64,000 bases of DNA. Origin: Patescibacteria group bacterium. Lineage in GTDB: Bacteria > Patescibacteriota > Patescibacteriia > UBA2591 > UBA4787. Below, one piece after another: positions 1 through 64,000 of the stretch. The stretch covers positions 210,816-274,815 of the forward strand of contig JAQUSN010000002.1 of the NCBI GenBank assembly GCA_028715115.1, written 5' to 3'. Position numbers and translations under genes: made by a program. The notes beneath the pieces are model-generated. The model saw only the letters and a program-made list of their open reading frames with translations, had not been told where the DNA came from and made no database searches. Numbering within the stretch: the stretch's first letter is position 1; the number at the start of each line of letters is the position of its first letter.

Positions 1-1228
1 GAGCATTTAAGACGATGCTGTCAGAAATATTATGCAACTTGGCCACCCAAATCGGTAGGGACCCCAACATTAAAATTAAAATCGAAACCGTGGCCCAAGA
101 AATTGACCCTTCAAACTGACTAAAGAAAGGTAAAATCTTTTTTTGCCACGGCATTTTTTTGTTTTTACCAAAATTTTCTATCATCCATGGAACATTTTCT
201 ATCCCATATCCCCAACGTCTCATTTGTTTGTATTGGCTAACCATGGATTTCCAAAAACTTCCACTATAAACCGTATCCATCGAAACCGGCATGTACAAAG
301 GAACAACTTTATAATTACCATTATAATAATTTAAACACATCAAAGAAGTTCTTGAATCTTCGCTGACCATATCCTTGGGCCAAAAGCCAACATCAACCAG
401 CGCTTTAAACGGCATACTGTGAGATGCAAAAGTAAAATTGATATTTGGTTTTGCTAATTCAGTAAAAAGCCAAAAGGTCGTTCCGCGCGCTACCACCCTG
501 GTTAATGCCGGTGAATCCCAGATATTGTTATTATAAATAGCGATAGGCTGATAACTGGTGTGCGTCGGATCTGGATCGGTCAAATACCGATAAGTTAAAT
601 AACTAAAATATTCTTTGTGCACTGATGTGTCAACGTCAAAACAGGAAACGATAATATTCTCATATGGAATTCCAATTTCATCAATTATTTTTTTAACCTG
701 ATGACCGGCCCAATTAGTATTCGAACCCTTGCCCGGTATTTCATCGGGCAAGTCTTTTGGATGTGTAGTAATCAATAATTTAAAAAACTTATCGCCATAT
801 TTTTCGCCAATAGCCTTGGCTACCGGTTCGAAAATATGTTTTTTCCTTTCTTCGCCGGTTAAAACGACTATGAATTTTTCCTTAGGATAATTAGTCTTTA
901 AGAGTGATTCAAAGCCTTGTTTAACCACATCAAGACCTTCAACACTAGATGGCAGCATTATCAAATGATAAATCTTCTCCCAACCGGGCAATTCCAGGGT
1001 TAATTTATCAAACCAATTTATCTTAGTGGTTATTTTAAATCGATGCCAAGAAATTAATAAGAATATCAACAAATATATAATCCTTAAAACCCAATATAAA
1101 TCATAAATAATAATCCAATATATTGCCCAGATGGGCTTTACAAATGAAAGAATAATGGCTCCCAAGAAAATAAACCAAATAACAAAGCCGGGGATCATTT
1201 CGTAAAATCTATATCGAGCTGTTTTCAT
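1..1228 (-). CDS. GT2 family membrane glycosyltransferase. Partial: the 3' end runs off the window start. The start codon ATG at 1226-1228 overlaps the polX stop (ATGA).
   Basis: My own translation of the minus strand is an open frame from 1228 to 1. It has N-terminal TM helices, a DxD-like 'SCFDVDT' motif and a C-terminal TM region, as in cellulose-synthase-like GT2 enzymes. It is absent from the ORF track because no stop lies in the window. Confidence 0.5.
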   Translation of the reverse strand, partial: MKTARYRFYEMIPGFVIWFIFLGAIILSFVKPIWAIYWIIIYDLYWVLRIIYLLIFLLISWHRFKITTKINWFDKLTLELPGWEKIYHLIMLPSSVEGLDVVKQGFESLLKTNYPKEKFIVVLTGEERKKHIFEPVAKAIGEKYGDKFFKLLITTHPKDLPDEIPGKGSNTNWAGHQVKKIIDEIGIPYENIIVSCFDVDTSVHKEYFSYLTYRYLTDPDPTHTSYQPIAIYNNNIWDSPALTRVVARGTTFWLFTELAKPNINFTFASHSMPFKALVDVGFWPKDMVSEDSRTSLMCLNYYNGNYKVVPLYMPVSMDTVYSGSFWKSMVSQYKQMRRWGYGIENVPWMIENFGKNKKMPWQKKILPFFSQFEGSISWATVSILILMLGSLPIWVAKLHNISDSIVLNA

Positions 1229-2934
1229 TTTAGGGATTTTAATAAATTATTTAATGACATTGAATTAACGACGTCTTTTTTCTCTATCCAGCCGCGGCGC
1301 GCTATGGCTACGCCAAATTTTATGTTTTGTAATTCAGATATATAATGCGAATCAGTAGAGATGGCAAATTTAACGCCAAAGCTTTTGGCCGTGCGAGCGT
1401 TTACATCGTTTAAATCTAACCTATTCCACTGTGAATTAATTTCTAAAATAGTTTTATTTTTTTTCGCTTCACGATAAATTTCTTCCAAATCTACATTAAT
1501 CGGTTCGCGCCGATTAATTAACCTCGTGGTAGGATGAGCAATAATATCGACGTTAACGTTTCTGACAGCATTAACAATTCTCTTCGTCATTTCCGCCCTT
1601 GGTTGTTTAAAATAACTGTGCACCGAAGCCACAACTACGTCTAGCATAGACAAAACCTTATCAGGCAAACTCAATGATCCATCTTTGTGAATGTCAATTT
1701 CAATTCCCGATAAAATTTTAAAATCTTTGAGAGACTTATTCGCTTTTTTTATTTCTTTCAATTGCTTTATCACTCTGTCTGCCGTTAAACCGTGCGTAAT
1801 GCCTATGGTCGCATCATGATCGGTGATGGCAATATATTTATAACCAAATTTTTTGGCCGCTTGCGCCATCTCTAAAATAGTTTGCGCTCCCTCTGACCAA
1901 ATTGAATGAACATGTAAATCTCCTTTAATATCTTTTTGAGTTATTAATTTTGGCAAAGCGCTTTTTCTGGCCGCTTCGATTTCACCGGTATTTTCCCTTA
2001 TTTCCGGAGGAATCCAGGGTAAATCAATGGCCTTAAAAACATCCATTTCTTCGCGACCGCCAATTTTTCGCCCCCCGCGTTTATAAATTCCATATTCGTT
2101 AATTTTTAAGCCCTTACTAATACCAATTTTTCTAGTAGCAATATTATGAGCTTTTGAACCGGTAAAATAATATAATGCCGCGCCGAACGAATCTGGCTCG
2201 ACCACCCTAAGGTCTGCTTCCAATCCTCTCTTTAAAAAAACATTGGCCTTGGTTGGTCCGGAAGAGAGAATGTTTTTGACTTCCGGCAATTGGCAAAAGA
2301 AGTTGATGGCCTGCTGTGGCCTTTTGCTGGTAGCCAAAAAATCTAAATCGCCCACCGTTTCTTTGCTGCGCCGAAAACTGCCGGCGATTTCTGCCCTATC
2401 GATAATGTAATTTTTTTTAAGTTCATGAAGTATTTTTTGAACTAAATCATCAACTTGGCCTAAGGGTAATCGCTGGGAAAATTTTTCATACAGACCCAAG
2501 CCCTCTTTTATATTATTGACTGTTTTCTCGCCCCAGCCCCTTTGGCTTTCCAATTTATGACTATTTAATAACTTTTTAAGGTCAGATATAGATTTAACTT
2601 TGAATTTTTTATAAATGAATTTTACTTTTTTGGGGCCAAGTCCGTTTATTCGCAACAGCTCAACTAAACCGCGCGGCAGGCTGTTTATAATTCTATCCAG
2701 TTCCACTGAATGGCCTTTTGTAATTAAATCTTTAATATGTTGAGCGATTTTTTCGCCGATCCCGGGAATTTCTTTTAATTTATCGTCTTGATAAATATCT
2801 TTGATGTCTTGTGGTAAAGATTCGATAGATAAAGCAGCTTGCCGATAAGCATTAGCTCTAAAAGGATTAGCGTTTTTTAATTCTAAAACGTCGGCAATTT
2901 CATTAAAAATTTTTGCTATTTCAATATTGTCCAT
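1225..2934 (-). CDS. polX: DNA polymerase X family protein (Pol beta-like nucleotidyltransferase with a C-terminal PHP phosphoesterase domain).
   Basis: N-terminal HhH/Pol-beta-like region (GIGEKIA, GSFRRSKETVGDLD) and C-terminal PHP motifs (HVHS...DH...SHY). Confidence 0.85.
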   Translation of the reverse strand: MDNIEIAKIFNEIADVLELKNANPFRANAYRQAALSIESLPQDIKDIYQDDKLKEIPGIGEKIAQHIKDLITKGHSVELDRIINSLPRGLVELLRINGLGPKKVKFIYKKFKVKSISDLKKLLNSHKLESQRGWGEKTVNNIKEGLGLYEKFSQRLPLGQVDDLVQKILHELKKNYIIDRAEIAGSFRRSKETVGDLDFLATSKRPQQAINFFCQLPEVKNILSSGPTKANVFLKRGLEADLRVVEPDSFGAALYYFTGSKAHNIATRKIGISKGLKINEYGIYKRGGRKIGGREEMDVFKAIDLPWIPPEIRENTGEIEAARKSALPKLITQKDIKGDLHVHSIWSEGAQTILEMAQAAKKFGYKYIAITDHDATIGITHGLTADRVIKQLKEIKKANKSLKDFKILSGIEIDIHKDGSLSLPDKVLSMLDVVVASVHSYFKQPRAEMTKRIVNAVRNVNVDIIAHPTTRLINRREPINVDLEEIYREAKKNKTILEINSQWNRLDLNDVNARTAKSFGVKFAISTDSHYISELQNIKFGVAIARRGWIEKKDVVNSMSLNNLLKSLK

Positions 2935-2947
2935 AGTAATACGTTCT

Positions 2948-2976
2948 ATTATACATAGAAACTACTTATATAACAA
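2948..2976 (-). promoter_or_regulatory. Putative sigma70 promoter for the polX-GT2 operon (TTGTTA, 17 nt spacer, extended -10 TGTATAAT).
   Basis: Read on the minus strand upstream of the polX start. Confidence 0.35.
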
Positions 2977-3030
2977 GTTTGTTTTAATTATAATTCATCA
3001 TTATTAAGCATTTCTTGAAGATGCGAGAGG

Positions 3031-3060
3031 TTGACAAAAATTAATAAAATGATAATATAT
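3031..3060 (+). promoter_or_regulatory. Consensus-like promoter of the 'TTGACAAAA..AAAATGATAATAT' family (cassette a).
   Basis: TTGACA at 3031-3036 and an AT-rich -10 about 17 nt downstream. The same architecture recurs at about ten other sites. Confidence 0.45.
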
Positions 3061-3080
3061 ATTTATCTGGAGGTTGAAGA

Positions 3081-3194
3081 ATGAACAGAAAGATGAGTCC
3101 CTTGGAGTTTCTCGCGGAGATTCTTGACACCATCAGAAACGTGATCGTTTTGGCTATAACAGCAGCTGGACTACTCTTCAATGTGGGCTGTTAG
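3081..3194 (+). CDS. Small hydrophobic peptide of 37 aa (MNRKMSPLEFLAEILDTIRNVIVLAITAAGLLFNVGC). GC-richer than its flanks.
   Basis: GGAGG ribosome-binding site at 3069-3073 with 7 nt spacing to the ATG. One predicted TM helix. A strong terminator follows. Confidence 0.45.
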   Translation: MNRKMSPLEFLAEILDTIRNVIVLAITAAGLLFNVGC

Positions 3195-3205
3195 TCCAGG
3201 CCAAA

Positions 3206-3238
3206 GGGCGGGTGTTCTCAACCCGCCCTGTTGTTTTA
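3206..3238 (+). terminator. Rho-independent terminator (GGGCGGGTGTTCTCAACCCGCCC + TGTTGTTTT).
   Basis: Perfect 8 bp GC stem followed by a T tract. Confidence 0.6.
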
Positions 3239-3243
3239 TCTAA

Positions 3244-3272
3244 ATATAAAAAGGCCTCTTCGTATGGCCTCT
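3244..3272 (-). terminator. Terminator downstream of ppdK (AGGCC..GGCCT stem followed by TTTTT on the minus strand).
   Basis: Hairpin followed by a T tract directly after the ppdK stop. Confidence 0.45.
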
Positions 3273-3287
3273 TTATATAGAAACAAC

Positions 3288-5948
3288 TTACTTAGATGTA
3301 TGCTCTATTTTTAATTTTCTTTTAACCACCGCCTGCGCCGCGGCAATTCTGGCAATCGGTACGCGATATGGAGAACAGCTGACATAATTCATACCTGCTT
3401 CATAACAAAACCCTATGCTAGCTGAATCGCCCCCATGCTCGCCACAAATTCCAATTTTTAAACCTTTCTTTACGCTTCGTCCCTTATTAATGCCAATTTT
3501 TACCAATTGCCCTATTCCCTCCTGATCTAAAGATTGAAACGGATCGGCTGCAATAATTTTTTTATTTAAATAAACCTTTATAAACTTACCTGAATCGTCG
3601 CGTGAAAAACCCATCCCCATTTGCGTTAAATCATTAGTACCAAAAGAGAAAAAATCCGCTTCTTGGGCAATTTGATCGGCTGTTACCGCGGCTCGCGGGA
3701 CTTCAATCATGGTGCCAACCAAATATTCAATCTTAGTTTTATATTGCTTCATAACTTCGGCGGCGATTTTTTTAACCACGTCTTTTTGATTTTTAAGCTC
3801 GTTAACATTACCGACCAATGGAATCATTATTTCCGGAACAACCTTAATATTTTCTTTTTTTAATTCACAGGCTGCAGAAATAATAGCCCGAACTTGCATC
3901 TCGGTAATTTCCGGGTAGGTGATGCCGAGCCGGCAGCCGCGATGACCAAGCATCGGATTAAATTCGTGAAGCTCTTGCGCCTTTGCCCAAATCTTTTCTT
4001 CGGAAATTTTTATTTTTTCCGATAACTCTTTGGCTTCTTTTTGATCCTTTGGCAAAAATTCATGAAGCGGCGGATCAAGGGTGCGAACCGTCACCGGATA
4101 ACCTCTCATCTCTTTGAATAATTCCTTGAAATCTTCTTTTTGAAATGGCAATAATTTATTTAAAGCCGCTCGTCTGGTTTCTTCGGTATCGGCAATAATC
4201 ATCTCCTGTATGTACGGCAGTCTATCTTTGTCAAAAAACATATGTTCGGTTCGGCAGAGCCCAATGCCTTCAGCGCCAAATATTCGCGCCATTTTAGCAT
4301 CGCGCGGCATATCGGCATTGGCTCGTACCTTTAATTGCTTAATTTCATCAACCCATTTCATTAATTGACCAAATTCTCCGCTTAAAGTTGGTTGCACAGT
4401 AGCCACTTTTCCCAAAATAATTTGACCGGTATTGCCATCAAGCGTCAGCCAATCACCTTCATTAACGATATTTTTACCTAAATGAAATTTTTTATTTTTT
4501 TCATCGACTTTCAGTTCTTCACAACCCACCACGCAACAACGGCCCATGCCCCTGGCCACTACGGCCGCATGACTGGTCATACCGCCTCTGGCGGTTAACA
4601 CTCCTTGCGCCACTTCCATACCGTGAATATCATCGGGGCAAGTTTCGGTACGCACCAAAATTACCGGTTTATCTACGCCTAAGGCTGTTGCCTCTTCGGA
4701 ACTAAACACAACATGACCGACTGCCGCCCCTGGTGAAGCCGGCAAACCTCGTCCAATAGCTTGCGATTTAATTTTTGGATCTAAGATTGGATGTAATAAT
4801 TGATTAATTTGCTCCGGCTCAACGCGTAAAATAGCCACCTCTTTGGAAATCATTTTTTCTTTTACCATATCAACGGCATTTTTTATGGCCGCTCGCGCTG
4901 TTCTTTTACCAGTACGAGTTTGTAGAATATACAGTTTATTTTTTTCTACCGTAAATTCAAAGTCCTGCACGTCTTTATAATGTTTTTCTAAACGCTTAGT
5001 AATTGTTTTTAGTTGCCTATATACCAGCGGCATATCTTTGGCTAAACTGGCGATTGGCTGTGGCGTTCTAACTCCCGCCACCACATCTTCGCCCTGGGCA
5101 TTAATTAAATATTCTCCATAAAATTGATTTTCGCCCGTAGCCGGATTTCTTGTAAAACCGACGCCGGTTGCGCAATCGTTGCCCATATTTCCAAAAACCA
5201 TAACCTGAATATTAACGGCCGTTCCTAAATCATCGGATATTTTATTTAAACGGCGATAAGTCTGCGCCCGAGGATTGTTCCAACTTTTAAATACGGCATC
5301 GCGCGCCATTTTTAATTGCTGATACGCATCGACCGGTAAATCATGTTTAGTAATTTCTCTGATTAATTTTTTATACTGACTGATTATCTCTTTTAAATCA
5401 TCTTCCCTTAAATCAAAGTCGTATTTAATATTCCTTTTTTCTTTTATTTCTGTAAGGATTTCTTCGAATTGTTCTTTGGCTATTCCCAAAACCACATTAC
5501 CGAACATTTGAATAAACCGGCGATAAGTATCATAAACAAATCGAGGATTTTTCGTGGTTTTGATTAGATTTACCACATTCTCATCATTCAAACCCAAATT
5601 CAAAATCGTATCCATCATGCCGGGCATAGAAAATCTAGCGCCACTGCGGACTGAAACCAATAACGGGTTTTTACTATCGCCTAATTTTTTATTAACGCTT
5701 TTTTCTATTTTTTTAAGCGCAGATTTTATTTGTTTGTCCAGTTCAGATGGTAATTTATTATTATGATCATAAAAATAATTACAAACCTCGGTAGTAATCG
5801 TAAAACCAGGCGGCACCGGTACTCCAGCCTTGGCCATATCAGCTAACCCCGCGCCCTTGCCTCCCAACGTGTCTTTCATTGTTATATTACCTTCAGTTTC
5901 ACGATCGCCAAAATAATAAACCAATTTCTGCGTTCTTTTTTTTGCCAT
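3288..5948 (-). CDS. ppdK: Pyruvate, phosphate dikinase.
   Basis: 886 aa. N-terminal ATP-grasp region, central phosphohistidine domain (GGMTSHAAVVARGMG) and C-terminal PEP-utilizing TIM barrel. Confidence 0.9.
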   Translation of the reverse strand: MAKKRTQKLVYYFGDRETEGNITMKDTLGGKGAGLADMAKAGVPVPPGFTITTEVCNYFYDHNNKLPSELDKQIKSALKKIEKSVNKKLGDSKNPLLVSVRSGARFSMPGMMDTILNLGLNDENVVNLIKTTKNPRFVYDTYRRFIQMFGNVVLGIAKEQFEEILTEIKEKRNIKYDFDLREDDLKEIISQYKKLIREITKHDLPVDAYQQLKMARDAVFKSWNNPRAQTYRRLNKISDDLGTAVNIQVMVFGNMGNDCATGVGFTRNPATGENQFYGEYLINAQGEDVVAGVRTPQPIASLAKDMPLVYRQLKTITKRLEKHYKDVQDFEFTVEKNKLYILQTRTGKRTARAAIKNAVDMVKEKMISKEVAILRVEPEQINQLLHPILDPKIKSQAIGRGLPASPGAAVGHVVFSSEEATALGVDKPVILVRTETCPDDIHGMEVAQGVLTARGGMTSHAAVVARGMGRCCVVGCEELKVDEKNKKFHLGKNIVNEGDWLTLDGNTGQIILGKVATVQPTLSGEFGQLMKWVDEIKQLKVRANADMPRDAKMARIFGAEGIGLCRTEHMFFDKDRLPYIQEMIIADTEETRRAALNKLLPFQKEDFKELFKEMRGYPVTVRTLDPPLHEFLPKDQKEAKELSEKIKISEEKIWAKAQELHEFNPMLGHRGCRLGITYPEITEMQVRAIISAACELKKENIKVVPEIMIPLVGNVNELKNQKDVVKKIAAEVMKQYKTKIEYLVGTMIEVPRAAVTADQIAQEADFFSFGTNDLTQMGMGFSRDDSGKFIKVYLNKKIIAADPFQSLDQEGIGQLVKIGINKGRSVKKGLKIGICGEHGGDSASIGFCYEAGMNYVSCSPYRVPIARIAAAQAVVKRKLKIEHTSK

Positions 5949-5963
5949 TTTATAATATATTAC

Positions 5964-6182
5964 TTAATTAATTTCTATAATTTTACTTTTAGTTTTATGA
6001 CCGATTGCAATAGATATCCTTGATGCTGGAATTTTAAAATATTCGCTTAATAATTTTATAACCGCTTGATTGGCTTTGCCTTGTTTAGCCGGCGCATTGG
6101 TAAAAACCACATATTCGCATTCGCCTATTTTCATAACTTCATTTTTTTTCACGCCGGGCTTAACTTTTACCAGTATTTTCAT
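5964..6182 (-). CDS. DUF167/YggU family small protein.
   Basis: 72 aa with the typical YggU-like beta-rich sequence. Sits immediately upstream of ppdK on the same strand. Confidence 0.6.
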   Translation of the reverse strand: MKILVKVKPGVKKNEVMKIGECEYVVFTNAPAKQGKANQAVIKLLSEYFKIPASRISIAIGHKTKSKIIEIN

Positions 6183-6204
6183 AATCCTAATAAAATAAAA
6201 ATAT

Positions 6205-6232
6205 ATTTTAGTATATATTCCATACTTGTCAA
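6205..6232 (-). promoter_or_regulatory. Putative promoter of the yggU-ppdK operon (TTGACA, 16 nt spacer, TAAAAT).
   Basis: Read on the minus strand about 25 nt upstream of the yggU start. Confidence 0.35.
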
Positions 6233-6259
6233 TATAATTTTAGAAACGCGCCTCCATTC

Positions 6260-6550
6260 TTAGTGGCGTTTGCTTCGCGGCCGAAATTGTGGATGATGTT
6301 TGTGCCTCCTTTCATGATGACCATTACCATTGTCGCCAGCAATCGTGACCCACCAGATTTTACACTCAGCGCAGCTTCGTGTAATTACAACCTGGTGATT
6401 AACACGAACTACCGATTGACACTCGACTCCCGTGTTGAAGCAACGCGGGCAAAGCTTACTGTCTCTTCTGCCGGCATTGGCATATCCCTTATTCGGGAGT
6501 CCTGTATGCGTACACACCACTTCTGCAATATCTATGTAGAGTGTAGCCAT
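6260..6550 (-). CDS. GC-rich Cys-rich small protein of 96 aa with a possible zinc ribbon (CPRC...CAEC) and a His/Arg-rich tail. Coding strand is ambiguous: an overlapping ORF exists at 6263..6628 on the plus strand.
   Basis: On the minus strand, a TTGACA-N17-TATAAA promoter-like sequence lies directly upstream of the ATG. There are two CxxC pairs. The local GC is clearly above backbone. Confidence 0.3.
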   Translation of the reverse strand: MATLYIDIAEVVCTHTGLPNKGYANAGRRDSKLCPRCFNTGVECQSVVRVNHQVVITRSCAECKIWWVTIAGDNGNGHHERRHKHHPQFRPRSKRH

Positions 6551-6628
6551 AGTTATTTTATATTATATAAAATAAAAAATGTCAACAAATACTTGTTAAC
6601 ATTTAAGGTTAAAATAAATATATATTAA

Positions 6629-7105
6629 TCAGTGATATTTATTTGAAATCTTATCAATCAATCGCGTCGTGGAATAGGTTGATTTTTTAATCTCCGAAAA
6701 TTTTAAAAGCTTCCAAGGACCACGGCCATATTCTTTCGGGCTTTTAGCTTCATCGACGGTCATGGCCACATAATCCGGTTTTAAAAATCTTAATAGCGCC
6801 ACTGATTCGGCTTTTGAATTTGATTTATCGGCAAAAGTATAATCAACGCCCTTTATACTATCAATCACTAATGTTCTGTCTTTTTGATTATTAATTGGCC
6901 TGCTTGATCCTTTTTTAAACTTGGTAAGCTTATCAGATTGCGTTAAAATAATTATTACCTCGGCTCTCTTTCTCAACATCTTAATTAAATATAGATAACC
7001 CGGATGCACGATATCAAAGACGCCCTTCTTTATCAAAACCTTTTGGCCGCGAGATTGGTAACGACTAATAATCTTTTTTAATTTTGATTTATTATTGATA
7101 ATCAT
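6629..7105 (-). CDS. Cytidylyltransferase-like nucleotidyltransferase (RfaE domain II / heptose-1-phosphate adenylyltransferase-like).
   Basis: GVFDIVHPGY motif (the (H/T)xGH family) within a 158 aa Rossmann-like protein. Confidence 0.6.
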   Translation of the reverse strand: MIINNKSKLKKIISRYQSRGQKVLIKKGVFDIVHPGYLYLIKMLRKRAEVIIILTQSDKLTKFKKGSSRPINNQKDRTLVIDSIKGVDYTFADKSNSKAESVALLRFLKPDYVAMTVDEAKSPKEYGRGPWKLLKFSEIKKSTYSTTRLIDKISNKYH

Positions 7106-7160
7106 TTATTTAGTATAGCATTCTTTGACAAATTTGTAAAAAGCGCTAAAGTATAAATCT

Positions 7161-7778
7161 ATGATCGCTACTCTTATAACTTTTTTAGCCAATATCATTA
7201 TCCAGGTCATTAGCTCAATCGGTTATGCCGGCATATATTTATTAATGCTGCTCGAAAGCTGCGGATTTTTAATTCCTTCCGAAATAATTATGCCCTTCTC
7301 GGGGTTTTTAGTGGCGACGGGGAAATTAAATTTTTGGTTAGTTATTTTTTTGGGAACATTGGGCAATCTTTCCGGTTCGCTTCTCGCCTACTGGATTAGT
7401 ATTAAGGGTGGACGGCCCTTAGTTGAAAAATTTGGTAAATATATATTAATTTCAAAACACGACCTAGATGTAGCTGACAATTGGTTTAAAAAACGCGGCA
7501 AATTAACCGTCTTTATAGGCCGCTGCCTGCCGATTGTTAGAACATACATCTCTTTTCCTGCCGGAGTGGCAAAAATGAATGTTTTTCAGTTTTCGTTCTA
7601 TACCTTTATCGGCGCAGCTTTATGGTCAATTTTATTTACTTGGTTAGGCGTTAAATTGCAAAATAATTGGGAATTAATTAACGTAAAGCTACATGAGTTT
7701 AATCTGATTATTGCGATTTTGGTAGTGCTTTTTATCGCCCTTTATATTTGGCGGCACATCAAACATAATAAATCTTAA
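7161..7778 (+). CDS. DedA family membrane protein.
   Basis: SNARE-associated/DedA signature (ISFPAGVAKMN..) and multiple TM helices. Confidence 0.8.
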   Translation: MIATLITFLANIIIQVISSIGYAGIYLLMLLESCGFLIPSEIIMPFSGFLVATGKLNFWLVIFLGTLGNLSGSLLAYWISIKGGRPLVEKFGKYILISKHDLDVADNWFKKRGKLTVFIGRCLPIVRTYISFPAGVAKMNVFQFSFYTFIGAALWSILFTWLGVKLQNNWELINVKLHEFNLIIAILVVLFIALYIWRHIKHNKS

Positions 7779-7787
7779 TAATAAAAA

Positions 7788-7824
7788 AATATGGACTGAA
7801 ATTAGTCCATATTTTTATTTTACC
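7788..7824. terminator. Bidirectional terminator between convergent dedA and uppP (ATATGGACT..AGTCCATAT + TTTTTATTTT).
   Basis: 9 bp perfect stem flanked by an A tract and a T tract. Confidence 0.6.
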
Positions 7825-7833
7825 TTAAATTTT

Positions 7834-8610
7834 TTATAGATTCAAAATAAAGATCGCGAAGATTGTGGCGATTAAAATGCGATATATTCCGAAAGCTATA
7901 AAATTATTTTTTTGAATAAAACTTAATAAAAACTTTATACTGACAACGGCCACGACAAACGAAACAATAAAGCCTATTAATAAATACCAGATTTGATCGA
8001 CCAAAAACGCATTCGCGCTTTTATACAGATCCAGGCCTGTCGCAGCCAGCATGGTCGGCACAGCCAATAAAAACGAAAATTCGACAATGGTTTTTCGTTT
8101 TAATCCCATGCCTAGGCCGCCGATAATTGTCGCGGCAGAACGGGAAACGCCGGGGATAATAGCGATTGATTGGCAAATACCCAAGGCTATCGCCTGCTTA
8201 TTAGAAATTTTTTCAATATCTTCAGTCGCTCCTTGTTTTTCGCGATACAAAAATTCGAAAATGATAATAAATATACCACCAATAAAGAGCGCTAAAACAA
8301 CTACCAAATTATTGCCTAATAAAAATTGCTTAACGATCTTATAAAAAATTAAGCCGATAATCGCCGTGGGAATAAAAGCGATAATGATTTTTTTGAGTAC
8401 CTGCCAGTTTAATAAAAATTTCTTCCAATACAGCACGACTACGGCCAAAATTGCTCCCAATTGAATGATAATTTCAAAGCTTTTAATGAAATCTGGCTGG
8501 CTAATTTTTAAGATATATGAAGCTAAAATCAAATGACCGGTTGATGAAATCGGCAAAAATTCAGTTAGACCTTCAATAAGACCCAAAATGATTGAATGAA
8601 ATAAATTCAT
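7834..8610 (-). CDS. uppP: Undecaprenyl-diphosphatase.
   Basis: BacA/UppP motifs (GLTEFLPISSTGHL, PGVSRSA). Confidence 0.85.
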   Translation of the reverse strand: MNLFHSIILGLIEGLTEFLPISSTGHLILASYILKISQPDFIKSFEIIIQLGAILAVVVLYWKKFLLNWQVLKKIIIAFIPTAIIGLIFYKIVKQFLLGNNLVVVLALFIGGIFIIIFEFLYREKQGATEDIEKISNKQAIALGICQSIAIIPGVSRSAATIIGGLGMGLKRKTIVEFSFLLAVPTMLAATGLDLYKSANAFLVDQIWYLLIGFIVSFVVAVVSIKFLLSFIQKNNFIAFGIYRILIATIFAIFILNL

Positions 8611-8639
8611 ATATAATTAGGTTATCGAGATTATTAAAA

Positions 8640-8683
8640 TTGTCAACTAATATTGACATAAGCGCATAAAATAATATAATTAA
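8640..8683 (+). promoter_or_regulatory. Promoter of the TTGACA family driving cassette c.
   Basis: TTGTCA/TTGACA at 8640-8659, followed by a TATAAT-like element around 8675-8680. Confidence 0.4.
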
Positions 8684-8684
8684 T

Positions 8685-8954
8685 ATGCCGTATCATTCAC
8701 CGCAAGCAAGAAAAGGAGCAATGATGTCTGTAACGGCCAAGGCGACCGTTTTTAAGCGCAGAGATACGTCGGTTATGACCGGCTGGCCAACTCGCGTCGT
8801 GAGACTTAAGGAGGACGAAACGCCACACGACCAGTCCCTGCACTTGGCGCATATCTGCGAATGCGACGCAGATGACCAGGCCAGAAAAGACGTTCTCTCC
8901 TTCTGGCTGCCCGAAAAATCCCTAAGAGAACACTACGAACCCGTGGAGGTGTAA
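8685..8954 (+). CDS. GC-rich small soluble protein. The start is more likely the ATG at 8724, which is preceded by AAGGAG.
   Basis: The ORF is bracketed by a consensus promoter and a strong terminator. No recognisable family. Confidence 0.45.
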   Translation: MPYHSPQARKGAMMSVTAKATVFKRRDTSVMTGWPTRVVRLKEDETPHDQSLHLAHICECDADDQARKDVLSFWLPEKSLREHYEPVEV

Positions 8955-8969
8955 ATGCGACCCAGCAAC

Positions 8970-9010
8970 AAGGGCCCTGACCGATAAGTCAGGGCCCCTT
9001 ATTTTTATTC
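8970..9010 (+). terminator. Strong rho-independent terminator (AGGGCCCTGAC..GTCAGGGCCCCT + ATTTTTATT).
   Basis: About 11 bp GC-rich stem followed by a T tract. Confidence 0.65.
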
Positions 9011-9025
9011 TCTTATAAATTAAGT

Positions 9026-9652
9026 CTACTTAGTAAATAATTTTACCAACCAGCCAAATAAGCTAAATTTATTTTCTTGAGTTTTAACAAAATTATTAAG
9101 TTGCGTTTGTTCTTGCTCTAAAGTATTAATCTGCTCCTGAATGGTTGTTTTAGTAGCGGTTGAATTAGTACTGTCTATTAGTCTATTTAGTTGATCTAAC
9201 CTATTTCTAGTCTGAACAATATCACTCCTTAAGGCGCCAAGATTTTTATAATCACTACCGATTAAAAATGTTTTTATTTTATTCCTATCTTGAATTTTCT
9301 TAATAGTCGCAGCAGTAGAAGTGACTGAATCGCTTTGCTGCTGTGCGATAATCCTAACCTGCTGACCAATTCCCCCGTTTCTATCGGCGGTTTGTAAAAG
9401 ATTTTGGACAAAATTTGCCACTGCGCTTCTGTGGGCTTCGGCCGTAATTTGCCCATTGTTTACCACAGGCACAGTCGGAGTGGCTGAGGTTGTCGGGATG
9501 GCGCTTCCTGAATTATTAAAAGTCTTTGGATTAATTTTACCCGCGTTATTATTCTGATTTTGCGATACGGCAAAACTTATATTAGATACCGAGAAGAAAA
9601 CAAAAAACGCCGCTAAAATTAATAGAATCGGTAGTTTTCTTACTTTATTCAT
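9026..9652 (-). CDS. Secreted coiled-coil protein (signal peptide). Paralog of 25108..25740.
   Basis: N-terminal signal/TM segment and a C-terminal region about 60% identical to the 25108..25740 product (ANFVQ.LL..ADR..GIG.QVR.IAQ.Q......KIQ.R..IKTFL.GSDYKNLGALRS..V.TRNRL.QLNRL...KFSLFGWL.KLF). Confidence 0.6.
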   Translation of the reverse strand: MNKVRKLPILLILAAFFVFFSVSNISFAVSQNQNNNAGKINPKTFNNSGSAIPTTSATPTVPVVNNGQITAEAHRSAVANFVQNLLQTADRNGGIGQQVRIIAQQQSDSVTSTAATIKKIQDRNKIKTFLIGSDYKNLGALRSDIVQTRNRLDQLNRLIDSTNSTATKTTIQEQINTLEQEQTQLNNFVKTQENKFSLFGWLVKLFTK

Positions 9653-9822
9653 ATGATTTTTATTACAAATTAACTATATATATTATATAATAAAAATAAA
9701 TACAATGTAAGATATCAAAAGTGGATAAAATTTCATTGATTTTTAAATAATTTATCCCTCCCAGGCAGGGGGATGCTTTCTTACATTCCCGCCTTCATTT
9801 TTAATTGCTATGTTGACAAAAG

Positions 9823-9851
9823 GGTAAAAATATGCTATATTTATATCATAA
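9823..9851 (+). promoter_or_regulatory. Promoter TTGACAAAAGGGTAAAAATATGCTATATT (cassette d).
   Basis: -35 TTGACA, 17 nt spacer, -10 TATATT. Nearly the same sequence as the promoter at 13285. Confidence 0.5.
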
Positions 9852-9867
9852 CCAAGGAGGCCTATAA

Positions 9868-10044
9868 ATGTTCGGATTCGGAAGCATCGGCGAATTGCTC
9901 AATGACCCCGCTGGTCCGATCTACTGCGGATTCATCCTGCTGGGTATAACGGTGATACTGGCAATCCCGGGACTGTTCATAGCGGCAATGCTGGACACAA
10001 GACGGGCGAAGAAAGAAGAAGAGGCAAAGGGTAGAGCCTCTTAA
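9868..10044 (+). CDS. Small membrane peptide of 58 aa (MFGFGSIGELLNDPAGPIYCGFILLGITVILAIPGLFIAAMLDTRRAKKEEEAKGRAS).
   Basis: AAGGAGG ribosome-binding site 7 nt upstream. One TM helix and a charged C-terminus. GC-rich. Confidence 0.5.
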   Translation: MFGFGSIGELLNDPAGPIYCGFILLGITVILAIPGLFIAAMLDTRRAKKEEEAKGRAS

Positions 10045-10127
10045 ACCAACCACGGAGGACTTGTTCTAGGTCCACCTCAACAGGTCGGTTCTGTAAAGGA
10101 GCCACTCGTAGGTGGGCCTTTGCTTTT

Positions 10128-10200
10128 ATACAAAAAGACGAGATTGTTCTCGCCTTGTTTTTTATATAAAAAGACGAGTGTTCTTGCTCGTCTTTTTATA
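10128..10200 (+). terminator. Tandem terminators of the 'AAAAAGACGAG..CTCG' family.
   Basis: AAGACGAG TGTTCTT GCTCGTCTT perfect hairpin followed by TTTTAT. An upstream partial copy is GACGAGATTGTTCTCGCC. Confidence 0.6.
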
Positions 10201-10217
10201 TCTTTAAAATCTCTCTA

Positions 10218-10595
10218 TTAATCTGCCTTATTCTCTGTTGTTATTAATGCTACTTTTGGGCTTGAACCATACTTATTATCGCCAGGTTGACTATTTTTTA
10301 AAGCAAAGATAGCTAAAATAATAGCTCCGATAAAAGGAATCAAGCCAAGAAGCAGCCACCAACCGCTAAAATTAATATCATGAAGCCTGCGCGCACCCAC
10401 CGCTAAACTCGGCGTTAACACTGCTAAACCATACAAAAGATTAATTATTCTATCTTTATCGCCTATTATAGCTGCGATGATGCCGAGCAAAACACCGATA
10501 ATAAAATTCCACAGAACAAAATTCCAATACTCCTTTCTGCTCGCGCGACCGCTAAAACCCAGATAATTCCTAATGACCATTAGGTAATATTTCAT
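10218..10595 (-). CDS. DUF805 family membrane protein.
   Basis: GRASRKEYW..RRLHD motifs typical of DUF805. Confidence 0.7.
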   Translation of the reverse strand: MKYYLMVIRNYLGFSGRASRKEYWNFVLWNFIIGVLLGIIAAIIGDKDRIINLLYGLAVLTPSLAVGARRLHDINFSGWWLLLGLIPFIGAIILAIFALKNSQPGDNKYGSSPKVALITTENKAD

Positions 10596-10627
10596 AAATT
10601 TTTATTTTTACAGATTAAGATATTTTA

Positions 10628-12868
10628 TTATTTTCTAAAACCATGAATAATGTTTTGCCAAACGGGAGCTAGTCGAGTATTCACAAAACCCGTAACAGTA
10701 ATATTGCCAATAATTGGTTGTGCTACTGAACCTATGCTGGCGACACCAAATTTACGTAAGAAAGAACTCCAAAGAGAACCAGAGCTGCCGGTCAAACCAG
10801 AAATGGGCAATGGCGTAATTTCTGTTGGCGGGGTTGATGGTAAAGGAACAATCTCCTCTGGTATGGTCGGGGTCGGAGTCGGAACTGGCGCTGGGGTTGG
10901 AATAACTGGCGGAATAATTACGGGTTGAATAATTTCTTCACCTAAAGTAGTAAAACAATATTCTGGGCTAACAGTTATGGGACTGCGAGAAACAACTCTA
11001 TAACAATAAACAGTTGAAGGTAATAAATTATATAATGACACTGAATGGAAAAGAACAGCCGGACTAACATTATATTCAGGGGTGGCGTAGACATACCCAA
11101 GTTTTGGCGGATTATCTGAAACCTGACTTAAATCAAGAAGATGTGGCTCATTCTCTTGAGAATAAATAATATAGCTTGTTGCCAAAAGATTAGTATACCA
11201 AGTAAACGCAGCACTACTTTCTGAACGTGAAACTAGTTTTTCATTATAAATTACTAGTGGCACACCACCACCACCTCCTCCTCCACCTCCTCCGCAAGAT
11301 TGTGTATTACAAACTAGACTTGAATCACCTTCGCAATTTTTTCCGCCATTAGCCGGCGCAGGATTAGTGCAAGTTCTTGTTTTGGTCCCACCACCGCAAC
11401 TTACAGAACAAGCACTCCAATCCGACCAACCGCCATCTATTGGCGTGGGCGGCGGAGCTGCCTGGATATCGTTATTAGTAATGGTACAACTTTTGTTGTC
11501 ACCGATAGCTAAAGTAATAACACCATCAGCATCACAATCTCCGCTAAAAGTTGCCGTATAACCACTCGGGCCTTGTTCAGAAACAAGGTAAGTCCCTACT
11601 GGAAAATTATTTGTTTCACCGCTAACAACCTGAGTTTCGCCAACATAAAGAGAAAAGTCGCTAACTTGAGAGGTACCGCCATCGTCATTAATAACCACCT
11701 TGGTAACCGTAAGCGCAGCGCAGTCTGGCGAATATGGAGTAATTTTTATTGGTTCATCAGTAAACTTAAATGTAAAAACAGATTTATCTACATGTCTCTC
11801 GGCAAAAAATATTTGAATAAGATGAGGGCCAGCGGTTAAATGTACAAATCCGTATTTATGTGTTTCACTATGAACCCCTCCGTTATCTATAGCCAAGACT
11901 CCGTCTATATAAACCCAAGAGTCATCATCAGAACCTAAATCATAATAATAGTCAGCTTCTGTTTCGATAGAGGCTACACCAGCCCAAGTCACTCCTAAAT
12001 GAAAATCATGGCCGTAATAAATTTCTTCTGCTGCCATATCGAAAGGAAAAAAGTTTTTACCAAAATCTACCGAGCTGTCTATTCTTGAAAATCTAAAATA
12101 AGATTGATCATACCAATCAGCAGTCCACGGATCCACATAACTCAACGGATCGCCATGCGTCCGGTCGGGCCATTTAGAAGGAGGCAAATTCATGTCCTTG
12201 TGGTGAATAGAATAATTAAAATACTCGCCATACCAACCGCTACCAACTATATCTGGACAAGTTAATTGTTCTAATTCACACGTAGCAGAACATCCATCTC
12301 CGTTAATATTATTATGGTCATCGCATTCTTCGCCATCATCTTTTACTCCGTCACCACACGTAGACAAAACAGGAGCCAAAGATAATGGAGCTAAAAATAA
12401 ATTTATTGGACTATCGTCATTAGTAATAGTACAAACCTTTGATTCGCCTGCTTTTAATAATATATTGCCATTTGAGTCGCAATCACCGCTAAAAGTTGCC
12501 GTATAACCGCTCGGGCCTTGTTCAGAAACAAGGTAAGTCCCTACTGGAAAATTATTTGTTTCACCGCTAACAACCTGGGTTTCGCCAACATAAAGAGAAA
12601 AGTCATCAACCTGAGAAACGCCGCCATCGTCATTAATAACCACTTTTACGATTTTGATTGAAGCTAATTCATTATCAGAATTATTAGGAGCCGATAAAAT
12701 AACGTCCGTGGATGTAGTAGATGCATTGGAGCTAAAGATATCGGCTAATAATTCTTCGGCTGAAACATAATCAAAAGACATAACCGACGATATCATTATC
12801 ATTAAACTAATCAGAAAAACTTTACCCTTGTGTTTGTGATTAATGAGTTTTAATAGAATGTTTTTCAT
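10628..12868 (-). CDS. Large secreted multidomain surface protein: signal peptide, two copies of a roughly 60 aa Ig-like repeat, a Myxococcus-type Cys-rich repeat, a PA14-like domain, a thrombospondin type-1 repeat, a poly-Gly linker, an FN3-like region and a Pro/Thr-rich C-terminal tail.
   Basis: [19 protein letters not shown] (Cys-rich repeat). [20 protein letters not shown] (TSP1 consensus WSxWSxCSxTCGxG). PA14-like [16 protein letters not shown] region. GGGGGGGGGG linker. Confidence 0.7.
11536..11698. repeat. Intragenic direct repeat, copy 1. About 163 bp, nearly identical to 12480..12643.
   Basis: The DNA is almost identical, with only a few mismatches, and encodes the duplicated Ig-like repeat. 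Confidence 0.7.
12480..12643. repeat. Intragenic direct repeat, copy 2.
   Basis: See copy 1. The two copies are 944 bp apart. Confidence 0.7.
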
Positions 12869-13284
12869 AAAAACGTTTTTATTTTACTTGTTTAGATATT
12901 AAGATTAAATGCTTAAATTATTTTTTGTATAAATAAAAGATGACCCTAAATAATAAAAGGCTCATTTATTTCTCGGTTCCAAATTATAGTGCAACACCGT
13001 CCAGCCTCCGTTTCGATTATAAAAAACCAGGACAAGCGCTGCCTTTTTGTCTACATTTTGTCAGCATTCAAAGCGCTATCTACTGTCATATTTTAAATAT
13101 TATTAAAATATGATTAACAGAGTATAAAACGCTTCTATTGCTTATAATACAAGAGGACGCTTTAGAGGTCCTCCTGTATATTAAATATATAATTATATCA
13201 TTAATTGTCAAGGCAGGTTTATCCACAAACACAAATATATGCATTAAAATAAGAGCATTTGCGCATCTATTCAATAATTTACTC

Positions 13285-13313
13285 TTGACAAAATTATAAA
13301 ATATGCTAATCTA
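13285..13313 (+). promoter_or_regulatory. Promoter TTGACAAAATTATAAAATATGCTAATCT (cassette e, first unit).
   Basis: Close match to the promoter at 9823. Confidence 0.45.
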
Positions 13314-13346
13314 TATTCATTGATCGAGGGTCTAAAAAGGAGCTAC

Positions 13347-13409
13347 ATGAAGAAGCTGAAGCCCGATCTTACGTTGATGCACACCCTGTACTGCGCGAGC
13401 GGCGACTGA
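13347..13409 (+). CDS. Possible 20 aa leader peptide (MKKLKPDLTLMHTLYCASGD).
   Basis: Good ribosome-binding site (AAAAAGGAG) 6 nt upstream. Followed by an ORF-free GC-rich region. Confidence 0.25.
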   Translation: MKKLKPDLTLMHTLYCASGD

Positions 13410-13580
13410 TCGCGGACCCGGGCCGGCCCGAACCGGTCGATCCATGGAGGAATAATGAGCGGATTCGTCTAAGAACCAGCCAGGTGCGGGTAAAACCCGC
13501 ACTAGTCCCACAATTAGGGGATGGTTCGAACCGGCGAATACATCCCTGAAGGAGCGTCCTGTGGCGCTCCTTTTCTTTTA
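13410..13580 (+). ncRNA. GC-rich untranslated segment ending in a terminator (AGGAGCG..CGCTCCT + TTTTCTTTT). Candidate small RNA or cis-regulatory leader.
   Basis: No ORF. Internal repeats of 'CGAACCGG'. A terminator hairpin at 13549-13580. Confidence 0.25.
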
Positions 13581-13594
13581 TATTATAGCGTGGC

Positions 13595-13623
13595 TTGACA
13601 AAAAACGAAAAAATAAATAATAT
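13595..13623 (+). promoter_or_regulatory. Promoter TTGACA-N17-TAATAT (cassette e, second unit).
   Basis: The track ORF 13595..14116 begins with the TTG of this -35 box. The true start is more likely 13679. Confidence 0.45.
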
Positions 13624-13678
13624 AAATATGGAGAGTTTATTCTCTTTTTCGCAAAGCACGCAAAACACTGGAGGAACC

Positions 13679-14116
13679 ATGGCAGAAGCAACGATGAGGG
13701 TCAACCGCCCATCGCGGTATCAAGACATCGCCGGGATAGCAATCACTATCCTGATTATGATCTTGGTGGCCTCTCCCGGTCTATACCCGATGATCAAGGG
13801 AGGACTGGTGATGAGCGCCAAGACCTCGGGATGGTTGACTACCACAATTCTTGTCGCGTCCGTGATCGTAGGTGTGATAGCGATGTTTGTCCTGGCCGAA
13901 TGGGATGCCCGTTCCAACAGATTCCCTTTCGCCGCCTGGAAGGTCATCCTCTGTACCTACCTCCTCAACTTCATCGTCTCGCTCACTCTCACCTTTGCCG
14001 CCGCAAGATCACCGGCTCACATCGTCTGCGCAATCGTCGGTGGTCTCTACGTCGGCGTCGTCGCCTTCGTAATGCTGTGTCTGTGGGCTATAGGCAGCAC
14101 CGAGGCGGAGCTCTAG
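13679..14116 (+). CDS. GC-rich polytopic membrane protein (about 145 aa, 4 TM).
   Basis: GGAGG ribosome-binding site 4-5 nt upstream of the ATG at 13679. Hydrophobic segments. Followed by complex terminators. Confidence 0.5.
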   Translation: MAEATMRVNRPSRYQDIAGIAITILIMILVASPGLYPMIKGGLVMSAKTSGWLTTTILVASVIVGVIAMFVLAEWDARSNRFPFAAWKVILCTYLLNFIVSLTLTFAAARSPAHIVCAIVGGLYVGVVAFVMLCLWAIGSTEAEL

Positions 14117-14139
14117 TACGCCCTCGGAGAACAAAATAA

Positions 14140-14240
14140 GTAGGGCTCGCAGAAAGCAAAACCAAATGGGTTTCGCCTACTCGCGAGCCCATTTGATTAT
14201 TATAAAAAGACGAGATTACTCTCGCTTTCTTTTTTTTTGT
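14140..14240 (+). terminator. Nested hairpins plus a copy of the shared 'AAAAAGACGAGATTACTCTCGC' terminator module.
   Basis: GGGCTCGC..GCGAGCCC and AAATGGG..CCCATTT stems, then GACGAGATTACTCTCGC followed by T9. Confidence 0.5.
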
Positions 14241-14246
14241 TTTTTT

Positions 14247-14285
14247 GGGGGGCCCGCCTGTTGACGGACGCAACTAAACTATTAC
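14247..14285 (+). repeat. Degenerate copy of the dispersed TCTGGGGT..ATGCAAG..TTAGAACC element (GGGGGGCCCGCCTGTTGACGGACGCAACTAAACT).
   Basis: Shares the GGGG..CCGCC..TTGACGGA(C/T)GCA core with the copy at 16588. Confidence 0.35.
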
Positions 14286-14313
14286 CAAAATAAACATTAA
14301 TAATTATTTAAAG

Positions 14314-16128
14314 TTATGATTTTATTCCTTTTTGCCTTCTTAGTTCTTCTGTTTCGTCTAAAATTATTTTTCTGATACGTATGTTCTTTGGCGTTACTTC
14401 TACTAATTCATCATCACCAATATACTCCAGGGCATCTTCAAGGTCCATTATTTGCGGAGCGTTAAAATGTTCAGCCGTGCCTTCGCCTCGGGAACGCATA
14501 TTACTAAGCCTCTTCTCTTTACAAACATTAACTCTCATATCTTGAGTGCGACTATTTTGGCCAACCACTTCTCCTTTATAAACCTTTTCACCTGGGCCAT
14601 AAAATAAAATACCGCGACCCTGAGCAATTAATAAACCATACAAACAAGTAATTCCCGATTCATGAGCAACTAATGAACCATGATTTCGTTCAATCTTCTT
14701 GTCAGTCTTTGGCCGATAACCATCAAAAAGAGTGTTCATAATGCCCAGGCCTCGAGTATCTGTTAAAAACCCGCTTCTGAATCCAAAGAGTCCGGCGGTA
14801 GGAACGGTAAACTCAAGATTGGTAATACCGTCTTCTGTTTTCATTTTTAAAAGTTGGCCCTGAACATTGCCAAGTTTTTGAATAATAATACCGGCATATT
14901 GTTCCGGCACATCGATAAAAATCAATTCCCATGGTTCCATCTTCTGACCATTAATTTCTTTTTCAATCACCTGGGGACGCGAAACCTGAAATTCATATCC
15001 TTCACGTCTCATTCTTTCAATTAAAATAGCCAAATGTAATTCTCCTCGTCCAGACACAATCCATTCGCCGGTTTGACTATCTTCAACTCTCAAGGCCATA
15101 TCTGTTTCAAGCTCTTTGTAAAGACGTTCTCTGATTTGACGAGAGGTGCTAAATTGCCCTTCTTTGCCGGCAAAAGGAGAAGAATTAATAGAAAAAATCA
15201 TTTTAACCGTAGGTTCGTCAATTTTTAAAACCGGTAAGGCGGTCGGATTATTAACGTCACTAATTGTTTCACCAATATTGATATCTGAAATCCCGGCTAT
15301 AGCAACAAGATCTCCGGCCTCGACTTTATCAACCTCTACTCTCTCTAGTCCCGAGAAATTCATTAAGCTGGTAAGACGGCAATTTTTAATTTCACCCGTG
15401 CGATTAATGTGGGACACTTCTTGGCCGGCCCTTAAAGTGCCGTTTTGCAACCGACCAATGGCAATACGGCCCTTAAAATTATCATAAGTAGTGGTTGTTA
15501 CTAACATTTGCAGGGTCGCTTGCGAATCAGATTTTGGCGCCGGAATATATTTTTCAATAGCTTCAAAAATGGGAATAATATCTGTCATTTTATCCAAATT
15601 TGCTTGCGTTCCTGCTTTACCTAATTTTGAAGAAGCATAAACTACCGGGAATTCAGCGGTTTCATCGTCAGCCCCAAGTTCTAAAAATAAATCAAAGGTT
15701 TTATCTAAAACAAAATTTGGCCGAGCATCTGGTTTGTCGATTTTATTAATGACCACAATTATTTTATGTTTTGTCTCCAGTGCCTTTTTTAAAACAAATC
15801 TTGTCTGTGGCATCGGACCTTCCTTAGCGTCAACTAGCAAAAGGCATCCATCGGCCATTTTTAAAACACGCTCAACTTCTCCCCCGAAGTCAGCATGACC
15901 GGGAGTGTCGATAATCTTTATCTTCAGATCATGCCACTCTACTGAAGCATTTTTGGAAAAAATAGTAATCCCTCTTTCTCTTTCTAATTCATTACTATCC
16001 ATAATACAAATATTTTGCGCGACTTCTTTTTTTAAGTGAGTTTGCGATTGTCTAAGTAAAGCATCCACGAGCGTTGTTTTGCCGTGGTCTACGTGAGCAA
16101 TGATAGCGACGTTTCTAATTTGTTTCAT
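14314..16128 (-). CDS. typA: Translational GTPase TypA/BipA.
   Basis: AHVDHGKTTL G-domain motif. 604 aa. EF-G-like domain order. Confidence 0.9.
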   Translation of the reverse strand: MKQIRNVAIIAHVDHGKTTLVDALLRQSQTHLKKEVAQNICIMDSNELERERGITIFSKNASVEWHDLKIKIIDTPGHADFGGEVERVLKMADGCLLLVDAKEGPMPQTRFVLKKALETKHKIIVVINKIDKPDARPNFVLDKTFDLFLELGADDETAEFPVVYASSKLGKAGTQANLDKMTDIIPIFEAIEKYIPAPKSDSQATLQMLVTTTTYDNFKGRIAIGRLQNGTLRAGQEVSHINRTGEIKNCRLTSLMNFSGLERVEVDKVEAGDLVAIAGISDINIGETISDVNNPTALPVLKIDEPTVKMIFSINSSPFAGKEGQFSTSRQIRERLYKELETDMALRVEDSQTGEWIVSGRGELHLAILIERMRREGYEFQVSRPQVIEKEINGQKMEPWELIFIDVPEQYAGIIIQKLGNVQGQLLKMKTEDGITNLEFTVPTAGLFGFRSGFLTDTRGLGIMNTLFDGYRPKTDKKIERNHGSLVAHESGITCLYGLLIAQGRGILFYGPGEKVYKGEVVGQNSRTQDMRVNVCKEKRLSNMRSRGEGTAEHFNAPQIMDLEDALEYIGDDELVEVTPKNIRIRKIILDETEELRRQKGIKS

Positions 16129-16257
16129 ATTTTATTTCGCAGCTATAAAATAAAAATCTTCCTGTCCATCAAGAAGATTATTATTCTTCCAGAAATAGCC
16201 TTAATTATTTTAGCTTTTATTATTCTAACAAAAATAGTAAAAATTGTCAACCGTCAT

Positions 16258-16286
16258 CTTGACAAAAGCGCAAAATGTGATAAAAT
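16258..16286 (+). promoter_or_regulatory. Promoter TTGACAAAAGCGCAAAATGTGATAAAAT (cassette f).
   Basis: Family consensus. Confidence 0.5.
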
Positions 16287-16311
16287 GTAAATATTGAACT
16301 CAGGAGGCTTT

Positions 16312-16497
16312 ATGACAAAGATCAGGACTGCAAACTGGATGCTCTGGATAGGATGTACGGCCCTTGTTGTAGGGGTCATCCTCTGCTTCTACACACACCT
16401 AAGCTGGTGGAAGGTGACGATGACTGGGATTGGGGCTGCGTCTTTACTGACGTCCATCTCCCTCGACCCCAGGGTAGCCTTCCCTTTCTTGGGATAG
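16312..16497 (+). CDS. Small membrane peptide of 61 aa (MTKIRTANWMLWIGCTALVVGVILCFYTHLSWWKVTMTGIGAASLLTSISLDPRVAFPFLG).
   Basis: AGGAGG ribosome-binding site 5-6 nt upstream. Two hydrophobic helices. The track ORF 16294..16497 begins at an upstream TTG. Confidence 0.5.
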   Translation: MTKIRTANWMLWIGCTALVVGVILCFYTHLSWWKVTMTGIGAASLLTSISLDPRVAFPFLG

Positions 16498-16585
16498 GCT
16501 CACCAAGAGTCTCCAGCAAATGGGACTCGACGTGAGCCTTTTGCTTTTACAAAAAAAGACGAGATTACTCTCGCCTCTTTTTATC
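16498..16585 (+). terminator. Hairpin GGCTCAC..GTGAGCC followed by TTTTGCTTTT, then the shared 'ACAAAAAAAGACGAGATTACTCTCGCCTCTTTTTAT' module.
   Basis: Same terminator module as at 10128 and 14205. A variant occurs at 27661. Confidence 0.55.
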
Positions 16586-16587
16586 TT

Positions 16588-16655
16588 GAGGAGGCGGCTC
16601 CACTAGTTGACGGATGCAGGGACGCCCGTTTATCGCCGCAGACAGATTATAACCG
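16588..16655 (+). repeat. Copy of the dispersed element (..GGCGGCTCCACTAGTTGACGGATGCAGGGACGCC..CAGACAGATTATAACC).
   Basis: Core ATGCA(A/G)GGACGCC + ..AGATTA(G/T)AACC shared with 17745. Confidence 0.4.
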
Positions 16656-16666
16656 GGATTATAATA

Positions 16667-17110
16667 TTATTTCTCTAACATTTCTTTTAATTTGTCTATA
16701 ACGGCATGTTTCCAAAAACGCATTGCATACCAACCAATTAATGGTTTAGCGAAAATGCGGAGAATAAAACTTTTTAACTCAATATTATAGGTATAATTAA
16801 TTTTCGTCCCCCCTGTAATTTCTTCCATTAAAAATTCTTCATGACCAGAAGTGCCAATGCCACTTTTATTGTCCGAAACATATCCAAGGGGCGGATGCAG
16901 TTGGGTGTCCATCTGTGCTGAAATAGTTCGGCCAAATGTTTTAGCTTTAATCTCCATAATGAGATGATTACCCTCTCGCTTAATAACGCGAATGGATTCG
17001 GCTACCGCTGGAAAATATTTGGGCATATTTTCAAAGTCGCTCATTATTCTATAAATTTCTTCTCGAGAAGCTTTTATAATCCAAGAGGCTTTTAAAATAA
17101 TTGTTTTCAT
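16667..17110 (-). CDS. SRPBCC (polyketide-cyclase/START-like) family protein.
   Basis: 147 aa with an SRPBCC-like pattern. Weak call. Confidence 0.4.
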   Translation of the reverse strand: MKTIILKASWIIKASREEIYRIMSDFENMPKYFPAVAESIRVIKREGNHLIMEIKAKTFGRTISAQMDTQLHPPLGYVSDNKSGIGTSGHEEFLMEEITGGTKINYTYNIELKSFILRIFAKPLIGWYAMRFWKHAVIDKLKEMLEK

Positions 17111-17180
17111 ATAATTATTATATTATAAAAAGAGTCCTTTATCAAGGCTCTTTTTATGTTGAAGTCACCCATCAGATAAT

Positions 17181-17678
17181 TTATAATCCTTGCTTAGTTC
17201 CCTTGGCCCTCTTAATCAGCTGTTCCCTTAATTCTTCAGCAACTTGAATCTTAAGACCAAAAAATCTACCTTCGCTCATGTTTCTGTTATTACCATAAGT
17301 AGAATAGCCGGCTGTTTGAACCTGTAAATCGCTTAGCCCTAACATTCTGCCAAGCAAACCCCGATAAATATCAATATTTTGTATTCTTTCATAGGGAATC
17401 GAAGTATATTTTTTCCAAATAACCCCTTTTTCAACTTTAATAGCGTCATCAGTAAGTTCATAGCGCCAAGAACGATAAAACAATTTCGACCATACAAAAC
17501 ACCAAATAAGACCAACAACAATAACAGCCACTGCCCAAAAAACAAAAGAAGCCAATGAAGTCCATTCCGTTATAATTAGTTTAAGTAAGGCAATGCACAA
17601 TATTACTAACAGAATAAGAAACCGAGAAATGCCCCTGAAGAAAAATAACCAAACCGCCTTAGGGTCTAATTGTTGCAT
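17181..17678 (-). CDS. Membrane protein with a bacterial PH domain (bPH_2/YdbS-like).
   Basis: Two N-terminal TM helices, then YERIQNIDIYRGLLGRMLGLSDLQVQTAG, typical of bPH_2. Confidence 0.55.
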   Translation of the reverse strand: MQQLDPKAVWLFFFRGISRFLILLVILCIALLKLIITEWTSLASFVFWAVAVIVVGLIWCFVWSKLFYRSWRYELTDDAIKVEKGVIWKKYTSIPYERIQNIDIYRGLLGRMLGLSDLQVQTAGYSTYGNNRNMSEGRFFGLKIQVAEELREQLIKRAKGTKQGL

Positions 17679-17744
17679 AATGATAAATAAAATTTATTAT
17701 TAATAAAACCTTAATTCCCAATATACAATAAAATAGTAATAAGT

Positions 17745-17795
17745 CAAGGTGCGGATGCAAGGACGCCTGCCCACTAGCAGGCAGATTAGAACCTA
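17745..17795 (+). repeat. Copy of the dispersed element (GCGGATGCAAGGACGCCTGCCCACTAGCAGGCAGATTAGAACCT).
   Basis: Contains the ATGCAAGGACGC and AGATTAGAACCT blocks. Confidence 0.45.
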
Positions 17796-17868
17796 AGAAT
17801 TGACAAGCTGGAATATAGACTTACTTTTTTAATGATATTTTTATCTGAAATGAGCCACAGACGTTTGT

Positions 17869-18411
17869 CTATGGCTCATCTTCTGTTTCCTCTGTGTGGT
17901 CCACTATTGGGAAAACGCTCAGGATCATCACGCTTAGGACTTTTCTCGGCAACATTAGCGTCACCATCTCGCCCATTGTTTTGCCTAACAGTTGTTGAGC
18001 CAACGGAGAATCAACCGAGGCAAAACAAATCTCTCTTCCTTTAGATTCCCGATAGCGTGGGTTAAAAACCAGATCGGCGGCTCCTACGATCCCGTAAACA
18101 TCCATCTCTTGAGTGTCGATGTCCAGCGTTTTGGCGCACATTCCTGGCCTGACTGTTGGAAGAACTCCGCTTTCGGGCGGCAGGTCTTCGATGAACTTAG
18201 GATCGTGCAGAAATTGCCGAACCGTTGCCAGGTTCTGCATCCGGCTCTTTTGCTGCCGCAGCAGGTTCAACCAATCAGGATTGTCGTGCCAACCACCACC
18301 AGTCTCGTACGATCTCCCAACCTGTCCCGATACTCGCTCTAACTCCTTCATTAGACTTGCGTGTTCTTTTTGAAGGAGCATAAGCGTTTCTCGAAACATT
18401 ATGTTTTCCAT
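17869..18411 (-). CDS. GreA/GreB-family transcription elongation factor-like protein. GC-rich cassette g.
   Basis: C-terminal FKBP-like segment ICFASVDSPLAQQLLGKTMGEMV resembles the GreA 'ISVNSPIARGLIGK..' region. N-terminal coiled coil. AAAGGAGG ribosome-binding site. Confidence 0.6.
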   Translation of the reverse strand: MENIMFRETLMLLQKEHASLMKELERVSGQVGRSYETGGGWHDNPDWLNLLRQQKSRMQNLATVRQFLHDPKFIEDLPPESGVLPTVRPGMCAKTLDIDTQEMDVYGIVGAADLVFNPRYRESKGREICFASVDSPLAQQLLGKTMGEMVTLMLPRKVLSVMILSVFPIVDHTEETEDEP

Positions 18412-18449
18412 TAGACCTCCTTTCTAGACTATAGTAGCTCTCTCTAACA

Positions 18450-18485
18450 CTATTAATATATCATTTTTTTACTTTTTGTCAAGTA
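18450..18485 (-). promoter_or_regulatory. Promoter CTTGACAAAAAGTAAAAAAATGATATATTAAT (minus strand) for the GreA-like gene.
   Basis: Same family consensus as the plus-strand cassettes. Confidence 0.45.
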
Positions 18486-18592
18486 AACAATTTTTAAAGG
18501 AATTAATCCTCTGTTTGGGCTTTTATTTTTTTTAAAAAAAATATCGTCGCGACATAAACGACAGTTAAACTTCACTCTATTATTTTAAATAA

Positions 18593-19051
18593 TCAAATAA
18601 CGATCAAATCTTCATTTTTAATTATTTTTTTTAATTCTAATAATTTATTAACAACATCAGGAATGGTGGAAATTTTTGGCTCGAATTGAGTCAATTTATT
18701 AATCGCTACCCATTGATATTCACTATATTCATCGCTTAATATAATTTCTCCTTCAATATGGCGGGCATAAAAATGTGGCAAAATCATAGAATCACCGCTT
18801 TTCTTTAAGTAAATATGATTAATCGTGAAAATGGGATAAATTTCTATTTTAAATCCTCCTCCGACCTCTTCGTTTTTTTCCCTTTGCAAACCGGCGATAA
18901 AAGATTTATCTGGAGTTTCCATTTTACCGCCTATAAAAGAGTATACCCCATCATAATCATTCTCTCCCTTTCTCTTGCATAGTAAAACACTTGTCATATC
19001 CTTGGAGAAGACTACTGTTTTCTGGCAATATTGAAAATTATATTTTTCCAT
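18593..19051 (-). CDS. NUDIX hydrolase.
   Basis: Nudix box GGKMETPDKSFIAGLQREKNEEVG. Confidence 0.7.
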   Translation of the reverse strand: MEKYNFQYCQKTVVFSKDMTSVLLCKRKGENDYDGVYSFIGGKMETPDKSFIAGLQREKNEEVGGGFKIEIYPIFTINHIYLKKSGDSMILPHFYARHIEGEIILSDEYSEYQWVAINKLTQFEPKISTIPDVVNKLLELKKIIKNEDLIVI

Positions 19052-19065
19052 GAACTAAGGCTTAA

Positions 19066-20652
19066 TTATTGAATTTTTATTGGTTGCCCGTTTCGAGACT
19101 TATCTCTATAGATCGTAATACCTTTTAAATTTAAATCAATGGCCATTAATAAAATATTTTTTATTTCATCTACCGTGGTATCTTCGGAAACATTCACGGT
19201 TTTAGAAATTGATTCATCTACAAATTCCTGTATGGCTGATATTATTAACAACTGATCCTTCGGTGAGATCCTTAACATGTCACGAAAGAATGGTTCTATG
19301 GATTGAGAAGCCTTGATAATAAGGCACGACCGGCCGGTAGGAGGCAAAGAAACAGTGGCGCAATTTCTAATCCCGTGCTCCCTAATCTCTGCATCAAGAG
19401 CCAACCAACTGTCTCTAGAAACAGTTTCGGTTTCTTGACGAGAATATCTTCTAATAATACTATCATCTCCGACATACCTGGATTTTTCAAAATCACCAAA
19501 AGCCCCGCGCTCTAAAGCTAATTCTGATGATGTTTTTTTTGAAATATAATTTATAAAACTAAAAATATTTCTAGCCAACTCTATAGCCTCAGGACTAGCA
19601 TAATCAATTTTTAACTTGGCTAATAAATCTGCAAAGCCGCAAACCCCGAGGCCAATTTTCCTTTTTTTCTTTGCTATGTCCCTACTTGCATCACTTTCAT
19701 ATCGTGAAATATTATATTCAACAGTATCGTCAAGGAATCTCACCACCAATTCAATCGCTTGTTTTAGTCCATCATAATCAATTGAACCATCATTAACAAA
19801 TTGACCAAGATTAATATAGGAAAACTGGCATGTTTCTCCTTCGGCCAAGCCTACTTCTCCGCATGGTGCTAGTGATTTATATGCTCCGGCACTTGGCACC
19901 TGATTATCCCTATTCAATCGATCAACAAAAGACAATCCTGGCTCACCGCTAGTATATATAGATCTTGCCATCTGATCTATTATCTCCGTTGAAGAAACGG
20001 TGCGGCCATCCTTTGAAATAATTGGTTCGCCGTTTTTAATTTTATGAGCGCTGTCCTCGTCAACATTCACTGAAAAATTAAATATCCAAGGACGATTTTT
20101 ATGAGCATTCTTAATCTGAATAAAATCGGTTATTCTTGGATGAGTAATAGCTAAGGACCCCATATTCCCAACTGGTCTAAGCTGCTTATCACTTGCCTGT
20201 CCTTCGATTGCTATATTATTTAAATATTCAATAATTGGAGTTGGATCCTCAATATCATCAAAATTAAAACCCGTACCCATTCCACTATTATGTAAATTGT
20301 CTACAACCCTTTTAACCCTAGATAAATCGCCCCCAAGGTCAACTGACGGAACAATGCAAGCCGATAACGGCTCGTTTTTCATTCTTCCAGCATTCATTAA
20401 AATAGGCGTGCTGGGAATAAATTTTTTGTCTTTTAAAAGCTGAAAGATTTGGGCCTTAAACCGATCGACGCGCTCCTGATCCGAATAAATCGTTTCGACT
20501 TCTGCCACGGCATCTACCACTCGCTGGAAAATTCTCAAAATATTTTCGCCTTTTTCGGCAATACCGAATTTATACAAAGCCTCTTCGCTAATAAATCCTT
20601 CTGTTTCTTCTGAATGTTTTGGATTACTTGCTTCAAAGTGTTCTAGTGTCAT
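19066..20652 (-). CDS. nrdJ: Ribonucleotide reductase, class II (adenosylcobalamin-dependent)-like. The track ORF extends to 20724, but its first 24 codons lie in the dispersed repeat, so the start is more likely MTLEHF at about 20652.
   Basis: PSTPILMNAG, NSGMGTGFNF and APCGEVGLAEGETCQFSYINL motifs of the RNR catalytic barrel. Confidence 0.65.
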   Translation of the reverse strand: MTLEHFEASNPKHSEETEGFISEEALYKFGIAEKGENILRIFQRVVDAVAEVETIYSDQERVDRFKAQIFQLLKDKKFIPSTPILMNAGRMKNEPLSACIVPSVDLGGDLSRVKRVVDNLHNSGMGTGFNFDDIEDPTPIIEYLNNIAIEGQASDKQLRPVGNMGSLAITHPRITDFIQIKNAHKNRPWIFNFSVNVDEDSAHKIKNGEPIISKDGRTVSSTEIIDQMARSIYTSGEPGLSFVDRLNRDNQVPSAGAYKSLAPCGEVGLAEGETCQFSYINLGQFVNDGSIDYDGLKQAIELVVRFLDDTVEYNISRYESDASRDIAKKKRKIGLGVCGFADLLAKLKIDYASPEAIELARNIFSFINYISKKTSSELALERGAFGDFEKSRYVGDDSIIRRYSRQETETVSRDSWLALDAEIREHGIRNCATVSLPPTGRSCLIIKASQSIEPFFRDMLRISPKDQLLIISAIQEFVDESISKTVNVSEDTTVDEIKNILLMAIDLNLKGITIYRDKSRNGQPIKIQ

Positions 20653-20696
20653 TTGGTTAATGAAATTATTATAAAATAAAGTATTTAATTTTTTAT

Positions 20697-20760
20697 ATTT
20701 TGGGGTGGCTCCGCCATTCGCCAATCGGCGAAGGCAGATGCAAGAATGTTAGAACCTATT
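20697..20760 (+). repeat. Copy of the dispersed element (TTTTGGGGTGGCTCCGCC..GGCAGATGCAAGAATGTTAGAACCT).
   Basis: The left end TGGGGTGGCT equals the complement of the 3' end of tRNA-His at 29843. Contains the minigene ATGCAAGAATGTTAG. Confidence 0.5.
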
Positions 20761-21132
20761 TTGTTTTTTCCTTACCCAATTAATAATAAATAAAACTCCT
20801 ATAAAGAATGCCGGACCAGCAACCATTAAAATCCAAGATACCATATACCACTGAAATGAATCTTTTAATATATTAACCAATATTAATATAACATATAATA
20901 TACCGGCCATAATAAAGACAATTCCGCTAATGATCTCTCGTTTCCAAAATGTTATCAAAATAATTAATAGAATAAATACCGGGATATTATGTATAAATAA
21001 TCCTATAATTATTTGCCAAAAACTTAATTCGGGAGAAATAATATCAAGCGAAAATAAGGTTAAAAAAAAGATAAATATTATTGATAAAATTCTTGGCGCC
21101 CAATATATAAATTTATTTATTTTTTGATTCAT
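20749..21132 (-). CDS. Hypothetical polytopic membrane protein.
   Basis: Four predicted TM helices. No family recognised. Confidence 0.4.
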   Translation of the reverse strand: MNQKINKFIYWAPRILSIIFIFFLTLFSLDIISPELSFWQIIIGLFIHNIPVFILLIILITFWKREIISGIVFIMAGILYVILILVNILKDSFQWYMVSWILMVAGPAFFIGVLFIINWVRKKQNRF

Positions 21133-21340
21133 AAACTAATTATAATCAGAAAAATTTTTAAAGCAAGAGGCCAAAAACCCTTATACAGAAAGATTAGGGC
21201 CGGTCTTGCACCATAAGCCAAAAAAATTCCCGGAAAATAAATTATAAACCACCTTAGACCATAGTATTTATGTTTGCATACTATAAGATTGCCCCCGCAT
21301 TCTCCTTTATCTATAACCTCAACAGAATATCCGTCTGATA

Positions 21341-24007
21341 TTAAACTAATTTATATGTTTTTTTATGTTTAACAATAAAATAGTATTTTACTATTTCAAT
21401 TAACAAAACATTTATTAGTCCCAGTCCCCCTATAATTATCCATGGGGATGCTGGCAAGGCAACTGTGCCCAATAATCGATTTAAAAATGGTAAATATACT
21501 GCTAATAACAAACCCAGAATACTCAAAAACCACGCACCAACTAAAAACTTATTATTCAGCAGATTAATATTCCACAAATTTTTTCTTAAACTCTTACAGC
21601 AAAAAACATACAACATAGAATCCACGGCAAGGGAGGCAAATATAATTGTTCTTACATATTCTATATTATGATTATTATTCCAGAGCCAAAAAAACAATCC
21701 TAAAAGTATAAAATCAGTTAATAAACCTATAACAAAAATAATTATCTTCATTTCTTTTGTTAATAGGGGGGTATTTTTACTTTGTGGTTTTTGTTTCATT
21801 AAATCTTTTTCTTTCGGCTCAAATGCTAGGGCAATATTGGGAAGCCCATCTTCTAGTAAATTGATCCATAAAATCTGAACAGCTGTCACTGGCAGAGGAA
21901 GACCCAACATTATACTAACCCCTATTAAAACTATCTCGGTAGAACTATCTGATAAGAGATATGTAATTACCTTTCTTATATTATCTAAGATTGATCTACC
22001 CTCTTCTACCGCTGATACAATAACAGAAAAATCATCTGTTAGAAGAACCATATCTGAAACCTCTTTTGCGACTTCTGTTCCAGACCCCAAAGCAACTCCT
22101 ATATTAGCTTGTTTTAGCGCCGGAGTATCATTAATTCCATCGCCTGTCATGGCAACCACCTCTCCTACGGCCTGCCAGGCTTTTATAATTCTTAGCTTAT
22201 GTTTAGGTTCAACTCGTGCATAAATATCTATATCTTTAAATCTAGAATTAAATTTCTCCTCTGACATTTTGTCTAAATCTCTACCCTCTAAAATATTTTT
22301 GTCTTTTATATTTAATCCCAATTTATTTGCAACCGACTTTGCGGTTAATTTATGATCTCCGGTAACAATAATAGCCCGCATTCCTGCCTGATAACATTTT
22401 TGTATAGCCTGTTTTGCTGATTTGCGAACTGGATCTTCTAAAAAAATAAATCCTGCAAAAATTAAATCATGTAGAGATTCGTCAGGATTTAAGTGCTGAC
22501 TTTGTATGTTTTTATAGGCTGTGCCTAAAACTCTATACCCATCGGTAGTTAATTTTTCGTACTTTTTGTTTAAAAAATCCCTTAGCTCCCTATTTATTTC
22601 AATTTTCTTGTTTTTTGAATATAAATATTTTGATTTCTCTAAAATTACCTCCGGAGCACCTTTCATATAAATAATATTTTCATTATTATTGGTAGATGAT
22701 TTTCTTAGTGTGGTAGAATATTTATATTCAGAACTAAATGAAATCTGATCAATTTGCGGTTCTAATTCTTCTAATTTATTTTTAATGAAATCATATTTAG
22801 CCCCCTCTAAAATTATTGATTTTTCCGTAGACATTCCTGTAATTTTCCAATTTTCTGGTTTATCTTCTGGATTTTCGATAAAAGACTCACTACATAAAAT
22901 AGCTATTTTAATAACTAAACTTTCATCTTCTGGACTACTTTCAGCGTATGTGTAAACTCCCGCTACACTCATTTTTCCTTCTGTTAATGTGCCTGTTTTA
23001 TCGGTTGCAATTATTGATGTACTACCAAGCGTCTCAGCTGCAGACAATTTTCTTACTAAACCATTTTTTTTAAAAATTTTCTGCATACCAATAGCTAAAA
23101 TAACTGTCATTGCTACTGGTAGGCCCTCAGGAATAGATGCCACGGCCACAGCAACAGCTGTAACAAAAATTTCAAAAAAATTTCTACCGACTAAAATACC
23201 CTCAATAAAAACAGCAAAACAAATTAATAATATTATGAGTCCAATAATTTTAGAAAAATTAGCTAATTTTTTTTGATAAGGTGTTGCATCTTCTTTTGCG
23301 CCCCTAACCAAGCTAGTAATCTTGCCAATTTCTGTTTTTATTCCACTGCTTGTGACAATAAACTTAGCACGACCATCTTCAACAACGGTGCCCATATAAA
23401 CCATATTATCTCTATCCGCAAGTGAAATGCCCTCCTCTAAAATTTTATTATCTTTTGATGCTGATAACCATTCTCCGGTTAAAGTCGATTCATTAACTTT
23501 TAAATTATTTACATCTATCAATCTGCCATCCGCTGGTACCTTGTCCCCGGGCCTTAATAAAACGATATCCCCAGGAACAAGTTCTTCTGCTAAAACCTCT
23601 TTCTCTCTTCCATCTCTTAAAACAATGGTCTTTATACTTAAAACATTTTTTAGTTTTCTAAGAGCTTTTGACGACTTGCTTTCCTGTATATAACCCACAA
23701 ATGTATTTATAAATACAGCGAAAAAAATCACCCCGGAATCAGTATATTCTTTCAATAATAAAGTTATTATTCCGGCTAATAGTAGGATGTAAATTAAGGG
23801 GCTCTTCAATTGCTCTAAAAAAATTATCAACTGAGATAGTGGTTTTTCTTGAGGAAGTTTGTTCTTACCAAATTTTTTTTGGTTAATCTCTACTTGATCC
23901 ATCGATAAACCATTTTTCAAATCAGAATAAAAGTGTTTTATTACTTCATTTATAGAAATGGCGTGCCAAATAATTTTACTATTTAATTCTTTTAATATAC
24001 TGCTCAT
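21341..24007 (-). CDS. Cation-transporting P-type ATPase (P2, Ca2+/Mg2+-type).
   Basis: DKTGTLT phosphorylation site, TGDGINDTPAL hinge motif, 10 TM topology. Confidence 0.85.
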   Translation of the reverse strand: MSSILKELNSKIIWHAISINEVIKHFYSDLKNGLSMDQVEINQKKFGKNKLPQEKPLSQLIIFLEQLKSPLIYILLLAGIITLLLKEYTDSGVIFFAVFINTFVGYIQESKSSKALRKLKNVLSIKTIVLRDGREKEVLAEELVPGDIVLLRPGDKVPADGRLIDVNNLKVNESTLTGEWLSASKDNKILEEGISLADRDNMVYMGTVVEDGRAKFIVTSSGIKTEIGKITSLVRGAKEDATPYQKKLANFSKIIGLIILLICFAVFIEGILVGRNFFEIFVTAVAVAVASIPEGLPVAMTVILAIGMQKIFKKNGLVRKLSAAETLGSTSIIATDKTGTLTEGKMSVAGVYTYAESSPEDESLVIKIAILCSESFIENPEDKPENWKITGMSTEKSIILEGAKYDFIKNKLEELEPQIDQISFSSEYKYSTTLRKSSTNNNENIIYMKGAPEVILEKSKYLYSKNKKIEINRELRDFLNKKYEKLTTDGYRVLGTAYKNIQSQHLNPDESLHDLIFAGFIFLEDPVRKSAKQAIQKCYQAGMRAIIVTGDHKLTAKSVANKLGLNIKDKNILEGRDLDKMSEEKFNSRFKDIDIYARVEPKHKLRIIKAWQAVGEVVAMTGDGINDTPALKQANIGVALGSGTEVAKEVSDMVLLTDDFSVIVSAVEEGRSILDNIRKVITYLLSDSSTEIVLIGVSIMLGLPLPVTAVQILWINLLEDGLPNIALAFEPKEKDLMKQKPQSKNTPLLTKEMKIIIFVIGLLTDFILLGLFFWLWNNNHNIEYVRTIIFASLAVDSMLYVFCCKSLRKNLWNINLLNNKFLVGAWFLSILGLLLAVYLPFLNRLLGTVALPASPWIIIGGLGLINVLLIEIVKYYFIVKHKKTYKLV

Positions 24008-24232
24008 TTTAAAAAATTGAAATTATAAATTAAATGACTTATATGTAAACACAAACTATTATATATTGTATCATGAAGAGTTAAATTTATTAAAATTATA
24101 ATTATTTCGGATATTATTATTCTATCACCATACTTTTATTTCTGGCGGAATTACTTACGATATATGACAAAAAATTTAAGGTTATCATTTTCATCAACTA
24201 TATCAAATAATTCTTCGTTCATAGATTATTTT

Positions 24233-24859
24233 TTAAAATTTAACTTCTTGACCGTCTCCGATAAACCCACAAATACCGTCTTCGCAAAACATGCCCTGTC
24301 CATCTCGTAATATATGCAATGGATGTTTGAGGTTTTTTAAGTTTCGCCTCACTGATTCTTCTTTATCATCATTATAATGAACCTTTAGAACAAAGGGCAC
24401 ATAATTTAAGGCAGTATAATCAGTTATTCCAAATTTATCTTTACCGTCTTGATTCCAATTGGCTACCTCGATGGTTGGACACATAATATAAGACCCGCAA
24501 CTTGTGCCAACATAAACTCTACCTTCATCAAGTAGCTCTTTAAGAATATCGGCAAAACCGGTTTCTCTTATCGCTTTTAATAAATAGAAAGTATTACCGG
24601 CTTCAATGTAAACGACATTTTTATCTTTAAAAAAATCTTTTATTTCCTGCTTGGTTTTCCCTTCTATATCAAAATCTTCGATATTATAGCCATTTTCTTT
24701 TATCGTCTCTGTTATTTTCTTGAAAAAATCTATATGAGTACGAGACACTTTATAGGCAGTTATAATATGACCGATTTTCATCTCACTCTTTGAAATGCCA
24801 GTTAAATTAAAACCGTACTTAAGAATAAATGTATAATCTGATCCAAGTATTAATTTCAT
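24233..24859 (-). CDS. Peptidase S51 (dipeptidase E-like) family protein.
   Basis: GTSCGSYIM nucleophile motif and overall S51 fold pattern. Confidence 0.6.
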   Translation of the reverse strand: MKLILGSDYTFILKYGFNLTGISKSEMKIGHIITAYKVSRTHIDFFKKITETIKENGYNIEDFDIEGKTKQEIKDFFKDKNVVYIEAGNTFYLLKAIRETGFADILKELLDEGRVYVGTSCGSYIMCPTIEVANWNQDGKDKFGITDYTALNYVPFVLKVHYNDDKEESVRRNLKNLKHPLHILRDGQGMFCEDGICGFIGDGQEVKF

Positions 24860-24879
24860 ATTTTAATTATAAATAAAAA

Positions 24880-24963
24880 TTGCCCAAATGGCAATAGTTA
24901 TATAAAAACGGTCTGGGGTCACTCCGCCAGTTGGCGGATGCAAGAATGTTAGAACCTGTTGCT
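24880..24963 (+). repeat. Full-length copy of the dispersed element (CCAAATGGCAATAGTTATATAAAAACGGTCTGGGGTCACTCCGCCAGTTGGCGGATGCAAGAATGTTAGAACCTGTT).
   Basis: Shares both the AAATGGCAATAGTTATAATAAAAAC and the TCTGGGGT..TTAGAACCTGTT modules with the copies at 25785, 28198 and 29420. Confidence 0.55.
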
Positions 24964-25107
24964 ACCCTACCCCTTAACTCGAGATGTGTTTTTCTGGAAG
25001 ACTGAGACGATTTTCGAACTTTTAGGTTAGCTTAATTTAATTACCTTTAATTCTAAAAATCGCTCTTTTTAAAGAACGACTTTTAGAATAATTATTATTG
25101 GTAATAA

Positions 25108-25740
25108 TTAATTAAACAATTTCAATAACCAACCAAATAGGCTAAATTTTCCTTCTTGTGCCTTTATAAAATTTTCAATTTTTGTCTGTTCCTGCTCTAA
25201 TATTTTAATTTGACTCTGGATTTCTGTTTGATCGCCTTCGTTTTGATTATTTTCCATTAACCTGTTTAATTGCTCTAACCTGTTTCTAGTTCTAACGGTT
25301 TCACTTCTTAAAGCACCGAGGTTTTTGTAATCAGAACCAAAAAGAAATGTTTTAATTTGACTTCTGGTCTGAATTTTTTCCATTGATTGAAGGGATTTTT
25401 CCGTTGATTGATTTTGTTCTTGAGCGATTACTCTAACTTGCTCTCCGATTCCCTCCTCTCTGTCAGCAACCCCTAAAAGACTTTGAACAAAATTTGTTAC
25501 GGTGCTTTTGTGGGCTTGAACCGAAAGCTGTTCCTGTTGTTGAGCTTGTAATTGTTCCTGATTCTGTTCCTGATTCTGTTCCTGATTCTGTTCCTGCCCT
25601 ACATTCATCTCTTGATTCTGTTCACGACTTTGTACTTGATTCATGTTTTGTGCTCTCGCATTAACGCTAAAAGCTAAAGAAAAGACAAGAACCATTGTTA
25701 AAATAACTACGAATAATTTAATTTTTTTGATATTTTCCAT
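25108..25740 (-). CDS. Secreted coiled-coil protein, paralog of 9026..9652, with an N-terminal QNQE tandem repeat.
   Basis: Signal peptide. 12 nt tandem repeat (TTCCTGATTCTG x3-4 at about 25560-25600, coding QNQEQNQE..). Conserved C-terminal region shared with 9026..9652. Confidence 0.6.
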   Translation of the reverse strand: MENIKKIKLFVVILTMVLVFSLAFSVNARAQNMNQVQSREQNQEMNVGQEQNQEQNQEQNQEQLQAQQQEQLSVQAHKSTVTNFVQSLLGVADREEGIGEQVRVIAQEQNQSTEKSLQSMEKIQTRSQIKTFLFGSDYKNLGALRSETVRTRNRLEQLNRLMENNQNEGDQTEIQSQIKILEQEQTKIENFIKAQEGKFSLFGWLLKLFN

Positions 25741-25784
25741 AGTTTTTTTAGTTTTAATAAATCGACCTTTCGTTTATTCTATCA

Positions 25785-25858
25785 AAAAACCGCCTAAATG
25801 GCAATAGTTATAATAAAAACTTCTGGGGTGGTCTATTAGACACTATTAGAACCTGTTT
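25785..25858 (+). repeat. Copy of the dispersed element (AACCGCCTAAATGGCAATAGTTATAATAAAAACTTCTGGGGTGGTCTATTAGACACTATTAGAACCTGTT).
   Basis: As above. The central part is divergent. Confidence 0.5.
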
Positions 25859-25988
25859 TGATAAAGAGAGATTTGGGTTTGTGAGAGAGTGGATTTAGAT
25901 AAAATCTGCTTGGCTAAAGCCATTTCGCTACGTAAAATTACAATATTCTTTATTAACTATAATTTGGACTAAAAATAGATAATCAAAA

Positions 25989-26219
25989 TTACTTATTTCT
26001 TATTCCCTTTAAAATTACAGCACTTAAGATAAAGGCAATGGTAAAAAATATCGCTCCGTAAAAACAAGGCGTCAAAAAGGGATTAACCAGACCCTGAACG
26101 CAGCCAGTAGTGCAGACTCGTTTGTTGAGCCAATTAACCAATTCAATCGTAAAGATAACCCAAGCGAATATGGTGCCGCCCAGCAAGATTATAAATTGGG
26201 TTAAAATAGTTTTTTTCAT
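25989..26219 (-). CDS. Small two-TM membrane protein with a CxxC motif (CTTGC).
   Basis: 76 aa, hydrophobic. No family assigned. Confidence 0.35.
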   Translation of the reverse strand: MKKTILTQFIILLGGTIFAWVIFTIELVNWLNKRVCTTGCVQGLVNPFLTPCFYGAIFFTIAFILSAVILKGIRNK

Positions 26220-26273
26220 AATAATCTTTATTAATGTTAATCGTATTAAATCAGAAGAAAATTAAAAAAATAT

Positions 26274-26555
26274 TTATTGATTCTTTTTTATTTTAATCGC
26301 TTTGCCTTCAACCAAAGCCTCGGCAATTTTTTGTCTAGCTGATGTTAGAATTCTTTGTAATGTGCTTTGGGAAATCTTCATTTTCTTCGCCGCCTCTGTT
26401 TGCTCAAAATTTTTAGAATCACACAGTCTAATTGCTTCTAATTCATCAGCCTTCAATTCAACCTCTTCTAACATTGAAAGAGGAACGGCTCTTGGCTTAA
26501 AGTAAACTACGTTTGGATTGAATTTTATTAATCTTGATATTTGTGGTCTTGTCAT
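26274..26555 (-). CDS. DUF134 (UPF0251) predicted DNA-binding protein.
   Basis: Typical DUF134 sequence with a C-terminal sigma-70 region-4-like HTH (ISQSTLQRIL). Confidence 0.65.
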   Translation of the reverse strand: MTRPQISRLIKFNPNVVYFKPRAVPLSMLEEVELKADELEAIRLCDSKNFEQTEAAKKMKISQSTLQRILTSARQKIAEALVEGKAIKIKKNQ

Positions 26556-26637
26556 ATTCTATATTTTATGTTAATCTTTTTTTGGAAGAAGGCCCCCGGC
26601 CCCTTATTGCAAAGAGGCCGGTTCCCGGTGCCTTCTT

Positions 26638-26898
26638 TTATTTTTGCTGGTCTTTCAGGGCAGCTTTTTCTTCACGAATTGCCGCCAGCTTTTCTTCAAG
26701 ATTTTTTTCTTCTTTTTCTAAAGCAGCTAGTTCATTTTTAGGAGAGATAAATCTTCTAAAACCGAAGCTATAGCCATAGCCGCATCCGCATCCGCAACCA
26801 CGGCCCCGCCTCATTCCCATACCACCACCGCAAGGACCCATCCCTCGACCAGTACCAGCACCTTGTCCCATTGGACCAGTTCCATCTAATTTTGGCAT
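26638..26898 (-). CDS. DUF5320-like Gly/Cys-rich protein with a C-terminal coiled coil.
   Basis: MPKLDGTGPMGQGAGTGRGMGPCGGG N-terminus and CGCGCG run typical of DUF5320. This family is commonly adjacent to DUF134. Confidence 0.55.
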   Translation of the reverse strand: MPKLDGTGPMGQGAGTGRGMGPCGGGMGMRRGRGCGCGCGYGYSFGFRRFISPKNELAALEKEEKNLEEKLAAIREEKAALKDQQK

Positions 26899-27014
26899 AG
26901 TTTTAAAGTTAGTTGTTGATAATGGCAGAGTGACCTTTATTATCCCTGCCTATTATGAATATATATTCAAAACTATCTTTTGTCAAATTATACCTGTGGA
27001 TAAGTTAAAATAAA

Positions 27015-27090
27015 AAAATCGCCTAATTAGCAACACTTTTTAGACTCAAGTCTTCTCTAGGTCCCTTATGCAAGGACGTTAGAACCCGGA
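27015..27090 (+). repeat. Copy of the dispersed element (..TCTCTAGGTCCCTTATGCAAGGACGTTAGAACCC). It is the left direct repeat of cassette h.
   Basis: 19 nt (27068-27086, ATGCAAGGACGTTAGAACC) identical to 27712-27730. Confidence 0.55.
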
Positions 27091-27119
27091 TATTGATAAA
27101 TATGGCTAAAATGGGGGTC

Positions 27120-27147
27120 TTGACAAAAGGATAAAATGTGATATGAT
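27120..27147 (+). promoter_or_regulatory. Promoter CTTGACAAAAGGATAAAATGTGATATGAT (cassette h).
   Basis: -35 TTGACA, 16 nt spacer, -10 TATGAT. Confidence 0.5.
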
Positions 27148-27218
27148 ATAAGTACAGAATTCAATAGAGTCTTCTAATCCCTTGTCTCACGACAAGGATA
27201 TTCTCAAGGAGGTAACTC

Positions 27219-27605
27219 ATGAAAAAGCTGGCCCTGTTTGCAACGTATAGCGTTTTGACGTGGGGGTGCATTTTCGCCACGACCCACAAGCCCCTCCCTG
27301 GCCTCATCGGCATTCTGTTGTATGCAGTATTGGTTCTCTACTTCGATGTCGAGGACCGCAGATGGTGGGCTCGCAACCACAAACGGACACAGTCACCTGC
27401 ACCCAACTTCGACGTCATCACGGGATATAGTTGGCTGATGGTAGGCGCAGTCTCTTTCTTGGTGAGCCTACCCTTCATGCCAAGCACCGCCACCATCTTC
27501 CATGTCTTCGCTCCTACGTTTGTAACGACCATCATCGCCGGAGCTATCAACACGCTGATGAGACTACACCAAAACAGCCACGACCAGAAAGTCGTCAGAG
27601 GCTAA
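27219..27605 (+). CDS. GC-rich membrane protein of 128 aa.
   Basis: AAGGAGG ribosome-binding site 6 nt upstream. 3-4 TM helices. The 5' UTR contains a CCTTGTC..GACAAGG hairpin. Confidence 0.5.
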   Translation: MKKLALFATYSVLTWGCIFATTHKPLPGLIGILLYAVLVLYFDVEDRRWWARNHKRTQSPAPNFDVITGYSWLMVGAVSFLVSLPFMPSTATIFHVFAPTFVTTIIAGAINTLMRLHQNSHDQKVVRG

Positions 27606-27624
27606 GGCCTCGTTCCGACAAATA

Positions 27625-27698
27625 AGGGGACACGAACAGTAGCGTGACCCCTTTTCAGTTAACAAAAAAAGAGTAATCACTTACTCTCTTTTTATTTT
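27625..27698 (+). terminator. Two hairpins, the second being a variant of the shared module (ACAAAAAAAGAGTAATCACTTACTCTCTTTTTATTTT).
   Basis: AGAGTAA..TTACTCT stem flanked by an A tract and a T tract. Confidence 0.55.
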
Positions 27699-27735
27699 AA
27701 GGAGGTCACCTATGCAAGGACGTTAGAACCTGTTG
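27699..27735 (+). repeat. Copy of the dispersed element (AAGGAGGTCACCTATGCAAGGACGTTAGAACCTGTT). It is the right direct repeat of cassette h and contains an SD + ATG-CAA-GGA-CGT-TAG minigene.
   Basis: Identical 19-mer to the copy at 27068. Confidence 0.55.
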
Positions 27736-28175
27736 CGAAGTTGTTTAAGGTGAAAATTTAAAAACTTTCTTTGTTCCGAAATTATATTATTAGGCAACTT
27801 GTTAAAAATTGCTATTTTTGTAGCTTCTTTATTAAGTTTAAATTTTTCTGATTCGGGTTTACATAAAAGAGCTAAACCAATTGTTCGTCCATATCCCCGC
27901 TCTTTCCGTTCGCTAGGATATTCAATAAAGCCAATGCTTTTTATTATTTTAACCGAAACACCAATCTCTTCTTTAGAAATTCTAGTAGCCGCCCTTCTTA
28001 TCGTTTCGTTATACAAAACCGTTCCCCCTGGAATATGCCATTGATTATACCAGTGCGGAAGGTCTCTTAGAGTTAAGACTATTCCTTTTTTTGTTTTAAC
28101 AACAAGCTCAATGGTTAATCTTGGAACCTTGGAATATATTTGCTTAAATTCTTTTAAAGAAAATGGTTTTCCCAT
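27723..28175 (-). CDS. NUDIX-like hydrolase (GDP-mannose mannosyl hydrolase-like variant).
   Basis: Degenerate Nudix box GGTVLYNETIRRAATRISKEEIG. Adjacent to a glycosyltransferase. Confidence 0.45.
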   Translation of the reverse strand: MGKPFSLKEFKQIYSKVPRLTIELVVKTKKGIVLTLRDLPHWYNQWHIPGGTVLYNETIRRAATRISKEEIGVSVKIIKSIGFIEYPSERKERGYGRTIGLALLCKPESEKFKLNKEATKIAIFNKLPNNIISEQRKFLNFHLKQLRNRF

Positions 28176-28197
28176 ATCATTTATTCTATCAAAGAAT

Positions 28198-28265
28198 TAC
28201 CAAATGGCAATAGTTATAATAAACCGATCTGGGGTCCCTTATGCAACTATTTTACTTAGAACTAG
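28198..28265 (+). repeat. Copy of the dispersed element (CCAAATGGCAATAGTTATAATAAACCGATCTGGGGTCCCTTATGCAACTATTTTACTTAGAACTAG).
   Basis: Both modules are present. The right end is divergent. Confidence 0.5.
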
Positions 28266-29382
28266 CCCGTTTGATGACTGACATTATTTGAGCATTAATA
28301 ACCCTAGGATTAAGAATTTTTCTTAAATTATTAATTTTTTTAGGTATTATTTGTTGACCACATAAAGACATTATTTTCTCAACCGTTTTTTTAGTATCAT
28401 TAAAAGACACTATCAAATTTTCTAAACCCGCCATTTTAAAAACTTCAGCACAGCCCATGTTTTCACTAACAAGGGCAGGGACCCCCATACATGCAGCTTC
28501 TATTGGAACATTCCCAAAAGTTTCAAACGACGAAGGACAAACAATAAGTCCTTGTGATAAATAAAATTTTAAAAGTTTGTCGTGTGTCATAGGCATAAGT
28601 CTATTTATTTTATTTGGGAAATTTTTAATTTTTGCTCCTCCCGTAACAAATGAAGCTTTATGCCTCCACCCTTTTTTTAGCAATGTTTTATGAATATTAA
28701 AAAATTCCTTAAAATTTTTTATCTCATCCCATCTGCCAACGGCAGCAATACGCCGCTTCAAACCCTTAAAAGTTATTTTTCCTGCGGGAATATTAAATGG
28801 ATTGGGTATTATAAAAGAATTTTTTATTTTTTTATTTATAATCTCTTTTTCAACCACATTCCTACATAAACGTGATGGAAAAATAAAATAATTAACTCTT
28901 TTCTGAAAAGATTTTTCTATTTGATTAAAAAATTTCTTTGCCTTTGGTTTTTCGTTCTTTGTTTCCTTTGAGTAGACCCCAGCATATCTTAAAACTATCG
29001 GGATTTTAAGCTCATAAGCAGCAATAGACATAAGCCAAGGTACATAATATGTTCCGTTTAAAAAAACTACTCTTGGCTTGTTCTTAATTAATATTGCCTT
29101 AATTATTTTAATAATAGGACGATATTTTTTTTCTAAATCCTTAAGAGATTTTGAAGAATAAATAGCTTTATATATTGAAATGTCATGAATGTTTATAATG
29201 TGATGATTAAACCAGGGCGAAGGAAGATGCTTAAAAATATCAGGGCCCAACACATATCTTCTATTATTTAACTCTAAACCAATAATTCCTTTACTTTTTC
29301 CATAAAGAAAATTTATAAAACTAATATTGGACCTCGTGATTCCGCCAAGGTATTCTCTTGTAACATTTGTTGCTATTGTCAT
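28252..29382 (-). CDS. Glycosyltransferase family 1 (GT4-like).
   Basis: C-terminal E..G..LEA..G.P motif region (FETFGNVPIEAACMGVPALV). Confidence 0.75.
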   Translation of the reverse strand: MTIATNVTREYLGGITRSNISFINFLYGKSKGIIGLELNNRRYVLGPDIFKHLPSPWFNHHIINIHDISIYKAIYSSKSLKDLEKKYRPIIKIIKAILIKNKPRVVFLNGTYYVPWLMSIAAYELKIPIVLRYAGVYSKETKNEKPKAKKFFNQIEKSFQKRVNYFIFPSRLCRNVVEKEIINKKIKNSFIIPNPFNIPAGKITFKGLKRRIAAVGRWDEIKNFKEFFNIHKTLLKKGWRHKASFVTGGAKIKNFPNKINRLMPMTHDKLLKFYLSQGLIVCPSSFETFGNVPIEAACMGVPALVSENMGCAEVFKMAGLENLIVSFNDTKKTVEKIMSLCGQQIIPKKINNLRKILNPRVINAQIMSVIKRASSK

Positions 29383-29419
29383 ATTTTTTAATTATACTAA
29401 AAAAGAACTTATTGTTAAG

Positions 29420-29463
29420 GCTCTTCTGGGGTCCCTTATGCAAGAACGTTAGAACCTGTTTGT
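29420..29463 (+). repeat. Copy of the dispersed element (CTCTTCTGGGGTCCCTTATGCAAGAACGTTAGAACCTGTT).
   Basis: Near-consensus right module with the ATGCAAGAACGTTAG minigene. Confidence 0.55.
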
Positions 29464-29511
29464 CATAAAACTCAAAGGGCGGCAGATGCCGCCCCCGATA
29501 AAGTATTCTAC

Positions 29512-29745
29512 TTAACCAAAAATTATAACATTTAAAATTATTCCAATAACCCCCATAATCATTTCACAAACACCCAGCCATCGATAAGTAATATAGGTAA
29601 GATTGGTAATTTCAGTTGCTATCCCGAATGATTGATTGCCTCGTTTAACCCATTTATTAACAAAAGATTCAAATTGAGATAAAATGCCAAAAACAAAAAT
29701 AATTGTAAAAAACAAAAACAATAAATTTGAATAGAGAGTTTTCAT
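29512..29745 (-). CDS. Small hypothetical membrane protein (77 aa).
   Basis: Two hydrophobic helices. Confidence 0.3.
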   Translation of the reverse strand: MKTLYSNLLFLFFTIIFVFGILSQFESFVNKWVKRGNQSFGIATEITNLTYITYRWLGVCEMIMGVIGIILNVIIFG

Positions 29746-29842
29746 AATAAAGTTTTTAATGTTTTAAAAGATTAACCTTAACCAATAAAGCTTATTATAA
29801 CAAAAAATAATAGAATAACAATAGTCAAAAAGGGTTTATTCC

Positions 29843-29917
29843 TGGGGTGGCTAACGGGATTCGAACCCGTGCTAAAAGCTCCACAGGCTTCTGTGCTACC
29901 ACTACACCATAGCCACC
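29843..29917 (-). tRNA. tRNA-His (anticodon GTG), with G-1 and an encoded CCA.
   Basis: Folded by hand. 8 bp acceptor stem with G-1:C73, D arm GTGT/GCAC, anticodon loop CTGTGGA, T arm ACGGG-TTCGAAT-CCCGT. Lies directly downstream of hisS. Confidence 0.8.
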
Positions 29918-29928
29918 ATATTATAAAA

Positions 29929-31290
29929 TTATCCAACTATTTCTTTTACTTTTTGGACTAAATCTTTTTCTTTTACTTCAAATTGTTCGCGAGTTTTGAT
30001 ATTTTTTATTTGTATCACTCCCCTTTTCAATTCATCAGAACCAATAATGATAATCACCGGAAAATCCTGACAAACGCCATATGACAATTGCCCCTTAATG
30101 GTTTTCTCGTTGCCAAAATACATTTCCGAAGCAATGCTGTTTTTTCTTAAAAGAGTTAAAACCTTTTCCGCCTCTTGCCGCGCTGAAGGCTCAATGTCCA
30201 GAACCAAAACCTTAGAAACGGTTTTTGGCGATTCGATTAACTTCATTTCTTTTACAGCCACGAACAATCTATCAACACCAACCGAGGCGCCAGTCGCCGG
30301 AATGGAATTAGCCATAAAACGATTAACCAACCCGTCGTATCGGCCACCGGAAAAAACGCTGCCAAGCTGAATCATATCGGTCAAAATAGTCTCATATACC
30401 GGACCAGTATAATAACCAAGGCCGCGCGCGATAGACAAGTCAACCACCCATTTATCTTTTGGCACACCCAAAGCATCTAGATGACCGATTATTTCTTCTA
30501 ATTCGGCTATGCCTTCCTGGGCAATGGCAGAATCTTTCATTAAAGATTTAATTTTAGCTAAAACATTACTTGAATCTTTATCATTAATGTCGATAATATT
30601 TTTAATCGCCTGGATTTGTTGGTCGTTTAAATTTAATTTTTTATCCTCATCTTCTTCTATTTCTTTACCGGATAATAATTTTTTAACATCGTCCCAACCG
30701 ATTTTATCCACCTTGTCCAAGATACGGATAACTTCGGCATTTTTCTCTGCCTCATAGCCAGCGTATTCAGACAAACCGTTTAAAATTTTACGGTTATTTA
30801 TTTGAATTAAAAAATTCTTAAAACCCAAATTACTCATTATTTCAGACATTAGGGCGATAATTTCCGCGTCAGCCATCATACTCTTGGTGCCGACAATATC
30901 AGCGTCAAACTGAACAAACTCTCTGAAGCGTCCTGCTTGCGGCCGTTCACCGCGCCAAACTTTGCCGATTTGATATCGCTTAAACGGCAAGCTGATTTGT
31001 TCTTGAGACGAGGCTACTACGCGCGCCAAAGGAACAGTCAAATCAAACCTTAAAGCTAATTTATCGTTGCTATCTTTTAATCCGGCACGATAAATTTGTT
31101 TTTTAAAATCTTCATCACCGCCAGTTAAAATTTCCTCTCGCTCTAAACAAGGAGTGTCCAACGGCAAAAAACCGAACTTCTGAAAGGTTTGTTCGATGAT
31201 GTTAAGCATTTTTTGCCGAGCAATCATTTCTTGCGGCAAATAGTCGCGAAAACCGCTCGGCAATTCTGGATTGATATTGTTTTTGGCCAT
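29929..31290 (-). CDS. hisS: Histidine--tRNA ligase.
   Basis: Class II aaRS motifs and a HisRS-specific N-terminus (PSGFRDYLP), 453 aa. Confidence 0.9.
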   Translation of the reverse strand: MAKNNINPELPSGFRDYLPQEMIARQKMLNIIEQTFQKFGFLPLDTPCLEREEILTGGDEDFKKQIYRAGLKDSNDKLALRFDLTVPLARVVASSQEQISLPFKRYQIGKVWRGERPQAGRFREFVQFDADIVGTKSMMADAEIIALMSEIMSNLGFKNFLIQINNRKILNGLSEYAGYEAEKNAEVIRILDKVDKIGWDDVKKLLSGKEIEEDEDKKLNLNDQQIQAIKNIIDINDKDSSNVLAKIKSLMKDSAIAQEGIAELEEIIGHLDALGVPKDKWVVDLSIARGLGYYTGPVYETILTDMIQLGSVFSGGRYDGLVNRFMANSIPATGASVGVDRLFVAVKEMKLIESPKTVSKVLVLDIEPSARQEAEKVLTLLRKNSIASEMYFGNEKTIKGQLSYGVCQDFPVIIIIGSDELKRGVIQIKNIKTREQFEVKEKDLVQKVKEIVG

Positions 31291-31301
31291 ATATTTAGAG
31301 A

Positions 31302-32011
31302 TTAAAATCTTAAATATTTATTCCAAATCTCATATAATTCTTTAGTGGCCACTAAATCTCCCGCGTTATATCGGGCTATATCTAAATATTTTTTATCTTG
31401 AAATAGTTTACCCACTTCGTGGCCGTTTATCTCGCCATCCTTCGGACTTTTTATACCAAAGGCTCTGGTCCATAAATGTAAGCTTCCTTTTTTCCTTACT
31501 GCGCCATAAAATGATAATTGATCATATAAATCGACATGCTTAATACCAAATTTTTGGCTTTCTAAATAACGATTGGGCATTAAATTAACCGTTGGCCTAA
31601 TATTATTAATCGCCGAACGAATCATTAAAAACGGAGCATCAAAAGCGCGACCATTAAAACTCACGCATTCATCATAATTTTTAACCCCTGCCAAAACTTT
31701 TCCAACATTTCTTTTTCGGTCAATTGTTGAAATTTATACCCATTTTCTTCAAAATCTTTATTCTTCTGTCCTGGAGCTTGATAATACACAGCTCCTTGTT
31801 TTTTTTCATAGTCTAAAACACCTATAACTACAATCTGGCCAGTATACGGAGAAATACCAAGGCGATCTTTTACATTTTTAAGGGCATTCTGATATTCTTC
31901 TTCACCAGTATATTCTTGCTTGATCCATTCTGTTAATGCTTCTTGGGTTTTCTTATCCATCTCGTTGAAATCCTCGCCCACTGTCTCAATGTCAAAAATT
32001 AATTTAGCCAT
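31302..32011 (-). pseudogene. PolB-exonuclease-like 3'-5' exonuclease (COG3298-like), split by a frameshift near an A5 run (overlap 31661-31694).
   Basis: The upstream frame carries Exo I (FDIETVG). The downstream frame carries Exo II (FNGRAFDAPFL) and Exo III (YNAGD). The two frames overlap by 34 nt around GGGGTTAAAAATT. Confidence 0.5.
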
Positions 32012-32015
32012 AAAG

Positions 32016-32480
32016 TTAAATTTGAATTAAAAATTTTTTTAATCGTTCAATATGGCTATTGGTACTTACTTCTAATGCGAGTAAAACCTGAATCAGTTCC
32101 GGTAAATCGCCCTGAAAAACTTCAAAAAATTTATTTTCAATCATTGATTCTTCCAAAGAGAGACTAAACTGGGCCTCTTCTTTTAAATTTAATCGCCTTG
32201 TTTCGGCAGAAGTTATTCTTGCTTTCACCGACTCGGCATAATTATCAATCGCCCATTTAGAAAAACGCCCTTCTTCAAATAATATTTTATCTTCATTAAC
32301 TAAATTCAATAAATTTTTAATCCACTTGCCATGTTCTAATTCCTCTTGACTGATTTGCTGCCAAAAATCAGCAAATTGATTAAATTGATTAGAATAAAGA
32401 TGATAAAGACGGCTCAAAGATTCTTCATTAGCGGCTAATGATTCAATTAAATTTTTTTGATAGGTAGTGACATTTGTCAT
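32016..32480 (-). CDS. Hypothetical all-helical protein (possibly ferritin-like).
   Basis: 154 aa. E..H-containing helical pattern. Weak call. Confidence 0.3.
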   Translation of the reverse strand: MTNVTTYQKNLIESLAANEESLSRLYHLYSNQFNQFADFWQQISQEELEHGKWIKNLLNLVNEDKILFEEGRFSKWAIDNYAESVKARITSAETRRLNLKEEAQFSLSLEESMIENKFFEVFQGDLPELIQVLLALEVSTNSHIERLKKFLIQI

Positions 32481-32551
32481 AAAATTTATAAAACTGCTTA
32501 TACTAAAATTATTATAAGATATTTTATTTTTAAAATCAAGTTTATTAAATA

Positions 32552-33823
32552 CTATTCATATCGTAAGGCCTCGATCGGACTTTTTAGTGAAGCGCGACGG
32601 GCCGGGTAAAGTCCAAAAACTAAACCGATTAAACCGGCCACCCCAAGCCCCAAAATTATAGCCGAGAGCGATAAATTAAAAGCCCAATTAACTCCTAGAA
32701 TTTTAGTCAAAATAACTGAAACCAATAATGAAAAGGTTGCGCCTAATAAGATTCCCGCCAAACCACCAACCGCGGTTAACATTACCGATTCTATCAAAAA
32801 TTGAGATAAAATATTGCTGTCAGTAGCGCCCAGGGCCTTGCGTAGACCGATTTCTCGCGTTCGTTCTGTAACTGAAACCAACATGATGTTCATTATTCCA
32901 ATTCCGCCGACTATAAGCGAAATGGCGGCGATTGAACCTAAAAATAAAGTTAAAACGTTAGTAATGGTGCTAACCATCGAAGTAATCTCGGCTTGGGTTT
33001 GAAGATAAAAATCATCTTTGGCAGGATCGGTAATTCCGTGCGAATTACGTAAAGTAATATTAATATCTTTGACGGCCTGGGGAATGTTTTGTTCAGAATC
33101 AACCTGAACTACAATATGGTGAAAATATTTCGCACCAAAAATATATTGTTGAGCGGTAGTATGTGGCATGGCCACAGTTTCATCAAAATTAATAAAAGAA
33201 AGCTGGCCTTTTTTCGGCAAAATGCCAATAACCCGAAAATTTCTGCCCTTAATGCGAATTTGCTGACCAAGGGCTGGGGTAGAGCCGAATAACTTCTCTT
33301 CAACCTTACTGCCAATCACCACGACACTATTTCTCCCGCGAACATCGTCATCAGTAAAAAAATTACCTAAAGATGGCTGAATGTCGTAAATTTTAGAAAT
33401 TAATTGAGTCGCGCCAATAATGGTTAGGCGATAATTTTGGTTCTCACGCGAAGCCGTAGCCACGCCCACAACAATTGGCATCGTATCAACTGCATCCGGT
33501 ACATTTGATTTTTTTGATAAAAGGATCAAATCTCTGTCGGTCAAAGATTGATTAGACAAACTATCCAAAATGCTTGGATCGGTTAAACCCTTGGGTTGTC
33601 TGCCCGGAGAAATAATAATAGATTTGGAGCCCAACCCTTGAATCTGACTCAAAATTAAACCTTCTGCGCCTTTGCCCAGCGACATAACCATAATGATTGA
33701 CAAAATGCCGATGGTAATGCCCAGGATAGTCAAAAGCGAGCGCGATTTGTGCGCCCTCATGGCTCGTAGGGCTGACTGAAAACCGTATTTTACTTTCATA
33801 ATTATTGACAACCAAGTGAACAA
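32552..33823 (-). CDS. ABC transporter permease, MacB/FtsX family.
   Basis: N-terminal TM helix, large periplasmic domain, C-terminal FtsX 3-TM bundle. Confidence 0.8.
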   Translation of the reverse strand: MFTWLSIIMKVKYGFQSALRAMRAHKSRSLLTILGITIGILSIIMVMSLGKGAEGLILSQIQGLGSKSIIISPGRQPKGLTDPSILDSLSNQSLTDRDLILLSKKSNVPDAVDTMPIVVGVATASRENQNYRLTIIGATQLISKIYDIQPSLGNFFTDDDVRGRNSVVVIGSKVEEKLFGSTPALGQQIRIKGRNFRVIGILPKKGQLSFINFDETVAMPHTTAQQYIFGAKYFHHIVVQVDSEQNIPQAVKDINITLRNSHGITDPAKDDFYLQTQAEITSMVSTITNVLTLFLGSIAAISLIVGGIGIMNIMLVSVTERTREIGLRKALGATDSNILSQFLIESVMLTAVGGLAGILLGATFSLLVSVILTKILGVNWAFNLSLSAIILGLGVAGLIGLVFGLYPARRASLKSPIEALRYE

Positions 33824-33907
33824 AGAAAAAATAATTATTTTTCTCTTCCAAAACGAGCACCGGCCCGCCCAGACTCGGCGAGGCTGGCAACACGGGGTTT
33901 AGGCCCT

Positions 33908-34627
33908 TTATTTATGGAATCCATCTACAGCGCGCAAGCGATGATCAACTAGCTTGTCACTATCAATCAGCCCGTCTTTCATGTGTATAATTCGTTGAGC
34001 GTGCTGCGCCGTATAGGTTTCGTGAGTAATTAAAATAATAGTATGTTCTTTTTCGTCATTAAGTTTTTGTAAAAAATTCATGATAATTTGTCCCGACTTA
34101 GAATCCAGGTTGCCAGTCGGTTCGTCGGCAAAAATAACTTGAGGGTTATTGACCAAAGCTCGAGCAATGGCCACGCGCTGTTTTTCGCCACCCGATAATT
34201 GTGAGGTCTCATAATTCAAACGATGGCTTAAATCAACGGCAGTAATAGCCTCTTTGGCTAGCTTGTCCCACTCTGATTCTTTTGCGTCTGAATATAATAG
34301 CGGCAGCTTAACGTTTTCTAAAACGGTCATTCGCGGTAATAAATTAAAAGATTGAAAAACAAATCCCATCTTGCGATTACGAACATGAGCAAGCTCGTCG
34401 CCCGAATAATCATCAATGGTTTTACCGTCAAAAAGATATTGACCGCCGCTCTGGCGATCAAGAAAACCTAACATATGCAACAGGGTCGATTTCCCCGAAC
34501 CTGACGGCCCCATAATAGCCACGAATTCACCGGCTTTAACAGCAAACGAAACTCCGCATAAGGCAGGAGTTTCTGTTTGGCCATCAACGTATATTTTTTT
34601 TAAATTTTTAATCTCGATTAGCTCCAT
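33908..34627 (-). CDS. ABC transporter ATP-binding protein (MacB/LolD-type).
   Basis: Walker A GPSGSGKST, signature LSGGEKQRVAIARAL, Walker B VIFADEPT. Confidence 0.85.
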   Translation of the reverse strand: MELIEIKNLKKIYVDGQTETPALCGVSFAVKAGEFVAIMGPSGSGKSTLLHMLGFLDRQSGGQYLFDGKTIDDYSGDELAHVRNRKMGFVFQSFNLLPRMTVLENVKLPLLYSDAKESEWDKLAKEAITAVDLSHRLNYETSQLSGGEKQRVAIARALVNNPQVIFADEPTGNLDSKSGQIIMNFLQKLNDEKEHTIILITHETYTAQHAQRIIHMKDGLIDSDKLVDHRLRAVDGFHK

Positions 34628-34631
34628 ATCT

Positions 34632-36167
34632 TCATTGATTAATTATTTTATCGCCTTCTTTTAAACCGTTAATAACTTCTATATTGCCGTCTGAACCGCG
34701 CAATCCTAGCTCCACCTTTACTTCTTGTAATTGTTTGTCATCGGTCCCTGAAATTTGAACAAATTTTTGCCCATCTTTGGTGATAACAGCTCTTTGTGGA
34801 ATGTATAAAATATTATCTCTCTTGTCGGTAGTAATATCGATGTTGGCGGTCATACCCGGCCTAATCCGCTCGTCGTCTCGGGTGAACTGTAAAGTAGTTT
34901 TATAAGTAGCCACGCCGTCAATAATAATTTCAGCTGGATCAATTTTTACCACTGCGGCGTCAAAGACATTTTCACTGCCATAAGCATCGAGCGTTATTTT
35001 GGCGGCATTGCCCACTTTAAGATTGGCAATATCAACTTCGGCAATATTGGTTTCGATTTCGAATTTCGCGTCAGAAATAACCGAAGCTACGTTAACGTTT
35101 GCCGACACTATCTCGCCTACTTTAGTATCTAATTGACTGACGACTCCTTTGATTGGTGAACGTAAAATCGTTTTGTCTAATTGCGCTTGCGCCGCATCAA
35201 CGTTAGCTTGAGCCTGTTTAACCAACGCCCGCCCGGCGGCAATTTGCTCCTGGGTTGAACCGGCTAAAATTAAATTTAATTGATTCTGATAAGATTCAAC
35301 GGTTAATTTTTGCGAAGCGATTAAATCCTGGCGAGTATTAATGCTGGTCATGGCCGTATTAATATTAGTTCTTGCCGTGGCTACGCTAGTTTTATAAGCA
35401 TCAAGGTTTGTTTGTGATAAATTAACCGCGCCGTTTAGGGTCGTGTAGAGATTGTTTAAAAAAATCCTGACAACATCTAAATGACGTTCTGCATTCATCA
35501 TTTCTTGATCTATGGCTGAATAATCGGCACCCAAAAAGCTAATTTCTGATTTAAAATTTCCCAATTCGGTTTCTATTGCCAAGCGTTGATTTTTCACGTC
35601 TGTTTCTGTCTGCGATTCAGTAGTAACAAACGTCAATTGCGGATTTGATGCCGGATTGCTAAATAGAGAATTTTGCTTATTAACCGCATCATCTGCTTTA
35701 TTGTAAGCATCATTTAAAATATCGATAACGCCATTATAATCATTAGTTAAATCTTGCTGGCTCTTCTTGAGGTCTGTTTGTCTGATGGAAATGTCTTCTG
35801 GCCGGCTGCCCCGAAGTAAAGCGTCGAGCTGAGCCTGATAATTAGCCAAGCCGGCTTGCGCCTGTTCTAATTGAGCGACCAAATCAGCATTATTTAACAC
35901 CATTAAAGTTTGCCCTTCAAATACCGTATCGCCCACTTTGACATTAACACGGATAACCTTGCCGCTTCTTTCAAAGGCTAAATCAATATCTTCGGCCGGA
36001 TTAACACGACCCGTTGAGCTAACCTCTTGAACAACCGTGCCGCGCGCTACGGTCGAAACAACGACCGTGGTTTTATTTTTCTTCCCACCAGAAATAATCA
36101 AAATTAAAATTAATAATAAAATTCCAACAATAATAAAAAAAACTGGCTTTTTAAAAAATTTCTTCAT
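34632..36167 (-). CDS. Membrane-fusion/HlyD-family periplasmic adaptor (MacA-like) with a long coiled coil.
   Basis: N-terminal TM helix, biotinyl/lipoyl-like hairpin regions flanking an extended coiled coil. Sits in an operon with the ABC pair. Confidence 0.7.
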   Translation of the reverse strand: MKKFFKKPVFFIIVGILLLILILIISGGKKNKTTVVVSTVARGTVVQEVSSTGRVNPAEDIDLAFERSGKVIRVNVKVGDTVFEGQTLMVLNNADLVAQLEQAQAGLANYQAQLDALLRGSRPEDISIRQTDLKKSQQDLTNDYNGVIDILNDAYNKADDAVNKQNSLFSNPASNPQLTFVTTESQTETDVKNQRLAIETELGNFKSEISFLGADYSAIDQEMMNAERHLDVVRIFLNNLYTTLNGAVNLSQTNLDAYKTSVATARTNINTAMTSINTRQDLIASQKLTVESYQNQLNLILAGSTQEQIAAGRALVKQAQANVDAAQAQLDKTILRSPIKGVVSQLDTKVGEIVSANVNVASVISDAKFEIETNIAEVDIANLKVGNAAKITLDAYGSENVFDAAVVKIDPAEIIIDGVATYKTTLQFTRDDERIRPGMTANIDITTDKRDNILYIPQRAVITKDGQKFVQISGTDDKQLQEVKVELGLRGSDGNIEVINGLKEGDKIINQ

Positions 36168-36177
36168 ATAAATTATT

Positions 36178-37062
36178 CTATTTTATTAATTCATCTTTAT
36201 CTAGATATGGCTGTATTTCGTCCAAAAAACGAAGCGCTTTTTCTTTAACTTCGGGATCTGTTTTTTTAGTTGGTAACCCAAATTCCAAAATTTGCGTAGT
36301 AAGCTGACTAATAAAAATTCTCAAAAGGTTTATTTCGCTATGACCGGTCGAATCTCCGCTCGTATCAAATGTTTTAATATAAGCCTCTAAATCTTCGGGG
36401 CCAATTGCTAAATAAAAAACTGGAATCTTTCTTTCTTCGCCCTTTGCAACCGGCCTATTTTGCCCCGTGCTGTGATCAATGCCTAAGCTATATTTTAATT
36501 TTGCTGCGCCAAATTCATTAAGTTGTTCAGACCTTGTTTTTTTTGTATTAATGTCCTTTCCTATTCTACCATTGGGATTATCGCAAAAATCATCAATAGC
36601 ACAGACCACTTCTCCGGTTTTCTTATTCAATATAACGTTATCAATGTTATTAAAAATATCATCATACTCCGAAGATCTAACGACAATAAACTTATTTCCC
36701 ATATGTTTCTGAAAGACTGCTGTCTTTAGCAACTCTAGTCTTTCGCCCTGCAAAATTCTTTTATTTACATCTGATCCCCATTTTGCTTTTTGCTCGTCTA
36801 CTCTTCTATTATCTACGGCTATTTCGTCGGCAGTATAAACCGAAGAATAACTCATCGGATTAAGACGGCCTGTTTCGGGGTCTATTAACACTCCGTCTTT
36901 TTCTATTTCAACGGCGCTACGTCTAATAAACTCCTCTATTTTTTTAATGGAAACCGTTAGTTCTCCCTCTCTTTTTACCTCGTTTAAAGATCTTTCTTGG
37001 GTTCTACGCATCCTTGGATCCATGTGTCTATCACTAAAAAATCCTTGCATCATGCGGTCCAT
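36178..37062 (-). CDS. Hypothetical protein.
   Basis: 294 aa. No family recognised. Confidence 0.35.
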   Translation of the reverse strand: MDRMMQGFFSDRHMDPRMRRTQERSLNEVKREGELTVSIKKIEEFIRRSAVEIEKDGVLIDPETGRLNPMSYSSVYTADEIAVDNRRVDEQKAKWGSDVNKRILQGERLELLKTAVFQKHMGNKFIVVRSSEYDDIFNNIDNVILNKKTGEVVCAIDDFCDNPNGRIGKDINTKKTRSEQLNEFGAAKLKYSLGIDHSTGQNRPVAKGEERKIPVFYLAIGPEDLEAYIKTFDTSGDSTGHSEINLLRIFISQLTTQILEFGLPTKKTDPEVKEKALRFLDEIQPYLDKDELIK

Positions 37063-37134
37063 ATTTATATAAAATTAATTATTAATAACTATTATTATAA
37101 CATATTTCTATATAAAAACAAGATTAAAGACAAA

Positions 37135-37690
37135 AAACGAAGGGCCTGACTGCATAGTCAGGCCCCTGGACATGGAAAGGGGTCAAACGCCGAGTTCTCG
37201 TTGCTTCCACCAGAAAGACGAATGGAGGCCTAAAGAAGCCTTTGCCCTATCGCTTTCGAGTTGCACTGACTCGTTTACGAGAACCTGTGTGCCCGGTCAA
37301 CGAGTAAACCAAGCTTAAGCGCGCAACCCCAAATATAAGCCGATGGCTAAGGATCGCTCCGTGGACCGGTTGGGAACCAGCCGCGCAAAGAAAAGGAGCG
37401 AACTCAAATCAGATGCTGACACGCAAGGACTTTCGTTTGTCTACTATATGAAGTTAACGGAGGCACTTCACCCGCCCCGTTATAGCTCAGTTGGTTAGAC
37501 CTTGCGGTAAACACCGGAGGAAGGTTTGGGTATGAGTTGAGTCTTACCTCTCACCATCGGCGAAAACCTCCAAATGGCGCCAGAATTGAAACAGTGACAA
37601 GGGCGGACGCGATAGTGGTGAAATATCGATAGCTACGAAGCAGTAAGCCGCCACGTACGCCGCTCATTTCTGGCTTATTTAATATAACAT
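37135..37690 (-). ncRNA. ORF-free GC-rich region of about 550 nt bounded by terminators. Candidate structured RNA(s) or a decayed GC-rich cassette. Identity unresolved.
   Basis: There is no ORF of 60 aa or more on either strand despite elevated GC. A terminator (GGGCCTGACT..AGTCAGGCCC followed by T6 on the minus strand) sits at 37135-37170. The region contains GAAAGTCC, CGGCTTA and GGTGAGAGGTAAGA, which resemble RNase P RNA motifs, but in the wrong order for a canonical RNase P RNA. Confidence 0.2.
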
Positions 37691-37711
37691 TTTATAAATT
37701 AAAGTCCAGTG

Positions 37712-37750
37712 GAAAATAAAAAACTTTCGAGGCCTAACGGCCTCGAAAGA
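37712..37750 (-). terminator. Strong terminator after the DUF1015 gene (CTTTCGAGGCC TAAC GGCCTCGAAAG + T tract).
   Basis: 11 bp perfect stem. Confidence 0.65.
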
Positions 37751-37797
37751 AAATATATATTTTTTTATTACTTTCTATTAAATAGAAGCTTATTTGT

Positions 37798-39132
37798 TTA
37801 CGGCCTGATTTTGCGGCATTCTAAATAATAACGCTTTTCATCTGCTTCGCCGAGAGAAAAAGTTTTGCGCGGCAAAGCGCCGTCTAAAATAACCGTCTTA
37901 AATAAATCATGTTTATCCATGACCGGCAAATAAAAACCTAAATTTCCGCTCTTTCGCCCAAGCTTGGCCACGGCTTTGTCGCCATGCACATAATCAATTT
38001 TTGTTTCTTTATGTTTGACTAAATATTCATCCAAGAATGATTGCAGCGTCCCGACTTCAAGATTTAATTTAGGATTTTTTATTTGCAAAACGCCAAATTT
38101 TTTACCACTAACGAATTTTATCAGGTGTTCGCTCCCCTTCTTCGCTTTCCTTGTCGCCTGTTCAGCCGCTTTATCGGTTTTAAATAATTTATAATCCAGG
38201 GTTGATTTTTGCTTTTTGTAATAGTAGTCCATTTCTTTTAATAATCGTTCAAGGTTTACATTAAAGAGAACACGATGAATTGGTTCGAAAATTAAACCAG
38301 TATCGTGAATATTCAATACTTCAACTAAAGCATATCTGGCAGGATGGTTAACCAATTTAGATTTTGGCAAACGTTTCTTAAATAATTCCCAAGTAGCCTT
38401 GGCCGTGGCCAGAGAATGATTACCATCTCCGGCGGCAAAAAGCACTATTGGTTCGTTTTTTACGCCATACTTTCGGCTAAAAGACCTTTTATCGGCTAAT
38501 TTTTCCAGATTCTTAATAGTTTTTTCTATTATTTTTTCGTCATTTATCTTATAGCCCCTAAGGTGTCCTCCGCTAAACATTAAATTAAAATCATAAATCT
38601 TATTCCTATGCTTCAGGTTTTTAAATAGTGGTTCGACGACGGTTTTCTTGGGGTCATCGATTAAAATCAGGATATGCGGCAATTCTATCAGCGCTTCTTT
38701 ACGAATGGCAATTCGCGGCGGCAAACGATTTAAAACCGTGCCTTCGGTGCAACGAATTAAACTCTTGGCGCCCTTATGATAATTATAATTCTCTAAATCA
38801 AGAGCCATAATCAAACCTTTGCGCGATTTTACCTCGTTAGTCTTGCGGTCAACTAAGACAAAACATTTTTCCGGTGTTAATACGGTCTGTAAATATTTTT
38901 TCATCTGCGCTTTTATGCGCTTAATTCTTTCTTGCTTACCTGGCGCCTCCAAGTATACTTCCGGAAAAATGATATTTAAAGTCGAAGGATTTGACCCGAC
39001 TATTTTTTTAACCTTTTGCCAATATTCCGGTTCGGAAGTATATTGATCGCAGGCCACGACCGACCACTTGCGCAAATCAACATTTTTAGGCAACAGGATT
39101 TCTGGAACAAGAACGCCGATTTTGTTTTTCAT
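37798..39132 (-). CDS. DUF1015-like family protein.
   Basis: 444 aa with CDQY and GDGNHS motifs that I associate with DUF1015. Moderate call. Confidence 0.45.
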   Translation of the reverse strand: MKNKIGVLVPEILLPKNVDLRKWSVVACDQYTSEPEYWQKVKKIVGSNPSTLNIIFPEVYLEAPGKQERIKRIKAQMKKYLQTVLTPEKCFVLVDRKTNEVKSRKGLIMALDLENYNYHKGAKSLIRCTEGTVLNRLPPRIAIRKEALIELPHILILIDDPKKTVVEPLFKNLKHRNKIYDFNLMFSGGHLRGYKINDEKIIEKTIKNLEKLADKRSFSRKYGVKNEPIVLFAAGDGNHSLATAKATWELFKKRLPKSKLVNHPARYALVEVLNIHDTGLIFEPIHRVLFNVNLERLLKEMDYYYKKQKSTLDYKLFKTDKAAEQATRKAKKGSEHLIKFVSGKKFGVLQIKNPKLNLEVGTLQSFLDEYLVKHKETKIDYVHGDKAVAKLGRKSGNLGFYLPVMDKHDLFKTVILDGALPRKTFSLGEADEKRYYLECRKIRP

Positions 39133-39175
39133 TTTTTAAATCTAAATTAATTATTAACGAACTACTGTTAAATTA

Positions 39176-39562
39176 TTAAAAAATATTATTATCTGAATGG
39201 TGATTGTCGGGGTGATCATTCGTCGTATCGCTTTCTCCCCAGGTAGAAGAAATTTTTTCGGCAATTAATTCATATGTCTTGATTTCTTCCTCTGATGCGG
39301 CTTGTACGATCATGTTGGTTAATTTGTGGCGGACAAAGGCTTGCGGACGCTGCATATCTGGATCGTAATCTTTAAAATCACATATTTCAGTTATGATGTC
39401 TATGAATGCTTGTTTTTTACTATTATCAATATTTGAATCTTGCACAAATTTAATCAACCCTCCCTTCAATTCTCTTACCCTGTCCATGAATTGTTCGTTC
39501 GGATTCTTTGGCGCCTCAGCTGACGGTATAACTTCGCCAATACCCGGTATTTTTTCAATCAT
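39176..39562 (-). CDS. Hypothetical protein.
   Basis: 128 aa, acidic. No family. Confidence 0.3.
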   Translation of the reverse strand: MIEKIPGIGEVIPSAEAPKNPNEQFMDRVRELKGGLIKFVQDSNIDNSKKQAFIDIITEICDFKDYDPDMQRPQAFVRHKLTNMIVQAASEEEIKTYELIAEKISSTWGESDTTNDHPDNHHSDNNIF

Positions 39563-39741
39563 TTTTTATAAGCGTTAACAAAGGTCAACTTGATATTGTA
39601 GTTTAAGCTTATTAATAATACATTAATACTATAACAAATCTAACCGATAATATAAGACTTAAGCTGTTGATTAACTTTATGAGAGATAAAAAACTGGCTC
39701 ATTATAAGGGTCAGTTTTTGAGTATATATCGTAATCTATTT

Positions 39742-40164
39742 CTAAATCTGGGTCAAGTCGCCATTAAGCACTACGTCAACCATGGCCTTAATTTCATCAA
39801 CGTAAGAAACGTTTTCCGGAATCGGGTTTAATAAAAACACTTTCTTATTATTGACGTAAGCAAAGCCGATTTCCATTAAAGTATTGCCGCCGATATAATT
39901 TTTAATACCGTTTTTATCAAAGTTACAAACTAAAAGTGCGTCACCCGATAAAATTATATCATACCAGGCCTTAATGTAATTATATTTTCTTTTTATCTCT
40001 GCATGCTCGCGACCGTCATCGCACAGAAGTTCCGGTGCATCGCCGCGAACAATACCAAAAACATCGCTATGCATTAATGGCTCATGGCCCATGGCTTTAA
40101 GCTTATTATAAACCTCAACCAACTTGTTAGCGCAAGCCATGCTGCCATTCACGGTTATTTTCAT
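39742..40164 (-). CDS. Nucleoside 2-deoxyribosyltransferase-like (Rossmann-like) protein. The N-terminus overlaps the next gene.
   Basis: Pattern ..GD.LLVC..GGNTLMEIGFA.. resembles NDT-like folds. Weak call. Confidence 0.3.
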   Translation of the reverse strand: MKITVNGSMACANKLVEVYNKLKAMGHEPLMHSDVFGIVRGDAPELLCDDGREHAEIKRKYNYIKAWYDIILSGDALLVCNFDKNGIKNYIGGNTLMEIGFAYVNNKKVFLLNPIPENVSYVDEIKAMVDVVLNGDLTQI

Positions 40165-40597
40165 GGGGTATAATATTTAGTTTTTTAAAAAAATATTCCC
40201 AAACATTTTGTAAATTTAATTTTCCCATTTCTTCTAAAGTATACCAGCCAATCGATTTTGTTTCTATTTTATTTTGCATTACCTCTCCTTCTGTGTCGCA
40301 TTCATATACGCGCCAATAATGAACTTCTATTCCTTTACTACAGGTATCCCAATCTAATTCTTCTTCCAATAATAATTTGTAATTTTTTACTTTTAATCCG
40401 CTTTCTTCCTCAACTTCACGAACCAAAGATTGTTCTGGCGTTTCGCCTTGATCAACATGGCCGGCCACGCAGGCAAAACCAAACGGAGTTTTCATGCGAT
40501 CGATTAACAAAAACTTTCCGCCTCGTTTAATCAAAGCACCAACTGAATAATGCTTGGACTTACCGTTGGCCGCTGTGTCTAAAATTGGACTAGACAT
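40127..40597 (-). CDS. NUDIX hydrolase.
   Basis: Nudix box GHVDQGETPEQSLVREVEEESGL. Confidence 0.7.
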   Translation of the reverse strand: MSSPILDTAANGKSKHYSVGALIKRGGKFLLIDRMKTPFGFACVAGHVDQGETPEQSLVREVEEESGLKVKNYKLLLEEELDWDTCSKGIEVHYWRVYECDTEGEVMQNKIETKSIGWYTLEEMGKLNLQNVWEYFFKKLNIIPHENNREWQHGLR

Positions 40598-40601
40598 AAA
40601 C

Positions 40602-41213
40602 TTATTTAATTTTAAGCGAAGAAACCATTAGTTCGATGGGTTGATTAATGGTTATGGTACGGTCGAGATTTCTACATTCGGTTTCAAATTGTGTTTCGCA
40701 ATATGCCCCGCAACTACCATCGCCACAACCAAGATGAGACCAAACCACAAAATATAAAACATAAAATTTTTGGTGCTTCTGGGCCACGTAGCAATAAGTA
40801 TTATATAACGAACCAGCGCCAGCATCCGAACCCTTCCAAAATTGATAACTGATTTTATTAATAGTCACGTCTTGTTCGACGCTGCCGGTCGGAAGCTCCG
40901 GACAACCGATCTTTAAGGCGTCTTGGCTGCTTTGGACGATTGTTAATTTTGGCGGCCAGGATTGCGCTCGCCAAACATTAGCGCCAAAAGTAGCTGGATA
41001 GCGAAAAGTAGTGCCGTTAATGTTGTCGAGATATGTCAGCCAATCACTGGGAATTTTATAGGCTGGATTATTTGGTTGGTAATTAACGATAAATTTAGTC
41101 GCCAATAAGAGCAAAATGGCGAAAACAATAACAATGATAATCCAAATGATTCTTTTTTTCATAAAATTAAATTTATATATTAAAATTATATCTTGATATA
41201 ATTTTACTGTCAA
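40602..41213 (-). CDS. Hypothetical secreted/TM-anchored Cys-rich protein.
   Basis: N-terminal TM helix. C-terminal CGDGSCGAYCETQFETEC. Confidence 0.35.
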   Translation of the reverse strand: MTVKLYQDIILIYKFNFMKKRIIWIIIVIVFAILLLLATKFIVNYQPNNPAYKIPSDWLTYLDNINGTTFRYPATFGANVWRAQSWPPKLTIVQSSQDALKIGCPELPTGSVEQDVTINKISYQFWKGSDAGAGSLYNTYCYVAQKHQKFYVLYFVVWSHLGCGDGSCGAYCETQFETECRNLDRTITINQPIELMVSSLKIK

Positions 41214-41229
41214 TATATTAAAATATCTT

Positions 41230-41263
41230 TAAAAAATAAAGGCGGCGCTTGCGCACCGCCTCG
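41230..41263 (-). terminator. Terminator of the GC-rich pyr island (GGCGGTGCGC AAGC GCGCCGCC + T tract on the minus strand).
   Basis: GC-rich hairpin directly after the PRTase stop. Confidence 0.55.
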
Positions 41264-41282
41264 GTTACTGACACCTTCCTGC

Positions 41283-42026
41283 CTACTGCCTTGTCTTGGC
41301 CATGGCCTCCATCAGTCGAGGCCACTCTGCCTTCGGTTTCAAGATCACGTTGCCGGCTGCGATGTCAGCCGCAACTGCCGGATCGTCCTGCTTCCACTGC
41401 TCGGTTGGCTTATTGACCAGAGCCACAACCGGCCTCTTTTCCCATTCCATTTTACCGGAACGGTTCAAGAAACAACCAACCCCAACCAGTCTTGCGCCGG
41501 TAGTCCCAATCGCAGCAGCGGCCTGACCGGTAGTAGAGTAGTTATTGCAGACATCTTCCACCAACAGGCATGGCGCATCGCGACCGATGTCATGACGCGA
41601 CAGAACCAGTTCGGACTGCTCGCGGCTCGTACCGGTAGCCAAGGCCGTCACCCTCTTCTCCAGGAAGGCAAACCGCTTACGCAGCGCCATCGCTACCAAA
41701 GCGGCCAATACGATACCTCCCATAGGTGCACCAATGACGACGTCGAATTGCGAATCGAAATCGCCATGACGCAACTCAAAGCCCAGTCTCTCGGCTTCTT
41801 GTCGAAGAACGTTGGGGTCTTGCTCGAGTGTAGCAACGTTGAAGTAAACGTCGCCGACATACTGCAGTTTCTGCCCATCAGATCCCTCGTAACGGCCAGC
41901 ATAACCGACTAGAGGTCCGAGACGCTTGCCGGTTATGGGGTCTCTTGGACAGGCATAGTAGCCACCCGCGGCATGAAGTATATCTAGCGGATCACTTGCC
42001 GGACCTATTTCTTCCATTTCATTCAC
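41283..42026 (-). CDS. Type I phosphoribosyltransferase, orotate phosphoribosyltransferase-like. GC-rich.
   Basis: PRPP-binding motif LLVEDVCNNYSTTGQAA. Directly downstream of pyrF. Confidence 0.5.
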   Translation of the reverse strand: MNEMEEIGPASDPLDILHAAGGYYACPRDPITGKRLGPLVGYAGRYEGSDGQKLQYVGDVYFNVATLEQDPNVLRQEAERLGFELRHGDFDSQFDVVIGAPMGGIVLAALVAMALRKRFAFLEKRVTALATGTSREQSELVLSRHDIGRDAPCLLVEDVCNNYSTTGQAAAAIGTTGARLVGVGCFLNRSGKMEWEKRPVVALVNKPTEQWKQDDPAVAADIAAGNVILKPKAEWPRLMEAMAKTRQ

Positions 42027-42050
42027 CTCCTTTCATTGGTGAGTTTGGAG

Positions 42051-42953
42051 TTATACGTGCTCGTCGCCAGCGGGAAAAGGAATGTCGCCGCCAGCCGCCC
42101 TGATCTGATCGCGTAGCTTCTCGGCTTCTGCGGCCGGATCGCTGGCGAAGATGATGCCGGACGATGAGTTGATGGTGATGGAACCGGGTCCTGCGAAAGC
42201 AGCCTTGACCGTCTCTTCGACGAATCCCTTCTGCGTTCCGATGCCCGGAATGAGCATCCACATCTCGTTGCCCACGATCTCCCTACATCTTGAAAGGTGC
42301 CAGAAGTAGACCTTGGACTCGTCGCTCGGATCCTTGTGAGCCGCGCCCATGACTACGCCGGCATTCTCGATGACCCCCAGCTCTTTCGACCACTGAAGCA
42401 GATTCTGGACCATGAACTCCCAGAAACGCAGACCGCTCTCCATCTTCGCATCCTAGATAACCCAGGCTTCTTTGTTGCTGGTCCGACCGAGGCCGACTAG
42501 TGCTCGACCCGGACGCTTTTCGTCGATCAGCGACATGAGCGTATCCTTGCCCATGTATCCGACGAAGTTCATCCCATCGGCGTTTTCGAGGCCGAGGTGA
42601 GTATTGCCGTAGAGCCTCTGAGTACGATCGATGTCGCCCCTCTTGCAGTCAACCATCACCGGAATGTCCGGATGATTCGCGTGGATGTAGCCGATGAGCA
42701 TCTTGAGAACCCCAAGCCCATCGGGAATTGCCTCCCAGTGAGCGTGCTGGAACTTGAACATCGACGCAGCGTGTTCGGTATCATCGATGACGCCCATCAT
42801 CCACAGATAGAGAGCGACATGCACAGCACATCCCATCTCCAGGAACCTGGACGGCATCCTCTCGATCAGCGGATCGAGGCCGACACAGACGAGGGAGTTT
42901 GCCCTCTTCTGCCTTTCTGTTAGCTTCTTGCGGAACCGTCTGTCTTCTGCCAT
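42051..42953 (-). pseudogene. pyrF: Orotidine-5'-phosphate decarboxylase (type 2 PyrF) interrupted by an in-frame TAG at 42444-42446.
   Basis: The upstream part has VCVGLDP and MVDCKRGDI (D-x-K-x-x-D). The downstream part has LIPGIGTQ. The two track ORFs (42453..42953 and 42051..42443) are in the same frame, separated by a single amber codon. Confidence 0.65.
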
Positions 42954-43034
42954 TACGAACTCCTTTGTGTTTGGTGTTTTTCCTAAAGAACAAGAGGCTA
43001 AGCCCTCCTAGCAGCTTTGCCCCCTCTATAATTA

Positions 43035-43063
43035 CATTATCCTGCTTTTTCTAGTTTTGTCAA
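43035..43063 (-). promoter_or_regulatory. Promoter TTGACAAAACTAGAAAAAGCAGGATAATG (minus strand) for the pyrF/PRTase island.
   Basis: Family consensus. AAGGAG ribosome-binding site before the pyrF ATG. Confidence 0.4.
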
Positions 43064-43108
43064 TAATAAAAAATACCCCTATATTAAAAAGGTATTTTAA
43101 AGTTTAAT

Positions 43109-43615
43109 TTATAATAGATCCTTGACTCTCTCGAAATCATTTCTGAATCCTTCACAAAACTTATCATGATTTTCTTTCGTCCCCTGTTCTATCTCGTTAA
43201 ATGTCATTCTGCTATAAGAAACCAATTCATGATTAAGCTTCGGTTCCTGGTCTGTCTCGGCTAAAAATACGCCGCAAAAAATCTTAAACCTTTTTCCATT
43301 ATATTCATTCTCTTGATAAAACTTATCGAGCATTTTTAGCTCGCAGTCGATGCCCAATTCTTCCATTAATTCTCTTTTTGCCGCGGTTTCATAATCTTCA
43401 CCGGCATCAACGTTGCCAAAGGCAGATAAATCGTATTTATCGGCGTCTAGTTTTTTATGAGAAGCGCGCTTGCTGACTACAAATCTGTTGTTCGAATCGC
43501 GCACAAAAATAGCCACAACTCGGGAAATAAAATTAAGTTCTGGCTTTTTACTTTTTAATTCCTTGCCGATCACCTCGTCGTTTTCATCCACTACGTCTAC
43601 ATAATGATCTGCCAT
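43109..43615 (-). CDS. NUDIX hydrolase.
   Basis: Nudix box GNVDAGEDYETAAKRELMEELGI. Confidence 0.7.
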   Translation of the reverse strand: MADHYVDVVDENDEVIGKELKSKKPELNFISRVVAIFVRDSNNRFVVSKRASHKKLDADKYDLSAFGNVDAGEDYETAAKRELMEELGIDCELKMLDKFYQENEYNGKRFKIFCGVFLAETDQEPKLNHELVSYSRMTFNEIEQGTKENHDKFCEGFRNDFERVKDLL

Positions 43616-43627
43616 AATTGTTGAAAA

Positions 43628-44044
43628 TTAAAATTCTTTACTCATATAATACCAATCGTGATTATAATAATAATCTAATAACACTGCATCTTTCTTATAT
43701 CCGCTCTTTTCATAAAACCTAATCGTATCTACGAAGACTGACGGTACTTTAATTACTGATTTCTTACAATTATTGTCGTTCGCCCATTTTTCAATATATT
43801 TAAGCAAATTAGTGCCAATACCCTTACCGGTTAATTCGTTTTTGACCAGGATATCTCTTATTTCGACCACGCCCCCTCTAAGTTCAACTTTAGCATAAGC
43901 TGATAAATTTTTATCAACATAAACTCCAAAGAAAAATGTTTCCTTTGGAGGCAAAAGATTATATTTTTTATTTATGACTTCCCATTCTTTGTCGAAAAAT
44001 TCTTTAATTTCCGTTGCATTAATTTGCTGTATTCGAATATCCAT
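43628..44044 (-). CDS. GNAT family N-acetyltransferase.
   Basis: Motif A (LTGKGIGTNLL) and a GNAT fold pattern. Confidence 0.7.
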   Translation of the reverse strand: MDIRIQQINATEIKEFFDKEWEVINKKYNLLPPKETFFFGVYVDKNLSAYAKVELRGGVVEIRDILVKNELTGKGIGTNLLKYIEKWANDNNCKKSVIKVPSVFVDTIRFYEKSGYKKDAVLLDYYYNHDWYYMSKEF

Positions 44045-44109
44045 TTCAATTAAATAAATTTATATCATTGGCAAAACTGCGAGGCTTGGATTCCCGGCCC
44101 AAGGCCGAT

Positions 44110-44203
44110 CGGAGTCTAATCTGGGAGACCTGGATTCGAACCAGGATAGACAGATCCAGAGTCTGCCGTCCTACCGTTAGACGATCTCCCAGATTAGACT
44201 CCG
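44110..44203. repeat. 19 nt inverted repeat (CGGAGTCTAATCTGGGAGA / TCTCCCAGATTAGACTCCG) enclosing tRNA-Gln. It extends the acceptor stem by 11 bp.
   Basis: The arms are perfect reverse complements, at 44110-44128 and 44185-44203. Confidence 0.6.
44121..44191 (-). tRNA. tRNA-Gln (anticodon CTG). No encoded CCA.
   Basis: U1:A72 and G73 as in bacterial tRNA-Gln. T arm CCTGG-TTCGAAT-CCAGG identical to E. coli tRNA-Gln. Anticodon loop CTCTGGA. Confidence 0.7.
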
Positions 44204-44212
44204 CTATACAAT

Positions 44213-44238
44213 ATTCTAACATTCTTAAGAATGTTAGA
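44213..44238. terminator. Perfect 26 nt palindrome TTCTAACATTCTT|AAGAATGTTAGAA, just downstream of the dnaX stop and upstream of tRNA-Gln.
   Basis: Perfect inverted repeat. It shares the 13-mer AAGAATGTTAGAA with the dispersed element. Confidence 0.45.
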
Positions 44239-44264
44239 ATATTATTTTATGAAAAAAATAAAGT

Positions 44265-45350
44265 TTATGAGCAAATTTTAATAACAGCCAGTTCTAGCGG
44301 CAGCTGAGGAATCTTGGCGTATGATAATTCTTGCTGCACGGAAATAAATTGTTCAATCATCAATATCAAAGCGTTCTGCTCAAATTTATTCGCAAAATCT
44401 CTTACTTTTTCTTGAACCTCATTGTCTAAATATTGTAAAATCCTTTCTTGATCAGCACCAACTTTAACTAATAAAACTTTTCGCAAAAATTCTATCAAAT
44501 CCTTGGTAAATTGTTCTAAATCAACGCCCTCTTCAAGTAATTTATTTATCAATCCTATCGCCTCTTTCTTATCTTTAGAGGCCAGTAATTTAACAAAATT
44601 AACTATTAGATTCAACTTAGTCGAAGGAATGACGAGTGACGCTTCTTCCATAGTAATTTCTTGGTCGTCAAATGTAAAAATCTGCGATAGCAAACTTTCG
44701 GCATCGCGCACACTGCCTTCAGAACGTTGGGCAATAATTTTTAAAACTTCTGACTCTATTTTAACCTTTTCACTTTTAGCGATTTTAGCCAAACGTTCGA
44801 CAATTTTATCTAAATCAACCTTGGTTAAATCAAATCTCTGGCAGCGCGAAATAATCGTATCTGGAACTTTATGGATTTCGGTCGTGGCTAAGATGAAAAT
44901 AATATATGACGGCGGCTCTTCCAGCGTCTTCAAGAGCGCGTTAAAGGCCGCGGTCGAAAGCATGTGAACTTCGTCGATGATAAAAATTTTATATTTTCCT
45001 CTCGATGGCGGCACGCGCGTGCCGGCGATAATGTTCTCGCGAACATTGTCCACGCCTGTTTGCGAAGCGGCATCCATTTCAATTAAATCAAAAAATTTAC
45101 CCTGCATTAATTCCAAACAATTGGAACATTTATTGCATGGCTCACTCTCGCCTTTCTTGCGATTCTCACAATTAACCGCTTTGGCCACTAAGCGCGCCAA
45201 GGTTGTTTTACCTAAACCTCGAGGACCGGTTAAAAGATAAGCATGAGCTAAGCGTTCTTGCTTAATCTCATTTTCCAAAGTTCTAATAACGTGTTCTTGG
45301 CCAATAACCTCGCTAAAGTTTTGTGGACGATATTTACGATAAATTACCAT
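44265..45350 (-). CDS. dnaX: DNA polymerase III subunit gamma/tau (short form).
   Basis: AAA+ clamp-loader motifs (LLTGPRGLGKTT, DEVHML, SRC-like) and a zinc module CNKCSNC. Confidence 0.85.
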   Translation of the reverse strand: MVIYRKYRPQNFSEVIGQEHVIRTLENEIKQERLAHAYLLTGPRGLGKTTLARLVAKAVNCENRKKGESEPCNKCSNCLELMQGKFFDLIEMDAASQTGVDNVRENIIAGTRVPPSRGKYKIFIIDEVHMLSTAAFNALLKTLEEPPSYIIFILATTEIHKVPDTIISRCQRFDLTKVDLDKIVERLAKIAKSEKVKIESEVLKIIAQRSEGSVRDAESLLSQIFTFDDQEITMEEASLVIPSTKLNLIVNFVKLLASKDKKEAIGLINKLLEEGVDLEQFTKDLIEFLRKVLLVKVGADQERILQYLDNEVQEKVRDFANKFEQNALILMIEQFISVQQELSYAKIPQLPLELAVIKICS

Positions 45351-45498
45351 AGTATAGAAAATAGAAGTTAGAAAACAGAAAATAGAATAATGCCGTTAAT
45401 CACCAGTCACCAATGCCCAATTTCCAAAATAATTTATAAAAATTCTTAAAAAAAATTATTCGCAATTCGTTTAAAACTAGTAATTATTAGGAAAGGCA

Positions 45499-46686
45499 TC
45501 AGTCACCGCTGCAGTTGGTACAATTACTGCAAAATGCTTTTGATTGATATCGACGACAAAGAGCGCAAACTTCGCAAGATTGAAGAGCGCGTTTATAAAC
45601 ACGGACTTCATCTTCTAGACCGTTGGAGTAATAACCACCTGAGTACGTTCCTATATTAGTGCTACTGCCGGTTATTAATGATCCTGAAACATTTTGCTGT
45701 GTTGTTTGCGAAGCATCAATATAGGCAGTCAATTTTGAACCGTTATAAGTAAAGCTTAAAAAATGCCAATTACCATCTGTCAAACCAGATCCCGAATTAA
45801 ATACTTGTCTACTCATCGTATTAGTAGTTACGCCGGTTCTAATCTGACCGCCAGAATCAGGAACGCTATTTTCGATTTGTGTACCTTGCATAAAAATAAT
45901 ATGATAACCACTTGCCGGGACTCCTAATCTTTTAAACCAACCAATCACAGATACATATTCAGGTGGGTTTACCGGATTAACCTTTACATAATTGCTTGTT
46001 CCATTAAAACTTAAACAATTGCCAGAGATACAATTTGATGTTTGCCAAGTCGGACCAGCTGCCGGGCAAGTACTAGCATCACACAATTGTCCGTTATTGG
46101 CATAGGCAGATGAATCATTAGCATCAGTTCCGCTGCCTTCATTAAAGTGCCAATCACCCACAATTGAGGTGTCTTGGTATTGCTGTTGGTTGGTCATAAT
46201 CTGATTTAAGGTCGTATTGGTCAAAGAGATTTGACTGGTTTGAGCTCCGGCAGATTTGTAGATCTCATAGTAGCTTGAAGCAGTGCCGTTGTCGCTTGAG
46301 GCAGAAGCGGTATCTCGTTCCAGATAGACAGCTAACTTGTAATTGATGCCAGTTGAATCAGAAATATAGTAATAGCAGTATTTGGAAGAATTGGGGTCAG
46401 TGGGCAAAGAAGAAAGATAGGTGGAATTAATCAGAGCAGTAATTAAAGGATTGTAAGGGTCTGAAGTACAACCTCCTGAAGCCCAAATGGGATAAACCCC
46501 ATTAGTATTAAGATAAAGATCAAGTGTTTTAGAGAATTGGTTTAAGTCCCCTATTCTTCGCACATCCCTGGCTTTGGCCGAAGCTGTAGAAACAGAGGTT
46601 AAGGCAATAGCTGAGAGAAGACCGATAATGGCGACTACGACCAGGAGTTCGATCAAGGTGAAGCTTCTGCGAGAACGGCTAGACAT
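45499..46686 (-). CDS. Type IV pilin-like protein (prepilin N-terminal methylation motif) with a C-terminal LamG/concanavalin-like domain.
   Basis: SFTLIELLVVVAIIGLL class III signal. A LamG-like region (DWHFNEGSG..NCLSFNG..) and a Cys-rich C-terminus. Confidence 0.7.
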   Translation of the reverse strand: MSSRSRRSFTLIELLVVVAIIGLLSAIALTSVSTASAKARDVRRIGDLNQFSKTLDLYLNTNGVYPIWASGGCTSDPYNPLITALINSTYLSSLPTDPNSSKYCYYYISDSTGINYKLAVYLERDTASASSDNGTASSYYEIYKSAGAQTSQISLTNTTLNQIMTNQQQYQDTSIVGDWHFNEGSGTDANDSSAYANNGQLCDASTCPAAGPTWQTSNCISGNCLSFNGTSNYVKVNPVNPPEYVSVIGWFKRLGVPASGYHIIFMQGTQIENSVPDSGGQIRTGVTTNTMSRQVFNSGSGLTDGNWHFLSFTYNGSKLTAYIDASQTTQQNVSGSLITGSSTNIGTYSGGYYSNGLEDEVRVYKRALQSCEVCALCRRYQSKAFCSNCTNCSGD

Positions 46687-46723
46687 AAAATTAAATTATG
46701 AACAAAATATCATATAATAATAT

Positions 46724-47260
46724 TTATATCACATATAGGTAGACTGGTTTGTCTTGCGGCGTGGGCCGAATAATTTTTATCGGCGTCAGAGCTTTAATTT
46801 GAAAACAAATAGAGACAACGCGTGTACCGGGCTTTAAATTAGATAATAATTTTGGTCCTAAACGATCCATCAAAGCCGGCATTAAAAAAAGCGCTACGGC
46901 GGTCGCGTCAGAATAATCGGCTTTTAAAATATCGCCACATCTAACTTGCGCTAATTTATCTAAACCTAAAAATTTAATTCGCCAATTAGCGTAGATACAC
47001 AACCACCAAACCAATTCAATGCCTCTTGCTTTAACGTGATATTTTTTAGCCGCTTCAATGGTTATTCGTCCGTCTCCACAGCCTAAATCGTAAAAAATAT
47101 CATTTGGCTGAAGTTCCAGCGCTTCAAGAGCTCGATCAATGTATTTTTTCATCAGCGGTATCCAAGGTGTGGCAAAACTAAGCCCAAGAAATAATAAAGA
47201 AAAAAATACAAAGGCTAGGAATAAAATTATTATCAGTAGAATCGTTAAAAAAATAAGCAT
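46724..47260 (-). CDS. Class I SAM-dependent methyltransferase with an N-terminal TM helix.
   Basis: Motif I DLGCGDGRITIEA. Confidence 0.6.
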   Translation of the reverse strand: MLIFLTILLIIILFLAFVFFSLLFLGLSFATPWIPLMKKYIDRALEALELQPNDIFYDLGCGDGRITIEAAKKYHVKARGIELVWWLCIYANWRIKFLGLDKLAQVRCGDILKADYSDATAVALFLMPALMDRLGPKLLSNLKPGTRVVSICFQIKALTPIKIIRPTPQDKPVYLYVI

Positions 47261-47263
47261 AGA

Positions 47264-49843
47264 TTAAAGCGTCGAAGTTGGAGTAGAAGCAGGACCGTAA
47301 TTAGGCGTAGTTGGTTTTTTGTCTAATTCAATTGCTTTGGCTCTTTCTAAAATTTCGCTCTCAACAACCGCTTTGGGTCGGCCGTATTTTAAGTGCGACA
47401 TTTCTTTTACTAACTTCGCCACTTCTTCGTTCCCTTTGCGCGGCGGCATGCCCAACATATTAAACGGCCTGACTGCTTCTTTATCAACCAGTAATTTCAC
47501 GTAAGCGTTAAATCGCTCAACATTAATTAAATCATATTCATTTAAAACGGGCGCAAATTGTTTAACCAAAACTTGCGCATCTTCAATGCCGATATTAAAA
47601 GCTATCATCGTGCCTACCGTGCCCAGCACCGCGTCGCGAATTGAAGTGTCGTTATTTTTTGTCAGCTGCCCCATATATTGATGGGCAATGGTCAGATCAA
47701 GTTTATATTTTCTCGCTTCGGACAAAATCACGCCAATCGTATCAGTGATAAAATTCTGGAACTCATCAATGTATAAATAAAAATCTCGGCGATTTTCTTC
47801 GGTGGTATCAGCGCGTGAAAACGCGGCCATAGTAATTTTACCAACGATAACTAAGCCCAAAAGATATGCATTCAGATCTCCCACCAAGCCTTTTGGCAAG
47901 GTTACCAGCACGATTTTGCCTTCGTCCATGGCCTTGCGGAAATTAAAAGCACTGGCCTGCTGGCCGATAATCGGCCGCATAATATCGTTAGAAATAAATT
48001 GATTCAACTTTGAAGTGATATAAGGAGTCATGTTGGAAAGAGCTGCTTCACCGCCAGCCTTCTCGGCTTCTTTAATCCAGAAATCGCGCACTACCGGATT
48101 GGTACAATGTTTTAATTTAAAATGGCGGAATTCAGGGTCGGCCATTACTTTGGGAATTTCCATTAGCGTCGAACCGGATTCGGGATGTTCCATAATCAAC
48201 AGCATGGCGTTACGCATATATTGTTCGAACATCGGGCCACCGGTTTGGCGCAAATCATAAAGCTTATCCATTATCTTAATCATTTCGTTAATCACAAAAG
48301 TTTTTTGTTCCGGATATTTTGAATCGTATTCAAGTAGATTCAAGCCCATCGGCCTATCAATATTGGCCGGATTAAAATAAATTACGTCCTCAGCTCGCTC
48401 TTTGGGAACGTTAGCTAAAATATTTTCCACTAAATCGCCATTCGGATCAATAACGCAAACGCCCTCGCCGTTTTCGATATCTTGAATGGCCATATTGGAG
48501 ATCAGGACGGATTTACCCACGCCGGTTTTACCGATTAGATATACATGTCGGCGGCGATCGTCGCGTTTAATGCGGATAATTTTTTCTTCTCCGCGATAAA
48601 TGTTTTTGCCTAAAATAATTCCTTCGGTCGGAATATTAACCGGCGCCGGAGCCTTCTTGGCTAAGAGCCACTGAATATTCGGCACTTCGGTAATTGATAA
48701 AGGAAAATGAAACAAACTGGTCAACTCTTCAGTATTTAAAACAAAACCGGTAGACGGAATAAAATCGCGATAAATAAAATTACGAACTACGTTAGCCGAG
48801 GCGCTGGTTGGCACGGCCTTAAAACCATTGCCATATTCATAACCGGTATACTGAGCAAAAGAATTTAAAATATTTTGCAAAGACATTTTAGCCGCATTTT
48901 TGTCCTGGCTGGCCACGACTATTCTAATATTAATATCAAGTCCTGCTTTCGAACTTTTTGCCTCTAAACCTTTGATTATCTCTTGCTCCATTGGTGAAAG
49001 CTGATGTGGCTTATTTATATCTTTTAACTGGTCTTTTTTGTTATCGGTGGCATAAAAACTTTTCACGAATTTCCAAACGCCGCCCTTTTTCTTGCTCATC
49101 ACTTCGCTCAACTTTTTTCCTTGCTGCATTTCAGTCGCAATCTTGGCGCCGACGCGATGCCACTCGGCATTAGCCGAACGCGCGACTATCTGAATAGCTG
49201 CCGAGCTGCCCTGCGGAATCTTTGATAAAGAAGTTAAAATGCCATTTAATGGATCATTTTCTAGCTGTTGGTAAGTTTTAATGGGAAAGGCCCATTTATT
49301 ACGAAGTTTGAGGTAGGCCGACTCGATTTGGGATTTAGAATCAAAAAGATTATAATCTTCAACTGTTTCGATTTGGGCGGCCGGATGTTGAGCATGAATT
49401 TGCTGTTCAACAAATTGCCTTAAAGATTTTGGCATCACGACGTAAAAACGGATCACGCCATCCTTGTTGATTACTATTTCAAAACTAATATGATCGTTAC
49501 GGCCCAAAAAATTTACCTTCAAACCGTGTTGAGCTTTTAATCCGCCGATATTAGCAAAAAAACCTTCCATCGGCGATAGCAAATCCTTGATTTGCTTTTG
49601 TTGTTTATTGTCGTCGCCACTCGATTCTTTGGGCACGGTGATTAATAAAACCACTTTGTCAAAAGCAGTCGAAAAACGGGCTATATTTTTTAAATAATTT
49701 TTTAATACAGCGAAAATAATTAAAAATAAAATAATAATTCCGATAAAAATTAAAAAATAAATGAAAAATCCGCCACTAAGCAATCCTATTCCTGCTTGTT
49801 GGGCGGTATTGAGATCTAAACTTGGCACTTGAAGATCATTCAT
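47264..49843 (-). CDS. Membrane-anchored P-loop ATPase of the type IV secretion/conjugation superfamily (VirD4/TraG- or VirB4-like, DUF87-like).
   Basis: N-terminal TM segment. Walker A LIGKTGVGKS followed by VIDPNGD. Walker B YLYIDEFQNF. An AHQYMGQL motif. Confidence 0.5.
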   Translation of the reverse strand: MNDLQVPSLDLNTAQQAGIGLLSGGFFIYFLIFIGIIILFLIIFAVLKNYLKNIARFSTAFDKVVLLITVPKESSGDDNKQQKQIKDLLSPMEGFFANIGGLKAQHGLKVNFLGRNDHISFEIVINKDGVIRFYVVMPKSLRQFVEQQIHAQHPAAQIETVEDYNLFDSKSQIESAYLKLRNKWAFPIKTYQQLENDPLNGILTSLSKIPQGSSAAIQIVARSANAEWHRVGAKIATEMQQGKKLSEVMSKKKGGVWKFVKSFYATDNKKDQLKDINKPHQLSPMEQEIIKGLEAKSSKAGLDINIRIVVASQDKNAAKMSLQNILNSFAQYTGYEYGNGFKAVPTSASANVVRNFIYRDFIPSTGFVLNTEELTSLFHFPLSITEVPNIQWLLAKKAPAPVNIPTEGIILGKNIYRGEEKIIRIKRDDRRRHVYLIGKTGVGKSVLISNMAIQDIENGEGVCVIDPNGDLVENILANVPKERAEDVIYFNPANIDRPMGLNLLEYDSKYPEQKTFVINEMIKIMDKLYDLRQTGGPMFEQYMRNAMLLIMEHPESGSTLMEIPKVMADPEFRHFKLKHCTNPVVRDFWIKEAEKAGGEAALSNMTPYITSKLNQFISNDIMRPIIGQQASAFNFRKAMDEGKIVLVTLPKGLVGDLNAYLLGLVIVGKITMAAFSRADTTEENRRDFYLYIDEFQNFITDTIGVILSEARKYKLDLTIAHQYMGQLTKNNDTSIRDAVLGTVGTMIAFNIGIEDAQVLVKQFAPVLNEYDLINVERFNAYVKLLVDKEAVRPFNMLGMPPRKGNEEVAKLVKEMSHLKYGRPKAVVESEILERAKAIELDKKPTTPNYGPASTPTSTL

Positions 49844-50012
49844 AAAATATAAAAAATAAAACCTAAAAGATAAAAAATATAAATGCCAATGCGCCGATTA
49901 AAAATTAAATCACAAGCACAAAATTACAAATCAAAATTTAAAAATTTAAATTCTAGATTATATTTTCCTGTCTACCGCCTGCCTAACGGTAGTCAGGGCG
50001 GGCAGGTAGATT

Positions 50013-50516
50013 CTACTTTCTTTTCTTTTCCGCTAAAGCTAAAATTTTGTCTGTTCTGATTTTTGATTCCTGCTCTAAAAAAAATCTATTAACTCCGGGA
50101 AGAATTTTCAACCAATTATAAATCAATTCTAAAATTTTCTTGACCGTAAATTTTGTTTGCGAAATAAGTTGTTCTATTTTCGTAGCTGTTTCCTCCCCCT
50201 TCTTTCTAAACTGCTCCTGTAAGGCGGCTGACAAATTTTTATAAACCGGCTCTAAATCCTCGGACAGAATGTTCTCAATCTCTTTTAACGTTTCACTTTT
50301 AGCTAAAACAACTGTCGGCACTTTTTTGCTTTTAACGGATGGTCTAACTGTTTTTGCCTGTGGTTGGATCTCGCCTGATTTTTCAACCGGTAAAGTTTCC
50401 GCCTGCTCTAATTTTTGCGCTTCGATTTCCGGAGTAATAGGCTGTTCAACCGTCGCTTTTTCGGTCGATGGCGCTATTTTTGGCTCTAACTCTTGGGGTG
50501 AATTTAACTCAGCCAT
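50013..50516 (-). CDS. Hypothetical protein with an acidic, low-complexity N-terminus.
   Basis: 167 aa. No family. Confidence 0.35.
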   Translation of the reverse strand: MAELNSPQELEPKIAPSTEKATVEQPITPEIEAQKLEQAETLPVEKSGEIQPQAKTVRPSVKSKKVPTVVLAKSETLKEIENILSEDLEPVYKNLSAALQEQFRKKGEETATKIEQLISQTKFTVKKILELIYNWLKILPGVNRFFLEQESKIRTDKILALAEKKRK

Positions 50517-50580
50517 AAAGGTAATAATAAATATTATGCGTTAATTATATACGAATAAAGAGAAATAGCAAGAAAATATA

Positions 50581-50652
50581 TAGCGCGTAAGGGAATCGAA
50601 CCCTTGTTATATGGTTGAGAACCATATGTCCTAGCCACTAGACGAACGCGCC
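50581..50652 (-). tRNA. tRNA-Glu (anticodon CTC). No encoded CCA.
   Basis: D arm TTCGTCTAGTGGCTAGGACA closely matches the E. coli tRNA-Glu D arm. Anticodon loop TTCTCAA. T arm AAGGG-TTCGATT-CCCTT. Confidence 0.65.
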
Positions 50653-50655
50653 CCA

Positions 50656-51843
50656 TTATAGATTTTCGTCTTGCAACTTTTCAAATAAATCTTTCTGCTT
50701 TTTATTTAAATTCTTGGGGACTTTTATCTCCACTTCAACAATCTGATCACCACGGCCATGGCCCTTTAAAAACGGCACACCCTTACCTGATAATTTAAAT
50801 TCCTGTCCCGAATAAGTGCCGGCCGGAATTTTAAGAACCACTTCACCGTCAATGGTTCTCACATTAATTTTCCCGCCTAAAACTGCTTGCGAAATTGAAA
50901 TTTGTTCCTGCGAATATAAATTATAACCCTCGCGTTTAAAATATTTATCTGGCCTGATATGCAAATGAATATATAAATCGCCCGCCGTCGCGCTCTTAGC
51001 GCCAGCTTCGCCATAACCAGCTAAACGAATAACCCCGCCGTCGTTTACACCGGCTGGAATTTTAACTTTAATATTCTGATATTGCTGGTATCGGCCCTCA
51101 CCTTTACACTGCACACATTTCTTACTCGTTAATTTACCTTCTCCTCTGCATTCTGGACACTCACCAACAGTGCGAAAAGTACCAAAAAAGGTTGTCTGGT
51201 CTTGCGCTACTTGCCCGGTTCCGCGACAACGAGAACAATTAATAATTTTACTGCCTGGCTCAGCGCCAGTCCCGCCACACTTTTGACAGGTGGCATTTTT
51301 TTCTAGTCTTAATTCTTTCTCTGTACCAAAAACAGCTTCTTTAAAGTCAACGCTTATTTCTATTTCCATGTCCCGTCCGGTCTTTTTTCTGGCCCTTGTA
51401 CGGCCACCGCTAAAACCGCCAAACAAGTCTCCAAAGATATCTCCCAAATCGCCGAACTCGGCTCCCTGAAATCCCTGATTGGTTTGATGACCATTTTGTT
51501 TCATAGCTTCGGCCCAAGTGGCCCAATCGCGGAAATTATCAAATCCAGAAAATCCGCCTTGTGAGCGAGCCTGTTGGAATGTTTCGCCATACTGGTCATA
51601 CATCTTTCTTTTTTCGGCATCAGAAAGGGTCTGATAAGCTTCGTTCACTTCTTTGAATTTTTCCGCATTGCCACCGGCTTTGTCGGGATGGTATTTGTGC
51701 GCCAATTCACGAAACGCTCGCCTGATTTCATCAGCCGAAGCATTCTTATTGATTCCTAAAGTTTTATAATAATCTGCCATAAATCTTAAAATTTTTGATC
51801 CGCCGGCTGGCGGAGATAAATTTTTAGCAACAATTATGAGCAC
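50656..51843 (-). CDS. dnaJ: Molecular chaperone DnaJ.
   Basis: J domain with HPD, a G/F region, and four CxxCxGxG zinc repeats. Confidence 0.9.
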   Translation of the reverse strand: MLIIVAKNLSPPAGGSKILRFMADYYKTLGINKNASADEIRRAFRELAHKYHPDKAGGNAEKFKEVNEAYQTLSDAEKRKMYDQYGETFQQARSQGGFSGFDNFRDWATWAEAMKQNGHQTNQGFQGAEFGDLGDIFGDLFGGFSGGRTRARKKTGRDMEIEISVDFKEAVFGTEKELRLEKNATCQKCGGTGAEPGSKIINCSRCRGTGQVAQDQTTFFGTFRTVGECPECRGEGKLTSKKCVQCKGEGRYQQYQNIKVKIPAGVNDGGVIRLAGYGEAGAKSATAGDLYIHLHIRPDKYFKREGYNLYSQEQISISQAVLGGKINVRTIDGEVVLKIPAGTYSGQEFKLSGKGVPFLKGHGRGDQIVEVEIKVPKNLNKKQKDLFEKLQDENL

Positions 51844-51886
51844 TCCGACTGTCTCGTCGGAGTAGCCATAAATATTAACGATAGAA

Positions 51887-52627
51887 CTATTTGATAGTCA
51901 TGCGAATAAAATTAATGATAGTTGGCCAACCAAAATAAGCAATAATAATTGCTATTATTATTCCGATAATTTTCCATAAATCTTTCTTAAACTCTCTACC
52001 TGATTTTATATCATCTGATTTTATAACGAGAGGAGGATAAAATCGAGGAAAGACCCGAATAATAAAATAAGCTATGCCTCCGCCCAATAGAATAAAAAAT
52101 ATAAAAAATAAAAATATATAAATAATACTAGGAGATTCATGAACGGAAATGAATTTTCGAGCTGGTATTATGAAAAGGGGTACTAATATTATAAACATTA
52201 TCATGGGACCGAAGATGTCTACCCCCCTATAAATAAATGTATTCCAATTTTTATTTTGAAAAAATTCAACTATCTTTTTTTTATAAACTATCGTTAGTTT
52301 TTCGTCTGAACTAGTTATATCGAGATAAAGATCATCTTCATTATATGAAAAAACTATATCTATATCATGACCATAATATCTTAATTTTAATGATTCTATA
52401 TTTAATATATCTTTCTTAATTCTATCTTCGAGTTCTTCTGATTTTTTAAATTCATAAATTTCTCCATTTTTAAATGATGCTATAAAGCATGGTTCTTTAA
52501 AATATTCATCTTTAAATATATTTTTTTCTTCTAAATATATGGTAATTAGAAAATCGGTTAACTTTTTTAAATCAATTAAATTTATACTAAAACTTTTAAT
52601 TTTTGTTCTGGATTTAAACTTGCTCAT
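51887..52627 (-). CDS. Hypothetical membrane protein.
   Basis: Soluble N-terminal domain and C-terminal TM helices. Confidence 0.35.
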   Translation of the reverse strand: MSKFKSRTKIKSFSINLIDLKKLTDFLITIYLEEKNIFKDEYFKEPCFIASFKNGEIYEFKKSEELEDRIKKDILNIESLKLRYYGHDIDIVFSYNEDDLYLDITSSDEKLTIVYKKKIVEFFQNKNWNTFIYRGVDIFGPMIMFIILVPLFIIPARKFISVHESPSIIYIFLFFIFFILLGGGIAYFIIRVFPRFYPPLVIKSDDIKSGREFKKDLWKIIGIIIAIIIAYFGWPTIINFIRMTIK

Positions 52628-52683
52628 ATTATTAATTTATTTTTAAAAAGATTAAAACTTATTAATCAGAATGAAAAATAAGT

Positions 52684-53748
52684 TTATATTTTAATCACTT
52701 CTGCTTCTTTCATTTCTTTTTCAATAGAAACCACGTCAATCAACCTGAAAACATAGAAAATAATTTGTGTTAATATTAGACCGATTCCGGCTAAAAAGCT
52801 AAAAATAAATTTGGCTAATAAAAACACTATGATAAGAATTAAGTAAGAAATATATTTTCCATACGGACCAATAAAATCGCCCAAGCGGTTGTTGATAATG
52901 GTCGTTAAAATGTCGTCCATTTTTTCTTTACCGGTTAAAGTAATGCCCAACGATTGGCCCATATCAACTCTCATTTGAGTAATCAAATTCGGGTTAATTT
53001 TTTTTGCCTGTTGCGAAAGTTGCAATAAAACAGTTTGATTAATTTCTGGATTACCAGCCAAAGCGCTAAAGTCTATTTTACCCGTTTTCTTGTCGACAAA
53101 CTTCTCTAGATTGATGGAATTAGGGTCTAAGCTCGGCTGAAATTCATTCGCCGCCAAAGACATCGACAATATTTCGTCCAGTGTTTTGTTTGAATCACAA
53201 AATGGTAATATTTTATTCAAGAACGGAGAAATAGGAACAATAGTCCATTTTATCAATTGTGGCGGCAGGGTAATTTTATTATTTTCAAACTTTATTAAAG
53301 GATGAACAAAATAGATAGATGAAAGAAAAATCGCCAAGCCGATTGATAATAGCGGAATACCGCGGCGGCAAAATCTTATTAGCGATACTTTGCAATATAA
53401 ATCTTTTTCAGTCGCAATAAGCTCGAAAGCAATAACCAAAGAAAAATAAAAAATAACCAAACCGATTAAATACCAAATAAGCGTACCGTGGCCAAAATAC
53501 CGAAAACCGACTGCGACAAACACGATCACCAAAATCAAGCTTGTGCCATAAATCACTCGCCTATCTTCGATTAAGCCAAAAAGCAACAAAACGGCGCCGA
53601 AGAAAAACACAGCAATAACCGCTGCCGCAATCGCATTAGCCGTAGAAATAGGCTTAACAAAAAAACTTAAAGTTTTATCTACAAGTAAAACTCCTGTTAA
53701 TAAAAATAAAAACGATAAAATCAGAATAACTGCCAATTTCTTGGACAT
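52684..53748 (-). CDS. Hypothetical polytopic membrane protein.
   Basis: About 6 TM helices plus a soluble loop. Confidence 0.35.
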   Translation of the reverse strand: MSKKLAVILILSFLFLLTGVLLVDKTLSFFVKPISTANAIAAAVIAVFFFGAVLLLFGLIEDRRVIYGTSLILVIVFVAVGFRYFGHGTLIWYLIGLVIFYFSLVIAFELIATEKDLYCKVSLIRFCRRGIPLLSIGLAIFLSSIYFVHPLIKFENNKITLPPQLIKWTIVPISPFLNKILPFCDSNKTLDEILSMSLAANEFQPSLDPNSINLEKFVDKKTGKIDFSALAGNPEINQTVLLQLSQQAKKINPNLITQMRVDMGQSLGITLTGKEKMDDILTTIINNRLGDFIGPYGKYISYLILIIVFLLAKFIFSFLAGIGLILTQIIFYVFRLIDVVSIEKEMKEAEVIKI

Positions 53749-53776
53749 ACTTCTGGTTATGAGCTAGCTTATATTG

Positions 53777-54544
53777 CTATCTTAATTCAAAACCTAACGT
53801 AACATTAACGGTAATTTCTTGACTACCCTGTTCTATGCTCGGGGCGCCGCCTCCACCAATACCGCTCATCGCCTTGTCTAAATAAATCGGTTGCGAATAA
53901 GTATATGTCCCGTCATTTTCAGAGAAAGAAACTACTCGACCAAGGGAAAAGCCAACGCTCTTGGCAATGTCTCTGGCTTTTTCTTTTGCCTGGGCAATAG
54001 CTTTTTCTCGAGCATCATTTCTTAATTTTTCCTTGTCGTCAATAATAAATTGAATATCGCCAACCTGATTGGCGCCACGAGAAACCGCACCATCAATAAT
54101 TTCACTAACCTTATCCAAGTTTCTCATTTTTACTGAAATACTTGAGGTCAACTCATAGCCGCGATCGATTCTGATACCATCTCTCCAATCATAACGAGGG
54201 CTTAAATAATAGCCAGTTGTTTGAATGTCTTTCACGTCAACACCGCTGTCTTTCACGAATTTAATGATTTCGTTCATTTTACTGGAATTTTCTTGCATTA
54301 CTTCTTTGGCCGTTAACTTATCGGTAACTACCGACAAAGTAACTAGGCCAATATCTGGTATGCCAATGGCCTTGCCTTCACCGCTGACAGAAATATTCTG
54401 CTGCGGATTAAATTTTGCCTTCCAGCCGCCAATTTGGCTAACCGACAAGGTCAGCAATAAAACAGCCAACAAAATCATAATAATGATTTTTATAGCTTTG
54501 TGGCCATGACACATTGGATGGTGCATCATTTGTTGTTCATCCAT
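53777..54544 (-). CDS. SIMPL/DUF541 (BP26-like) domain protein.
   Basis: N-terminal TM helix, then the characteristic DUF541 pattern (..VTLSV.T....A..A..EN...M..II..VK..GV...DIQT...SLSP.YDW..). Confidence 0.6.
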   Translation of the reverse strand: MDEQQMMHHPMCHGHKAIKIIIMILLAVLLLTLSVSQIGGWKAKFNPQQNISVSGEGKAIGIPDIGLVTLSVVTDKLTAKEVMQENSSKMNEIIKFVKDSGVDVKDIQTTGYYLSPRYDWRDGIRIDRGYELTSSISVKMRNLDKVSEIIDGAVSRGANQVGDIQFIIDDKEKLRNDAREKAIAQAKEKARDIAKSVGFSLGRVVSFSENDGTYTYSQPIYLDKAMSGIGGGGAPSIEQGSQEITVNVTLGFELR

Positions 54545-54598
54545 AAAATTTTAATTACGAATTAAATTTACCCTCACACCAAGTTAAAGGTATGGGAA

Positions 54599-55444
54599 TT
54601 AATTATTTAATAATGTTTTTGCTTCTTTGATTAATTGCAATAAAATATTAAGGGGGATTCTGTTTGTTCTGGAAAATTTATCAGGATCGATCTTCAATAA
54701 GTCTTCGGCGAGCATTATTCTCTTGTTCGCAAAAATATCAAAATGAAATTGTTTTAAAGACGGTAAAATGGTAATGGGATATAATTTTTGGCTCTCAATA
54801 TAATACTGTAAATTATTCGTTCCGGGATAACCCCAGCCCAACAATTTATTTCCTACGCAATTCGAGTAATCTATCGCCTGCTCGCTAAACTTAGTGTTGG
54901 TAACCAAAAGGCTGGAAATTTTGAGCCCGGCAAATTCTTTTTTATTAAAAAAGTTCCCTTGCTTAATGTCTAAAAATCTGGCGTGATTTGCCAGCGCCAC
55001 CTTTAAATCAGTACGAAATCCCAAAACATTATGATACTTGCATTCACCGACAAAAAGCTCTTTATCCTTCTTAGCTAAAAAATCTATTTCGTAATCAACA
55101 CAATAGCCCTTAATTATTTGATTGAGCTGCACCCAATAACCTTGTTTGGTTAAAATTGCAGCAATATATTTTTCAAATGGAAATCCACTCGGCCCTAATT
55201 TACGCAGAGAGCTCTTTAAGCTAAATTTAATAGCCACGGCCGGAACCTCTTTTCCTAAAAGTTGTTTAATGCGATCATAAATCTCGGTAGTTGTTATTCC
55301 GGGTCGAGCTTCTCGCCCAATAACTTCCATGGCCTTGCGCGCCACAAATTTGTCGGCTCCGGCGTGCCTAGCGCTACGATAAACCTTTTTTAAAGATAAA
55401 GGTTCTTTCTCTCCCAATAAATTAATGACGTAGATGGATTTCAT
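54599..55444 (-). CDS. ATP-cone domain protein fused to a PD-(D/E)xK (Mrr-like) restriction-endonuclease-like domain.
   Basis: N-terminal ATP-cone-like segment. C-terminal D..E.K (DYEIDF..GECKYH). Confidence 0.45.
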   Translation of the reverse strand: MKSIYVINLLGEKEPLSLKKVYRSARHAGADKFVARKAMEVIGREARPGITTTEIYDRIKQLLGKEVPAVAIKFSLKSSLRKLGPSGFPFEKYIAAILTKQGYWVQLNQIIKGYCVDYEIDFLAKKDKELFVGECKYHNVLGFRTDLKVALANHARFLDIKQGNFFNKKEFAGLKISSLLVTNTKFSEQAIDYSNCVGNKLLGWGYPGTNNLQYYIESQKLYPITILPSLKQFHFDIFANKRIMLAEDLLKIDPDKFSRTNRIPLNILLQLIKEAKTLLNN

Positions 55445-55512
55445 GGCTACTATAAATTATAAATTTTTACTCTATATATCATACAGGAAATATTTTATAA
55501 AAACAAGCTAGT

Positions 55513-56688
55513 TTACTTCTTTAAGCGCCGTTGGCGGCGACTTAAACTCAAAGCAAAACGATGGGCCTCGTCGCGCACTCTTAAAAATACATTTTTTGAC
55601 AATAAAACCATATCTTTTAGCGCTTTTTTACTTTTGGGCGGAAAAACCAACTCGTCTCCCCCGTATTTAGAAATGCCCACTAGAGGAATATTTATATTTT
55701 TATCTTTTAAAACTTTGGTCAAAAAATTAATCTGCGGACGCCCGCCATCGATCATTAGATAATCTGGGAACAGCCATTCTTTATGATTAAAACGCCTAAT
55801 TAAAACTTCTTCAAGGGCCCGCAAATCGTCATTGGCTGGCGCGGTTCTAATCTTAAAAAGTCGATATTGATTCTTGTCTGCTGCCCCGTTAACAAAAACC
55901 ACCATCGAGCCAACGGTTTCTCGACCGGTTAAATGGGAAATGTCATAACCTTCAATCTTGGTCAAGCGTTTGTCAAAATTCATATTCATTTCATTTTCAA
56001 TAGACAACAAAGCTACATCTTGCAAGTGCTTTAAGGCTAAAGCTTGAGCCGGATTTTGCTTGGTTAATTTTTTTAGCAATGACTTCTTTTGTCCACGCAA
56101 CAGGGCAATGATATTTTTTATACTTTCTTGGTATTGCTCATTTGATATCTTGCCAACGCAAGCTCCAGGACAAAGACCAATTTGGTAATTAAAACATGCT
56201 TCTCCGGACAATGGCCGGCAAGTGCTATAAGGAAAAACTTTTCTAATCAAACGCAAAAATTTTCTAACCAACATTAAACTTTGATACGGACCGAATATTT
56301 CAGCTCGGCTCGGCGGATATTTCTCCAATTCCCTTCGGCGCATCACCATCGGATACGGCCATTCGGTTTTCGGAATAACGATATAAATAAACGAACGGTC
56401 GTCTCGGTCTTTGATGTTATACTTCGGCCAATGTTTTTTTATCAAATTTGCTTCAAGAATTATTGCCTCCAAAACCGTATCAGTCGAAATGTATTTAATC
56501 TCTTTAGCCTTTTTTACCATCTCGAGTAGCCGTGATTCAAGATTTTTCTGAAAATAACTAGTCACTCGCCTTTTAAGCGAAGTGGCCCGGCCAACGTAAA
56601 GAATCTTTTTATTTTTATCAAGATACAAATATACGCCGGGCCGATCCGGTAAACTGCTGGCTCTTTTTTGTAATTTCCCCAAAGCCAT
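55513..56688 (-). CDS. uvrC: Excinuclease ABC subunit C, short form lacking the C-terminal (HhH)2.
   Basis: N-terminal GIY-YIG (GVYLYLD..ILYVGRA), a Cys4-like region, and the C-terminal RNase-H-like endonuclease motif VRDEAHRFA. Confidence 0.65.
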   Translation of the reverse strand: MALGKLQKRASSLPDRPGVYLYLDKNKKILYVGRATSLKRRVTSYFQKNLESRLLEMVKKAKEIKYISTDTVLEAIILEANLIKKHWPKYNIKDRDDRSFIYIVIPKTEWPYPMVMRRRELEKYPPSRAEIFGPYQSLMLVRKFLRLIRKVFPYSTCRPLSGEACFNYQIGLCPGACVGKISNEQYQESIKNIIALLRGQKKSLLKKLTKQNPAQALALKHLQDVALLSIENEMNMNFDKRLTKIEGYDISHLTGRETVGSMVVFVNGAADKNQYRLFKIRTAPANDDLRALEEVLIRRFNHKEWLFPDYLMIDGGRPQINFLTKVLKDKNINIPLVGISKYGGDELVFPPKSKKALKDMVLLSKNVFLRVRDEAHRFALSLSRRQRRLKK

Positions 56689-56690
56689 AA

Positions 56691-59201
56691 TTATTTCAAG
56701 TATTCCTTTAGATAATAACCGGTATATGAACCTCTTTTCTGGGCCACTTCTTCGGGCGTACCGGAAACGACAACTTCGCCACCGTGCTCGCCCCCCTCAG
56801 GCCCGAGATCAATCAGATAATCCGCAGATTTTATAAAATGTAAATTATGCTCGATAACAATAACCGTATTGCCTTTATCTACCAACTTATTAATAACCTT
56901 CAAAAGCATTTCAATGTCATGATAATGCAAACCAACCGTGGGCTCGTCTAATAAATATAATGTTTTTTTGCCTAAGGGCTGAGTCAATTCGCGGCCTAAT
57001 TTTATTCTCTGCGCTTCACCGCCAGACAAAGTCGTAGCGCTTTGGCCCAGTTGAATATAGCCCAAACCGACTTCTTTTAAAACTTTTAATTTGTCAGTAA
57101 TTTGATAGATGTCTTTGAAAAAATCGTAAGCTTCGTCGATGGTCATGGCCAAGACTTCGCTGATATTTTTCTTTTTATACTTAACCTGCAGCGTCTCTCG
57201 ATTAAAACGCAAGCCACGACAGACGTCACATTGGACCAAAACCGGCGGCAAGAAATGCATTTCCACTAAATTAAAACCTGCTCCACCGCAAGCTTCACAA
57301 CGGCCGCCAGGTACGTTAAAGGAAAAACGCGAGGCCTTATATCCTCTCTCTTTGGCTTCGGGTAATTCGGCAAAAAAGTCCCTAATCGGCGTAAAAATTC
57401 CAGTGTAAGTGGCTGGATTAGAGCGCGGTGTACGGCCTATCGGTGATTGATTAACCATCACAATTTTATCCAAATAATCGCTGCCGCTAATTTTACTAAC
57501 TCCGATTAATTTATCGGAAATGTGATTTTTCATTTTATTGACATTTTGATACAAAACATCATGGACTAAAGTCGACTTGCCGCTACCGGAAACTCCGGTC
57601 ACACAGACAAATTTGCGCAGCGGAATCTCGACGGAAATATTTTTTAAATTATTAATCTTAGCGCCAGTAATTTTCATTTTCTCGTTGATTTTCACGCGGC
57701 GATGAAGAGGTAGGGCGATTTCTTTTCGGCCACTTAAATAATCAAGCGTCATAGATTTTTTAAAGGAGCGCGAATTGATGATTTGCGGCAATTCGCCCTC
57801 GGCCACTATCTCGCCGCCCAATCGTCCAGCGGCCGGACCGAGATCAACTAAATAATCGGAGTTTAAAATAGTTTTTTCGTCATGCTCAACGATAATAACC
57901 GTATTGTTCTGATCGCGCAACGACTTAAGAGTTTTAATTAATTTTTCGGTGTCGCGTTCGTGTAAGCCAATTGTCGGTTCATCTAATACATATAGTGTAC
58001 CAGAAAGTTGCGAACCGATTTGCGAAGCCAAGCGAATTCTTTGCGCTTCACCGCCCGATAAGGTCTCGGCTTCGCGCGATAAAGACAGATAATCTAAACC
58101 GACTTCCAATAAAAATTTCAATCGATCGCTTATTTCTTTAACCAAGGTTATGGCAATGGTTTTTTGCCGCGCAGTCAATTTTTTTTCATAATCGGCGAAG
58201 AAATCAGCCATCTGGCCAATACTCATTCTGGTTAATTGGCAAATATTTTTGCCGCCGATCTTGACTGATAGAGATTCGGGCTTTAAGCGTTTGCCCTCAC
58301 AATCAGTGCAAATAGTATTTAAAAATAAATCTGTTTTACCCAAGCCATGACAAGTCGGACAAGCGCCCATCGGACTATTAAAAGAAAACAAACGCGGTTC
58401 GATTTCCGGAAAAGCGAAATTATCTTCTGGACAAGTCCAACGACTCGATAAAACAAATTCTGCTTCGTCTTTTTTGCCCTCCTTAAACACGAAGGTCACC
58501 AATCCCTTACTGTAATCAAGGGCATTTTCCACAGCTTCAAACAATCTTGTCTCATCGGTCAGCATAACGCGATCCATAACAATATCGATGGAGTGGACTT
58601 TATAACGAGAAAGAATTATTTGATCGTGAAGCGAATGCATTTTACCGTCAACTCTAGCTTCAGTAAATCCAAGATTAAGATAATCATAAAGCATTTGGTA
58701 ATATTCGCCCTTTCTGCCGCGCACCACTGGCGACAAAATGGTTACGATTTTTTCCTGCGCTGCCTTGCCTTGCTTAATAATAATATTAACCATTTCCTCG
58801 ACAGAAAGTTTTTGAATTTTCATATTACACTTAGGACAAAAAACTTCGCCCAAGCGCGCATATAAAACTCTCAAGTAATCATAAATCTCTGTTAAAGTGC
58901 CGACGGTTGAGCGTGGATTATGCGACAAAGCGCGCTGGTCAATGGCGATAGCTGGTGACAAGCCGGTGATTTTATCAACGTTCGGTCGATCCATCTGGCC
59001 CAAGAATTGCCGAACATAAGGCGACAGCGATTCAATGTAGCGGCGTTGGCCTTCGGCAAAAATTGTATCAAAAGCTAGTGATGATTTGCCGCTGCCGGAA
59101 ACGCCGGTAAAAACTATCAATTTATTTTTCGGCAATTCTAAGTCCACATCCCTGAGGTTATGGACTTTAGCGCCCTTGATTTTTATGGTATCAATTGACA
59201 T
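56691..59201 (-). CDS. uvrA: Excinuclease ABC subunit A.
   Basis: Two ABC ATPase modules ([10 protein letters not shown] and [10 protein letters not shown]; LSGGEAQRI twice) and zinc fingers. Confidence 0.9.
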
Positions 59202-59204
59202 AAA

Positions 59205-61037
59205 TTATTTTTCTTCTAAATTAATTAAATTCTCAATATTTCTTGAAACGGACTTAGCTACTAGGTGGTGTTTTTTATTATAAGCCATTTGTTTTTCCCG
59301 TCGACGGTTAACTTCGCTGACGGCACGCTTAATCGAACCGGTAATGTTGTTGGCATACAAAATAACGCGACCGCTAACATTGCGGCTGGCCCGGCCCATG
59401 GTTTGAATAAGAGATGTTTCACTACGCAAAAATCCTTCTCGGTCAGCATCTAAAATCGCGACCAGCGTTACTTCGGGTAAATCAAGACCTTCACGCAAAA
59501 GATTCACGCCAACTAAAACATCAAATTTGCCCTGGCGGAATTCATTTAAAATCTGCGTCCGCTCCAAAGTCTTGGTATCCGAATGCATAAACTTGGCCTT
59601 GTAATCTTTTTGTGTCAAAAAATCTGTCAAATCTTCGGCCATTTTTTTGGTTAAAGTATTAACTAAAATTCTTTCTTTTTTAGCGACAACCTTTTTTATT
59701 TCATCCATTAAATCTTCTATCTGGCTGTGGTTGTGGACCTTATCGAAAACCTTGCGCACCTCAACCGGCGGATCAATTAGGCCAGTAGGTCTGATAATTT
59801 GTTCAACCACTTGTTGAGATTTTTTTATCTCCCAATCGCTCGGCGTAGCTGAAGTAAAAATAACCGAACCGACACGTTGTTCAAACTCAGTAAACTTTAA
59901 CGGCCGATTATCAAGCGCTGACGGCAAGCGCCAACCATATTGGACTAAAATTTCCTTGCGGCTGCGGTCGCCTGCATACATACCGCGAATCTGCGGCACG
60001 GCCACGTGCGACTCATCAATGATGGTAAGAAAATCCGGCCAGCCGTTTTTTTTGGGGAAAAATGACAATAATGTTTCCGGCGGTTCGCCGGCCAGCTTAC
60101 CACTCAAGTGCCGTGAGTAATTTTCAATGCCATGACAATAACCCACGGTCTTAAGCATTTCTAAATCATATTTTGTCCGCCGTCCCAAACGGTCGGCTTC
60201 TAAATACAATTTTTTCTGTTTGAAATATTTTAGCCGTTCTTGCAATTCCTGCCTAATATCTTTAATGGCTTGTTCTCGTTGCGGTTCGCTGCTGATAAAA
60301 TGTTTGGGCGGAAAAATAACAATATCTTGCAGTTTATTGACTATTTTTCTAGTAGTCGGATCAACCAACATTATTTCATTAACCTTCTGATCTAATAACT
60401 CTAAATAATAAACTACCTCGCCCGAGGCTGGCATTATCTCAACGATATCGCCGCGAGCCCGAAATAATCCGCGCGCTAAAACGCCGCTTGTCCGCTCAAA
60501 ATGCATTCTGACTAATTGTCTGATTAAATCGCCGCGCGTTAAGGGCTTGCCGATTTCTAAATGTAAAGTCGCCGACAAATAATTTAATGGCACTCCTAAG
60601 TTATAAATACAAGAAACCGACGCGACAATAATCACGTCGCGGCGGGACAATAAAGCACTAGTAGCTTTGTGGCGCAAACGATCTATTTCTTCATTTATCA
60701 TCGCCTCTTTCTCAATATAAGTATCGCTAGTCGGCAGATAAGCTTCGGGCTGATAATAATCGTAATAAGAAACAAAATAATTGACCGAATTATGAGGAAA
60801 AAAATTTTTATATTCTCGATAAAGCTGAGCGGCTAAAGTTTTATTCGGCGCCATAACTAAAACCGGCTGGTCAAAATGGCTTAAGACATTGGCCGCGGTG
60901 AAAGTTTTGCCTGAACCAGTCACACCCAAAAGCGTCTGGCGGTCATGTCCCTTTTTTAAACCAGCTACTAGTTTTTTTATCGCTTCCGGCTGATCACCAG
61001 CCGGGCGATACTTTGATTCTAATTTAAATAAAGACAT
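59205..61037 (-). CDS. uvrB: Excinuclease ABC subunit B.
   Basis: [10 protein letters not shown] Walker A. Helicase motifs. 610 aa. Confidence 0.9.
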
Positions 61038-61174
61038 ATTTATATAATAAAATAATTTTCGTTAATTCAAGACTAACCTCAACTAACCAAAAAGTCCCGC
61101 TTGTCGCGGTCTAGGGGGCTATAGATCTGTAAAGATATTATAGCATAAATATAAATTTTAGCCAGAGATAAAAA

Positions 61175-61490
61175 GAGGAGGGCCAGCTTTCGCCGGCCCT
61201 CATTGCACTCCAGGTTGTAGTCTGTCTTTCGACAAGACCGAGCTCGCCATCCGAGACAACGATAGCCTTCTTAAGGCTTAGGTTATAACCCCGGCTGTTC
61301 GCCGAGCACCTGTTTTGTTGTCTCCGATAACTCGCCCGTATTCTAGTAGTCCTTCTCCACTGCGCCTCCATGGGGAGCCGCGCGACTCGACGCCGCACGA
61401 CGGTTTAGAGCTTCCGGATCTTGCTCGACCGTACAGCGCACCAGTGAAACACCGGCGCGGCGGACAGACGATATCCGTTAGGACGTATCC
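61175..61490 (-). ncRNA. GC-rich transcription unit of about 315 nt with a strong promoter and terminator but no credible ORF. Candidate small RNA.
   Basis: On the minus strand: promoter TTGACA-N17-TATTAA (61525..61497) and terminator GGGCCGGCGAAAGCTGGCCC followed by TCCTCTTTTTATC (61179-61201). The only long ORF (61138..61398) is Arg-rich and reads through the terminator. Confidence 0.3.
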
Positions 61491-61546
61491 ATGATTATTA
61501 ATATACCAAAAACAAAAAAAATGTCAAGGGATTTTTCCACAGACCT

Positions 61547-61571
61547 AACCCCCGCTTTCTTAGAAAGCGGG
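61547..61571. promoter_or_regulatory. Perfect 12 bp-arm palindrome CCCCCGCTTTCT t AGAAAGCGGGGG between divergent promoters, abutting the -35 box of the promoter at 61574.
   Basis: Perfect inverted repeat. It could be an operator or a bidirectional hairpin. Confidence 0.4.
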
Positions 61572-61573
61572 GG

Positions 61574-61602
61574 TTGACAAAAGCCAAAAAATATATTAAA
61601 AT
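61574..61602 (+). promoter_or_regulatory. Promoter TTGACAAAAGCCAAAAAATATATTAAAAT (cassette k).
   Basis: -35 TTGACA, 17 nt spacer, -10 TAAAAT. Confidence 0.5.
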
Positions 61603-61622
61603 AAAAACATTCAAGGAGGCCT

Positions 61623-62003
61623 ATGGCTCTTCCCATAACGAAAAATCCACCTACGACGATTAGTAGAGGTGACGTCATGAGGCGCCTAAGAGAATCCGGA
61701 AATCCTGTCTGGAGAAGCTTTGTCCTGCCAAGGCGCGAACATCTACGGCCCGATGAGAAACTCCGACTCTTCAGCTTCGCACCGGTTCAAGAGACTCTTC
61801 TGCCGATCCCCTTGTCAGTTGACGAACTGAGAATAGAAGCGATCGAAGGCGACCGGATCATCTTTGCCGATCCGTGGCAAGACGGCATTACGCCAAGACC
61901 CAGTCCGCTGTCCATCGTCGAAATACTCACAGACACAGTCAGGCTGACGCCGGAAGGAGAGTTCACGCTCTATCTGGTACGCCTTGAACGCCCCCGTCAC
62001 TAA
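61623..62003 (+). CDS. GC-rich hypothetical soluble protein (126 aa).
   Basis: AAGGAGG ribosome-binding site 3-4 nt upstream. Promoter and terminator bracket the ORF. No family. Confidence 0.45.
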   Translation: MALPITKNPPTTISRGDVMRRLRESGNPVWRSFVLPRREHLRPDEKLRLFSFAPVQETLLPIPLSVDELRIEAIEGDRIIFADPWQDGITPRPSPLSIVEILTDTVRLTPEGEFTLYLVRLERPRH

Positions 62004-62007
62004 TCGA

Positions 62008-62050
62008 AAGCCGGCTCGCGCTATACGCGGGCCGGCAATTAGTTTTTATG
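62008..62050 (+). terminator. Terminator GCCGGCTCGCG CTATA CGCGGGCCGGC followed by AATTAGTTTTT.
   Basis: About 11 bp GC stem with one mismatch. Confidence 0.55.
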
Positions 62051-62056
62051 AATATT

Positions 62057-62779
62057 TTATCTTTTATTGATTGCCCATAAAAATCCCATCTTCTTGTCAA
62101 ATTGCGAAGGGAAAATTTTCACGCTGAATCCATTACTTCTTAACTTTTCTTCTATTAAGCGATAATCGCGCCAATTATCATTATGATACTCTAAAACCAT
62201 GGCTTCAATTATTTTAAAATCATCTATAGATAAACTATCGATTATCTGATATTCGCCGCCTTCGATATCCATTTTTAACAAACCTATTTCGGTAATTTTA
62301 TTTGCTTGACGCCAATCGCTCAAATTATATATTTTTACCTTTTGAAATTTTTGCTCCGGAGCTGCTTCTTGCTCGGCTAAATGATGATTATGATTATCAG
62401 CTGCTATGACCAATTCCCCTTCTCCACTTTTCTCGCCTATCGCCGCTCTGATTAAATTAATCCGTAAATTATTATCTATATTTATTTTTTCAAGCGCTTT
62501 AAAATTATTTTCTTCCGGCTCGAAGGCGTAAATAAAAACATTCGGGTTTAAGGCCCGACAATATAAACTAAACAGGCCAATGTGGGCTCCGATATCTAAA
62601 ATCGGCGCTTTGGCCTGTTTTATTTTATCTATAGCGCAACGATATTCTTCTATTTTAAATATCTCATTAAAAACACTCTGGTCAACTTCGTCGCGCAATA
62701 ATACTTTAAAATCACATTGATTATAATTTAAGTTAATTAATTGCATATTAAGGCTGTAAAGAAGTCTCTGAATCGCCAT
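62057..62779 (-). CDS. FkbM family methyltransferase.
   Basis: DIGAHIGLFS and LKMDIEGGE motifs. Confidence 0.7.
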   Translation of the reverse strand: MAIQRLLYSLNMQLINLNYNQCDFKVLLRDEVDQSVFNEIFKIEEYRCAIDKIKQAKAPILDIGAHIGLFSLYCRALNPNVFIYAFEPEENNFKALEKINIDNNLRINLIRAAIGEKSGEGELVIAADNHNHHLAEQEAAPEQKFQKVKIYNLSDWRQANKITEIGLLKMDIEGGEYQIIDSLSIDDFKIIEAMVLEYHNDNWRDYRLIEEKLRSNGFSVKIFPSQFDKKMGFLWAINKR

Positions 62780-63653
62780 TAACGGAAATAATCACGCTCT
62801 TTACCGTCGAAAATTGTTTTAGAGTTTCGGTAATTTCCGATCTGATGGCCGCCACTCGGCAAGAGCCGCCGACCTGATTTTGTATCTGCTCATTGAAATC
62901 AATTTTAGCTACACCATTTTCGATTGTCAGACTTTGAATTTCTACTCCCGGATTAATGCTAGTATAATATCCTTGCGTACGCTCAACTGCGGTCGGCCCC
63001 TTCAATAATTCACTAATAGCCGCCCTGGCTACAGCTTCGGTTTTGGGAACTTGCCTGTCAACGACAAAAACTTTATTACAAGAAACCTGCGGATCTAATT
63101 TGTCATTATTAAAATAAACTTTCACGGTCATTGCTTCGGTCGCGGGCGGAAATTGTACCGGCACCTCAAAGCTCTTTCGATTCTGGGGCAATCCGGAAGG
63201 ATTGTCGTTTTGAAAAATTAATTTGCCAGTAGTGGCCAGGCCCTGATCAAAAGTCATTTCACCTTTAAAATGAACAAAATCTTCCGTCATCCAGTCTTCG
63301 GTGGCTTGAACTGGCATCTGAGCCAACAGATTTCCGTTTGCGTCATATAATTTCACCGGAAAGCTGGCCTCAAAAAACCACGTGCCCTTGGCTTGGCCTT
63401 CAAGCAACAACGGACTGCTGATGATAGCATTGGGCTGCGGCGAAGTAACGATAATCTCGCTTTCAATTGGCGGTGGGATTTGGCCAGGGCAAGGCGTAGT
63501 CGGCATAAGTGTTGAAGGCGCCCCATGTTTAACCCATTGGCCATTTTGGCAAAGCCAAGCATCTTCAGACCCACTAAATATTCTGACCACTATAAATAGT
63601 AAAATAGCTAAACCAAGGATAAATAATGAGAATAATAATTTTTTATTTTTCAT
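62748..63653 (-). CDS. Secreted GerMN domain protein.
   Basis: Signal/TM N-terminus. C-terminal GerMN-like segment (AISELLKGPT..GYYTSI..GV..IDFN..). Confidence 0.55.
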   Translation of the reverse strand: MKNKKLLFSLFILGLAILLFIVVRIFSGSEDAWLCQNGQWVKHGAPSTLMPTTPCPGQIPPPIESEIIVTSPQPNAIISSPLLLEGQAKGTWFFEASFPVKLYDANGNLLAQMPVQATEDWMTEDFVHFKGEMTFDQGLATTGKLIFQNDNPSGLPQNRKSFEVPVQFPPATEAMTVKVYFNNDKLDPQVSCNKVFVVDRQVPKTEAVARAAISELLKGPTAVERTQGYYTSINPGVEIQSLTIENGVAKIDFNEQIQNQVGGSCRVAAIRSEITETLKQFSTVKSVIISVNGDSETSLQP

Positions 63654-63675
63654 AATTAAAATAACGAAGAAACAA

Positions 63676-64000
63676 CTAAAATTCTTCGCACTTCAACTGA
63701 TAAAACGATTGGGCATGATCACATGATGGACATTTTGCCGGAGGCTGAGTGCCAAAGTGAGCATAACCGCATTCACGGCAAACCCACCAAACCTCCTTGT
63801 CTTTCTTAAAAATCTTACCGGCTTCCAATTGTTCTAAAATCTTTTTATATCTTTCTTCGTGGTGCTGCTCGGCCTTGGCAATAGACCTTAACCTCATGGC
63901 AATCTCTTTTAAACCTTCTTTTTCGGCTAAATCGGCAAATTCAGGATACATTTTTGTATACTCGTGATTTTCTCCGCCGATCGCCGCCTTTAGATTCTCG
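63676..64000 (-). CDS. Rubrerythrin. The 5' end is truncated by the window edge.
   Basis: The frame is open through 64000 (ENLKAAIGGENHEYTKMYPEF matches the rubrerythrin diiron helix). C-terminal rubredoxin-like CxxC..CxxC. Confidence 0.65.
   Translation of the reverse strand, partial: ENLKAAIGGENHEYTKMYPEFADLAEKEGLKEIAMRLRSIAKAEQHHEERYKKILEQLEAGKIFKKDKEVWWVCRECGYAHFGTQPPAKCPSCDHAQSFYQLKCEEF

Follow-up and report, generated by a model that had tools for sequence, protein, structure and literature searches.

The locus considered here raises the question of why a short repeat recurs between small genes on one side of a tRNA-His gene, and of whether it marks sites at which gene cassettes have been exchanged, as an earlier note on this DNA had proposed. 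We analysed the window (the whole 64-kb stretch of a Patescibacteria chromosome) together with two related loci, L004 and L006. The region is most likely an integron-like cassette region, with the repeats as recombination sites and the recombinase gene not in view; more specifically, we lean with modest confidence towards repeats that are att-like sites derived from tRNA-His and that bound small cassettes moved by a recombinase encoded elsewhere.

A one-orientation repeat family beside tRNA-His

The repeat is genuine. Of the roughly ten copies first listed, seven are solid; those at 17745 and 16588 are long forms that have diverged and whose cores are degenerate, while the one at 14247 is doubtful and missed by the profile. 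A profile of the compact element found seven copies at E<0.001 (29425, 28228, 27704, 27060, 25822, 24912 and 20738), all on a single strand, and matches nothing further in the window; the 19-mer ATGCAAGRAYGTTAGAACC occurs five times in the window, on the plus strand only, against none expected in shuffled sequences. Profile and repeat searches bear out the single orientation claimed for all copies, which is that of the tRNA-His sense (minus strand).

The tRNA-His (GTG) gene (29843-29916, minus strand; ARAGORN, Rfam tRNA 68.6 bits, and sequence) lies 12 bp downstream of a histidyl-tRNA synthetase gene (29929-31290, Pfam), and the copies are confined to 14.2-29.5 kb, adjoining it and spanning at most 15.6 kb directly 3' of it. 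Neither profile nor repeat searches found a copy in the remaining 48 kb of the window, and the probability of seven copies falling within 14.2-29.5 kb under uniform placement is about 5e-5. The element score declines away from tRNA-His, from 39 bits to undetectable in the window, as expected if older sites sit farther from the tRNA gene. A selfish repeat (small, non-autonomous and akin to REP, BIME or MITE elements), spreading by itself into intergenic DNA with the cassettes as bystanders and the tRNA-His-end resemblance as its origin or target preference, is quite unlikely: the family is limited to a narrow lineage, as such a repeat might be, but its copies lie on one strand of one 15.6-kb stretch although about 49 other genes with intergenic spacers exist in the 64 kb, all without copies.

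Starting from tRNA-His, copy 1 (29420-29462, compact type B, 39.2 bits) has the core TCTGGGGT at 29425-29432 (plus reading) and the arm CCCTTATGCAAGAACGTTAGAACCTGTT, and is placed between the terminator of a 77-aa gene and the TTAACA-16-TATAAT promoter of a glycosyltransferase gene. Copy 2 (28183-28265), a profile match, has a promoter (TTGCCA-16-TAGAAT, 28210-28183), a core at 28228-28235 and a diverged arm that holds the glycosyltransferase stop codon. Copies 3 (27699-27734, profile match) and 4 (27046-27092, 27.9 bits) stand to the right and left of a cassette named h; the former has a degenerate core, AAGGAGGT, and the latter a core-like TCTAGGTC at 27056-27063, and both carry the 19-mer in their arms. 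Copy 5 (25776-25858, profile match) combines a promoter (TTGCCA-17-TAGAAT, 25804-25776), a core at 25822-25829 and the variant arm GGTCTATTAGACACTATTAGAACC. Copy 6 (24866-24960), a long form, has a promoter (TTGCCA-17-TATAAT, 24894-24866), a core at 24912-24919, the hairpin CCGCCAGTTGGCGG and then the arm ATGCAAGAATGTTAGAACC; copy 7 (20699-20762), also long, has the core TTTGGGGT followed by GGCT and a 27-nt hairpin (z -3.8). Copy 8 (17745-17797) has the degenerate core TCAAGGTG and, separating ATGCAAGGAC from ATTAGAACC, an inserted hairpin, GCCTGCC..GGCAG; the strongly diverged copy 9 (16588-16655) lies directly 3' of the terminator of a plus-strand cassette (16257-16584). The doubtful, heavily decayed copy (14243-14285), past the terminator of another plus-strand cassette (13595-14235), has only TTGACGGAYGCA in common with copy 9.

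These copies are not strictly intergenic, contrary to the earlier description, as three minus-strand genes have their stop codons (27723, 20749 and 28252) in the arm; in copies 3 and 7 it also encodes the -NRF* C-terminus of two unrelated proteins, NUDIX and DUF7670 respectively. The ribonucleotide reductase ORF (19066-20724) begins at a TTG inside copy 7, so that the element supplies an N-terminus which, as had been suspected, is probably non-coding; the likelier start, from the sequence, is an ATG that lies 24 codons farther downstream and follows a TATAAT box.

Core, arm and flanks of the element

The motif as first drawn is a composite of the -35/UP region of a sigma70-like promoter, the 8-bp core TCTGGGGT and an arm ending in GTTRGAAC. 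Its AAATGGCAATAGTTATAATAAAAAC part, found in three copies only, corresponds in reverse complement to the UP/-35 region (TTGCCA) in promoters of downstream minus-strand genes. The core is the reverse complement of ACCCCA plus GA, that is, of the tRNA-His 3' end (...AGCCACCCCA|GG), which it copies. The left end had been called an exact complement of this 3' end; in the window the complementarity covers just 8 nt (ACCCCAGA against ACCCCAGG) and goes no further, with 10/12 nt in copy 7, where TTTGGGGT and GGCT give GGAGCCACCCCA on the minus strand, the closest match to the tRNA-His end in the window. The type A copies of L004 share TCTGGGGTGGCT with tRNA-His (12/12), and their following 17 nt match the T-arm at 13/17 (shuffle p 0.008-0.019), in support of the T-loop/acceptor likeness noted earlier. 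The promoter-bearing flank of the real L004 tRNA-His is homologous to copy flanks in L004, L006 and the window.

In an alignment of 21 copies, the 8-bp core holds 1.83 bits per position, against 0.43 on its left side and 0.71 on its right, and three left-flank classes occur in all combinations with three arm forms (A, B and long B). By sequence, the core is flanked in every copy by a working-looking promoter or terminator. Such flanks would suit conserved intergenic linkers (terminator, element, promoter) with a mainly transcriptional role, between which cassettes are exchanged by ordinary homologous recombination with no dedicated site-specific recombinase. We regard this as rather unlikely, since homologous recombination is poorly served by 8 bp of core between weakly conserved flanks, an arrangement typical of a site-specific core, and since the full set of flank-class and arm-type combinations needs exchange inside these 8 bp; linkers also leave unexplained why the core (in type A, 12 bp together with a stretch resembling the T-arm) reproduces the tRNA-His end, why all copies have the tRNA sense and why they cluster beside tRNA-His.

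The hairpin first included in the motif is optional: it is present in the long forms only, inserted at two fixed positions, and the compact copies fold no better than shuffles (z -0.4 to +0.8). The long forms carry GC-rich palindromes, as do REP-like repeats, but the compact copies lack palindromes, bounding inverted repeats and any fold signal, and no target-site duplication is apparent at the element, which speaks against the selfish repeat. A role of the element in RNA is very unlikely. In that reading, minus-strand mRNAs would carry a tRNA-like module at the 3' side, made up of a closing stem, optional arms and an ACCCCA terminus, and this would be a signal for processing or stabilisation, recognised for example by RNase P, RNase Z or CCA-adding enzyme, as organelle t-elements are. 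The element does follow or overlap minus-strand stop codons and precede a terminator, and would thus be transcribed in the tRNA sense; hairpins tolerated at two fixed positions are what a folded single strand would allow; and in type B copies GGTTCT can, as read from the sequence, pair with GGGACC immediately before CCA. Nevertheless, besides the shuffle-like folding of compact copies, the alignment shows the closing stem not to be kept between types A and B (GCC against GGG, uncompensated, with a different pairing register), neither ARAGORN nor Rfam calls a tRNA-like gene at any copy, and an RNA signal leaves the cassette swap at the core, described below, without explanation.

The five-codon minigene, reported as conserved in six copies, is not conserved: the string is in five copies, with an SD-like sequence upstream in only one or two, its ATG is missing in related copies and it is absent from type A and B' copies.

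Segments between copies and a cassette swap at the core

Cassette h (27093-27698, plus strand) comprises a promoter (TTGACA-16-TATGAT, 27120-27147), the SD AAGGAGGT, an ORF of 128 aa (27219-27605, GC 0.53) and a bidirectional terminator; the sole homologue found for its protein is a partial 79-aa copy with 96% identity in a same-organism assembly. We could confirm that it is bracketed by two identical 19-mers (27068-27086 and 27712-27730). Their reading as attL/attR or a target-site duplication did not hold, as a GGAC variant is also in a third copy (ATGCAAGGAC at 17755; the copy at 16588 has the related ATGCAGGGAC), and the crossover would lie at the core, outside the 19-mer.

Segments between copies measure 0.4-4 kb in the window and 0.3-0.9 kb in L004. 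An exclusive tie to GC-rich cassettes can be dismissed: most segments hold AT-rich minus-strand genes, the window has four comparable GC-rich cassettes with no adjoining element (8640-9010, 9810-10199, 17869-18490 and 61575-62050), and that at 13283-13575 adjoins one only via cassette C. Segments encode several products without Pfam match, a ParE/Phd pair and small membrane proteins, and some hold core genes that look native (in the window BipA, ribonucleotide reductase and a P-type ATPase; in L004 and L006 EngB); copies between core genes fit a selfish repeat. Plus-strand cassettes have about 90 nt in common at the 5' side (arm, ATTGA..GTTAAT, promoter TTGACAAAAG..TGTGCTATAAT) and about 60 nt at the 3' side (terminator AAAAAGACGAG..CTCGCC) around unrelated ORFs, which favours transcriptional linkers. 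These have a precedent in the PeSL modules of T4-type phages, promoter/terminator blocks around a variety of small ORFs of unknown function within hypervariable regions, where insertion, deletion and replacement differences map to the blocks and exchange is thought to be homologous (PMC2839356, PMC4122927). As in PeSL modules, conserved promoter and terminator blocks surround diverse small ORFs here and differences map to blocks; unlike these phage modules, the array lies on a cellular Patescibacteria chromosome, beside a tRNA gene, and has in addition a tRNA-derived core and strict polarity.

The arrays of the related loci L004 and L006 are denser than that of the window; L004 has about 14 copies in 8 kb, in one sense, and ends at a tRNA-His 94% identical. 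L004 1-261 matches L006 1660-1933 and L004 664-1425 matches L006 2227-2998, while the intervening 402 bp (L004) and 293 bp (L006) are unrelated. Identity ends and resumes exactly at TCYGGGGT: the difference is one cassette replacement, and both its breakpoints lie on the core. No second clean swap was seen, and homologous recombination between the repeats would yield the same breakpoints, as exchange between diverged repeats also predicts them at the most conserved 8 bp. The two loci differ by whole inter-copy segments, not by presence or absence of the repeat alone as a selfish repeat would have it. Element, cassette promoter and cassette terminator occur together in the window, L004 and L006, and all three are absent from relatives' loci in which EngB is 77-79% identical.

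L006 carries three copies between ABC-F and EngB, which are adjacent and element-free in a relative with both genes about 79% identical (DNA); a non-tRNA intergenic site has thus been colonised, again as a selfish repeat might do. No tRNA-His was found within the 13 kb of L006 examined, so simple accretion at the tRNA is insufficient for everything.

As for an enzyme, no integrase, recombinase or transposase domain was found by Pfam scans or neighbour annotation in any array ORF, in L004 or L006, or in annotated neighbours at window positions 1-15, 28-41 and 51-64 kb (41-51 kb lies outside both); this too would suit linkers exchanged homologously. At least eight same-strain contigs, all 99.97-100% identical, include no empty site or variant arrangement, and no circular form was found in this analysis. 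Of the att-like, cassette-bounding sites first proposed, what holds rests mainly on the related loci, with the L004/L006 swap and the tRNA homology in favour, and the failure to find an integrase or an empty site against.

For the att-like sites that we prefer, the data show the anatomy, clustering and strand bias of the copies, their homology to the tRNA end, the reassortment of flanks about the core and the one swap with its core breakpoints; the enzyme, a circular intermediate, any current activity and the route by which copies came to flank core genes are what we infer. The sites would have descended from the tRNA-His 3' end, with small gene segments accumulating downstream of tRNA-His. 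Read on the minus strand (tRNA sense), the arm GGTTCYAAC... is a diverged T-arm mimic, and the 8-bp core ACCCCAGA consists of the six final bases of the tRNA, CCA among them, and two bases of flank. Next comes the start of the following segment, which can be a promoter of leaderless type, a hairpin terminator or, where the cassette is antisense and GC-rich, its bidirectional terminator. The recombinase encoded elsewhere would most likely be a tyrosine integrase exchanging strands in or beside the core, so that a segment could be inserted, lost or exchanged as a whole, the arm moving with the segment of one side and the promoter or terminator with that of the other.

Likeness to known cassette and island systems

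CALINs are clusters of attC sites without an integrase. Like integron arrays and CALINs, the region has dense, mostly single-gene cassettes, each bounded by a one-orientation repeat, with no recombinase inside them, and it includes a protein without homologues outside the organism, products without Pfam match and a toxin-antitoxin pair. Unlike in integrons, the sites are not attC (there is no inverse core pair RYYYAAC and GTTRRRY, and the ends are not complementary), compact copies do not fold, the sites are of tRNA origin, cassettes come with a promoter and terminator of their own and lie in both orientations, and neither intI nor attI was seen. The dif modules of Acinetobacter plasmids are small gene modules flanked by 28-bp dif-like XerC/XerD sites in alternating orientation; here too short recombination sites bound small modules and the recombinase is presumably encoded elsewhere, but the sites, as direct repeats, resemble tRNA-His and not dif.

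Genomic islands are integrated at tRNA genes by tyrosine integrases (the Islander principle), including in tandem arrays, of which those with at least three members account for only 4 of 3919 islands in Islander (PMC4383910). Tycheposons build tRNA-seeded islands in Prochlorococcus, in which successive integrations push older elements inward and partial tRNAs are scattered (bioRxiv 10.1101/2020.12.28.424599). The present region differs from such islands in that no integrase was found in or near the array, segments measure 0.3-4 kb and often hold one gene, 10-14 repeats lie in 8-16 kb, identity to the tRNA is 8-12 bp against about 40 bp, and some repeats lie beside core genes at a distance from the tRNA. 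As in tRNA islands, an intact tRNA stands at one end, direct repeats of its 3' end lie inside the adjoining variable region, and the content of that region differs between relatives.

Copies, anatomy and cassettes of the repeat element

Scanned with a profile of the compact form of the element, which lacks a hairpin, the window gives seven solid copies, every one of them on the same strand, and no further match; the copies at 17745 and 16588 are diverged long forms, with a hairpin inserted, and that at 14247 is doubtful. The family of 19-mers found in the element occurs five times, against 0 expected. All copies in the 64-kb window lie in the 15.6 kb directly downstream of the tRNA-His gene (29843-29916, minus strand), and under uniform placement the chance of finding the seven solid copies in that stretch is about 5e-5. 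The feature is real, non-random and structured. This confinement to a single stretch argues against a selfish repeat of the REP, BIME or MITE kind, as does the compact form, which shows no fold signal beyond shuffles and no inverted termini, the palindromic, GC-rich hairpins being restricted to the long forms and inserted there at two fixed positions; we regard a REP- or MITE-like origin as improbable.

The motif described in the earlier note is a composite which, when the minus strand is read, separates into a promoter block, a core and an arm. The block AAATGGCAATAGTTATAATAAAAAC, found in three copies only, represents the UP/-35 region (TTGCCA) of promoters of the sigma70-like kind, in which the -10 box precedes the ATG of the following minus-strand gene by 6-10 nt. 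The 8-bp core, TCTGGGGT on the plus strand, sits after the promoter block, and the arm, which is the last part of the element and ends in GTTRGAAC, holds the stop codon of three minus-strand genes. At 27723-27734 and 20749-20760 the arm AAYAGGTTCTAA encodes the C-terminal NRF and the stop of a NUDIX and a DUF7670 protein, which are otherwise unrelated, so that the boundary of the element extends into the 3' ends of both ORFs. As had been proposed, the ribonucleotide reductase ORF enters copy 20699 from a TTG start; the more probable start is an ATG that follows a TATAAT box, 24 codons further downstream.

A conserved five-codon minigene had also been read in the element, and this is a by-product: the copies with arm forms A and B' have no ATG, most copies have no Shine-Dalgarno (SD) sequence, and at this point the plus strand of the element either follows a terminator or runs antisense to a gene. 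The minigene looked translatable because, at cassette h (a GC-rich unit encoding a 128-aa membrane protein) and at the unit 16257-16584, the SD-like sequences AAGGAGGT (27699-27706) and GAGGAGGC (16590-16597) stand where the core TCTGGGGT would be. The identical 19-mers flanking cassette h do exist. Their arrangement is compatible with attL/attR or a target-site duplication without being specific to either, the GGAC variant being present also in a third copy (ATGCAAGGAC at 17755); copy 16588 carries ATGCAGGGAC, related to this variant, and of the two copies beside cassette h, the right-hand one has the degenerate core AAGGAGGT.

The segments between copies in the window hold one to three genes each, encoding a glycosyltransferase, NUDIX hydrolases, a DUF5320/DUF134 pair, a secreted 210-aa protein, an S51 peptidase with a P-type ATPase and DUF7670, ribonucleotide reductase and BipA. 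Cassette h belongs to a family of moron-like units of 50-56% GC, each with a near-consensus TTGACA(AAAG) promoter, a strong SD sequence, a small ORF, often for a membrane protein, and a strong terminator, and mostly antisense to their neighbours. Those on the plus strand are at 8640-9010, 9810-10199, 13283-13575, 13595-14235, 16257-16584, 27118-27698 (cassette h) and 61575-62050, and one is on the minus strand at 17869-18490; the GC content of the plus-strand cassettes, h among them, is 52-56%. The element adjoins only three of them, and none stands beside the units at 8640-9010, 9810-10199, 17869-18490 and 61575-62050. For the protein of cassette h, the search for homologues gave a partial copy from its own species and nothing else.

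On inspection of the motifs, a sigma-54 or Bacteroidetes-type promoter in GGTTCTAAC..TTGCAT was rejected, the spacing being unsuitable. An IS200/IS605-type hairpin element and a primer-binding site in TGGGGTGGCT were set aside, there being no transposase or reverse transcriptase and the compact copies having no hairpins.

Related loci, the tRNA-His end and the core

Using scans with exact patterns, we recovered two true relatives, one (L004) among four matches in a genome collection and the other (L006) among six metagenome matches, the rest being due to chance; two scans of viral contigs gave chance matches within coding sequence, or none. L004 is an 8.15-kb contig which ends in a tRNA-His 94% identical to that of the window and holds about 14 copies in 7.8 kb, all in the tRNA sense, between segments of 0.3-0.9 kb; among the contents of these segments are an asparaginase-like gene and several ORFs that Pfam does not match. 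L006 belongs to a metagenome contig of 182 kb and holds six copies or more, and its segments carry a ParE/Phd pair and an ArsR-type regulator. The element occurs together with both cassette motifs, promoter and terminator, in the window, L004 and L006. In these two sequences the GC-rich units of the window resemble the L004 cassettes. The loci of relatives whose EngB is 77-79% identical have none of the three.

All solid copies carry the core ACCCCAGA, a displaced fragment of the tRNA-His 3' end in direct orientation. Copies in the window match the tRNA over 8 nt, copy 20699 at 10 of 12. In the related loci, type A copies read TCTGGGGTGGCT, which is identical at 12/12 bp to the reverse complement of the tRNA end ...AGCCACCCCA together with the next two bases, and past a 5-nt insertion 13 of 17 nt match the T arm (shuffle p 0.008-0.019). 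In addition, the promoter-bearing flank at the real tRNA-His of L004 (..ATATTGCCCAAATGGCAATATC joined to TCTGGGGT) has homologous counterparts beside copies in L004, in L006 and in the window. The relationship to tRNA-His suggested in the earlier note is correct and much clearer in L004 and L006 than in the window; typical att sites are longer than these tRNA-derived fragments. That the element acts on the RNA level, as a tRNA-like module, seems to us very unlikely; no Rfam family was matched by the elements or the cassettes.

An intact tRNA-His stands at one end of the array in the window (29843-29916) and in L004 (7782-7855), and none was found within the 13 kb examined of L006. The further a window copy is from the tRNA, the lower its element score, which goes from 39 bits down to undetectable, as would be expected if the more distant sites were the older ones; no such gradient is seen in L004. 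In L006, three copies and two cassettes lie between ABC-F and EngB, where a relative with about 79% DNA identity in both genes has a small GIY-YIG gene alone and no element. These copies, being away from tRNA-His, indicate that sites can take hold off the tRNA, for which simple accretion at it gives no explanation.

Over 21 copies the core reaches 1.83 bits per position across its 8 bp, against 0.43 over the 20 nt on its left and 0.71 over the 16 nt on its right. Three unrelated classes of left flank can be told apart: a leaderless-type promoter, the terminator hairpin AAGAGCC..GGCTCT and AAAAAGACGAG..CTCGCC, the terminator of the plus-strand cassettes. Every combination of these classes with the arm types A, B and long B occurs. 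L004 and L006 have in common a cassette in which no ORF is evident, at 85% identity, and, at 94%, the EngB segment. Between the two, the 402 bp of L004 comprise a type A arm, a promoter, a membrane ORF of 38 aa and a terminator, and the 293 bp of L006 are unrelated to them. The identity ends exactly after TCYGGGGT on the left and restarts exactly at TCTGGGGT on the right, so both breakpoints of this swap, the one clean case, are at the core. Homologous recombination between repeats could have produced these breakpoints, as in the shuffling of PeSL modules (PMC2839356, PMC4122927), in which blocks of promoter and stem-loop surround variable ORFs much as promoter blocks stand 5' and terminator blocks 3' of the plus-strand cassettes here. 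The block arrangement with its breakpoints is shared with PeSL modules, whose indel or replacement breakpoints fall in the blocks; the one mapped swap breaks at the core between them. PeSL modules, however, belong to the hyperplastic regions of T4-type phages, whereas the window is cellular (BipA, HisRS, UvrABC, DnaJ) and has no match in the phage collection. We consider PeSL-like homologous shuffling unlikely, though more probable than the other rival readings.

Several further features of these loci were recorded. L004 (CAYRSQ010000034.1) is titled "uncultured archaeon"; it has sigma70-type promoters, SD sequences, intrinsic terminators and a bacterial-type tRNA-His, and the nearest named homologues of its EngB are from Candidatus Magasanikbacteria, so that by its sequence the label looks wrong. 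The GC-rich cassette common to L004 (1-253) and L006 (1660-1925), 85% identical, has a promoter and a terminator with about 150 nt transcribed; neither a convincing ORF nor an Rfam match was found in it, and it is possibly a small RNA cassette. Another palindromic repeat, AACATCCTTACATTCTCAAGTTTGTAAGGATGTT, occurs in three copies beside small regulator genes in a variable region of L006 (5630-5660, 5975-6010 and 6890-6925). The L006 gene at 11817-12575 (minus strand) belongs to a widespread and highly conserved family (878 homologues at E<=1e-20) named by NCBI group I intron-associated PD-(D/E)XK endonuclease. The cytidylyltransferase-like proteins of the window and of L006 are not orthologues.

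Comparison with known systems

In the Islander approach, a regenerated tRNA and a displaced 3' fragment mark the ends of an island (PMC4383910). Like such islands, the arrays of the window and L004, though not L006 over its 13 kb, have an intact target tRNA at one end, and the core corresponds to the displaced fragment expected at the other boundary, but is short. Islander-type islands also carry an integrase; here no integrase, recombinase or rve domain was found among the ORFs of the array (14.3-31.3 kb), L004 and L006, nor any integrase in the annotation of neighbours in the parts of the window scanned. Tandem arrays of three or more were found in 4 of 3919 islands, whereas the array described here has 10-14 sites, very small segments and a short identity to the tRNA. 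In the tycheposon islands of Prochlorococcus, successive integrations shift older elements inward and leave partial tRNAs scattered (bioRxiv 10.1101/2020.12.28.424599). The array resembles this tRNA-linked build-up and differs from it in the same points, the missing integrase, the tiny segments, the 10-14 sites and the short identity to the tRNA.

In organisation the array is closer to an integron or a CALIN than to tRNA islands. CALINs by definition have no integron integrase. A complete integron has intI, attI and Pc beside the array, whereas no tyrosine recombinase was found in the scanned parts of the window, L004 or L006, and integron cassettes are promoterless and co-oriented, whereas those described here have their own sigma70-like promoters and terminators and lie in both orientations. 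Integron attC sites were rejected: the right end GTTAGAA matches GTTRRRY at 6/7, but the left end TCTGGGGT is not RYYYAAC and the compact copies show no fold beyond shuffles.

Most likely, tRNA-His-derived recombination sites organise a cassette-rich flexible region in this Patescibacteria genome, as the sequence comparisons suggest. As to their nature, we lean towards the view that the repeats are att-like sites originating from the tRNA-His 3' end and that segments have been exchanged at the core. Our confidence is limited by the core genes lying between copies (BipA, ribonucleotide reductase and EngB), which fit recombination sites poorly, by the off-tRNA copies of L006, by the GC-rich cassettes that have no element, by the single swap and by the uniformity of the strain: among the contigs found by protein look-ups, which are 99.97-100% identical, there was neither variation in arrangement nor the empty site that the att-like reading had called for.

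As to mechanism and present activity, both of them inferred, there is also a bolder reading, which we hold to be less likely than not. A cassette-capture platform, parallel to integrons in function and built from other parts, would be active in some Magasanikbacteria-like Patescibacteria. Its sites would mimic the tRNA-His 3' end, with crossover in the 8-bp core; its cassettes would bring their own promoter and terminator and enter in either orientation, many of them encoding small membrane proteins, GC-rich and SD-dependent, that would be foreign to a host with leaderless-looking genes. A recombinase encoded elsewhere would move the cassettes, and the sites could start new arrays among core genes.

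Patescibacteria (Candidate Phyla Radiation) have very small genomes, and gene gain and loss in them are poorly known. No report of integrons or of tRNA-seeded cassette arrays in Patescibacteria was found in the literature searched, and the array would extend known kinds, the tRNA-linked islands and the integron-like arrays, to a group for which that literature gave nothing comparable. If the reading as recombination sites is true, streamlined uncultivated bacteria retain a dedicated flexible-gene region, and TCTGGGGT with GTTRGAAC beside tRNA-His would be a signature of such regions in metagenomes; the cassette products, mostly small membrane proteins and one with no homologue outside the organism, are candidates for tests of host-symbiont or phage interaction. 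If the sites are decayed att scars only, this is an ordinary though unusually crowded tRNA-linked island.

Gene content and other features of the window

The window is a segment of a cellular bacterial chromosome of low GC content (about 37%), with almost all genes on the minus strand, among them those for BipA/TypA, ribonucleotide reductase, a P-type ATPase, histidyl-tRNA synthetase (12 bp before the tRNA-His gene), UvrABC and DnaJ. The same strain is represented by the NCBI assemblies GCA_028686935.1 and GCA_028713815.1 and by several Logan assemblies. A phage origin was rejected on this gene content and on the absence of any megablast match among 50,697 phage records, and a distant BLAST of cassette plus element gave no match in phages and plasmids.

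The native AT-rich genes (GC 25-43%) have no SD sequence, and their -10 boxes lie just 6-10 nt ahead of the ATG, a spacing which, with the missing SD, suggests leaderless mRNAs. Two regimes of translation initiation appear to coexist in one genome, strong SD sequences being found in GC-rich genes only.

A three-gene block at 41283-42953 (minus strand), of 56-58% GC within the 37% GC genome and with SD sequences, looks horizontally acquired; its first product is annotated with a phosphoribosyltransferase domain. Two secreted paralogues of 208 and 210 aa, at 9026-9652 and 25108-25740 (both minus strand), are 44% identical with conserved C-terminal halves; the latter lies in the array and has a 12-bp tandem repeat at 25532-25642, and the former is 16 kb away. 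The gene at 10628-12868 (minus strand) encodes a surface-type protein of 746 aa with PA14, SpaA and TSP1 matches and contains a 179-nt internal repeat, 91% identical (11523-11701 and 12468-12646). Finally, a GC-rich unit of about 320 nt at 61165-61485 (minus strand), for which Rfam gave no family above threshold and whose sole ORF is an implausible Arg-rich 86-mer, has its own TTGACA-17-TATATT promoter and a strong terminator. Its predicted fold surpasses that of shuffles in stability by a wide margin (z -5.3), and the unit may be a structured non-coding RNA.

Follow-up and report, generated by a model that had tools for sequence, protein, structure and literature searches.

A GC-rich, ORF-free unit between two terminators in a Patescibacteria genome: a candidate non-coding RNA gene with an antisense tRNA-Thr-like segment

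Genomic context and boundaries of the GC-rich unit

The genomes of Patescibacteria (candidate phyla radiation) are very small and tightly packed, and their non-coding RNAs are poorly known. The locus described here lies in a metagenome-assembled genome from this group, within a 64 kb stretch of DNA (termed the window, denoting the whole stretch analysed) that has an overall GC content of 0.38 and carries nearly all of its genes on the minus strand. A gap of 735 nt separates two of these minus-strand genes: the upstream neighbour, a DUF1015 gene (37798–39132; Pfam PF06245, E 1.5e-59), and the downstream neighbour, an uncharacterised gene encoding a 294-aa protein (36178–37062), which is followed by HlyD-like and ABC-ATPase (ABC-transporter) genes. 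The same locus is found on contig JAQTNO010000015.1 of GCA_028713815.1 and on two Logan contigs; these three contigs are 100% identical to it and therefore supply no covariation information.

The gap contains a block with sharp edges (37140–37676) and a GC content of approximately 0.51. Its body (37172–37676) has a GC content of 0.515, compared with 0.10 and 0.24 in the flanking spacers, and GC stays between 0.48 and 0.54 throughout 37100–37600 against 0.38 window-wide; spacers in this streamlined genome range from 0.10 to 0.26. The original prediction, which described a GC-rich gap with no ORF of 60 aa or more bounded by two minus-strand terminators, was borne out in all of these respects, and both terminators were confirmed. 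On the minus strand the unit consists of A 0.21, C 0.26, G 0.25 and U 0.275, and is thus A-poor and U-rich, like the tRNAs of this genome and unlike its purine-rich coding strands. High GC does not in itself point specifically to RNA, because GC-rich protein genes also occur in this genome. The pyrimidine genes at 41283–42953 (GC 0.56) and several small GC-rich cassettes elsewhere in the window look horizontally acquired, and other GC-rich units of the window, including neighbouring ones, do encode small proteins. A second, similar ORF-free unit is present in the same window. No internal repeats or att-like direct repeats were found at the GC-rich block.

The terminator of the unit itself (37131–37167, minus strand; stem 37167–37140) is made up of a 12-bp stem with seven G–C pairs, AGGGGCCUGACU / AGUCAGGCCCUU, and a 4-nt loop, followed by CGUUUUUUGU, which contains a T6 run. 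The second terminator (37716–37749, minus strand; stem 37749–37724), with an 11-bp stem including seven G–C pairs and a following T6 run, begins 49 nt past the stop codon of the DUF1015 gene, to which it belongs; it defines the upstream boundary of the unit and lies outside it. In our own scan of both strands of the window, which yielded 14 strong terminator-like sites, the terminator at 37167–37140 has the longest stem. It follows no ORF, so that the unit possesses, as expected of a non-coding RNA gene, a terminator of its own that does not serve an ORF. It is also the strongest terminator of the window and, given that the DUF1015 terminator lies 555 nt earlier, would be meaningful only for a transcript beginning between the two. 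The terminator resembles that of a cassette at 8972–8997, yet the two are not copies of a repeated element.

A promoter-like site on the minus strand (37681–37708) is composed of TGGACT (37708–37703), a 16-nt spacer and an extended -10 element, TG-n-TATATT (37689–37681), with a predicted start near 37675; the GC-rich block starts 5–10 nt downstream of it. A scan of 1.2 kb yielded three sites of that quality where chance alone predicts 2.1, and such sites are equally common in shuffled sequence, so the match carries little weight. An extended -10-like element, TGTTATAAT (37094–37101, minus strand), lacking a matching -35 element, lies between the terminator of the unit and the start of the 294-aa gene, and could be the promoter of that gene itself. 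Judging from the two terminators and the position of TGTTATAAT, the simplest layout would be one in which the DUF1015 gene, the GC-rich unit and the operon downstream are each transcribed separately from the minus strand.

Coding capacity

The longest ORFs inside the gap encode 48–51 aa. Each of the six frames contains 7–11 stops of mixed kinds per 200 codons, which by our own estimate is approximately random for this GC content, and reassignment of any single stop codon, as in an alternative genetic code, opens no frame. Thirteen stop-free segments of at least 30 aa, taken from all six frames, gave no match at E ≤ 10 among 5.8 billion proteins, in a search that may miss an orphan gene or a pseudogene of great age; it follows that no related spurious ORF has ever been predicted elsewhere by gene callers. 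Codon-usage log-odds of the segments range from -0.29 to +0.11, compared with 0.28 ± 0.12 for real genes and 0.26 ± 0.13 for GC-rich genes scored by a model of their own, and GC is flat over the three codon positions, giving no coding signal. Neither the open frame nor the translated homology by which a protein-coding gene or pseudogene is recognized was found. The idea of a decayed GC-rich cassette gene, raised at the outset together with a blastx-type check for pseudogene remnants, accordingly found no support in protein homology, in coding signal or in any reassigned frame, results that weigh less against an orphan gene.

Near its 5′ end the unit contains two very small, overlapping minus-strand ORFs. 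The first, of 38 codons (MSGVRGGLLLRSYRYFTTIASALVTVSILAPFGGFRRW, 37551–37667), is hydrophobic and has neither a Shine–Dalgarno sequence nor a homolog. The second, of 20 codons (MVRGKTQLIPKPSSGVYRKV, 37495–37557), has GGAGG 10 nt upstream, overlaps the stop of the 38-codon ORF and likewise has no homolog. We doubt that either is a real gene.

Comparison with known RNA families

At gathering thresholds, Rfam 15 (4,227 RNA families) identified only three tRNAs in the whole window. At E ≤ 10, a search of both strands of 37050–37800 listed six low-scoring entries, each a chance match to an unrelated small-RNA family that is attributable to a terminator or to the AT-rich flanks. The Infernal/Rfam search proposed in the original prediction, which named RNase P RNA, tmRNA, introns and SRP RNA, thus returned no relevant match at this threshold; the same holds for the covariance models of group I and II introns, SRP RNA, 6S RNA, OLE, ROOL, GOLLD, HEARO, raiA, T-box elements and riboswitches. 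No tmRNA was found by ARAGORN, including its relaxed mode, or by Rfam.

The minus strand does contain strings resembling conserved parts of RNase P RNA (GAGGTAAGA...CCCAAACC...GAAAGTCC, 37550–37427). They stand in the order GGUAAGA, CCCAAACC, GAAAGUCC, CGGCUUA, with approximately 85 nt between the last two, and the predicted partner of CGGCUUA is GCCGAUGG, not GAAAGUCC. The presence of the strings and their non-canonical order were as first reported; their number is no greater than expected by chance, as judged by shared k-mers and a genome scan. As a positive control, the RNase P RNA of another Patescibacteria locus (L064) scored 211 bits (E 6.7e-68) with the same tool, so RNase P covariance models do work in this group. 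The unit and Patescibacteria RNase P RNA have 11 7-mers in common, against 10.7 ± 4.0 in shuffled sequences, and three 8-mers, against 2.7 by chance. With the Rfam RNase P consensus 17 7-mers are shared against 10.5, a value reached by 15 of 200 shuffles. Comparison with an unverified sequence of E. coli M1 RNA gave 25 shared 7-mers where 12 were expected; this excess rests partly on an 11-mer in what we take to be a variable helix of the E. coli RNA, and it was not reproduced against Patescibacteria RNase P RNA. A scan of 185,579 species genomes for the three-motif pattern with compatible spacing produced a single match, inside a 361-aa ORF of an actinobacterial contig, which we judged to be due to chance.

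The attributes of RNase P RNA (RF00010/RF00011), namely a covariance match, the canonical order with a helix P4 that is formed by GAAAGUCC and CGGCUUA and encloses the specificity domain, and sequence similarity, are all absent. An RNase P RNA was rejected in view of the lack of any Rfam match at E ≤ 10 where the control reaches 211 bits, the chance level of shared k-mers and the wrong order of the strings. Neither covariance models nor k-mers nor the genome pattern scan support the suggestion of a structured RNA of this type in divergent or permuted form. Recognizing the strings as chance matches corrects a tempting misreading of this locus.

A tRNA-Thr-like stretch on the plus strand

On the plus strand, 88 nt of the unit (37474–37561) resemble tRNA-Thr(GGU) and are colinear with the tRNA-Thr(GGU) sequences of two fetched Patescibacteria loci. 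The stretch opens with an acceptor-5′-like strand, GCCCCGTTA, followed by an exact D-arm, TATAGCTCAGTTGGTTAGA, which occupies a 19-nt region (37481–37499) almost identical to that of real tRNAs. The anticodon region consists of CTTGC, corresponding to the 5′ strand of the anticodon stem, GGT (37506–37508) and then AA (to 37510). It is followed by a variable-loop AGGT, the T-loop-like GTTGAGTC and an acceptor-3′ strand, CCATCGGC (37554–37561), so that all of the elements stand in tRNA order. The local alignment score of 21 compares with 14.1 ± 1.4 for dinucleotide shuffles, none of which (0 of 300) reached it. Apart from its three true tRNA genes, the window contains no higher score, and the runner-up reaches 18. 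The D-arm-like string first noticed on the plus strand is therefore real and above chance. In a global alignment against 26 tRNAs, the two tRNA-Thr(GGU) sequences rank first and second and tRNA-Thr(UGU) third; elsewhere in the unit, no significant resemblance to any tRNA was seen.

The stretch no longer has the means to form a tRNA. Both the T-stem and the 3′ strand of the anticodon stem have disappeared, and the two acceptor strands have lost their ability to pair with each other. ARAGORN found no tRNA here at default or relaxed settings, with or without introns, and made only implausible calls at a 70% threshold; the Rfam tRNA model (RF00005) applied to 37455–37575 (121 nt) alone gave nothing at E ≤ 10. 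The cloverleaf that defines this family is absent, and the sequence points to descent from a tRNA gene. The earlier suggestion of a fragmentary or intron-containing RNA gene, for which tRNA detection with introns had been proposed, thus holds insofar as an 88-nt stretch colinear with tRNA-Thr(GGU) exists and fails as regards an intron or a tRNA fold. An intron-containing tRNA was rejected, since neither signs of an intron nor an intact 3′ half were found. Going by its sequence, 37474–37561 is a tRNA-derived relic, neither a tRNA nor an intron-containing tRNA.

Predicted folding of the minus-strand transcript

The predicted non-coding transcript, running on the minus strand from the promoter-like site through the GC-rich body and the terminator (37132–37676), is approximately 540 nt long, contains no ORF of 60 aa or more and has no Rfam match. 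Its predicted fold comprises three domains. Domain 1 (37579–37674), a long 5′ hairpin, is closed by GCCAGAA/UUCUGGC (37674–37668 with 37585–37579) with pair probabilities above 0.8. Domain 2 (37339–37561) is closed by a perfect 9-bp long-range helix between GCCGAUGGU (37561–37553) and GCCAUCGGC (37347–37339), and holds the antisense copy of the tRNA-like stretch; in this predicted fold the acceptor-3′ strand of that stretch constitutes one arm of the closing helix, and the segment complementary to the D-arm is largely unpaired. Domain 3 (37179–37330) is closed by GGGGUU/GACCCC and contains an inner 9-bp helix, GGUUCUCGU/ACGAGAACU (37285–37277 with 37201–37193).

When the terminator is included, the minus strand has a minimum free energy (MFE) z-score of -3.6, compared with -2.6 for the plus strand. 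Without it, the scores of the body are -1.8 to -2.4 (minus) and -1.2 to -1.5 (plus), against a background mean of -1.1 ± 1.6 over 127 ordinary 500-nt windows of this genome. Domain 1, which was delimited after the fold had been seen, has a z-score of -2.3; domain 2 scores -3.1 (minus) and -2.8 (plus), and domain 3 scores -2.8 (minus) and -1.8 (plus). The whole body folds better on the minus than on the plus strand by every measure used, whereas the domains are mixed, domain 1 having the lower MFE z-score on the plus strand. Ensemble diversity and the fraction of well-defined pairs in the whole body also favour the minus strand (z approximately 1.6–1.7), although not decisively. Modelled from a single sequence, the thermodynamic signal for structure is modest.

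Search for relatives of the unit

The protein family of the 294-aa neighbour has just eight members in the protein database. Its one close relative (P0122, 75% identical) is encoded on a 2,160-bp contig (JGI sample 3300075153) that also has a 709-nt gene-free gap upstream of the gene (gene-free stretch 340–1047) and the same 10-nt spacing to the next gene; the two loci were compared by gap size and layout. More distant homologs (at most 37% identity) were located in 80 metagenome loci. Upstream gaps, measured for 56 of these, are shorter than 270 nt in all but two, neither of which is GC-rich, and sequence related to the unit was found in none of the 80. Because the loci of the distant homologs lack both the gap and related sequence, the unit is not a general partner or leader of the 294-aa family. 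Relatives of the DUF1015 gene at 69% identity have other neighbours and no such gap.

Searches by blastn detected no DNA homolog of the unit in phages or plasmids. Viral contigs scanned with a 19-mer gave no match, and an 18-mer scan gave a match in the 3′ UTR of two levivirus contigs, with a shared stretch of 20 nt; this identity was rejected as chance, by our own rough estimate of the collection size for the 18-mer queried. The predicted structure of the 294-aa protein weakly resembles restriction-endonuclease folds and offers no link to the RNA of the unit. Nothing specific to this unit was found in the literature.

Interpretation of the unit

The best reading, which we hold tentatively and rate at a little below an even chance, is an independent, lineage-restricted non-coding RNA gene of approximately 540 nt on the minus strand, with an antisense segment derived from tRNA-Thr. 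It is preferred because the edges of the block match the promoter-like site and the terminator, coding capacity is absent, the base composition is RNA-like and the relative at 75% identity has a similar gap, retained in a type of genome that tolerates little spare DNA. Transcription would start near 37675 at a weak promoter with an extended -10 element and would end at the very strong intrinsic terminator at 37167–37131. The GC-rich, A-poor transcript would then fold into three domains, a long hairpin at the 5′ end followed by two domains of several helices, each enclosed by long-range pairing. The middle domain would carry, in antisense, the 88 nt derived from a tRNA-Thr(GGU) gene. The boundaries, the terminators, the lack of coding capacity and of a known family and the tRNA similarity are observed, and we infer from them that the promoter is active, that the fold forms and that the unit functions as a trans-acting structured RNA and is not translated. 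The contribution of the acceptor-3′ strand to the closing helix of domain 2 suggests that such an RNA was partly built from an old tRNA gene. A function through pairing of exposed segments, either the anti-tRNA stretch or a CCUCC run at 37520–37516, is speculation.

Several observations weigh against a non-coding RNA gene. The z-score of the body (-1.8 to -2.4) has to be set against genome windows at -1.1 ± 1.6, and in AT-rich DNA chance would produce promoter matches just as good. The only part with a recognizable ancestry, the tRNA-Thr-like stretch, reads sensibly on the opposite, plus strand. The other copies of the locus are 100% identical, and GC-rich genes in this genome may also encode proteins.

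The main rival, unlikely in our estimate and still a serious possibility, is that the unit is a non-functional relic: decaying older or foreign GC-rich DNA between terminators, including a dead plus-strand tRNA-Thr(GGU) gene, with the terminator of the unit itself as the leftover of a lost gene. A tRNA-Thr(GGU)-colinear stretch with a broken cloverleaf is the signature of a pseudogene, the folding stability falls within the genomic background, and other GC-rich blocks, such as the pyrimidine genes and the small cassettes, look horizontally acquired. The absence of homologs among proteins, phages, plasmids and the 80 metagenome loci, and, one chance match aside, of the motif pattern among the 185,579 genomes, would also be accounted for. 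Against this, a useless block of 0.5 kb would be expected to have been deleted or to drift towards the AT-rich composition of the spacers (0.10–0.26), yet its GC stands at 0.51; its sharp edges coincide with the promoter-like site and the terminator; and the relative at 75% identity keeps a gap of similar size. Moreover, just 88 of the approximately 540 nt can be traced to a tRNA, the remainder matching no tRNA, RNase P RNA or protein.

Translation of the unit is improbable. The RNA would in that case be an mRNA with a long structured 3′ region, coding for a hydrophobic 38-aa peptide similar in kind to type I toxins, for an overlapping basic peptide of 20 aa, or for both. The position of the 38-codon ORF, which starts approximately 8 nt past the predicted transcript start and encodes a membrane-helix-like segment, is compatible with such an mRNA, as are the GGAGG 10 nt upstream of the 20-codon ORF, the AUGGUGA overlap of that ORF with the first stop and the small proteins encoded by other GC-rich units of the window. 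The 38-codon ORF is, however, without a Shine–Dalgarno sequence, hydrophobic ORFs arise by chance in U-rich sequence, neither peptide has a homolog among the 5.8 billion proteins, codon-usage scores are unlike those of coding sequence, and approximately 400 nt of GC-rich downstream sequence would be left unexplained. Slightly less probable again is a long cis-acting leader, attenuator- or riboswitch-like, controlling read-through into the operon of the 294-aa, HlyD-like and ABC-transporter genes. The terminator and the 294-aa gene do share a strand, with approximately 70 nt between the end of the one and the start of the other; gap and gene stay together in the relative at 75% identity; and the 3′ arm of the terminator could pair with a 13-nt segment (37438–37426) to which it is 85% complementary. 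Antiterminators do not work by a competing pairing with that arm, however; no riboswitch, T-box or leader family matches, the extended -10 element TGTTATAAT stands between the terminator and the 294-aa gene, and the loci of the distant homologs speak against a leader both in gap length (<270 nt in all but 2 of 56) and in related sequence (0 of 80). Finally, a divergent, permuted or fragmented form of a known RNA (RNase P RNA, tmRNA, a group I or II intron, OLE, ROOL or GOLLD) is close to refuted and highly improbable. Its case consists of the short strings that resemble conserved RNase P RNA regions and the 25 7-mers shared with the unverified E. coli M1 sequence where 12 were expected; it is opposed by the lack of any Rfam family at E ≤ 10 on either strand, by the 211-bit Patescibacteria RNase P RNA sharing k-mers with the unit at chance level (11 versus 10.7), by the non-canonical motif order, by the absence of a tmRNA even at relaxed ARAGORN settings and by a three-motif pattern that recurs once, by chance, in 185,579 genomes.

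A non-coding RNA gene, if real, would place a 0.5 kb non-coding unit outside the 4,227 RNA families and thereby constitute a new lineage-specific RNA, the antisense tRNA-Thr segment of which would exemplify a non-coding RNA built from a tRNA gene. A more ambitious version, which we regard as a long shot, is an undescribed class of large (approximately 540 nt) structured Patescibacteria RNA organized around antisense tRNA-Thr(GGU), which would capture or sense tRNA-Thr or its precursor via the exposed complement of the D-arm and anticodon; if true, it would be a trans-acting RNA targeting a tRNA by extended base pairing. Should the unit instead be a relic, it would show that such genomes can retain defunct RNA genes and foreign fragments rich in GC. 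The unit remains a candidate; if real, it would count as a new bacterial non-coding RNA confined to one lineage and would not amount to a new type of system.

Comparison with known systems

The plus-strand stretch shares with tRNA-Thr(GGU) genes and pseudogenes the ordered series of acceptor, D-arm, GGT anticodon, variable region and T-loop, and differs in that the anticodon-stem 3′ strand and the T-stem are gone and the acceptor is unpaired. In contrast to tRNA genes, it lies antisense to the only plausible transcription unit. Strings like those of class A RNase P RNA (RF00010) are present in the unit, namely GAAAGUCC, CGGCUUA, GGUGAGAGGUAAGA and a CCCAAACC-like string, but they are misordered, the would-be P4 strands are just 85 nt apart and there is no covariance match. 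With type I toxin mRNAs and small-protein cassettes the unit has in common its short, self-contained layout, with a promoter-like site, a terminator and a small hydrophobic 5′ ORF; unlike them, it has no ribosome-binding site before the 38-codon ORF, no antisense partner and no conservation, and most of the transcript lies beyond the ORF.

Orphan classes of large bacterial non-coding RNA include OLE, ROOL, GOLLD and raiA. Long GC-rich intergenic regions in AT-rich genomes serve as a search approach for such RNAs (PMC8632094, PMC11109978). Although the unit matches none of them in Rfam 15 and its folding z-score, obtained from a single sequence, is modest, it resembles them in a length of several hundred nucleotides, a GC content far above that of the genome, an ORF-free sequence and an intrinsic terminator of its own.

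Candidate non-coding units and other segments

The minus strand of the target, the GC-rich, ORF-free candidate non-coding unit at 37132–37676, carries a 20-nt sequence, CCGATGGTGAGAGGTAAGAC, that is identical to positions 75–94 and 33–52, respectively, of L006 and L007, two levivirus contigs from IMG/VR. In these two related RNA-phage genomes, the sequence is located in the 3′ UTR, directly past the stop codon of the replicase. No similarity between the target and either contig was detected past the 20-nt match, which we judged to be a chance identity.

The window holds another GC-rich stretch devoid of ORFs, approximately 340 nt long, on the minus strand at 61150–61490. This unit is preceded by a near-consensus promoter (approximately 61517–61490, minus strand; TTGACA, 16 nt, TATATT) and contains a strong terminator at 61201–61178 of the same strand; its MFE z-score, with the terminator counted in, is −4.0. 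No relevant Rfam family was matched at E ≤ 10, and sequence similarity to the target is absent except for a single common 9-mer.

A strong minus-strand terminator (29496–29475) is also positioned approximately 350 nt downstream of tRNA-His (29843–29916), the intervening sequence being AT-rich and ORF-free. The segment at 13369–14313 is GC-rich, reaching 0.61, and encloses ORFs of 100–170 amino acids that overlap one another on both strands, together with a plus-strand terminator at 13548–13573.

GC-rich and possibly horizontally acquired genes

Four small GC-rich cassettes (8611–9025, 16129–16666, 27219–27605 and 61623–62003) lie on the plus strand; almost all of the other genes are on the minus strand. 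Wherever their flanks were inspected, the promoter matched the consensus (TTGACA, 17 nt, TAnAAT) and a Shine–Dalgarno sequence was present. At least two of the four, 8611–9025 and 61623–62003, are closed by an intrinsic terminator. Their ORFs are small, of about 60–130 amino acids, the two largest (126 and 128 amino acids) having no NCBIfam match. These cassettes have the appearance of accessory genes, either acquired or specific to the lineage.

Three neighbouring genes at 41283–42953 have a GC content of 0.56–0.58, compared with 0.38 for the genome, and were probably acquired horizontally. The public annotation of the same contig assigns phosphoribosyltransferase and OMP-decarboxylase domains to two of these genes, and the remaining gene has no domain match.

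The DUF1015 protein, encoded on the minus strand at 37798–39132, immediately upstream of the target, has its nearest relatives at 69% identity. The next matches, at 55–60% identity, are scattered over Clostridia, archaea and other phyla, a distribution that suggests horizontal transfer of the gene.

Follow-up and report, generated by a model that had tools for sequence, protein, structure and literature searches.

A GC-rich pyrF operon in a Patescibacteria genome

The window analyzed here, which is the whole 64-kb stretch of DNA, comes from a tiny bacterium of the symbiotic type belonging to Patescibacteria (CPR). Between 41.24 and 43.03 kb, it contains a sharp-edged block of 54 to 56% GC in a CPR chromosome of ~38% GC. 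Measured over 500 nt at a time, the GC content is 54 to 56% from 41501 to 43000 and ~30 to 45% over the remainder, and in 100-nt steps it climbs at ~41240 (0.16 to 0.59) and drops at ~43030 (0.57 to 0.32), in agreement with a preliminary description of this DNA that had reported a high-GC island. The block is one minus-strand operon, consisting of a promoter, a leader, pyrF, a gene encoding an orotate phosphoribosyltransferase (PRTase)-like protein, and a terminator. The GC-rich island, the promoter and terminator, the two genes, and the TAG codon that interrupts pyrF are not a chance pattern.

The sigma-70-type promoter (43036 to 43063, minus strand) comprises TTGACA (43063 to 43058), a 16-nt spacer, and GATAAT (43041 to 43036), matching the consensus at 11 of 12 positions. 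It is AT rich and lies immediately outside the GC-rich block. It had been ascribed to a cassette family; the promoter itself is present, but it belongs to no special family and is merely this organism's near-consensus sigma-70 type with an A-rich spacer start, and a similar promoter is also found upstream of the AT-rich host gene at 41213. The predicted 5' leader of ~76 nt (42954 to 43029, minus strand) contains a weak hairpin at ~43025 to 42992 and a Shine-Dalgarno sequence, AAGGAG (42965 to 42960), located 6 nt 5' of the ATG. A riboswitch or attenuator in the 76-nt leader was considered and rejected, as its fold shows no significant structure relative to shuffled sequences (z-score, −0.37), and an Rfam search of the leader returned no notable match to a known RNA family. 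The intrinsic terminator (41232 to 41262, minus strand), which had been proposed as the end of the operon and was recovered here, has a 10-bp GC-rich stem (41262 to 41239) followed by a T run and forms the downstream border of the block.

The OMP decarboxylase gene and its product

The pyrF gene encodes a type 2 OMP decarboxylase (OMPDC), as had been proposed, and this identity is confirmed by its family score, its catalytic motifs, and its fold. Its N-terminal part (codons 1 to 166; 42456 to 42953, minus strand) carries D27, K67, D102-x-K104-x-x-D107, and T158-S159-N160 and, in the predicted model, supplies five of the barrel's eight strands. The C-terminal part (codons 168 to 300 plus a TAA stop at 42053 to 42051; 42051 to 42452, minus strand) carries P236-G-I-G-T-Q241 and the N262-S-S-S265 phosphate-binding loop. 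With DCKRGD at residues 102 to 107 and PGIGTQ at residues 236 to 241, both catalytic halves are intact apart from the amber codon, as the preliminary description had stated, and D27, K67, D102, K104, D107, Q241, and N262 to S265 all fall in invariant columns of alignment A1. The Pfam OMPdecase domain (PF00215) matches both halves, the N-terminal part alone scoring 36.1 bits (cutoff, 27), and when Gln is restored at codon 167, the protein scores 144 bits against NCBIfam TIGR02127 (pyrF_sub2), above the cutoff of 110.6. With this Gln, it also reaches 468 bits under a fixed alignment, compared with a leave-one-out mean of 480 ± 20. It thus shares D-x-K-x-x-D, K67, D27, TSN, PGIGTQ, and NSSS with PyrF subfamily 2 (TIGR02127; PF00215) and differs from that subfamily in having its frame broken by TAG at the invariant Gln167.

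The AlphaFold model of the full-length PyrF (pLDDT, 93.7) is a (beta/alpha)8 barrel, and Foldseek aligns it with the Leishmania, Toxoplasma, and Plasmodium OMPDCs (PDB entries 3qw4, 4mjz, and 2za1) with TM scores of 0.76 to 0.83. The predicted TIM barrel is therefore like those of solved OMPDCs, such as the Leishmania donovani UMPS domain (3qw3/3qw4) and the Plasmodium and Toxoplasma enzymes, whereas in sequence the window protein belongs to a CPR-typical clade and is only 25 to 30% identical to them.

The orotate PRTase-like gene

The second gene (41283 to 42017, minus strand) encodes a 244-amino-acid, orotate PRTase-like type I phosphoribosyltransferase. Its ATG is at 42017, a GGAGG sequence (42030 to 42026) lies 8 nt upstream, and it ends with TAG at 41285 to 41283. 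The Pfam Pribosyltran domain (PF00156) matches the protein, which has the PRPP-binding loop of type I PRTases. It had been described as pyrE-like, which holds, but it does not qualify as PyrE by NCBIfam, falling far below all three cutoffs (42 versus 150.25 bits for the Thermus/Helicobacter-type family TIGR01367, 23.4 versus 106.8 bits for TIGR00336, and 30.7 versus 115 bits for NF002620). No sequence-level match for it was found in the PDB. Its predicted structure (pLDDT, 95.4) has 4paw (HP1257), 4ohc, 9e5g, 2wns, and 2ps1 as top Foldseek matches, with E values of 1e-13 to 1e-10, and APRTs rank lower. It is thus structurally closest to H. pylori HP1257 and to bona fide OPRTases, and, as with PyrE, window-type PRTases are encoded directly 3' of pyrF in many CPR genomes; it differs from most of the matched OPRTase chains in being ~40 to 60 residues longer. 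The predicted fold and the pairing with pyrF support its designation as a putative orotate PRTase. The family is marked by the N-terminal motif GGYYxCPxD...GKRLGPLVGYAG and the C-terminal motif QDDPAVAxDIAxGNVVWKPK, and the window protein is a typical member, scoring 326 against a leave-one-out value of 343 ± 19. Readthrough of its own TAG was considered and rejected, as the C termini of the homologs stop where the window protein stops. This family is poorly annotated, lies below the curated PyrE thresholds, and merits a family model of its own.

An amber codon at an invariant glutamine

The pyrF frame is interrupted once, at codon 167 (42453 to 42455, minus strand), where an amber (TAG) replaces an invariant Gln. 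The preliminary description was correct in reporting a single in-frame amber in the peptide context EAWVI*DAKMESG, but its coordinates, 42444 to 42446, were 9 nt off; the true place is 42455 to 42453, and 42446 to 42444 is an AAG codon just 5' of the ATG of the second ORF. All 66 homologous loci encode Gln at the position of codon 167 (CAG in 44 and CAA in 22), none having a stop codon there, and therefore the TAG represents a single C-to-T change. Gln167 is invariant among 27 aligned homologs, and Leishmania UMPS likewise has Gln at this site.

The same TAG occurs in contigs of NCBI MAGs as well as in the Logan assemblies of SRR22315506, SRR22315507, and SRR22315509, which share 99.99 to 100% DNA identity, and each pyrF half is represented by four NCBI MAG protein accessions, all with this TAG. 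In all assemblies the TAG follows codon 166, and an uninterrupted full-length reading frame is absent. A search of 5.8 billion proteins yielded no intact allele of this pyrF, the next best match being 65% identical. The preliminary description had left open a sequencing or assembly error, and the occurrence of the same TAG in independent assemblies, with four NCBI MAG protein records and three Logan assemblies, rules this out as far as assemblies can tell. A foreign composition together with a lone stop codon is a classic warning sign of an artifact or a chimeric contig, but the sequence, including the TAG and both junctions, recurs unchanged in Logan assemblies from separate runs as well as in several NCBI MAGs, and the contigs cross both junctions into host genes, which leaves an artifactual origin of the locus with a close to negligible probability. 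The assemblies bearing the locus represent essentially one population, with one synonymous single-nucleotide polymorphism in 8.5 kb, so that "fixed" means fixed within the samples of one project. The TAG is a real mutation and most likely marks a gene broken only recently, not a new genetic trick.

Immediately downstream of the TAG, an ATG at 42443 to 42441 (Met171) offers a possible restart of the ORF, 7 nt after AGGA (42454 to 42451). Translation might thus stop at UAG167 and restart at AUG171, and the pieces 1 to 166 and 171 to 300 might form an active barrel as a split enzyme. The AGGA-7 nt-ATG arrangement directly after the stop would suit this, as would the two ORFs in the public annotation and the site of the break, which in the predicted structure lies in a loop linking a strand and a short helix to the helix that follows. 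However, these pieces would be without the invariant Q167 and the nearly invariant D168. The AGGA and the Met are ancestral features that arise incidentally from the Q-D codons and a variable residue (the homolog P0004 reads IQDAKM) and are therefore not adaptations to a split, and none of the homologs is split at this position. No split OMP decarboxylase is known to us, and a working two-piece enzyme is very unlikely here.

TAG usage and decoding

TAG is used as an ordinary stop codon in this genome, as previously noted, since ten other genes in the window end in it. It terminates 11 of the 57 ORFs of at least 100 amino acids in the window; in the ten TAG-ending ORFs other than pyrF, the next in-frame stop codon follows 1 to 33 codons later, compared with 133 sense codons after the TAG in pyrF. 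In the MacB-like gene, for example, the FtsX domain finishes 8 residues ahead of its TAG. Only one internal TAG was found in the 64 kb. Genome-wide recoding of TAG as Gln or pyrrolysine was rejected on the basis of this stop codon usage and the lengths of the readthrough extensions. The screen for suppressor tRNAs covered the 64-kb window and a ~30-kb flank (~95 kb in total) and found none with a CUA anticodon; the tRNAs in the window are only His-GUG, Gln-CUG, and Glu-CUC. The tRNA-Gln(CUG) gene (44120 to 44192, minus strand) is not a suppressor, although it is near-cognate for UAG, and it is part of the genomic context only.

The occurrence of a stop codon where a conserved enzyme otherwise has an invariant residue resembles what is seen in Absconditabacteria and Gracilibacteria, which use genetic code 25 (UGA = Gly); a same-family homolog (L042) has TGA in place of an invariant Gly, in keeping with a code 25 lineage. 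Unlike such reassignments, whether code 25 of CPR or TAG = Gln of phages, the window has ten genes with genuine TAG stops and a lone internal TAG. The amber might nevertheless have been brought in from a donor or phage vector in which TAG encodes Gln, so that the gene was unreadable on arrival. TAG-to-Gln codes occur in some phages, and a TAG at a Gln position within a block of foreign composition, together with the analogy of the L042 homolog, would fit such a source. Against it, there is a single TAG, the remaining Gln positions of both genes are CAG or CAA, the island's PRTase gene ends at TAG at the usual C terminus of its family, and the nearest relatives are without an in-frame TAG. The family was not found on IMG/VR viral contigs, by which a phage vector was rejected. 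To our knowledge, there is no bacterial code with TAG = Gln, and an import of this kind is extremely improbable.

Alternatively, pyrF may be functional, with UAG167 read as Gln by tRNA-Gln(CUG) or an undetected suppressor often enough to give useful amounts of OMP decarboxylase and the amber acting as a throttle on an imported gene under a strong promoter. The replaced codon is Gln, exactly what near-cognate readthrough of UAG would restore, and the tRNA-Gln(CUG) gene lies 1.7 kb upstream. In suppressor-free Escherichia coli, Gln is inserted at UAG, and OMP decarboxylase is extremely proficient, so that a small amount of protein might suffice. In yeast, the residues inserted at UAG are Gln, Tyr, and Lys (PMC4150775). 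Neither gene has a second lesion, and the operon has a near-consensus promoter and a good Shine-Dalgarno sequence; such a promoter and the lack of further lesions are also expected of a functional, read-through gene and count against the reading of pyrF as a broken gene. The match to Gln, however, is unsurprising, since few single-base changes produce an amber codon and CAG to TAG is among them. The TAG is followed by a G, not known as a leaky context, and neither a conserved downstream structure nor a known recoding signal was found at the site. The recoding site is not conserved, since a stop here is absent from all 66 homologous loci, and both the ten genes that end normally at TAG and the ~95 kb screened without a suppressor tRNA also argue against readthrough. 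A throttled but useful enzyme is thus unlikely. Quite unlikely, too, is the broader proposition that the amber is tolerated or used, whether through low but meaningful decoding as Gln by tRNA-Gln(CUG) or an unseen suppressor or as a relic of a TAG = Gln donor. If the amber were read through, this would be a case of natural stop codon readthrough gating a salvage enzyme in a CPR bacterium, but nothing in the sequence requires it.

Origin of the operon

The codon usage of the two genes differs from that of the host. The third-position GC content (GC3) is 0.71 and 0.74 in the two parts of pyrF and 0.58 in the PRTase gene, compared with 0.33 ± 0.06 (maximum, 0.52) in 42 other ORFs of the window, which places pyrF ~6 standard deviations above the host genes. 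Amino acid composition was rejected as the source of the high GC content because the excess is largest at third positions. The pyrF family in other CPR genomes also tends to be somewhat richer in GC3 than its neighbors. The difference between 0.71 to 0.74 and 0.33 ± 0.06 supports a recent horizontal transfer of the operon.

The island had been regarded as foreign DNA. Its foreign composition does point to horizontal transfer, but it is not foreign to CPR, as both gene families occur CPR-wide. The pyrF subfamily, with 677 database matches, is present in at least 62 species-level genomes, of which those named by lineage are mostly Patescibacteria; the PRTase family has 274 database matches, and the PRTase gene immediately follows pyrF in ~13 of the 62 loci. 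The closest relative of the window PRTase (53% identity; L072) is encoded 4 nt 3' of a pyrF-type gene whose product is ~30% identical to the window PyrF, and the nearest relatives group in a clade, made up mostly of contigs richer in GC, that includes Liptonbacteria and Zambryskibacteria. This wide occurrence of both families makes a different CPR lineage with a higher GC content the most likely donor.

Relatives 70 to 77% identical to the flanking NUDIX gene exist, and the three that were checked all lie in unrelated neighborhoods. In JGI metagenomes, the dnaX relatives that match best are only 41 to 57% identical in the main aligned stretch, show no synteny, and have none of the genes found between dnaX and DUF1015 in the window. 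These NUDIX and dnaX comparisons revealed no close relative, whether carrying the island or lacking it; we therefore infer both the insertion and the age of the TAG from composition alone, and the direction and recency of the transfer are deduced rather than observed. Neither an integrase nor a target site duplication was seen at the island. A 21-nt imperfect inverted repeat (41218 to 41238 and 43080 to 43100), the sole repeat bracketing the operon, was rejected as a terminal repeat, since it was matched by 15% of shuffled sequences; it is AT rich and was not found at other cassettes.

A probable freshly broken import

The locus is probably best explained as a recently imported operon in which pyrF carries a fresh, fixed nonsense mutation and is inactive save perhaps for trace readthrough. 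The ~1.8-kb operon would have been acquired horizontally from a GC-richer Patescibacteria lineage and lies between two host genes of nucleotide metabolism type. The intact pair would convert orotate and PRPP to OMP and then UMP, thus forming an orotate-to-UMP module and not a full de novo pathway. In the sampled population, pyrF carries a fixed CAG-to-TAG change at the invariant Gln167. Translation would normally end after 166 residues, giving a product with five of the eight barrel strands and without the loops that bind phosphate and base (PGIGTQ and NSSS), and this truncated PyrF should therefore be inactive. The PRTase, having its own ribosome-binding site, is probably still made. The sole route to an active decarboxylase would be occasional misreading of UAG by tRNA-Gln(CUG), which would restore the wild-type residue, and near-cognate Gln readthrough could yield trace full-length PyrF at most. 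The lesion appears to be young because no other decay is seen in pyrF or the PRTase gene. This combination of a single transition, a premature stop, a compositionally foreign gene, and no further decay is like that of nonsense mutation pseudogenes in recent genomic islands, from which the locus differs in its reduced CPR host, its apparently CPR donor, and the absence of mobility genes and attachment repeats.

On this explanation, the locus would represent a clean, datable case of gene traffic among CPR lineages, in which a full promoter-to-terminator orotate-to-UMP module with unameliorated codon usage was followed by a single nonsense mutation. The last two steps of UMP synthesis would thus travel as a unit within Patescibacteria, and the case suggests that an import of this kind can be lost almost immediately, which fits the patchy distribution of nucleotide synthesis genes reported for the phylum. 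De novo nucleotide synthesis is missing from most Minisyncoccota genomes, and where genes for it occur, they are phylogenetically scattered (bioRxiv 10.64898/2026.06.21.733656); apart from that study, nothing relevant was found in the literature on CPR pyrE and pyrF. The rest of the host genome has a nucleotide-scavenging look. In the public annotation, two ORFs are listed at the pyrF locus, a truncated "orotidine 5'-phosphate decarboxylase" and a "hypothetical protein," and metabolic reconstructions from the present annotation would wrongly assign a working PyrF to this organism.

Organization of the pyrF-PRTase island

The GC-rich island carries an interrupted pyrF gene and an orotate phosphoribosyltransferase (PRTase)-like gene, and the most economical reading is that this operon was recently imported from one CPR lineage into another and that a CAG-to-TAG nonsense mutation was then fixed in pyrF, which would make it a young pseudogene. 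GC content is 54 to 56% in the island versus mostly 30 to 45% in the remaining window (500-nt windows), and it changes abruptly at the edges, from 0.16 to 0.59 at ~41240 and from 0.57 to 0.32 at ~43030 (100-nt resolution). All island features lie on the minus strand. A near-consensus promoter, TTGACA-16-GATAAT (43063-43036), identified by sequence match, precedes a predicted leader of ~76 nt with AAGGAG 6 nt 5' of the pyrF ATG at 42953. This first ORF has 166 codons and stops at TAG 42455-42453, beyond which the frame runs for 133 more codons up to TAA 42053-42051. The PRTase gene, of 244 codons, extends from ATG 42017 (GGAGG 8 nt upstream) to TAG 41285-41283 and is followed by a putative terminator, a GC-rich hairpin and then a T run (41262-41232). 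The preliminary description of the locus is borne out except for the amber codon, which it had placed at 42444-42446; the codon there is Lys170, and the TAG lies 9 nt upstream. Neither the leader nor the surroundings of the TAG showed significant structure or a known RNA motif. A 21-nt imperfect inverted repeat (17/21 positions; 41218-41238 and 43080-43100) encloses the entire promoter-to-terminator unit and is probably due to chance, because it is AT rich, absent at the other cassettes, and equalled by 15% of shuffles.

Identity of the encoded proteins

Pfam OMPdecase matches each half of the interrupted pyrF frame, and once codon 167 is set to Gln, the product clears the cutoff of NCBIfam TIGR02127 (pyrF subfamily 2), scoring 144 bits against 110.6. 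Its AlphaFold model (pLDDT, 93.7) superposes on the OMP decarboxylases of Leishmania, Toxoplasma, and Plasmodium with TM scores of 0.76 to 0.83, and these lines of evidence agree on the OMP decarboxylase identity first proposed. In homolog alignments, all invariant columns are retained in both pyrF and the PRTase.

The other gene encodes a type I phosphoribosyltransferase (Pfam PF00156, 33 bits; cutoff, 26) that scores far under all NCBIfam PyrE cutoffs and gave no sequence-level PDB match. The structures nearest to its model (pLDDT, 95.4) are Helicobacter pylori HP1257 (the annotated PyrE of that species) and genuine orotate PRTases, with adenine PRTases behind. Relatives lie directly 3' of pyrF in ~13 of 62 genome loci; the closest (53% identity) is 4 nt downstream of a pyrF-type gene that shares just ~30% identity with the window pyrF. 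The modeled fold and the pairing with pyrF thus make "pyrE-like" a reasonable label, as a guess at function and not as a demonstrated membership in the PyrE family. The family (~250 aa; 41283-42017 on the minus strand and database homologs P0122-P0240) shares the motifs GGYYxCPxD..GKRLGPLVGYAG, EDVCNNFSTT, and QDDPAVAxDIAxGNVVWKPK. It has 274 database matches, many named "hypothetical," falls below every curated PyrE threshold, and appears to be a CPR family of orotate PRTases that lacks curation.

The amber codon in pyrF

The TAG aligns with the invariant Gln of the motif W-E-I-Q-D (27 homologs), and Gln also occupies the equivalent position in Leishmania UMPS. The codon at this position in 66 homologous loci is CAG (44) or CAA (22) and no other; thus, the TAG is one C-to-T transition from the ancestral state. 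The exact 166-aa fragment occurs on seven contigs, among them contigs from NCBI MAG GCA_028713815.1 and from Logan assemblies that represent three separate runs. All seven match the window at 99.99 to 100% identity through both junctions, and each pyrF half has four NCBI protein accessions. This repetition of the TAG and junctions in independent assemblies rules out a sequencing or assembly artifact, one of the options initially considered. A search of 5.8 billion proteins found no intact allele; the closest other match was 65% identical. The window and the MAG contig JAQTNO010000015.1 differ once in 8.5 kb, by a synonymous C/A change (Ala codon) at 42123, downstream of the TAG in pyrF. The assemblies carrying the island are near-clonal samples of one population.

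The 57 window ORFs of ≥100 aa end in TAA (40), TAG (11), or TGA (6). Where the other ten TAG-terminated ORFs end, a second in-frame stop follows 1 to 33 codons later across noncoding-looking sequence, and only pyrF has a long conserved frame after its TAG. The TAG of a MacB-like permease lies 8 residues past the FtsX domain, and that of the island PRTase lies at the usual family C terminus. The window encodes only tRNA-His(GUG), tRNA-Gln(CUG), and tRNA-Glu(CUC); ~30 kb of additional flank yielded no tRNA, and neither region yielded a suppressor tRNA. The evidence indicates that TAG serves as a stop, as originally suggested, and is not read as a sense codon here, at least not genome-wide. Near-cognate Gln insertion at UAG could possibly supply low-level wild-type PyrF. 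Such insertion is known from Escherichia coli. In yeast, the residues incorporated at UAG are Gln, Tyr, and Lys (PMC4150775). No sequence sign of programmed readthrough was found at the pyrF TAG. Of the explanations first offered, a nonsense mutation is preferred. Another pyrF homolog (JBBTZO010000064.1, 2548-3405) carries an in-frame TGA where the ENAG motif has its invariant Gly (codon 191 of the match), a pattern that use of genetic code 25 (UGA=Gly) in that bin would produce.

Against profiles of their homologs, pyrF with Gln restored reaches 468 bits (homologs left out singly, 480±20), and the PRTase reaches 326 bits (left-out members, 343±19). The TAG is the sole lesion in the two genes and is therefore probably recent, the alternative being that pyrF is still under selection. 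The model places residue 167 in a loop that is preceded by strand 151-157 plus a short helix and followed by helix 177-191. The 166-aa product keeps five strands and the Asp/Lys network and is predicted to be unable to form a complete active site because strands 6 to 8 and the PGIGTQ and NSSS loops are missing. Translation restart at AUG171, which would yield a split enzyme of two pieces, is mechanically possible, with AGGA 7 nt before the codon, but is given little weight, since the pieces would be without the invariant Q167 and the nearly invariant D168, and AGGA and Met171 are ancestral features (the homolog P0004 likewise has IQDAKM). The interrupted pyrF is a real and tidy finding of a known kind, and public annotation wrongly lists the locus as a decarboxylase and a hypothetical protein.

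Origin of the island

The GC3 values of the two pyrF parts (0.71 and 0.74) and the PRTase (0.58) exceed those of host ORFs (0.33±0.06; maximum, 0.52; n=42), and amino acid composition was ruled out as the cause. Together with the sharp edges, this excess supports the horizontal transfer proposed in the preliminary description. Among 54 other CPR loci, the mean GC3 excess of the pyrF family over its neighbors is +0.076, and the window shows the largest seen. The family lies above its neighbors in 45 of 54 genomes, and by >+0.15 in 12 (loci L005-L066, mostly CPR), which reflects either frequent transfer among CPR lineages or a codon bias of its own.

The possibility that the family is alien to CPR was rejected, as it is widespread there (677 matches, 62 species-level genomes), including in Liptonbacteria, Zambryskibacteria, Staskawiczbacteria, Moraniibacteria, Falkowbacteria, Nealsonbacteria, and Absconditicoccaceae. 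In a neighbor-joining tree, the window pyrF groups with homologs P0001 and P0004, nested in a clade with Liptonbacteria, Zambryskibacteria, and several contigs of 48 to 54% GC. Given the GC3 excess, the CPR-wide family, and this placement, the likeliest donor would be an unsampled, GC-richer CPR lineage. pyrD, pyrC, or another pyrE adjoins pyrF in some CPR genomes; none is present in the window, and the operon is therefore a stand-alone orotate-to-UMP module. De novo nucleotide synthesis is absent from 93% of Minisyncoccota genomes, and such genes are phylogenetically scattered (bioRxiv 10.64898/2026.06.21.733656), which fits repeated transfer. No integrase or significant flanking repeats were found at the island, no phage copies of the family, and no empty site in related genomes.

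A NUDIX gene (43109-43615, minus strand) adjoins the island. Its relatives at loci L067-L070 are 70 to 77% identical, and the three neighborhoods looked up are entirely different, often with small nucleotide-handling genes (HD, NTPase, His_Phos); bins labeled Woesearchaeota or Nanoarchaeia contributed additional relatives (~68 to 71% identical). This gene seems to move independently.

Promoter type and other GC-rich units

TTGACAAAAC with ≤1 mismatch occurs 20 times versus 8±2.7 expected. Near-consensus TTGACA-16/17-TAtAAT promoters lie upstream of several small GC-rich ORFs and also of the AT-rich host gene directly after the island, so that what had been called a cassette-family promoter appears to be the strong sigma-70 consensus of the organism itself rather than a cassette-specific element. 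The GC shift starts at the transcription start; the island promoter may therefore be host derived.

At least eight other small GC-rich units (GC3, 0.56 to 0.69; host, 0.33) occur at 8685-8954, 9868-10044, 13285-13470, 13595-14116, 16259-16497, 27120-27605, and 61574-62003 on the plus strand and at 17869-18482 on the minus strand, each preceded by a near-consensus TTGACAAAA(G)-16/17-TAtAAT promoter and most running against the prevailing gene direction. The products of several are short membrane-like proteins without a Pfam match, and that of one is GreA/B-C-terminal-like. Within this series, the largest member is the pyrF operon. Between dnaX and tRNA-Gln(CUG), at 44210-44243 (plus strand), is a perfect, AT-rich 15-bp palindrome, AATATTCTAACATTCTTAAGAATGTTAGAATATT.
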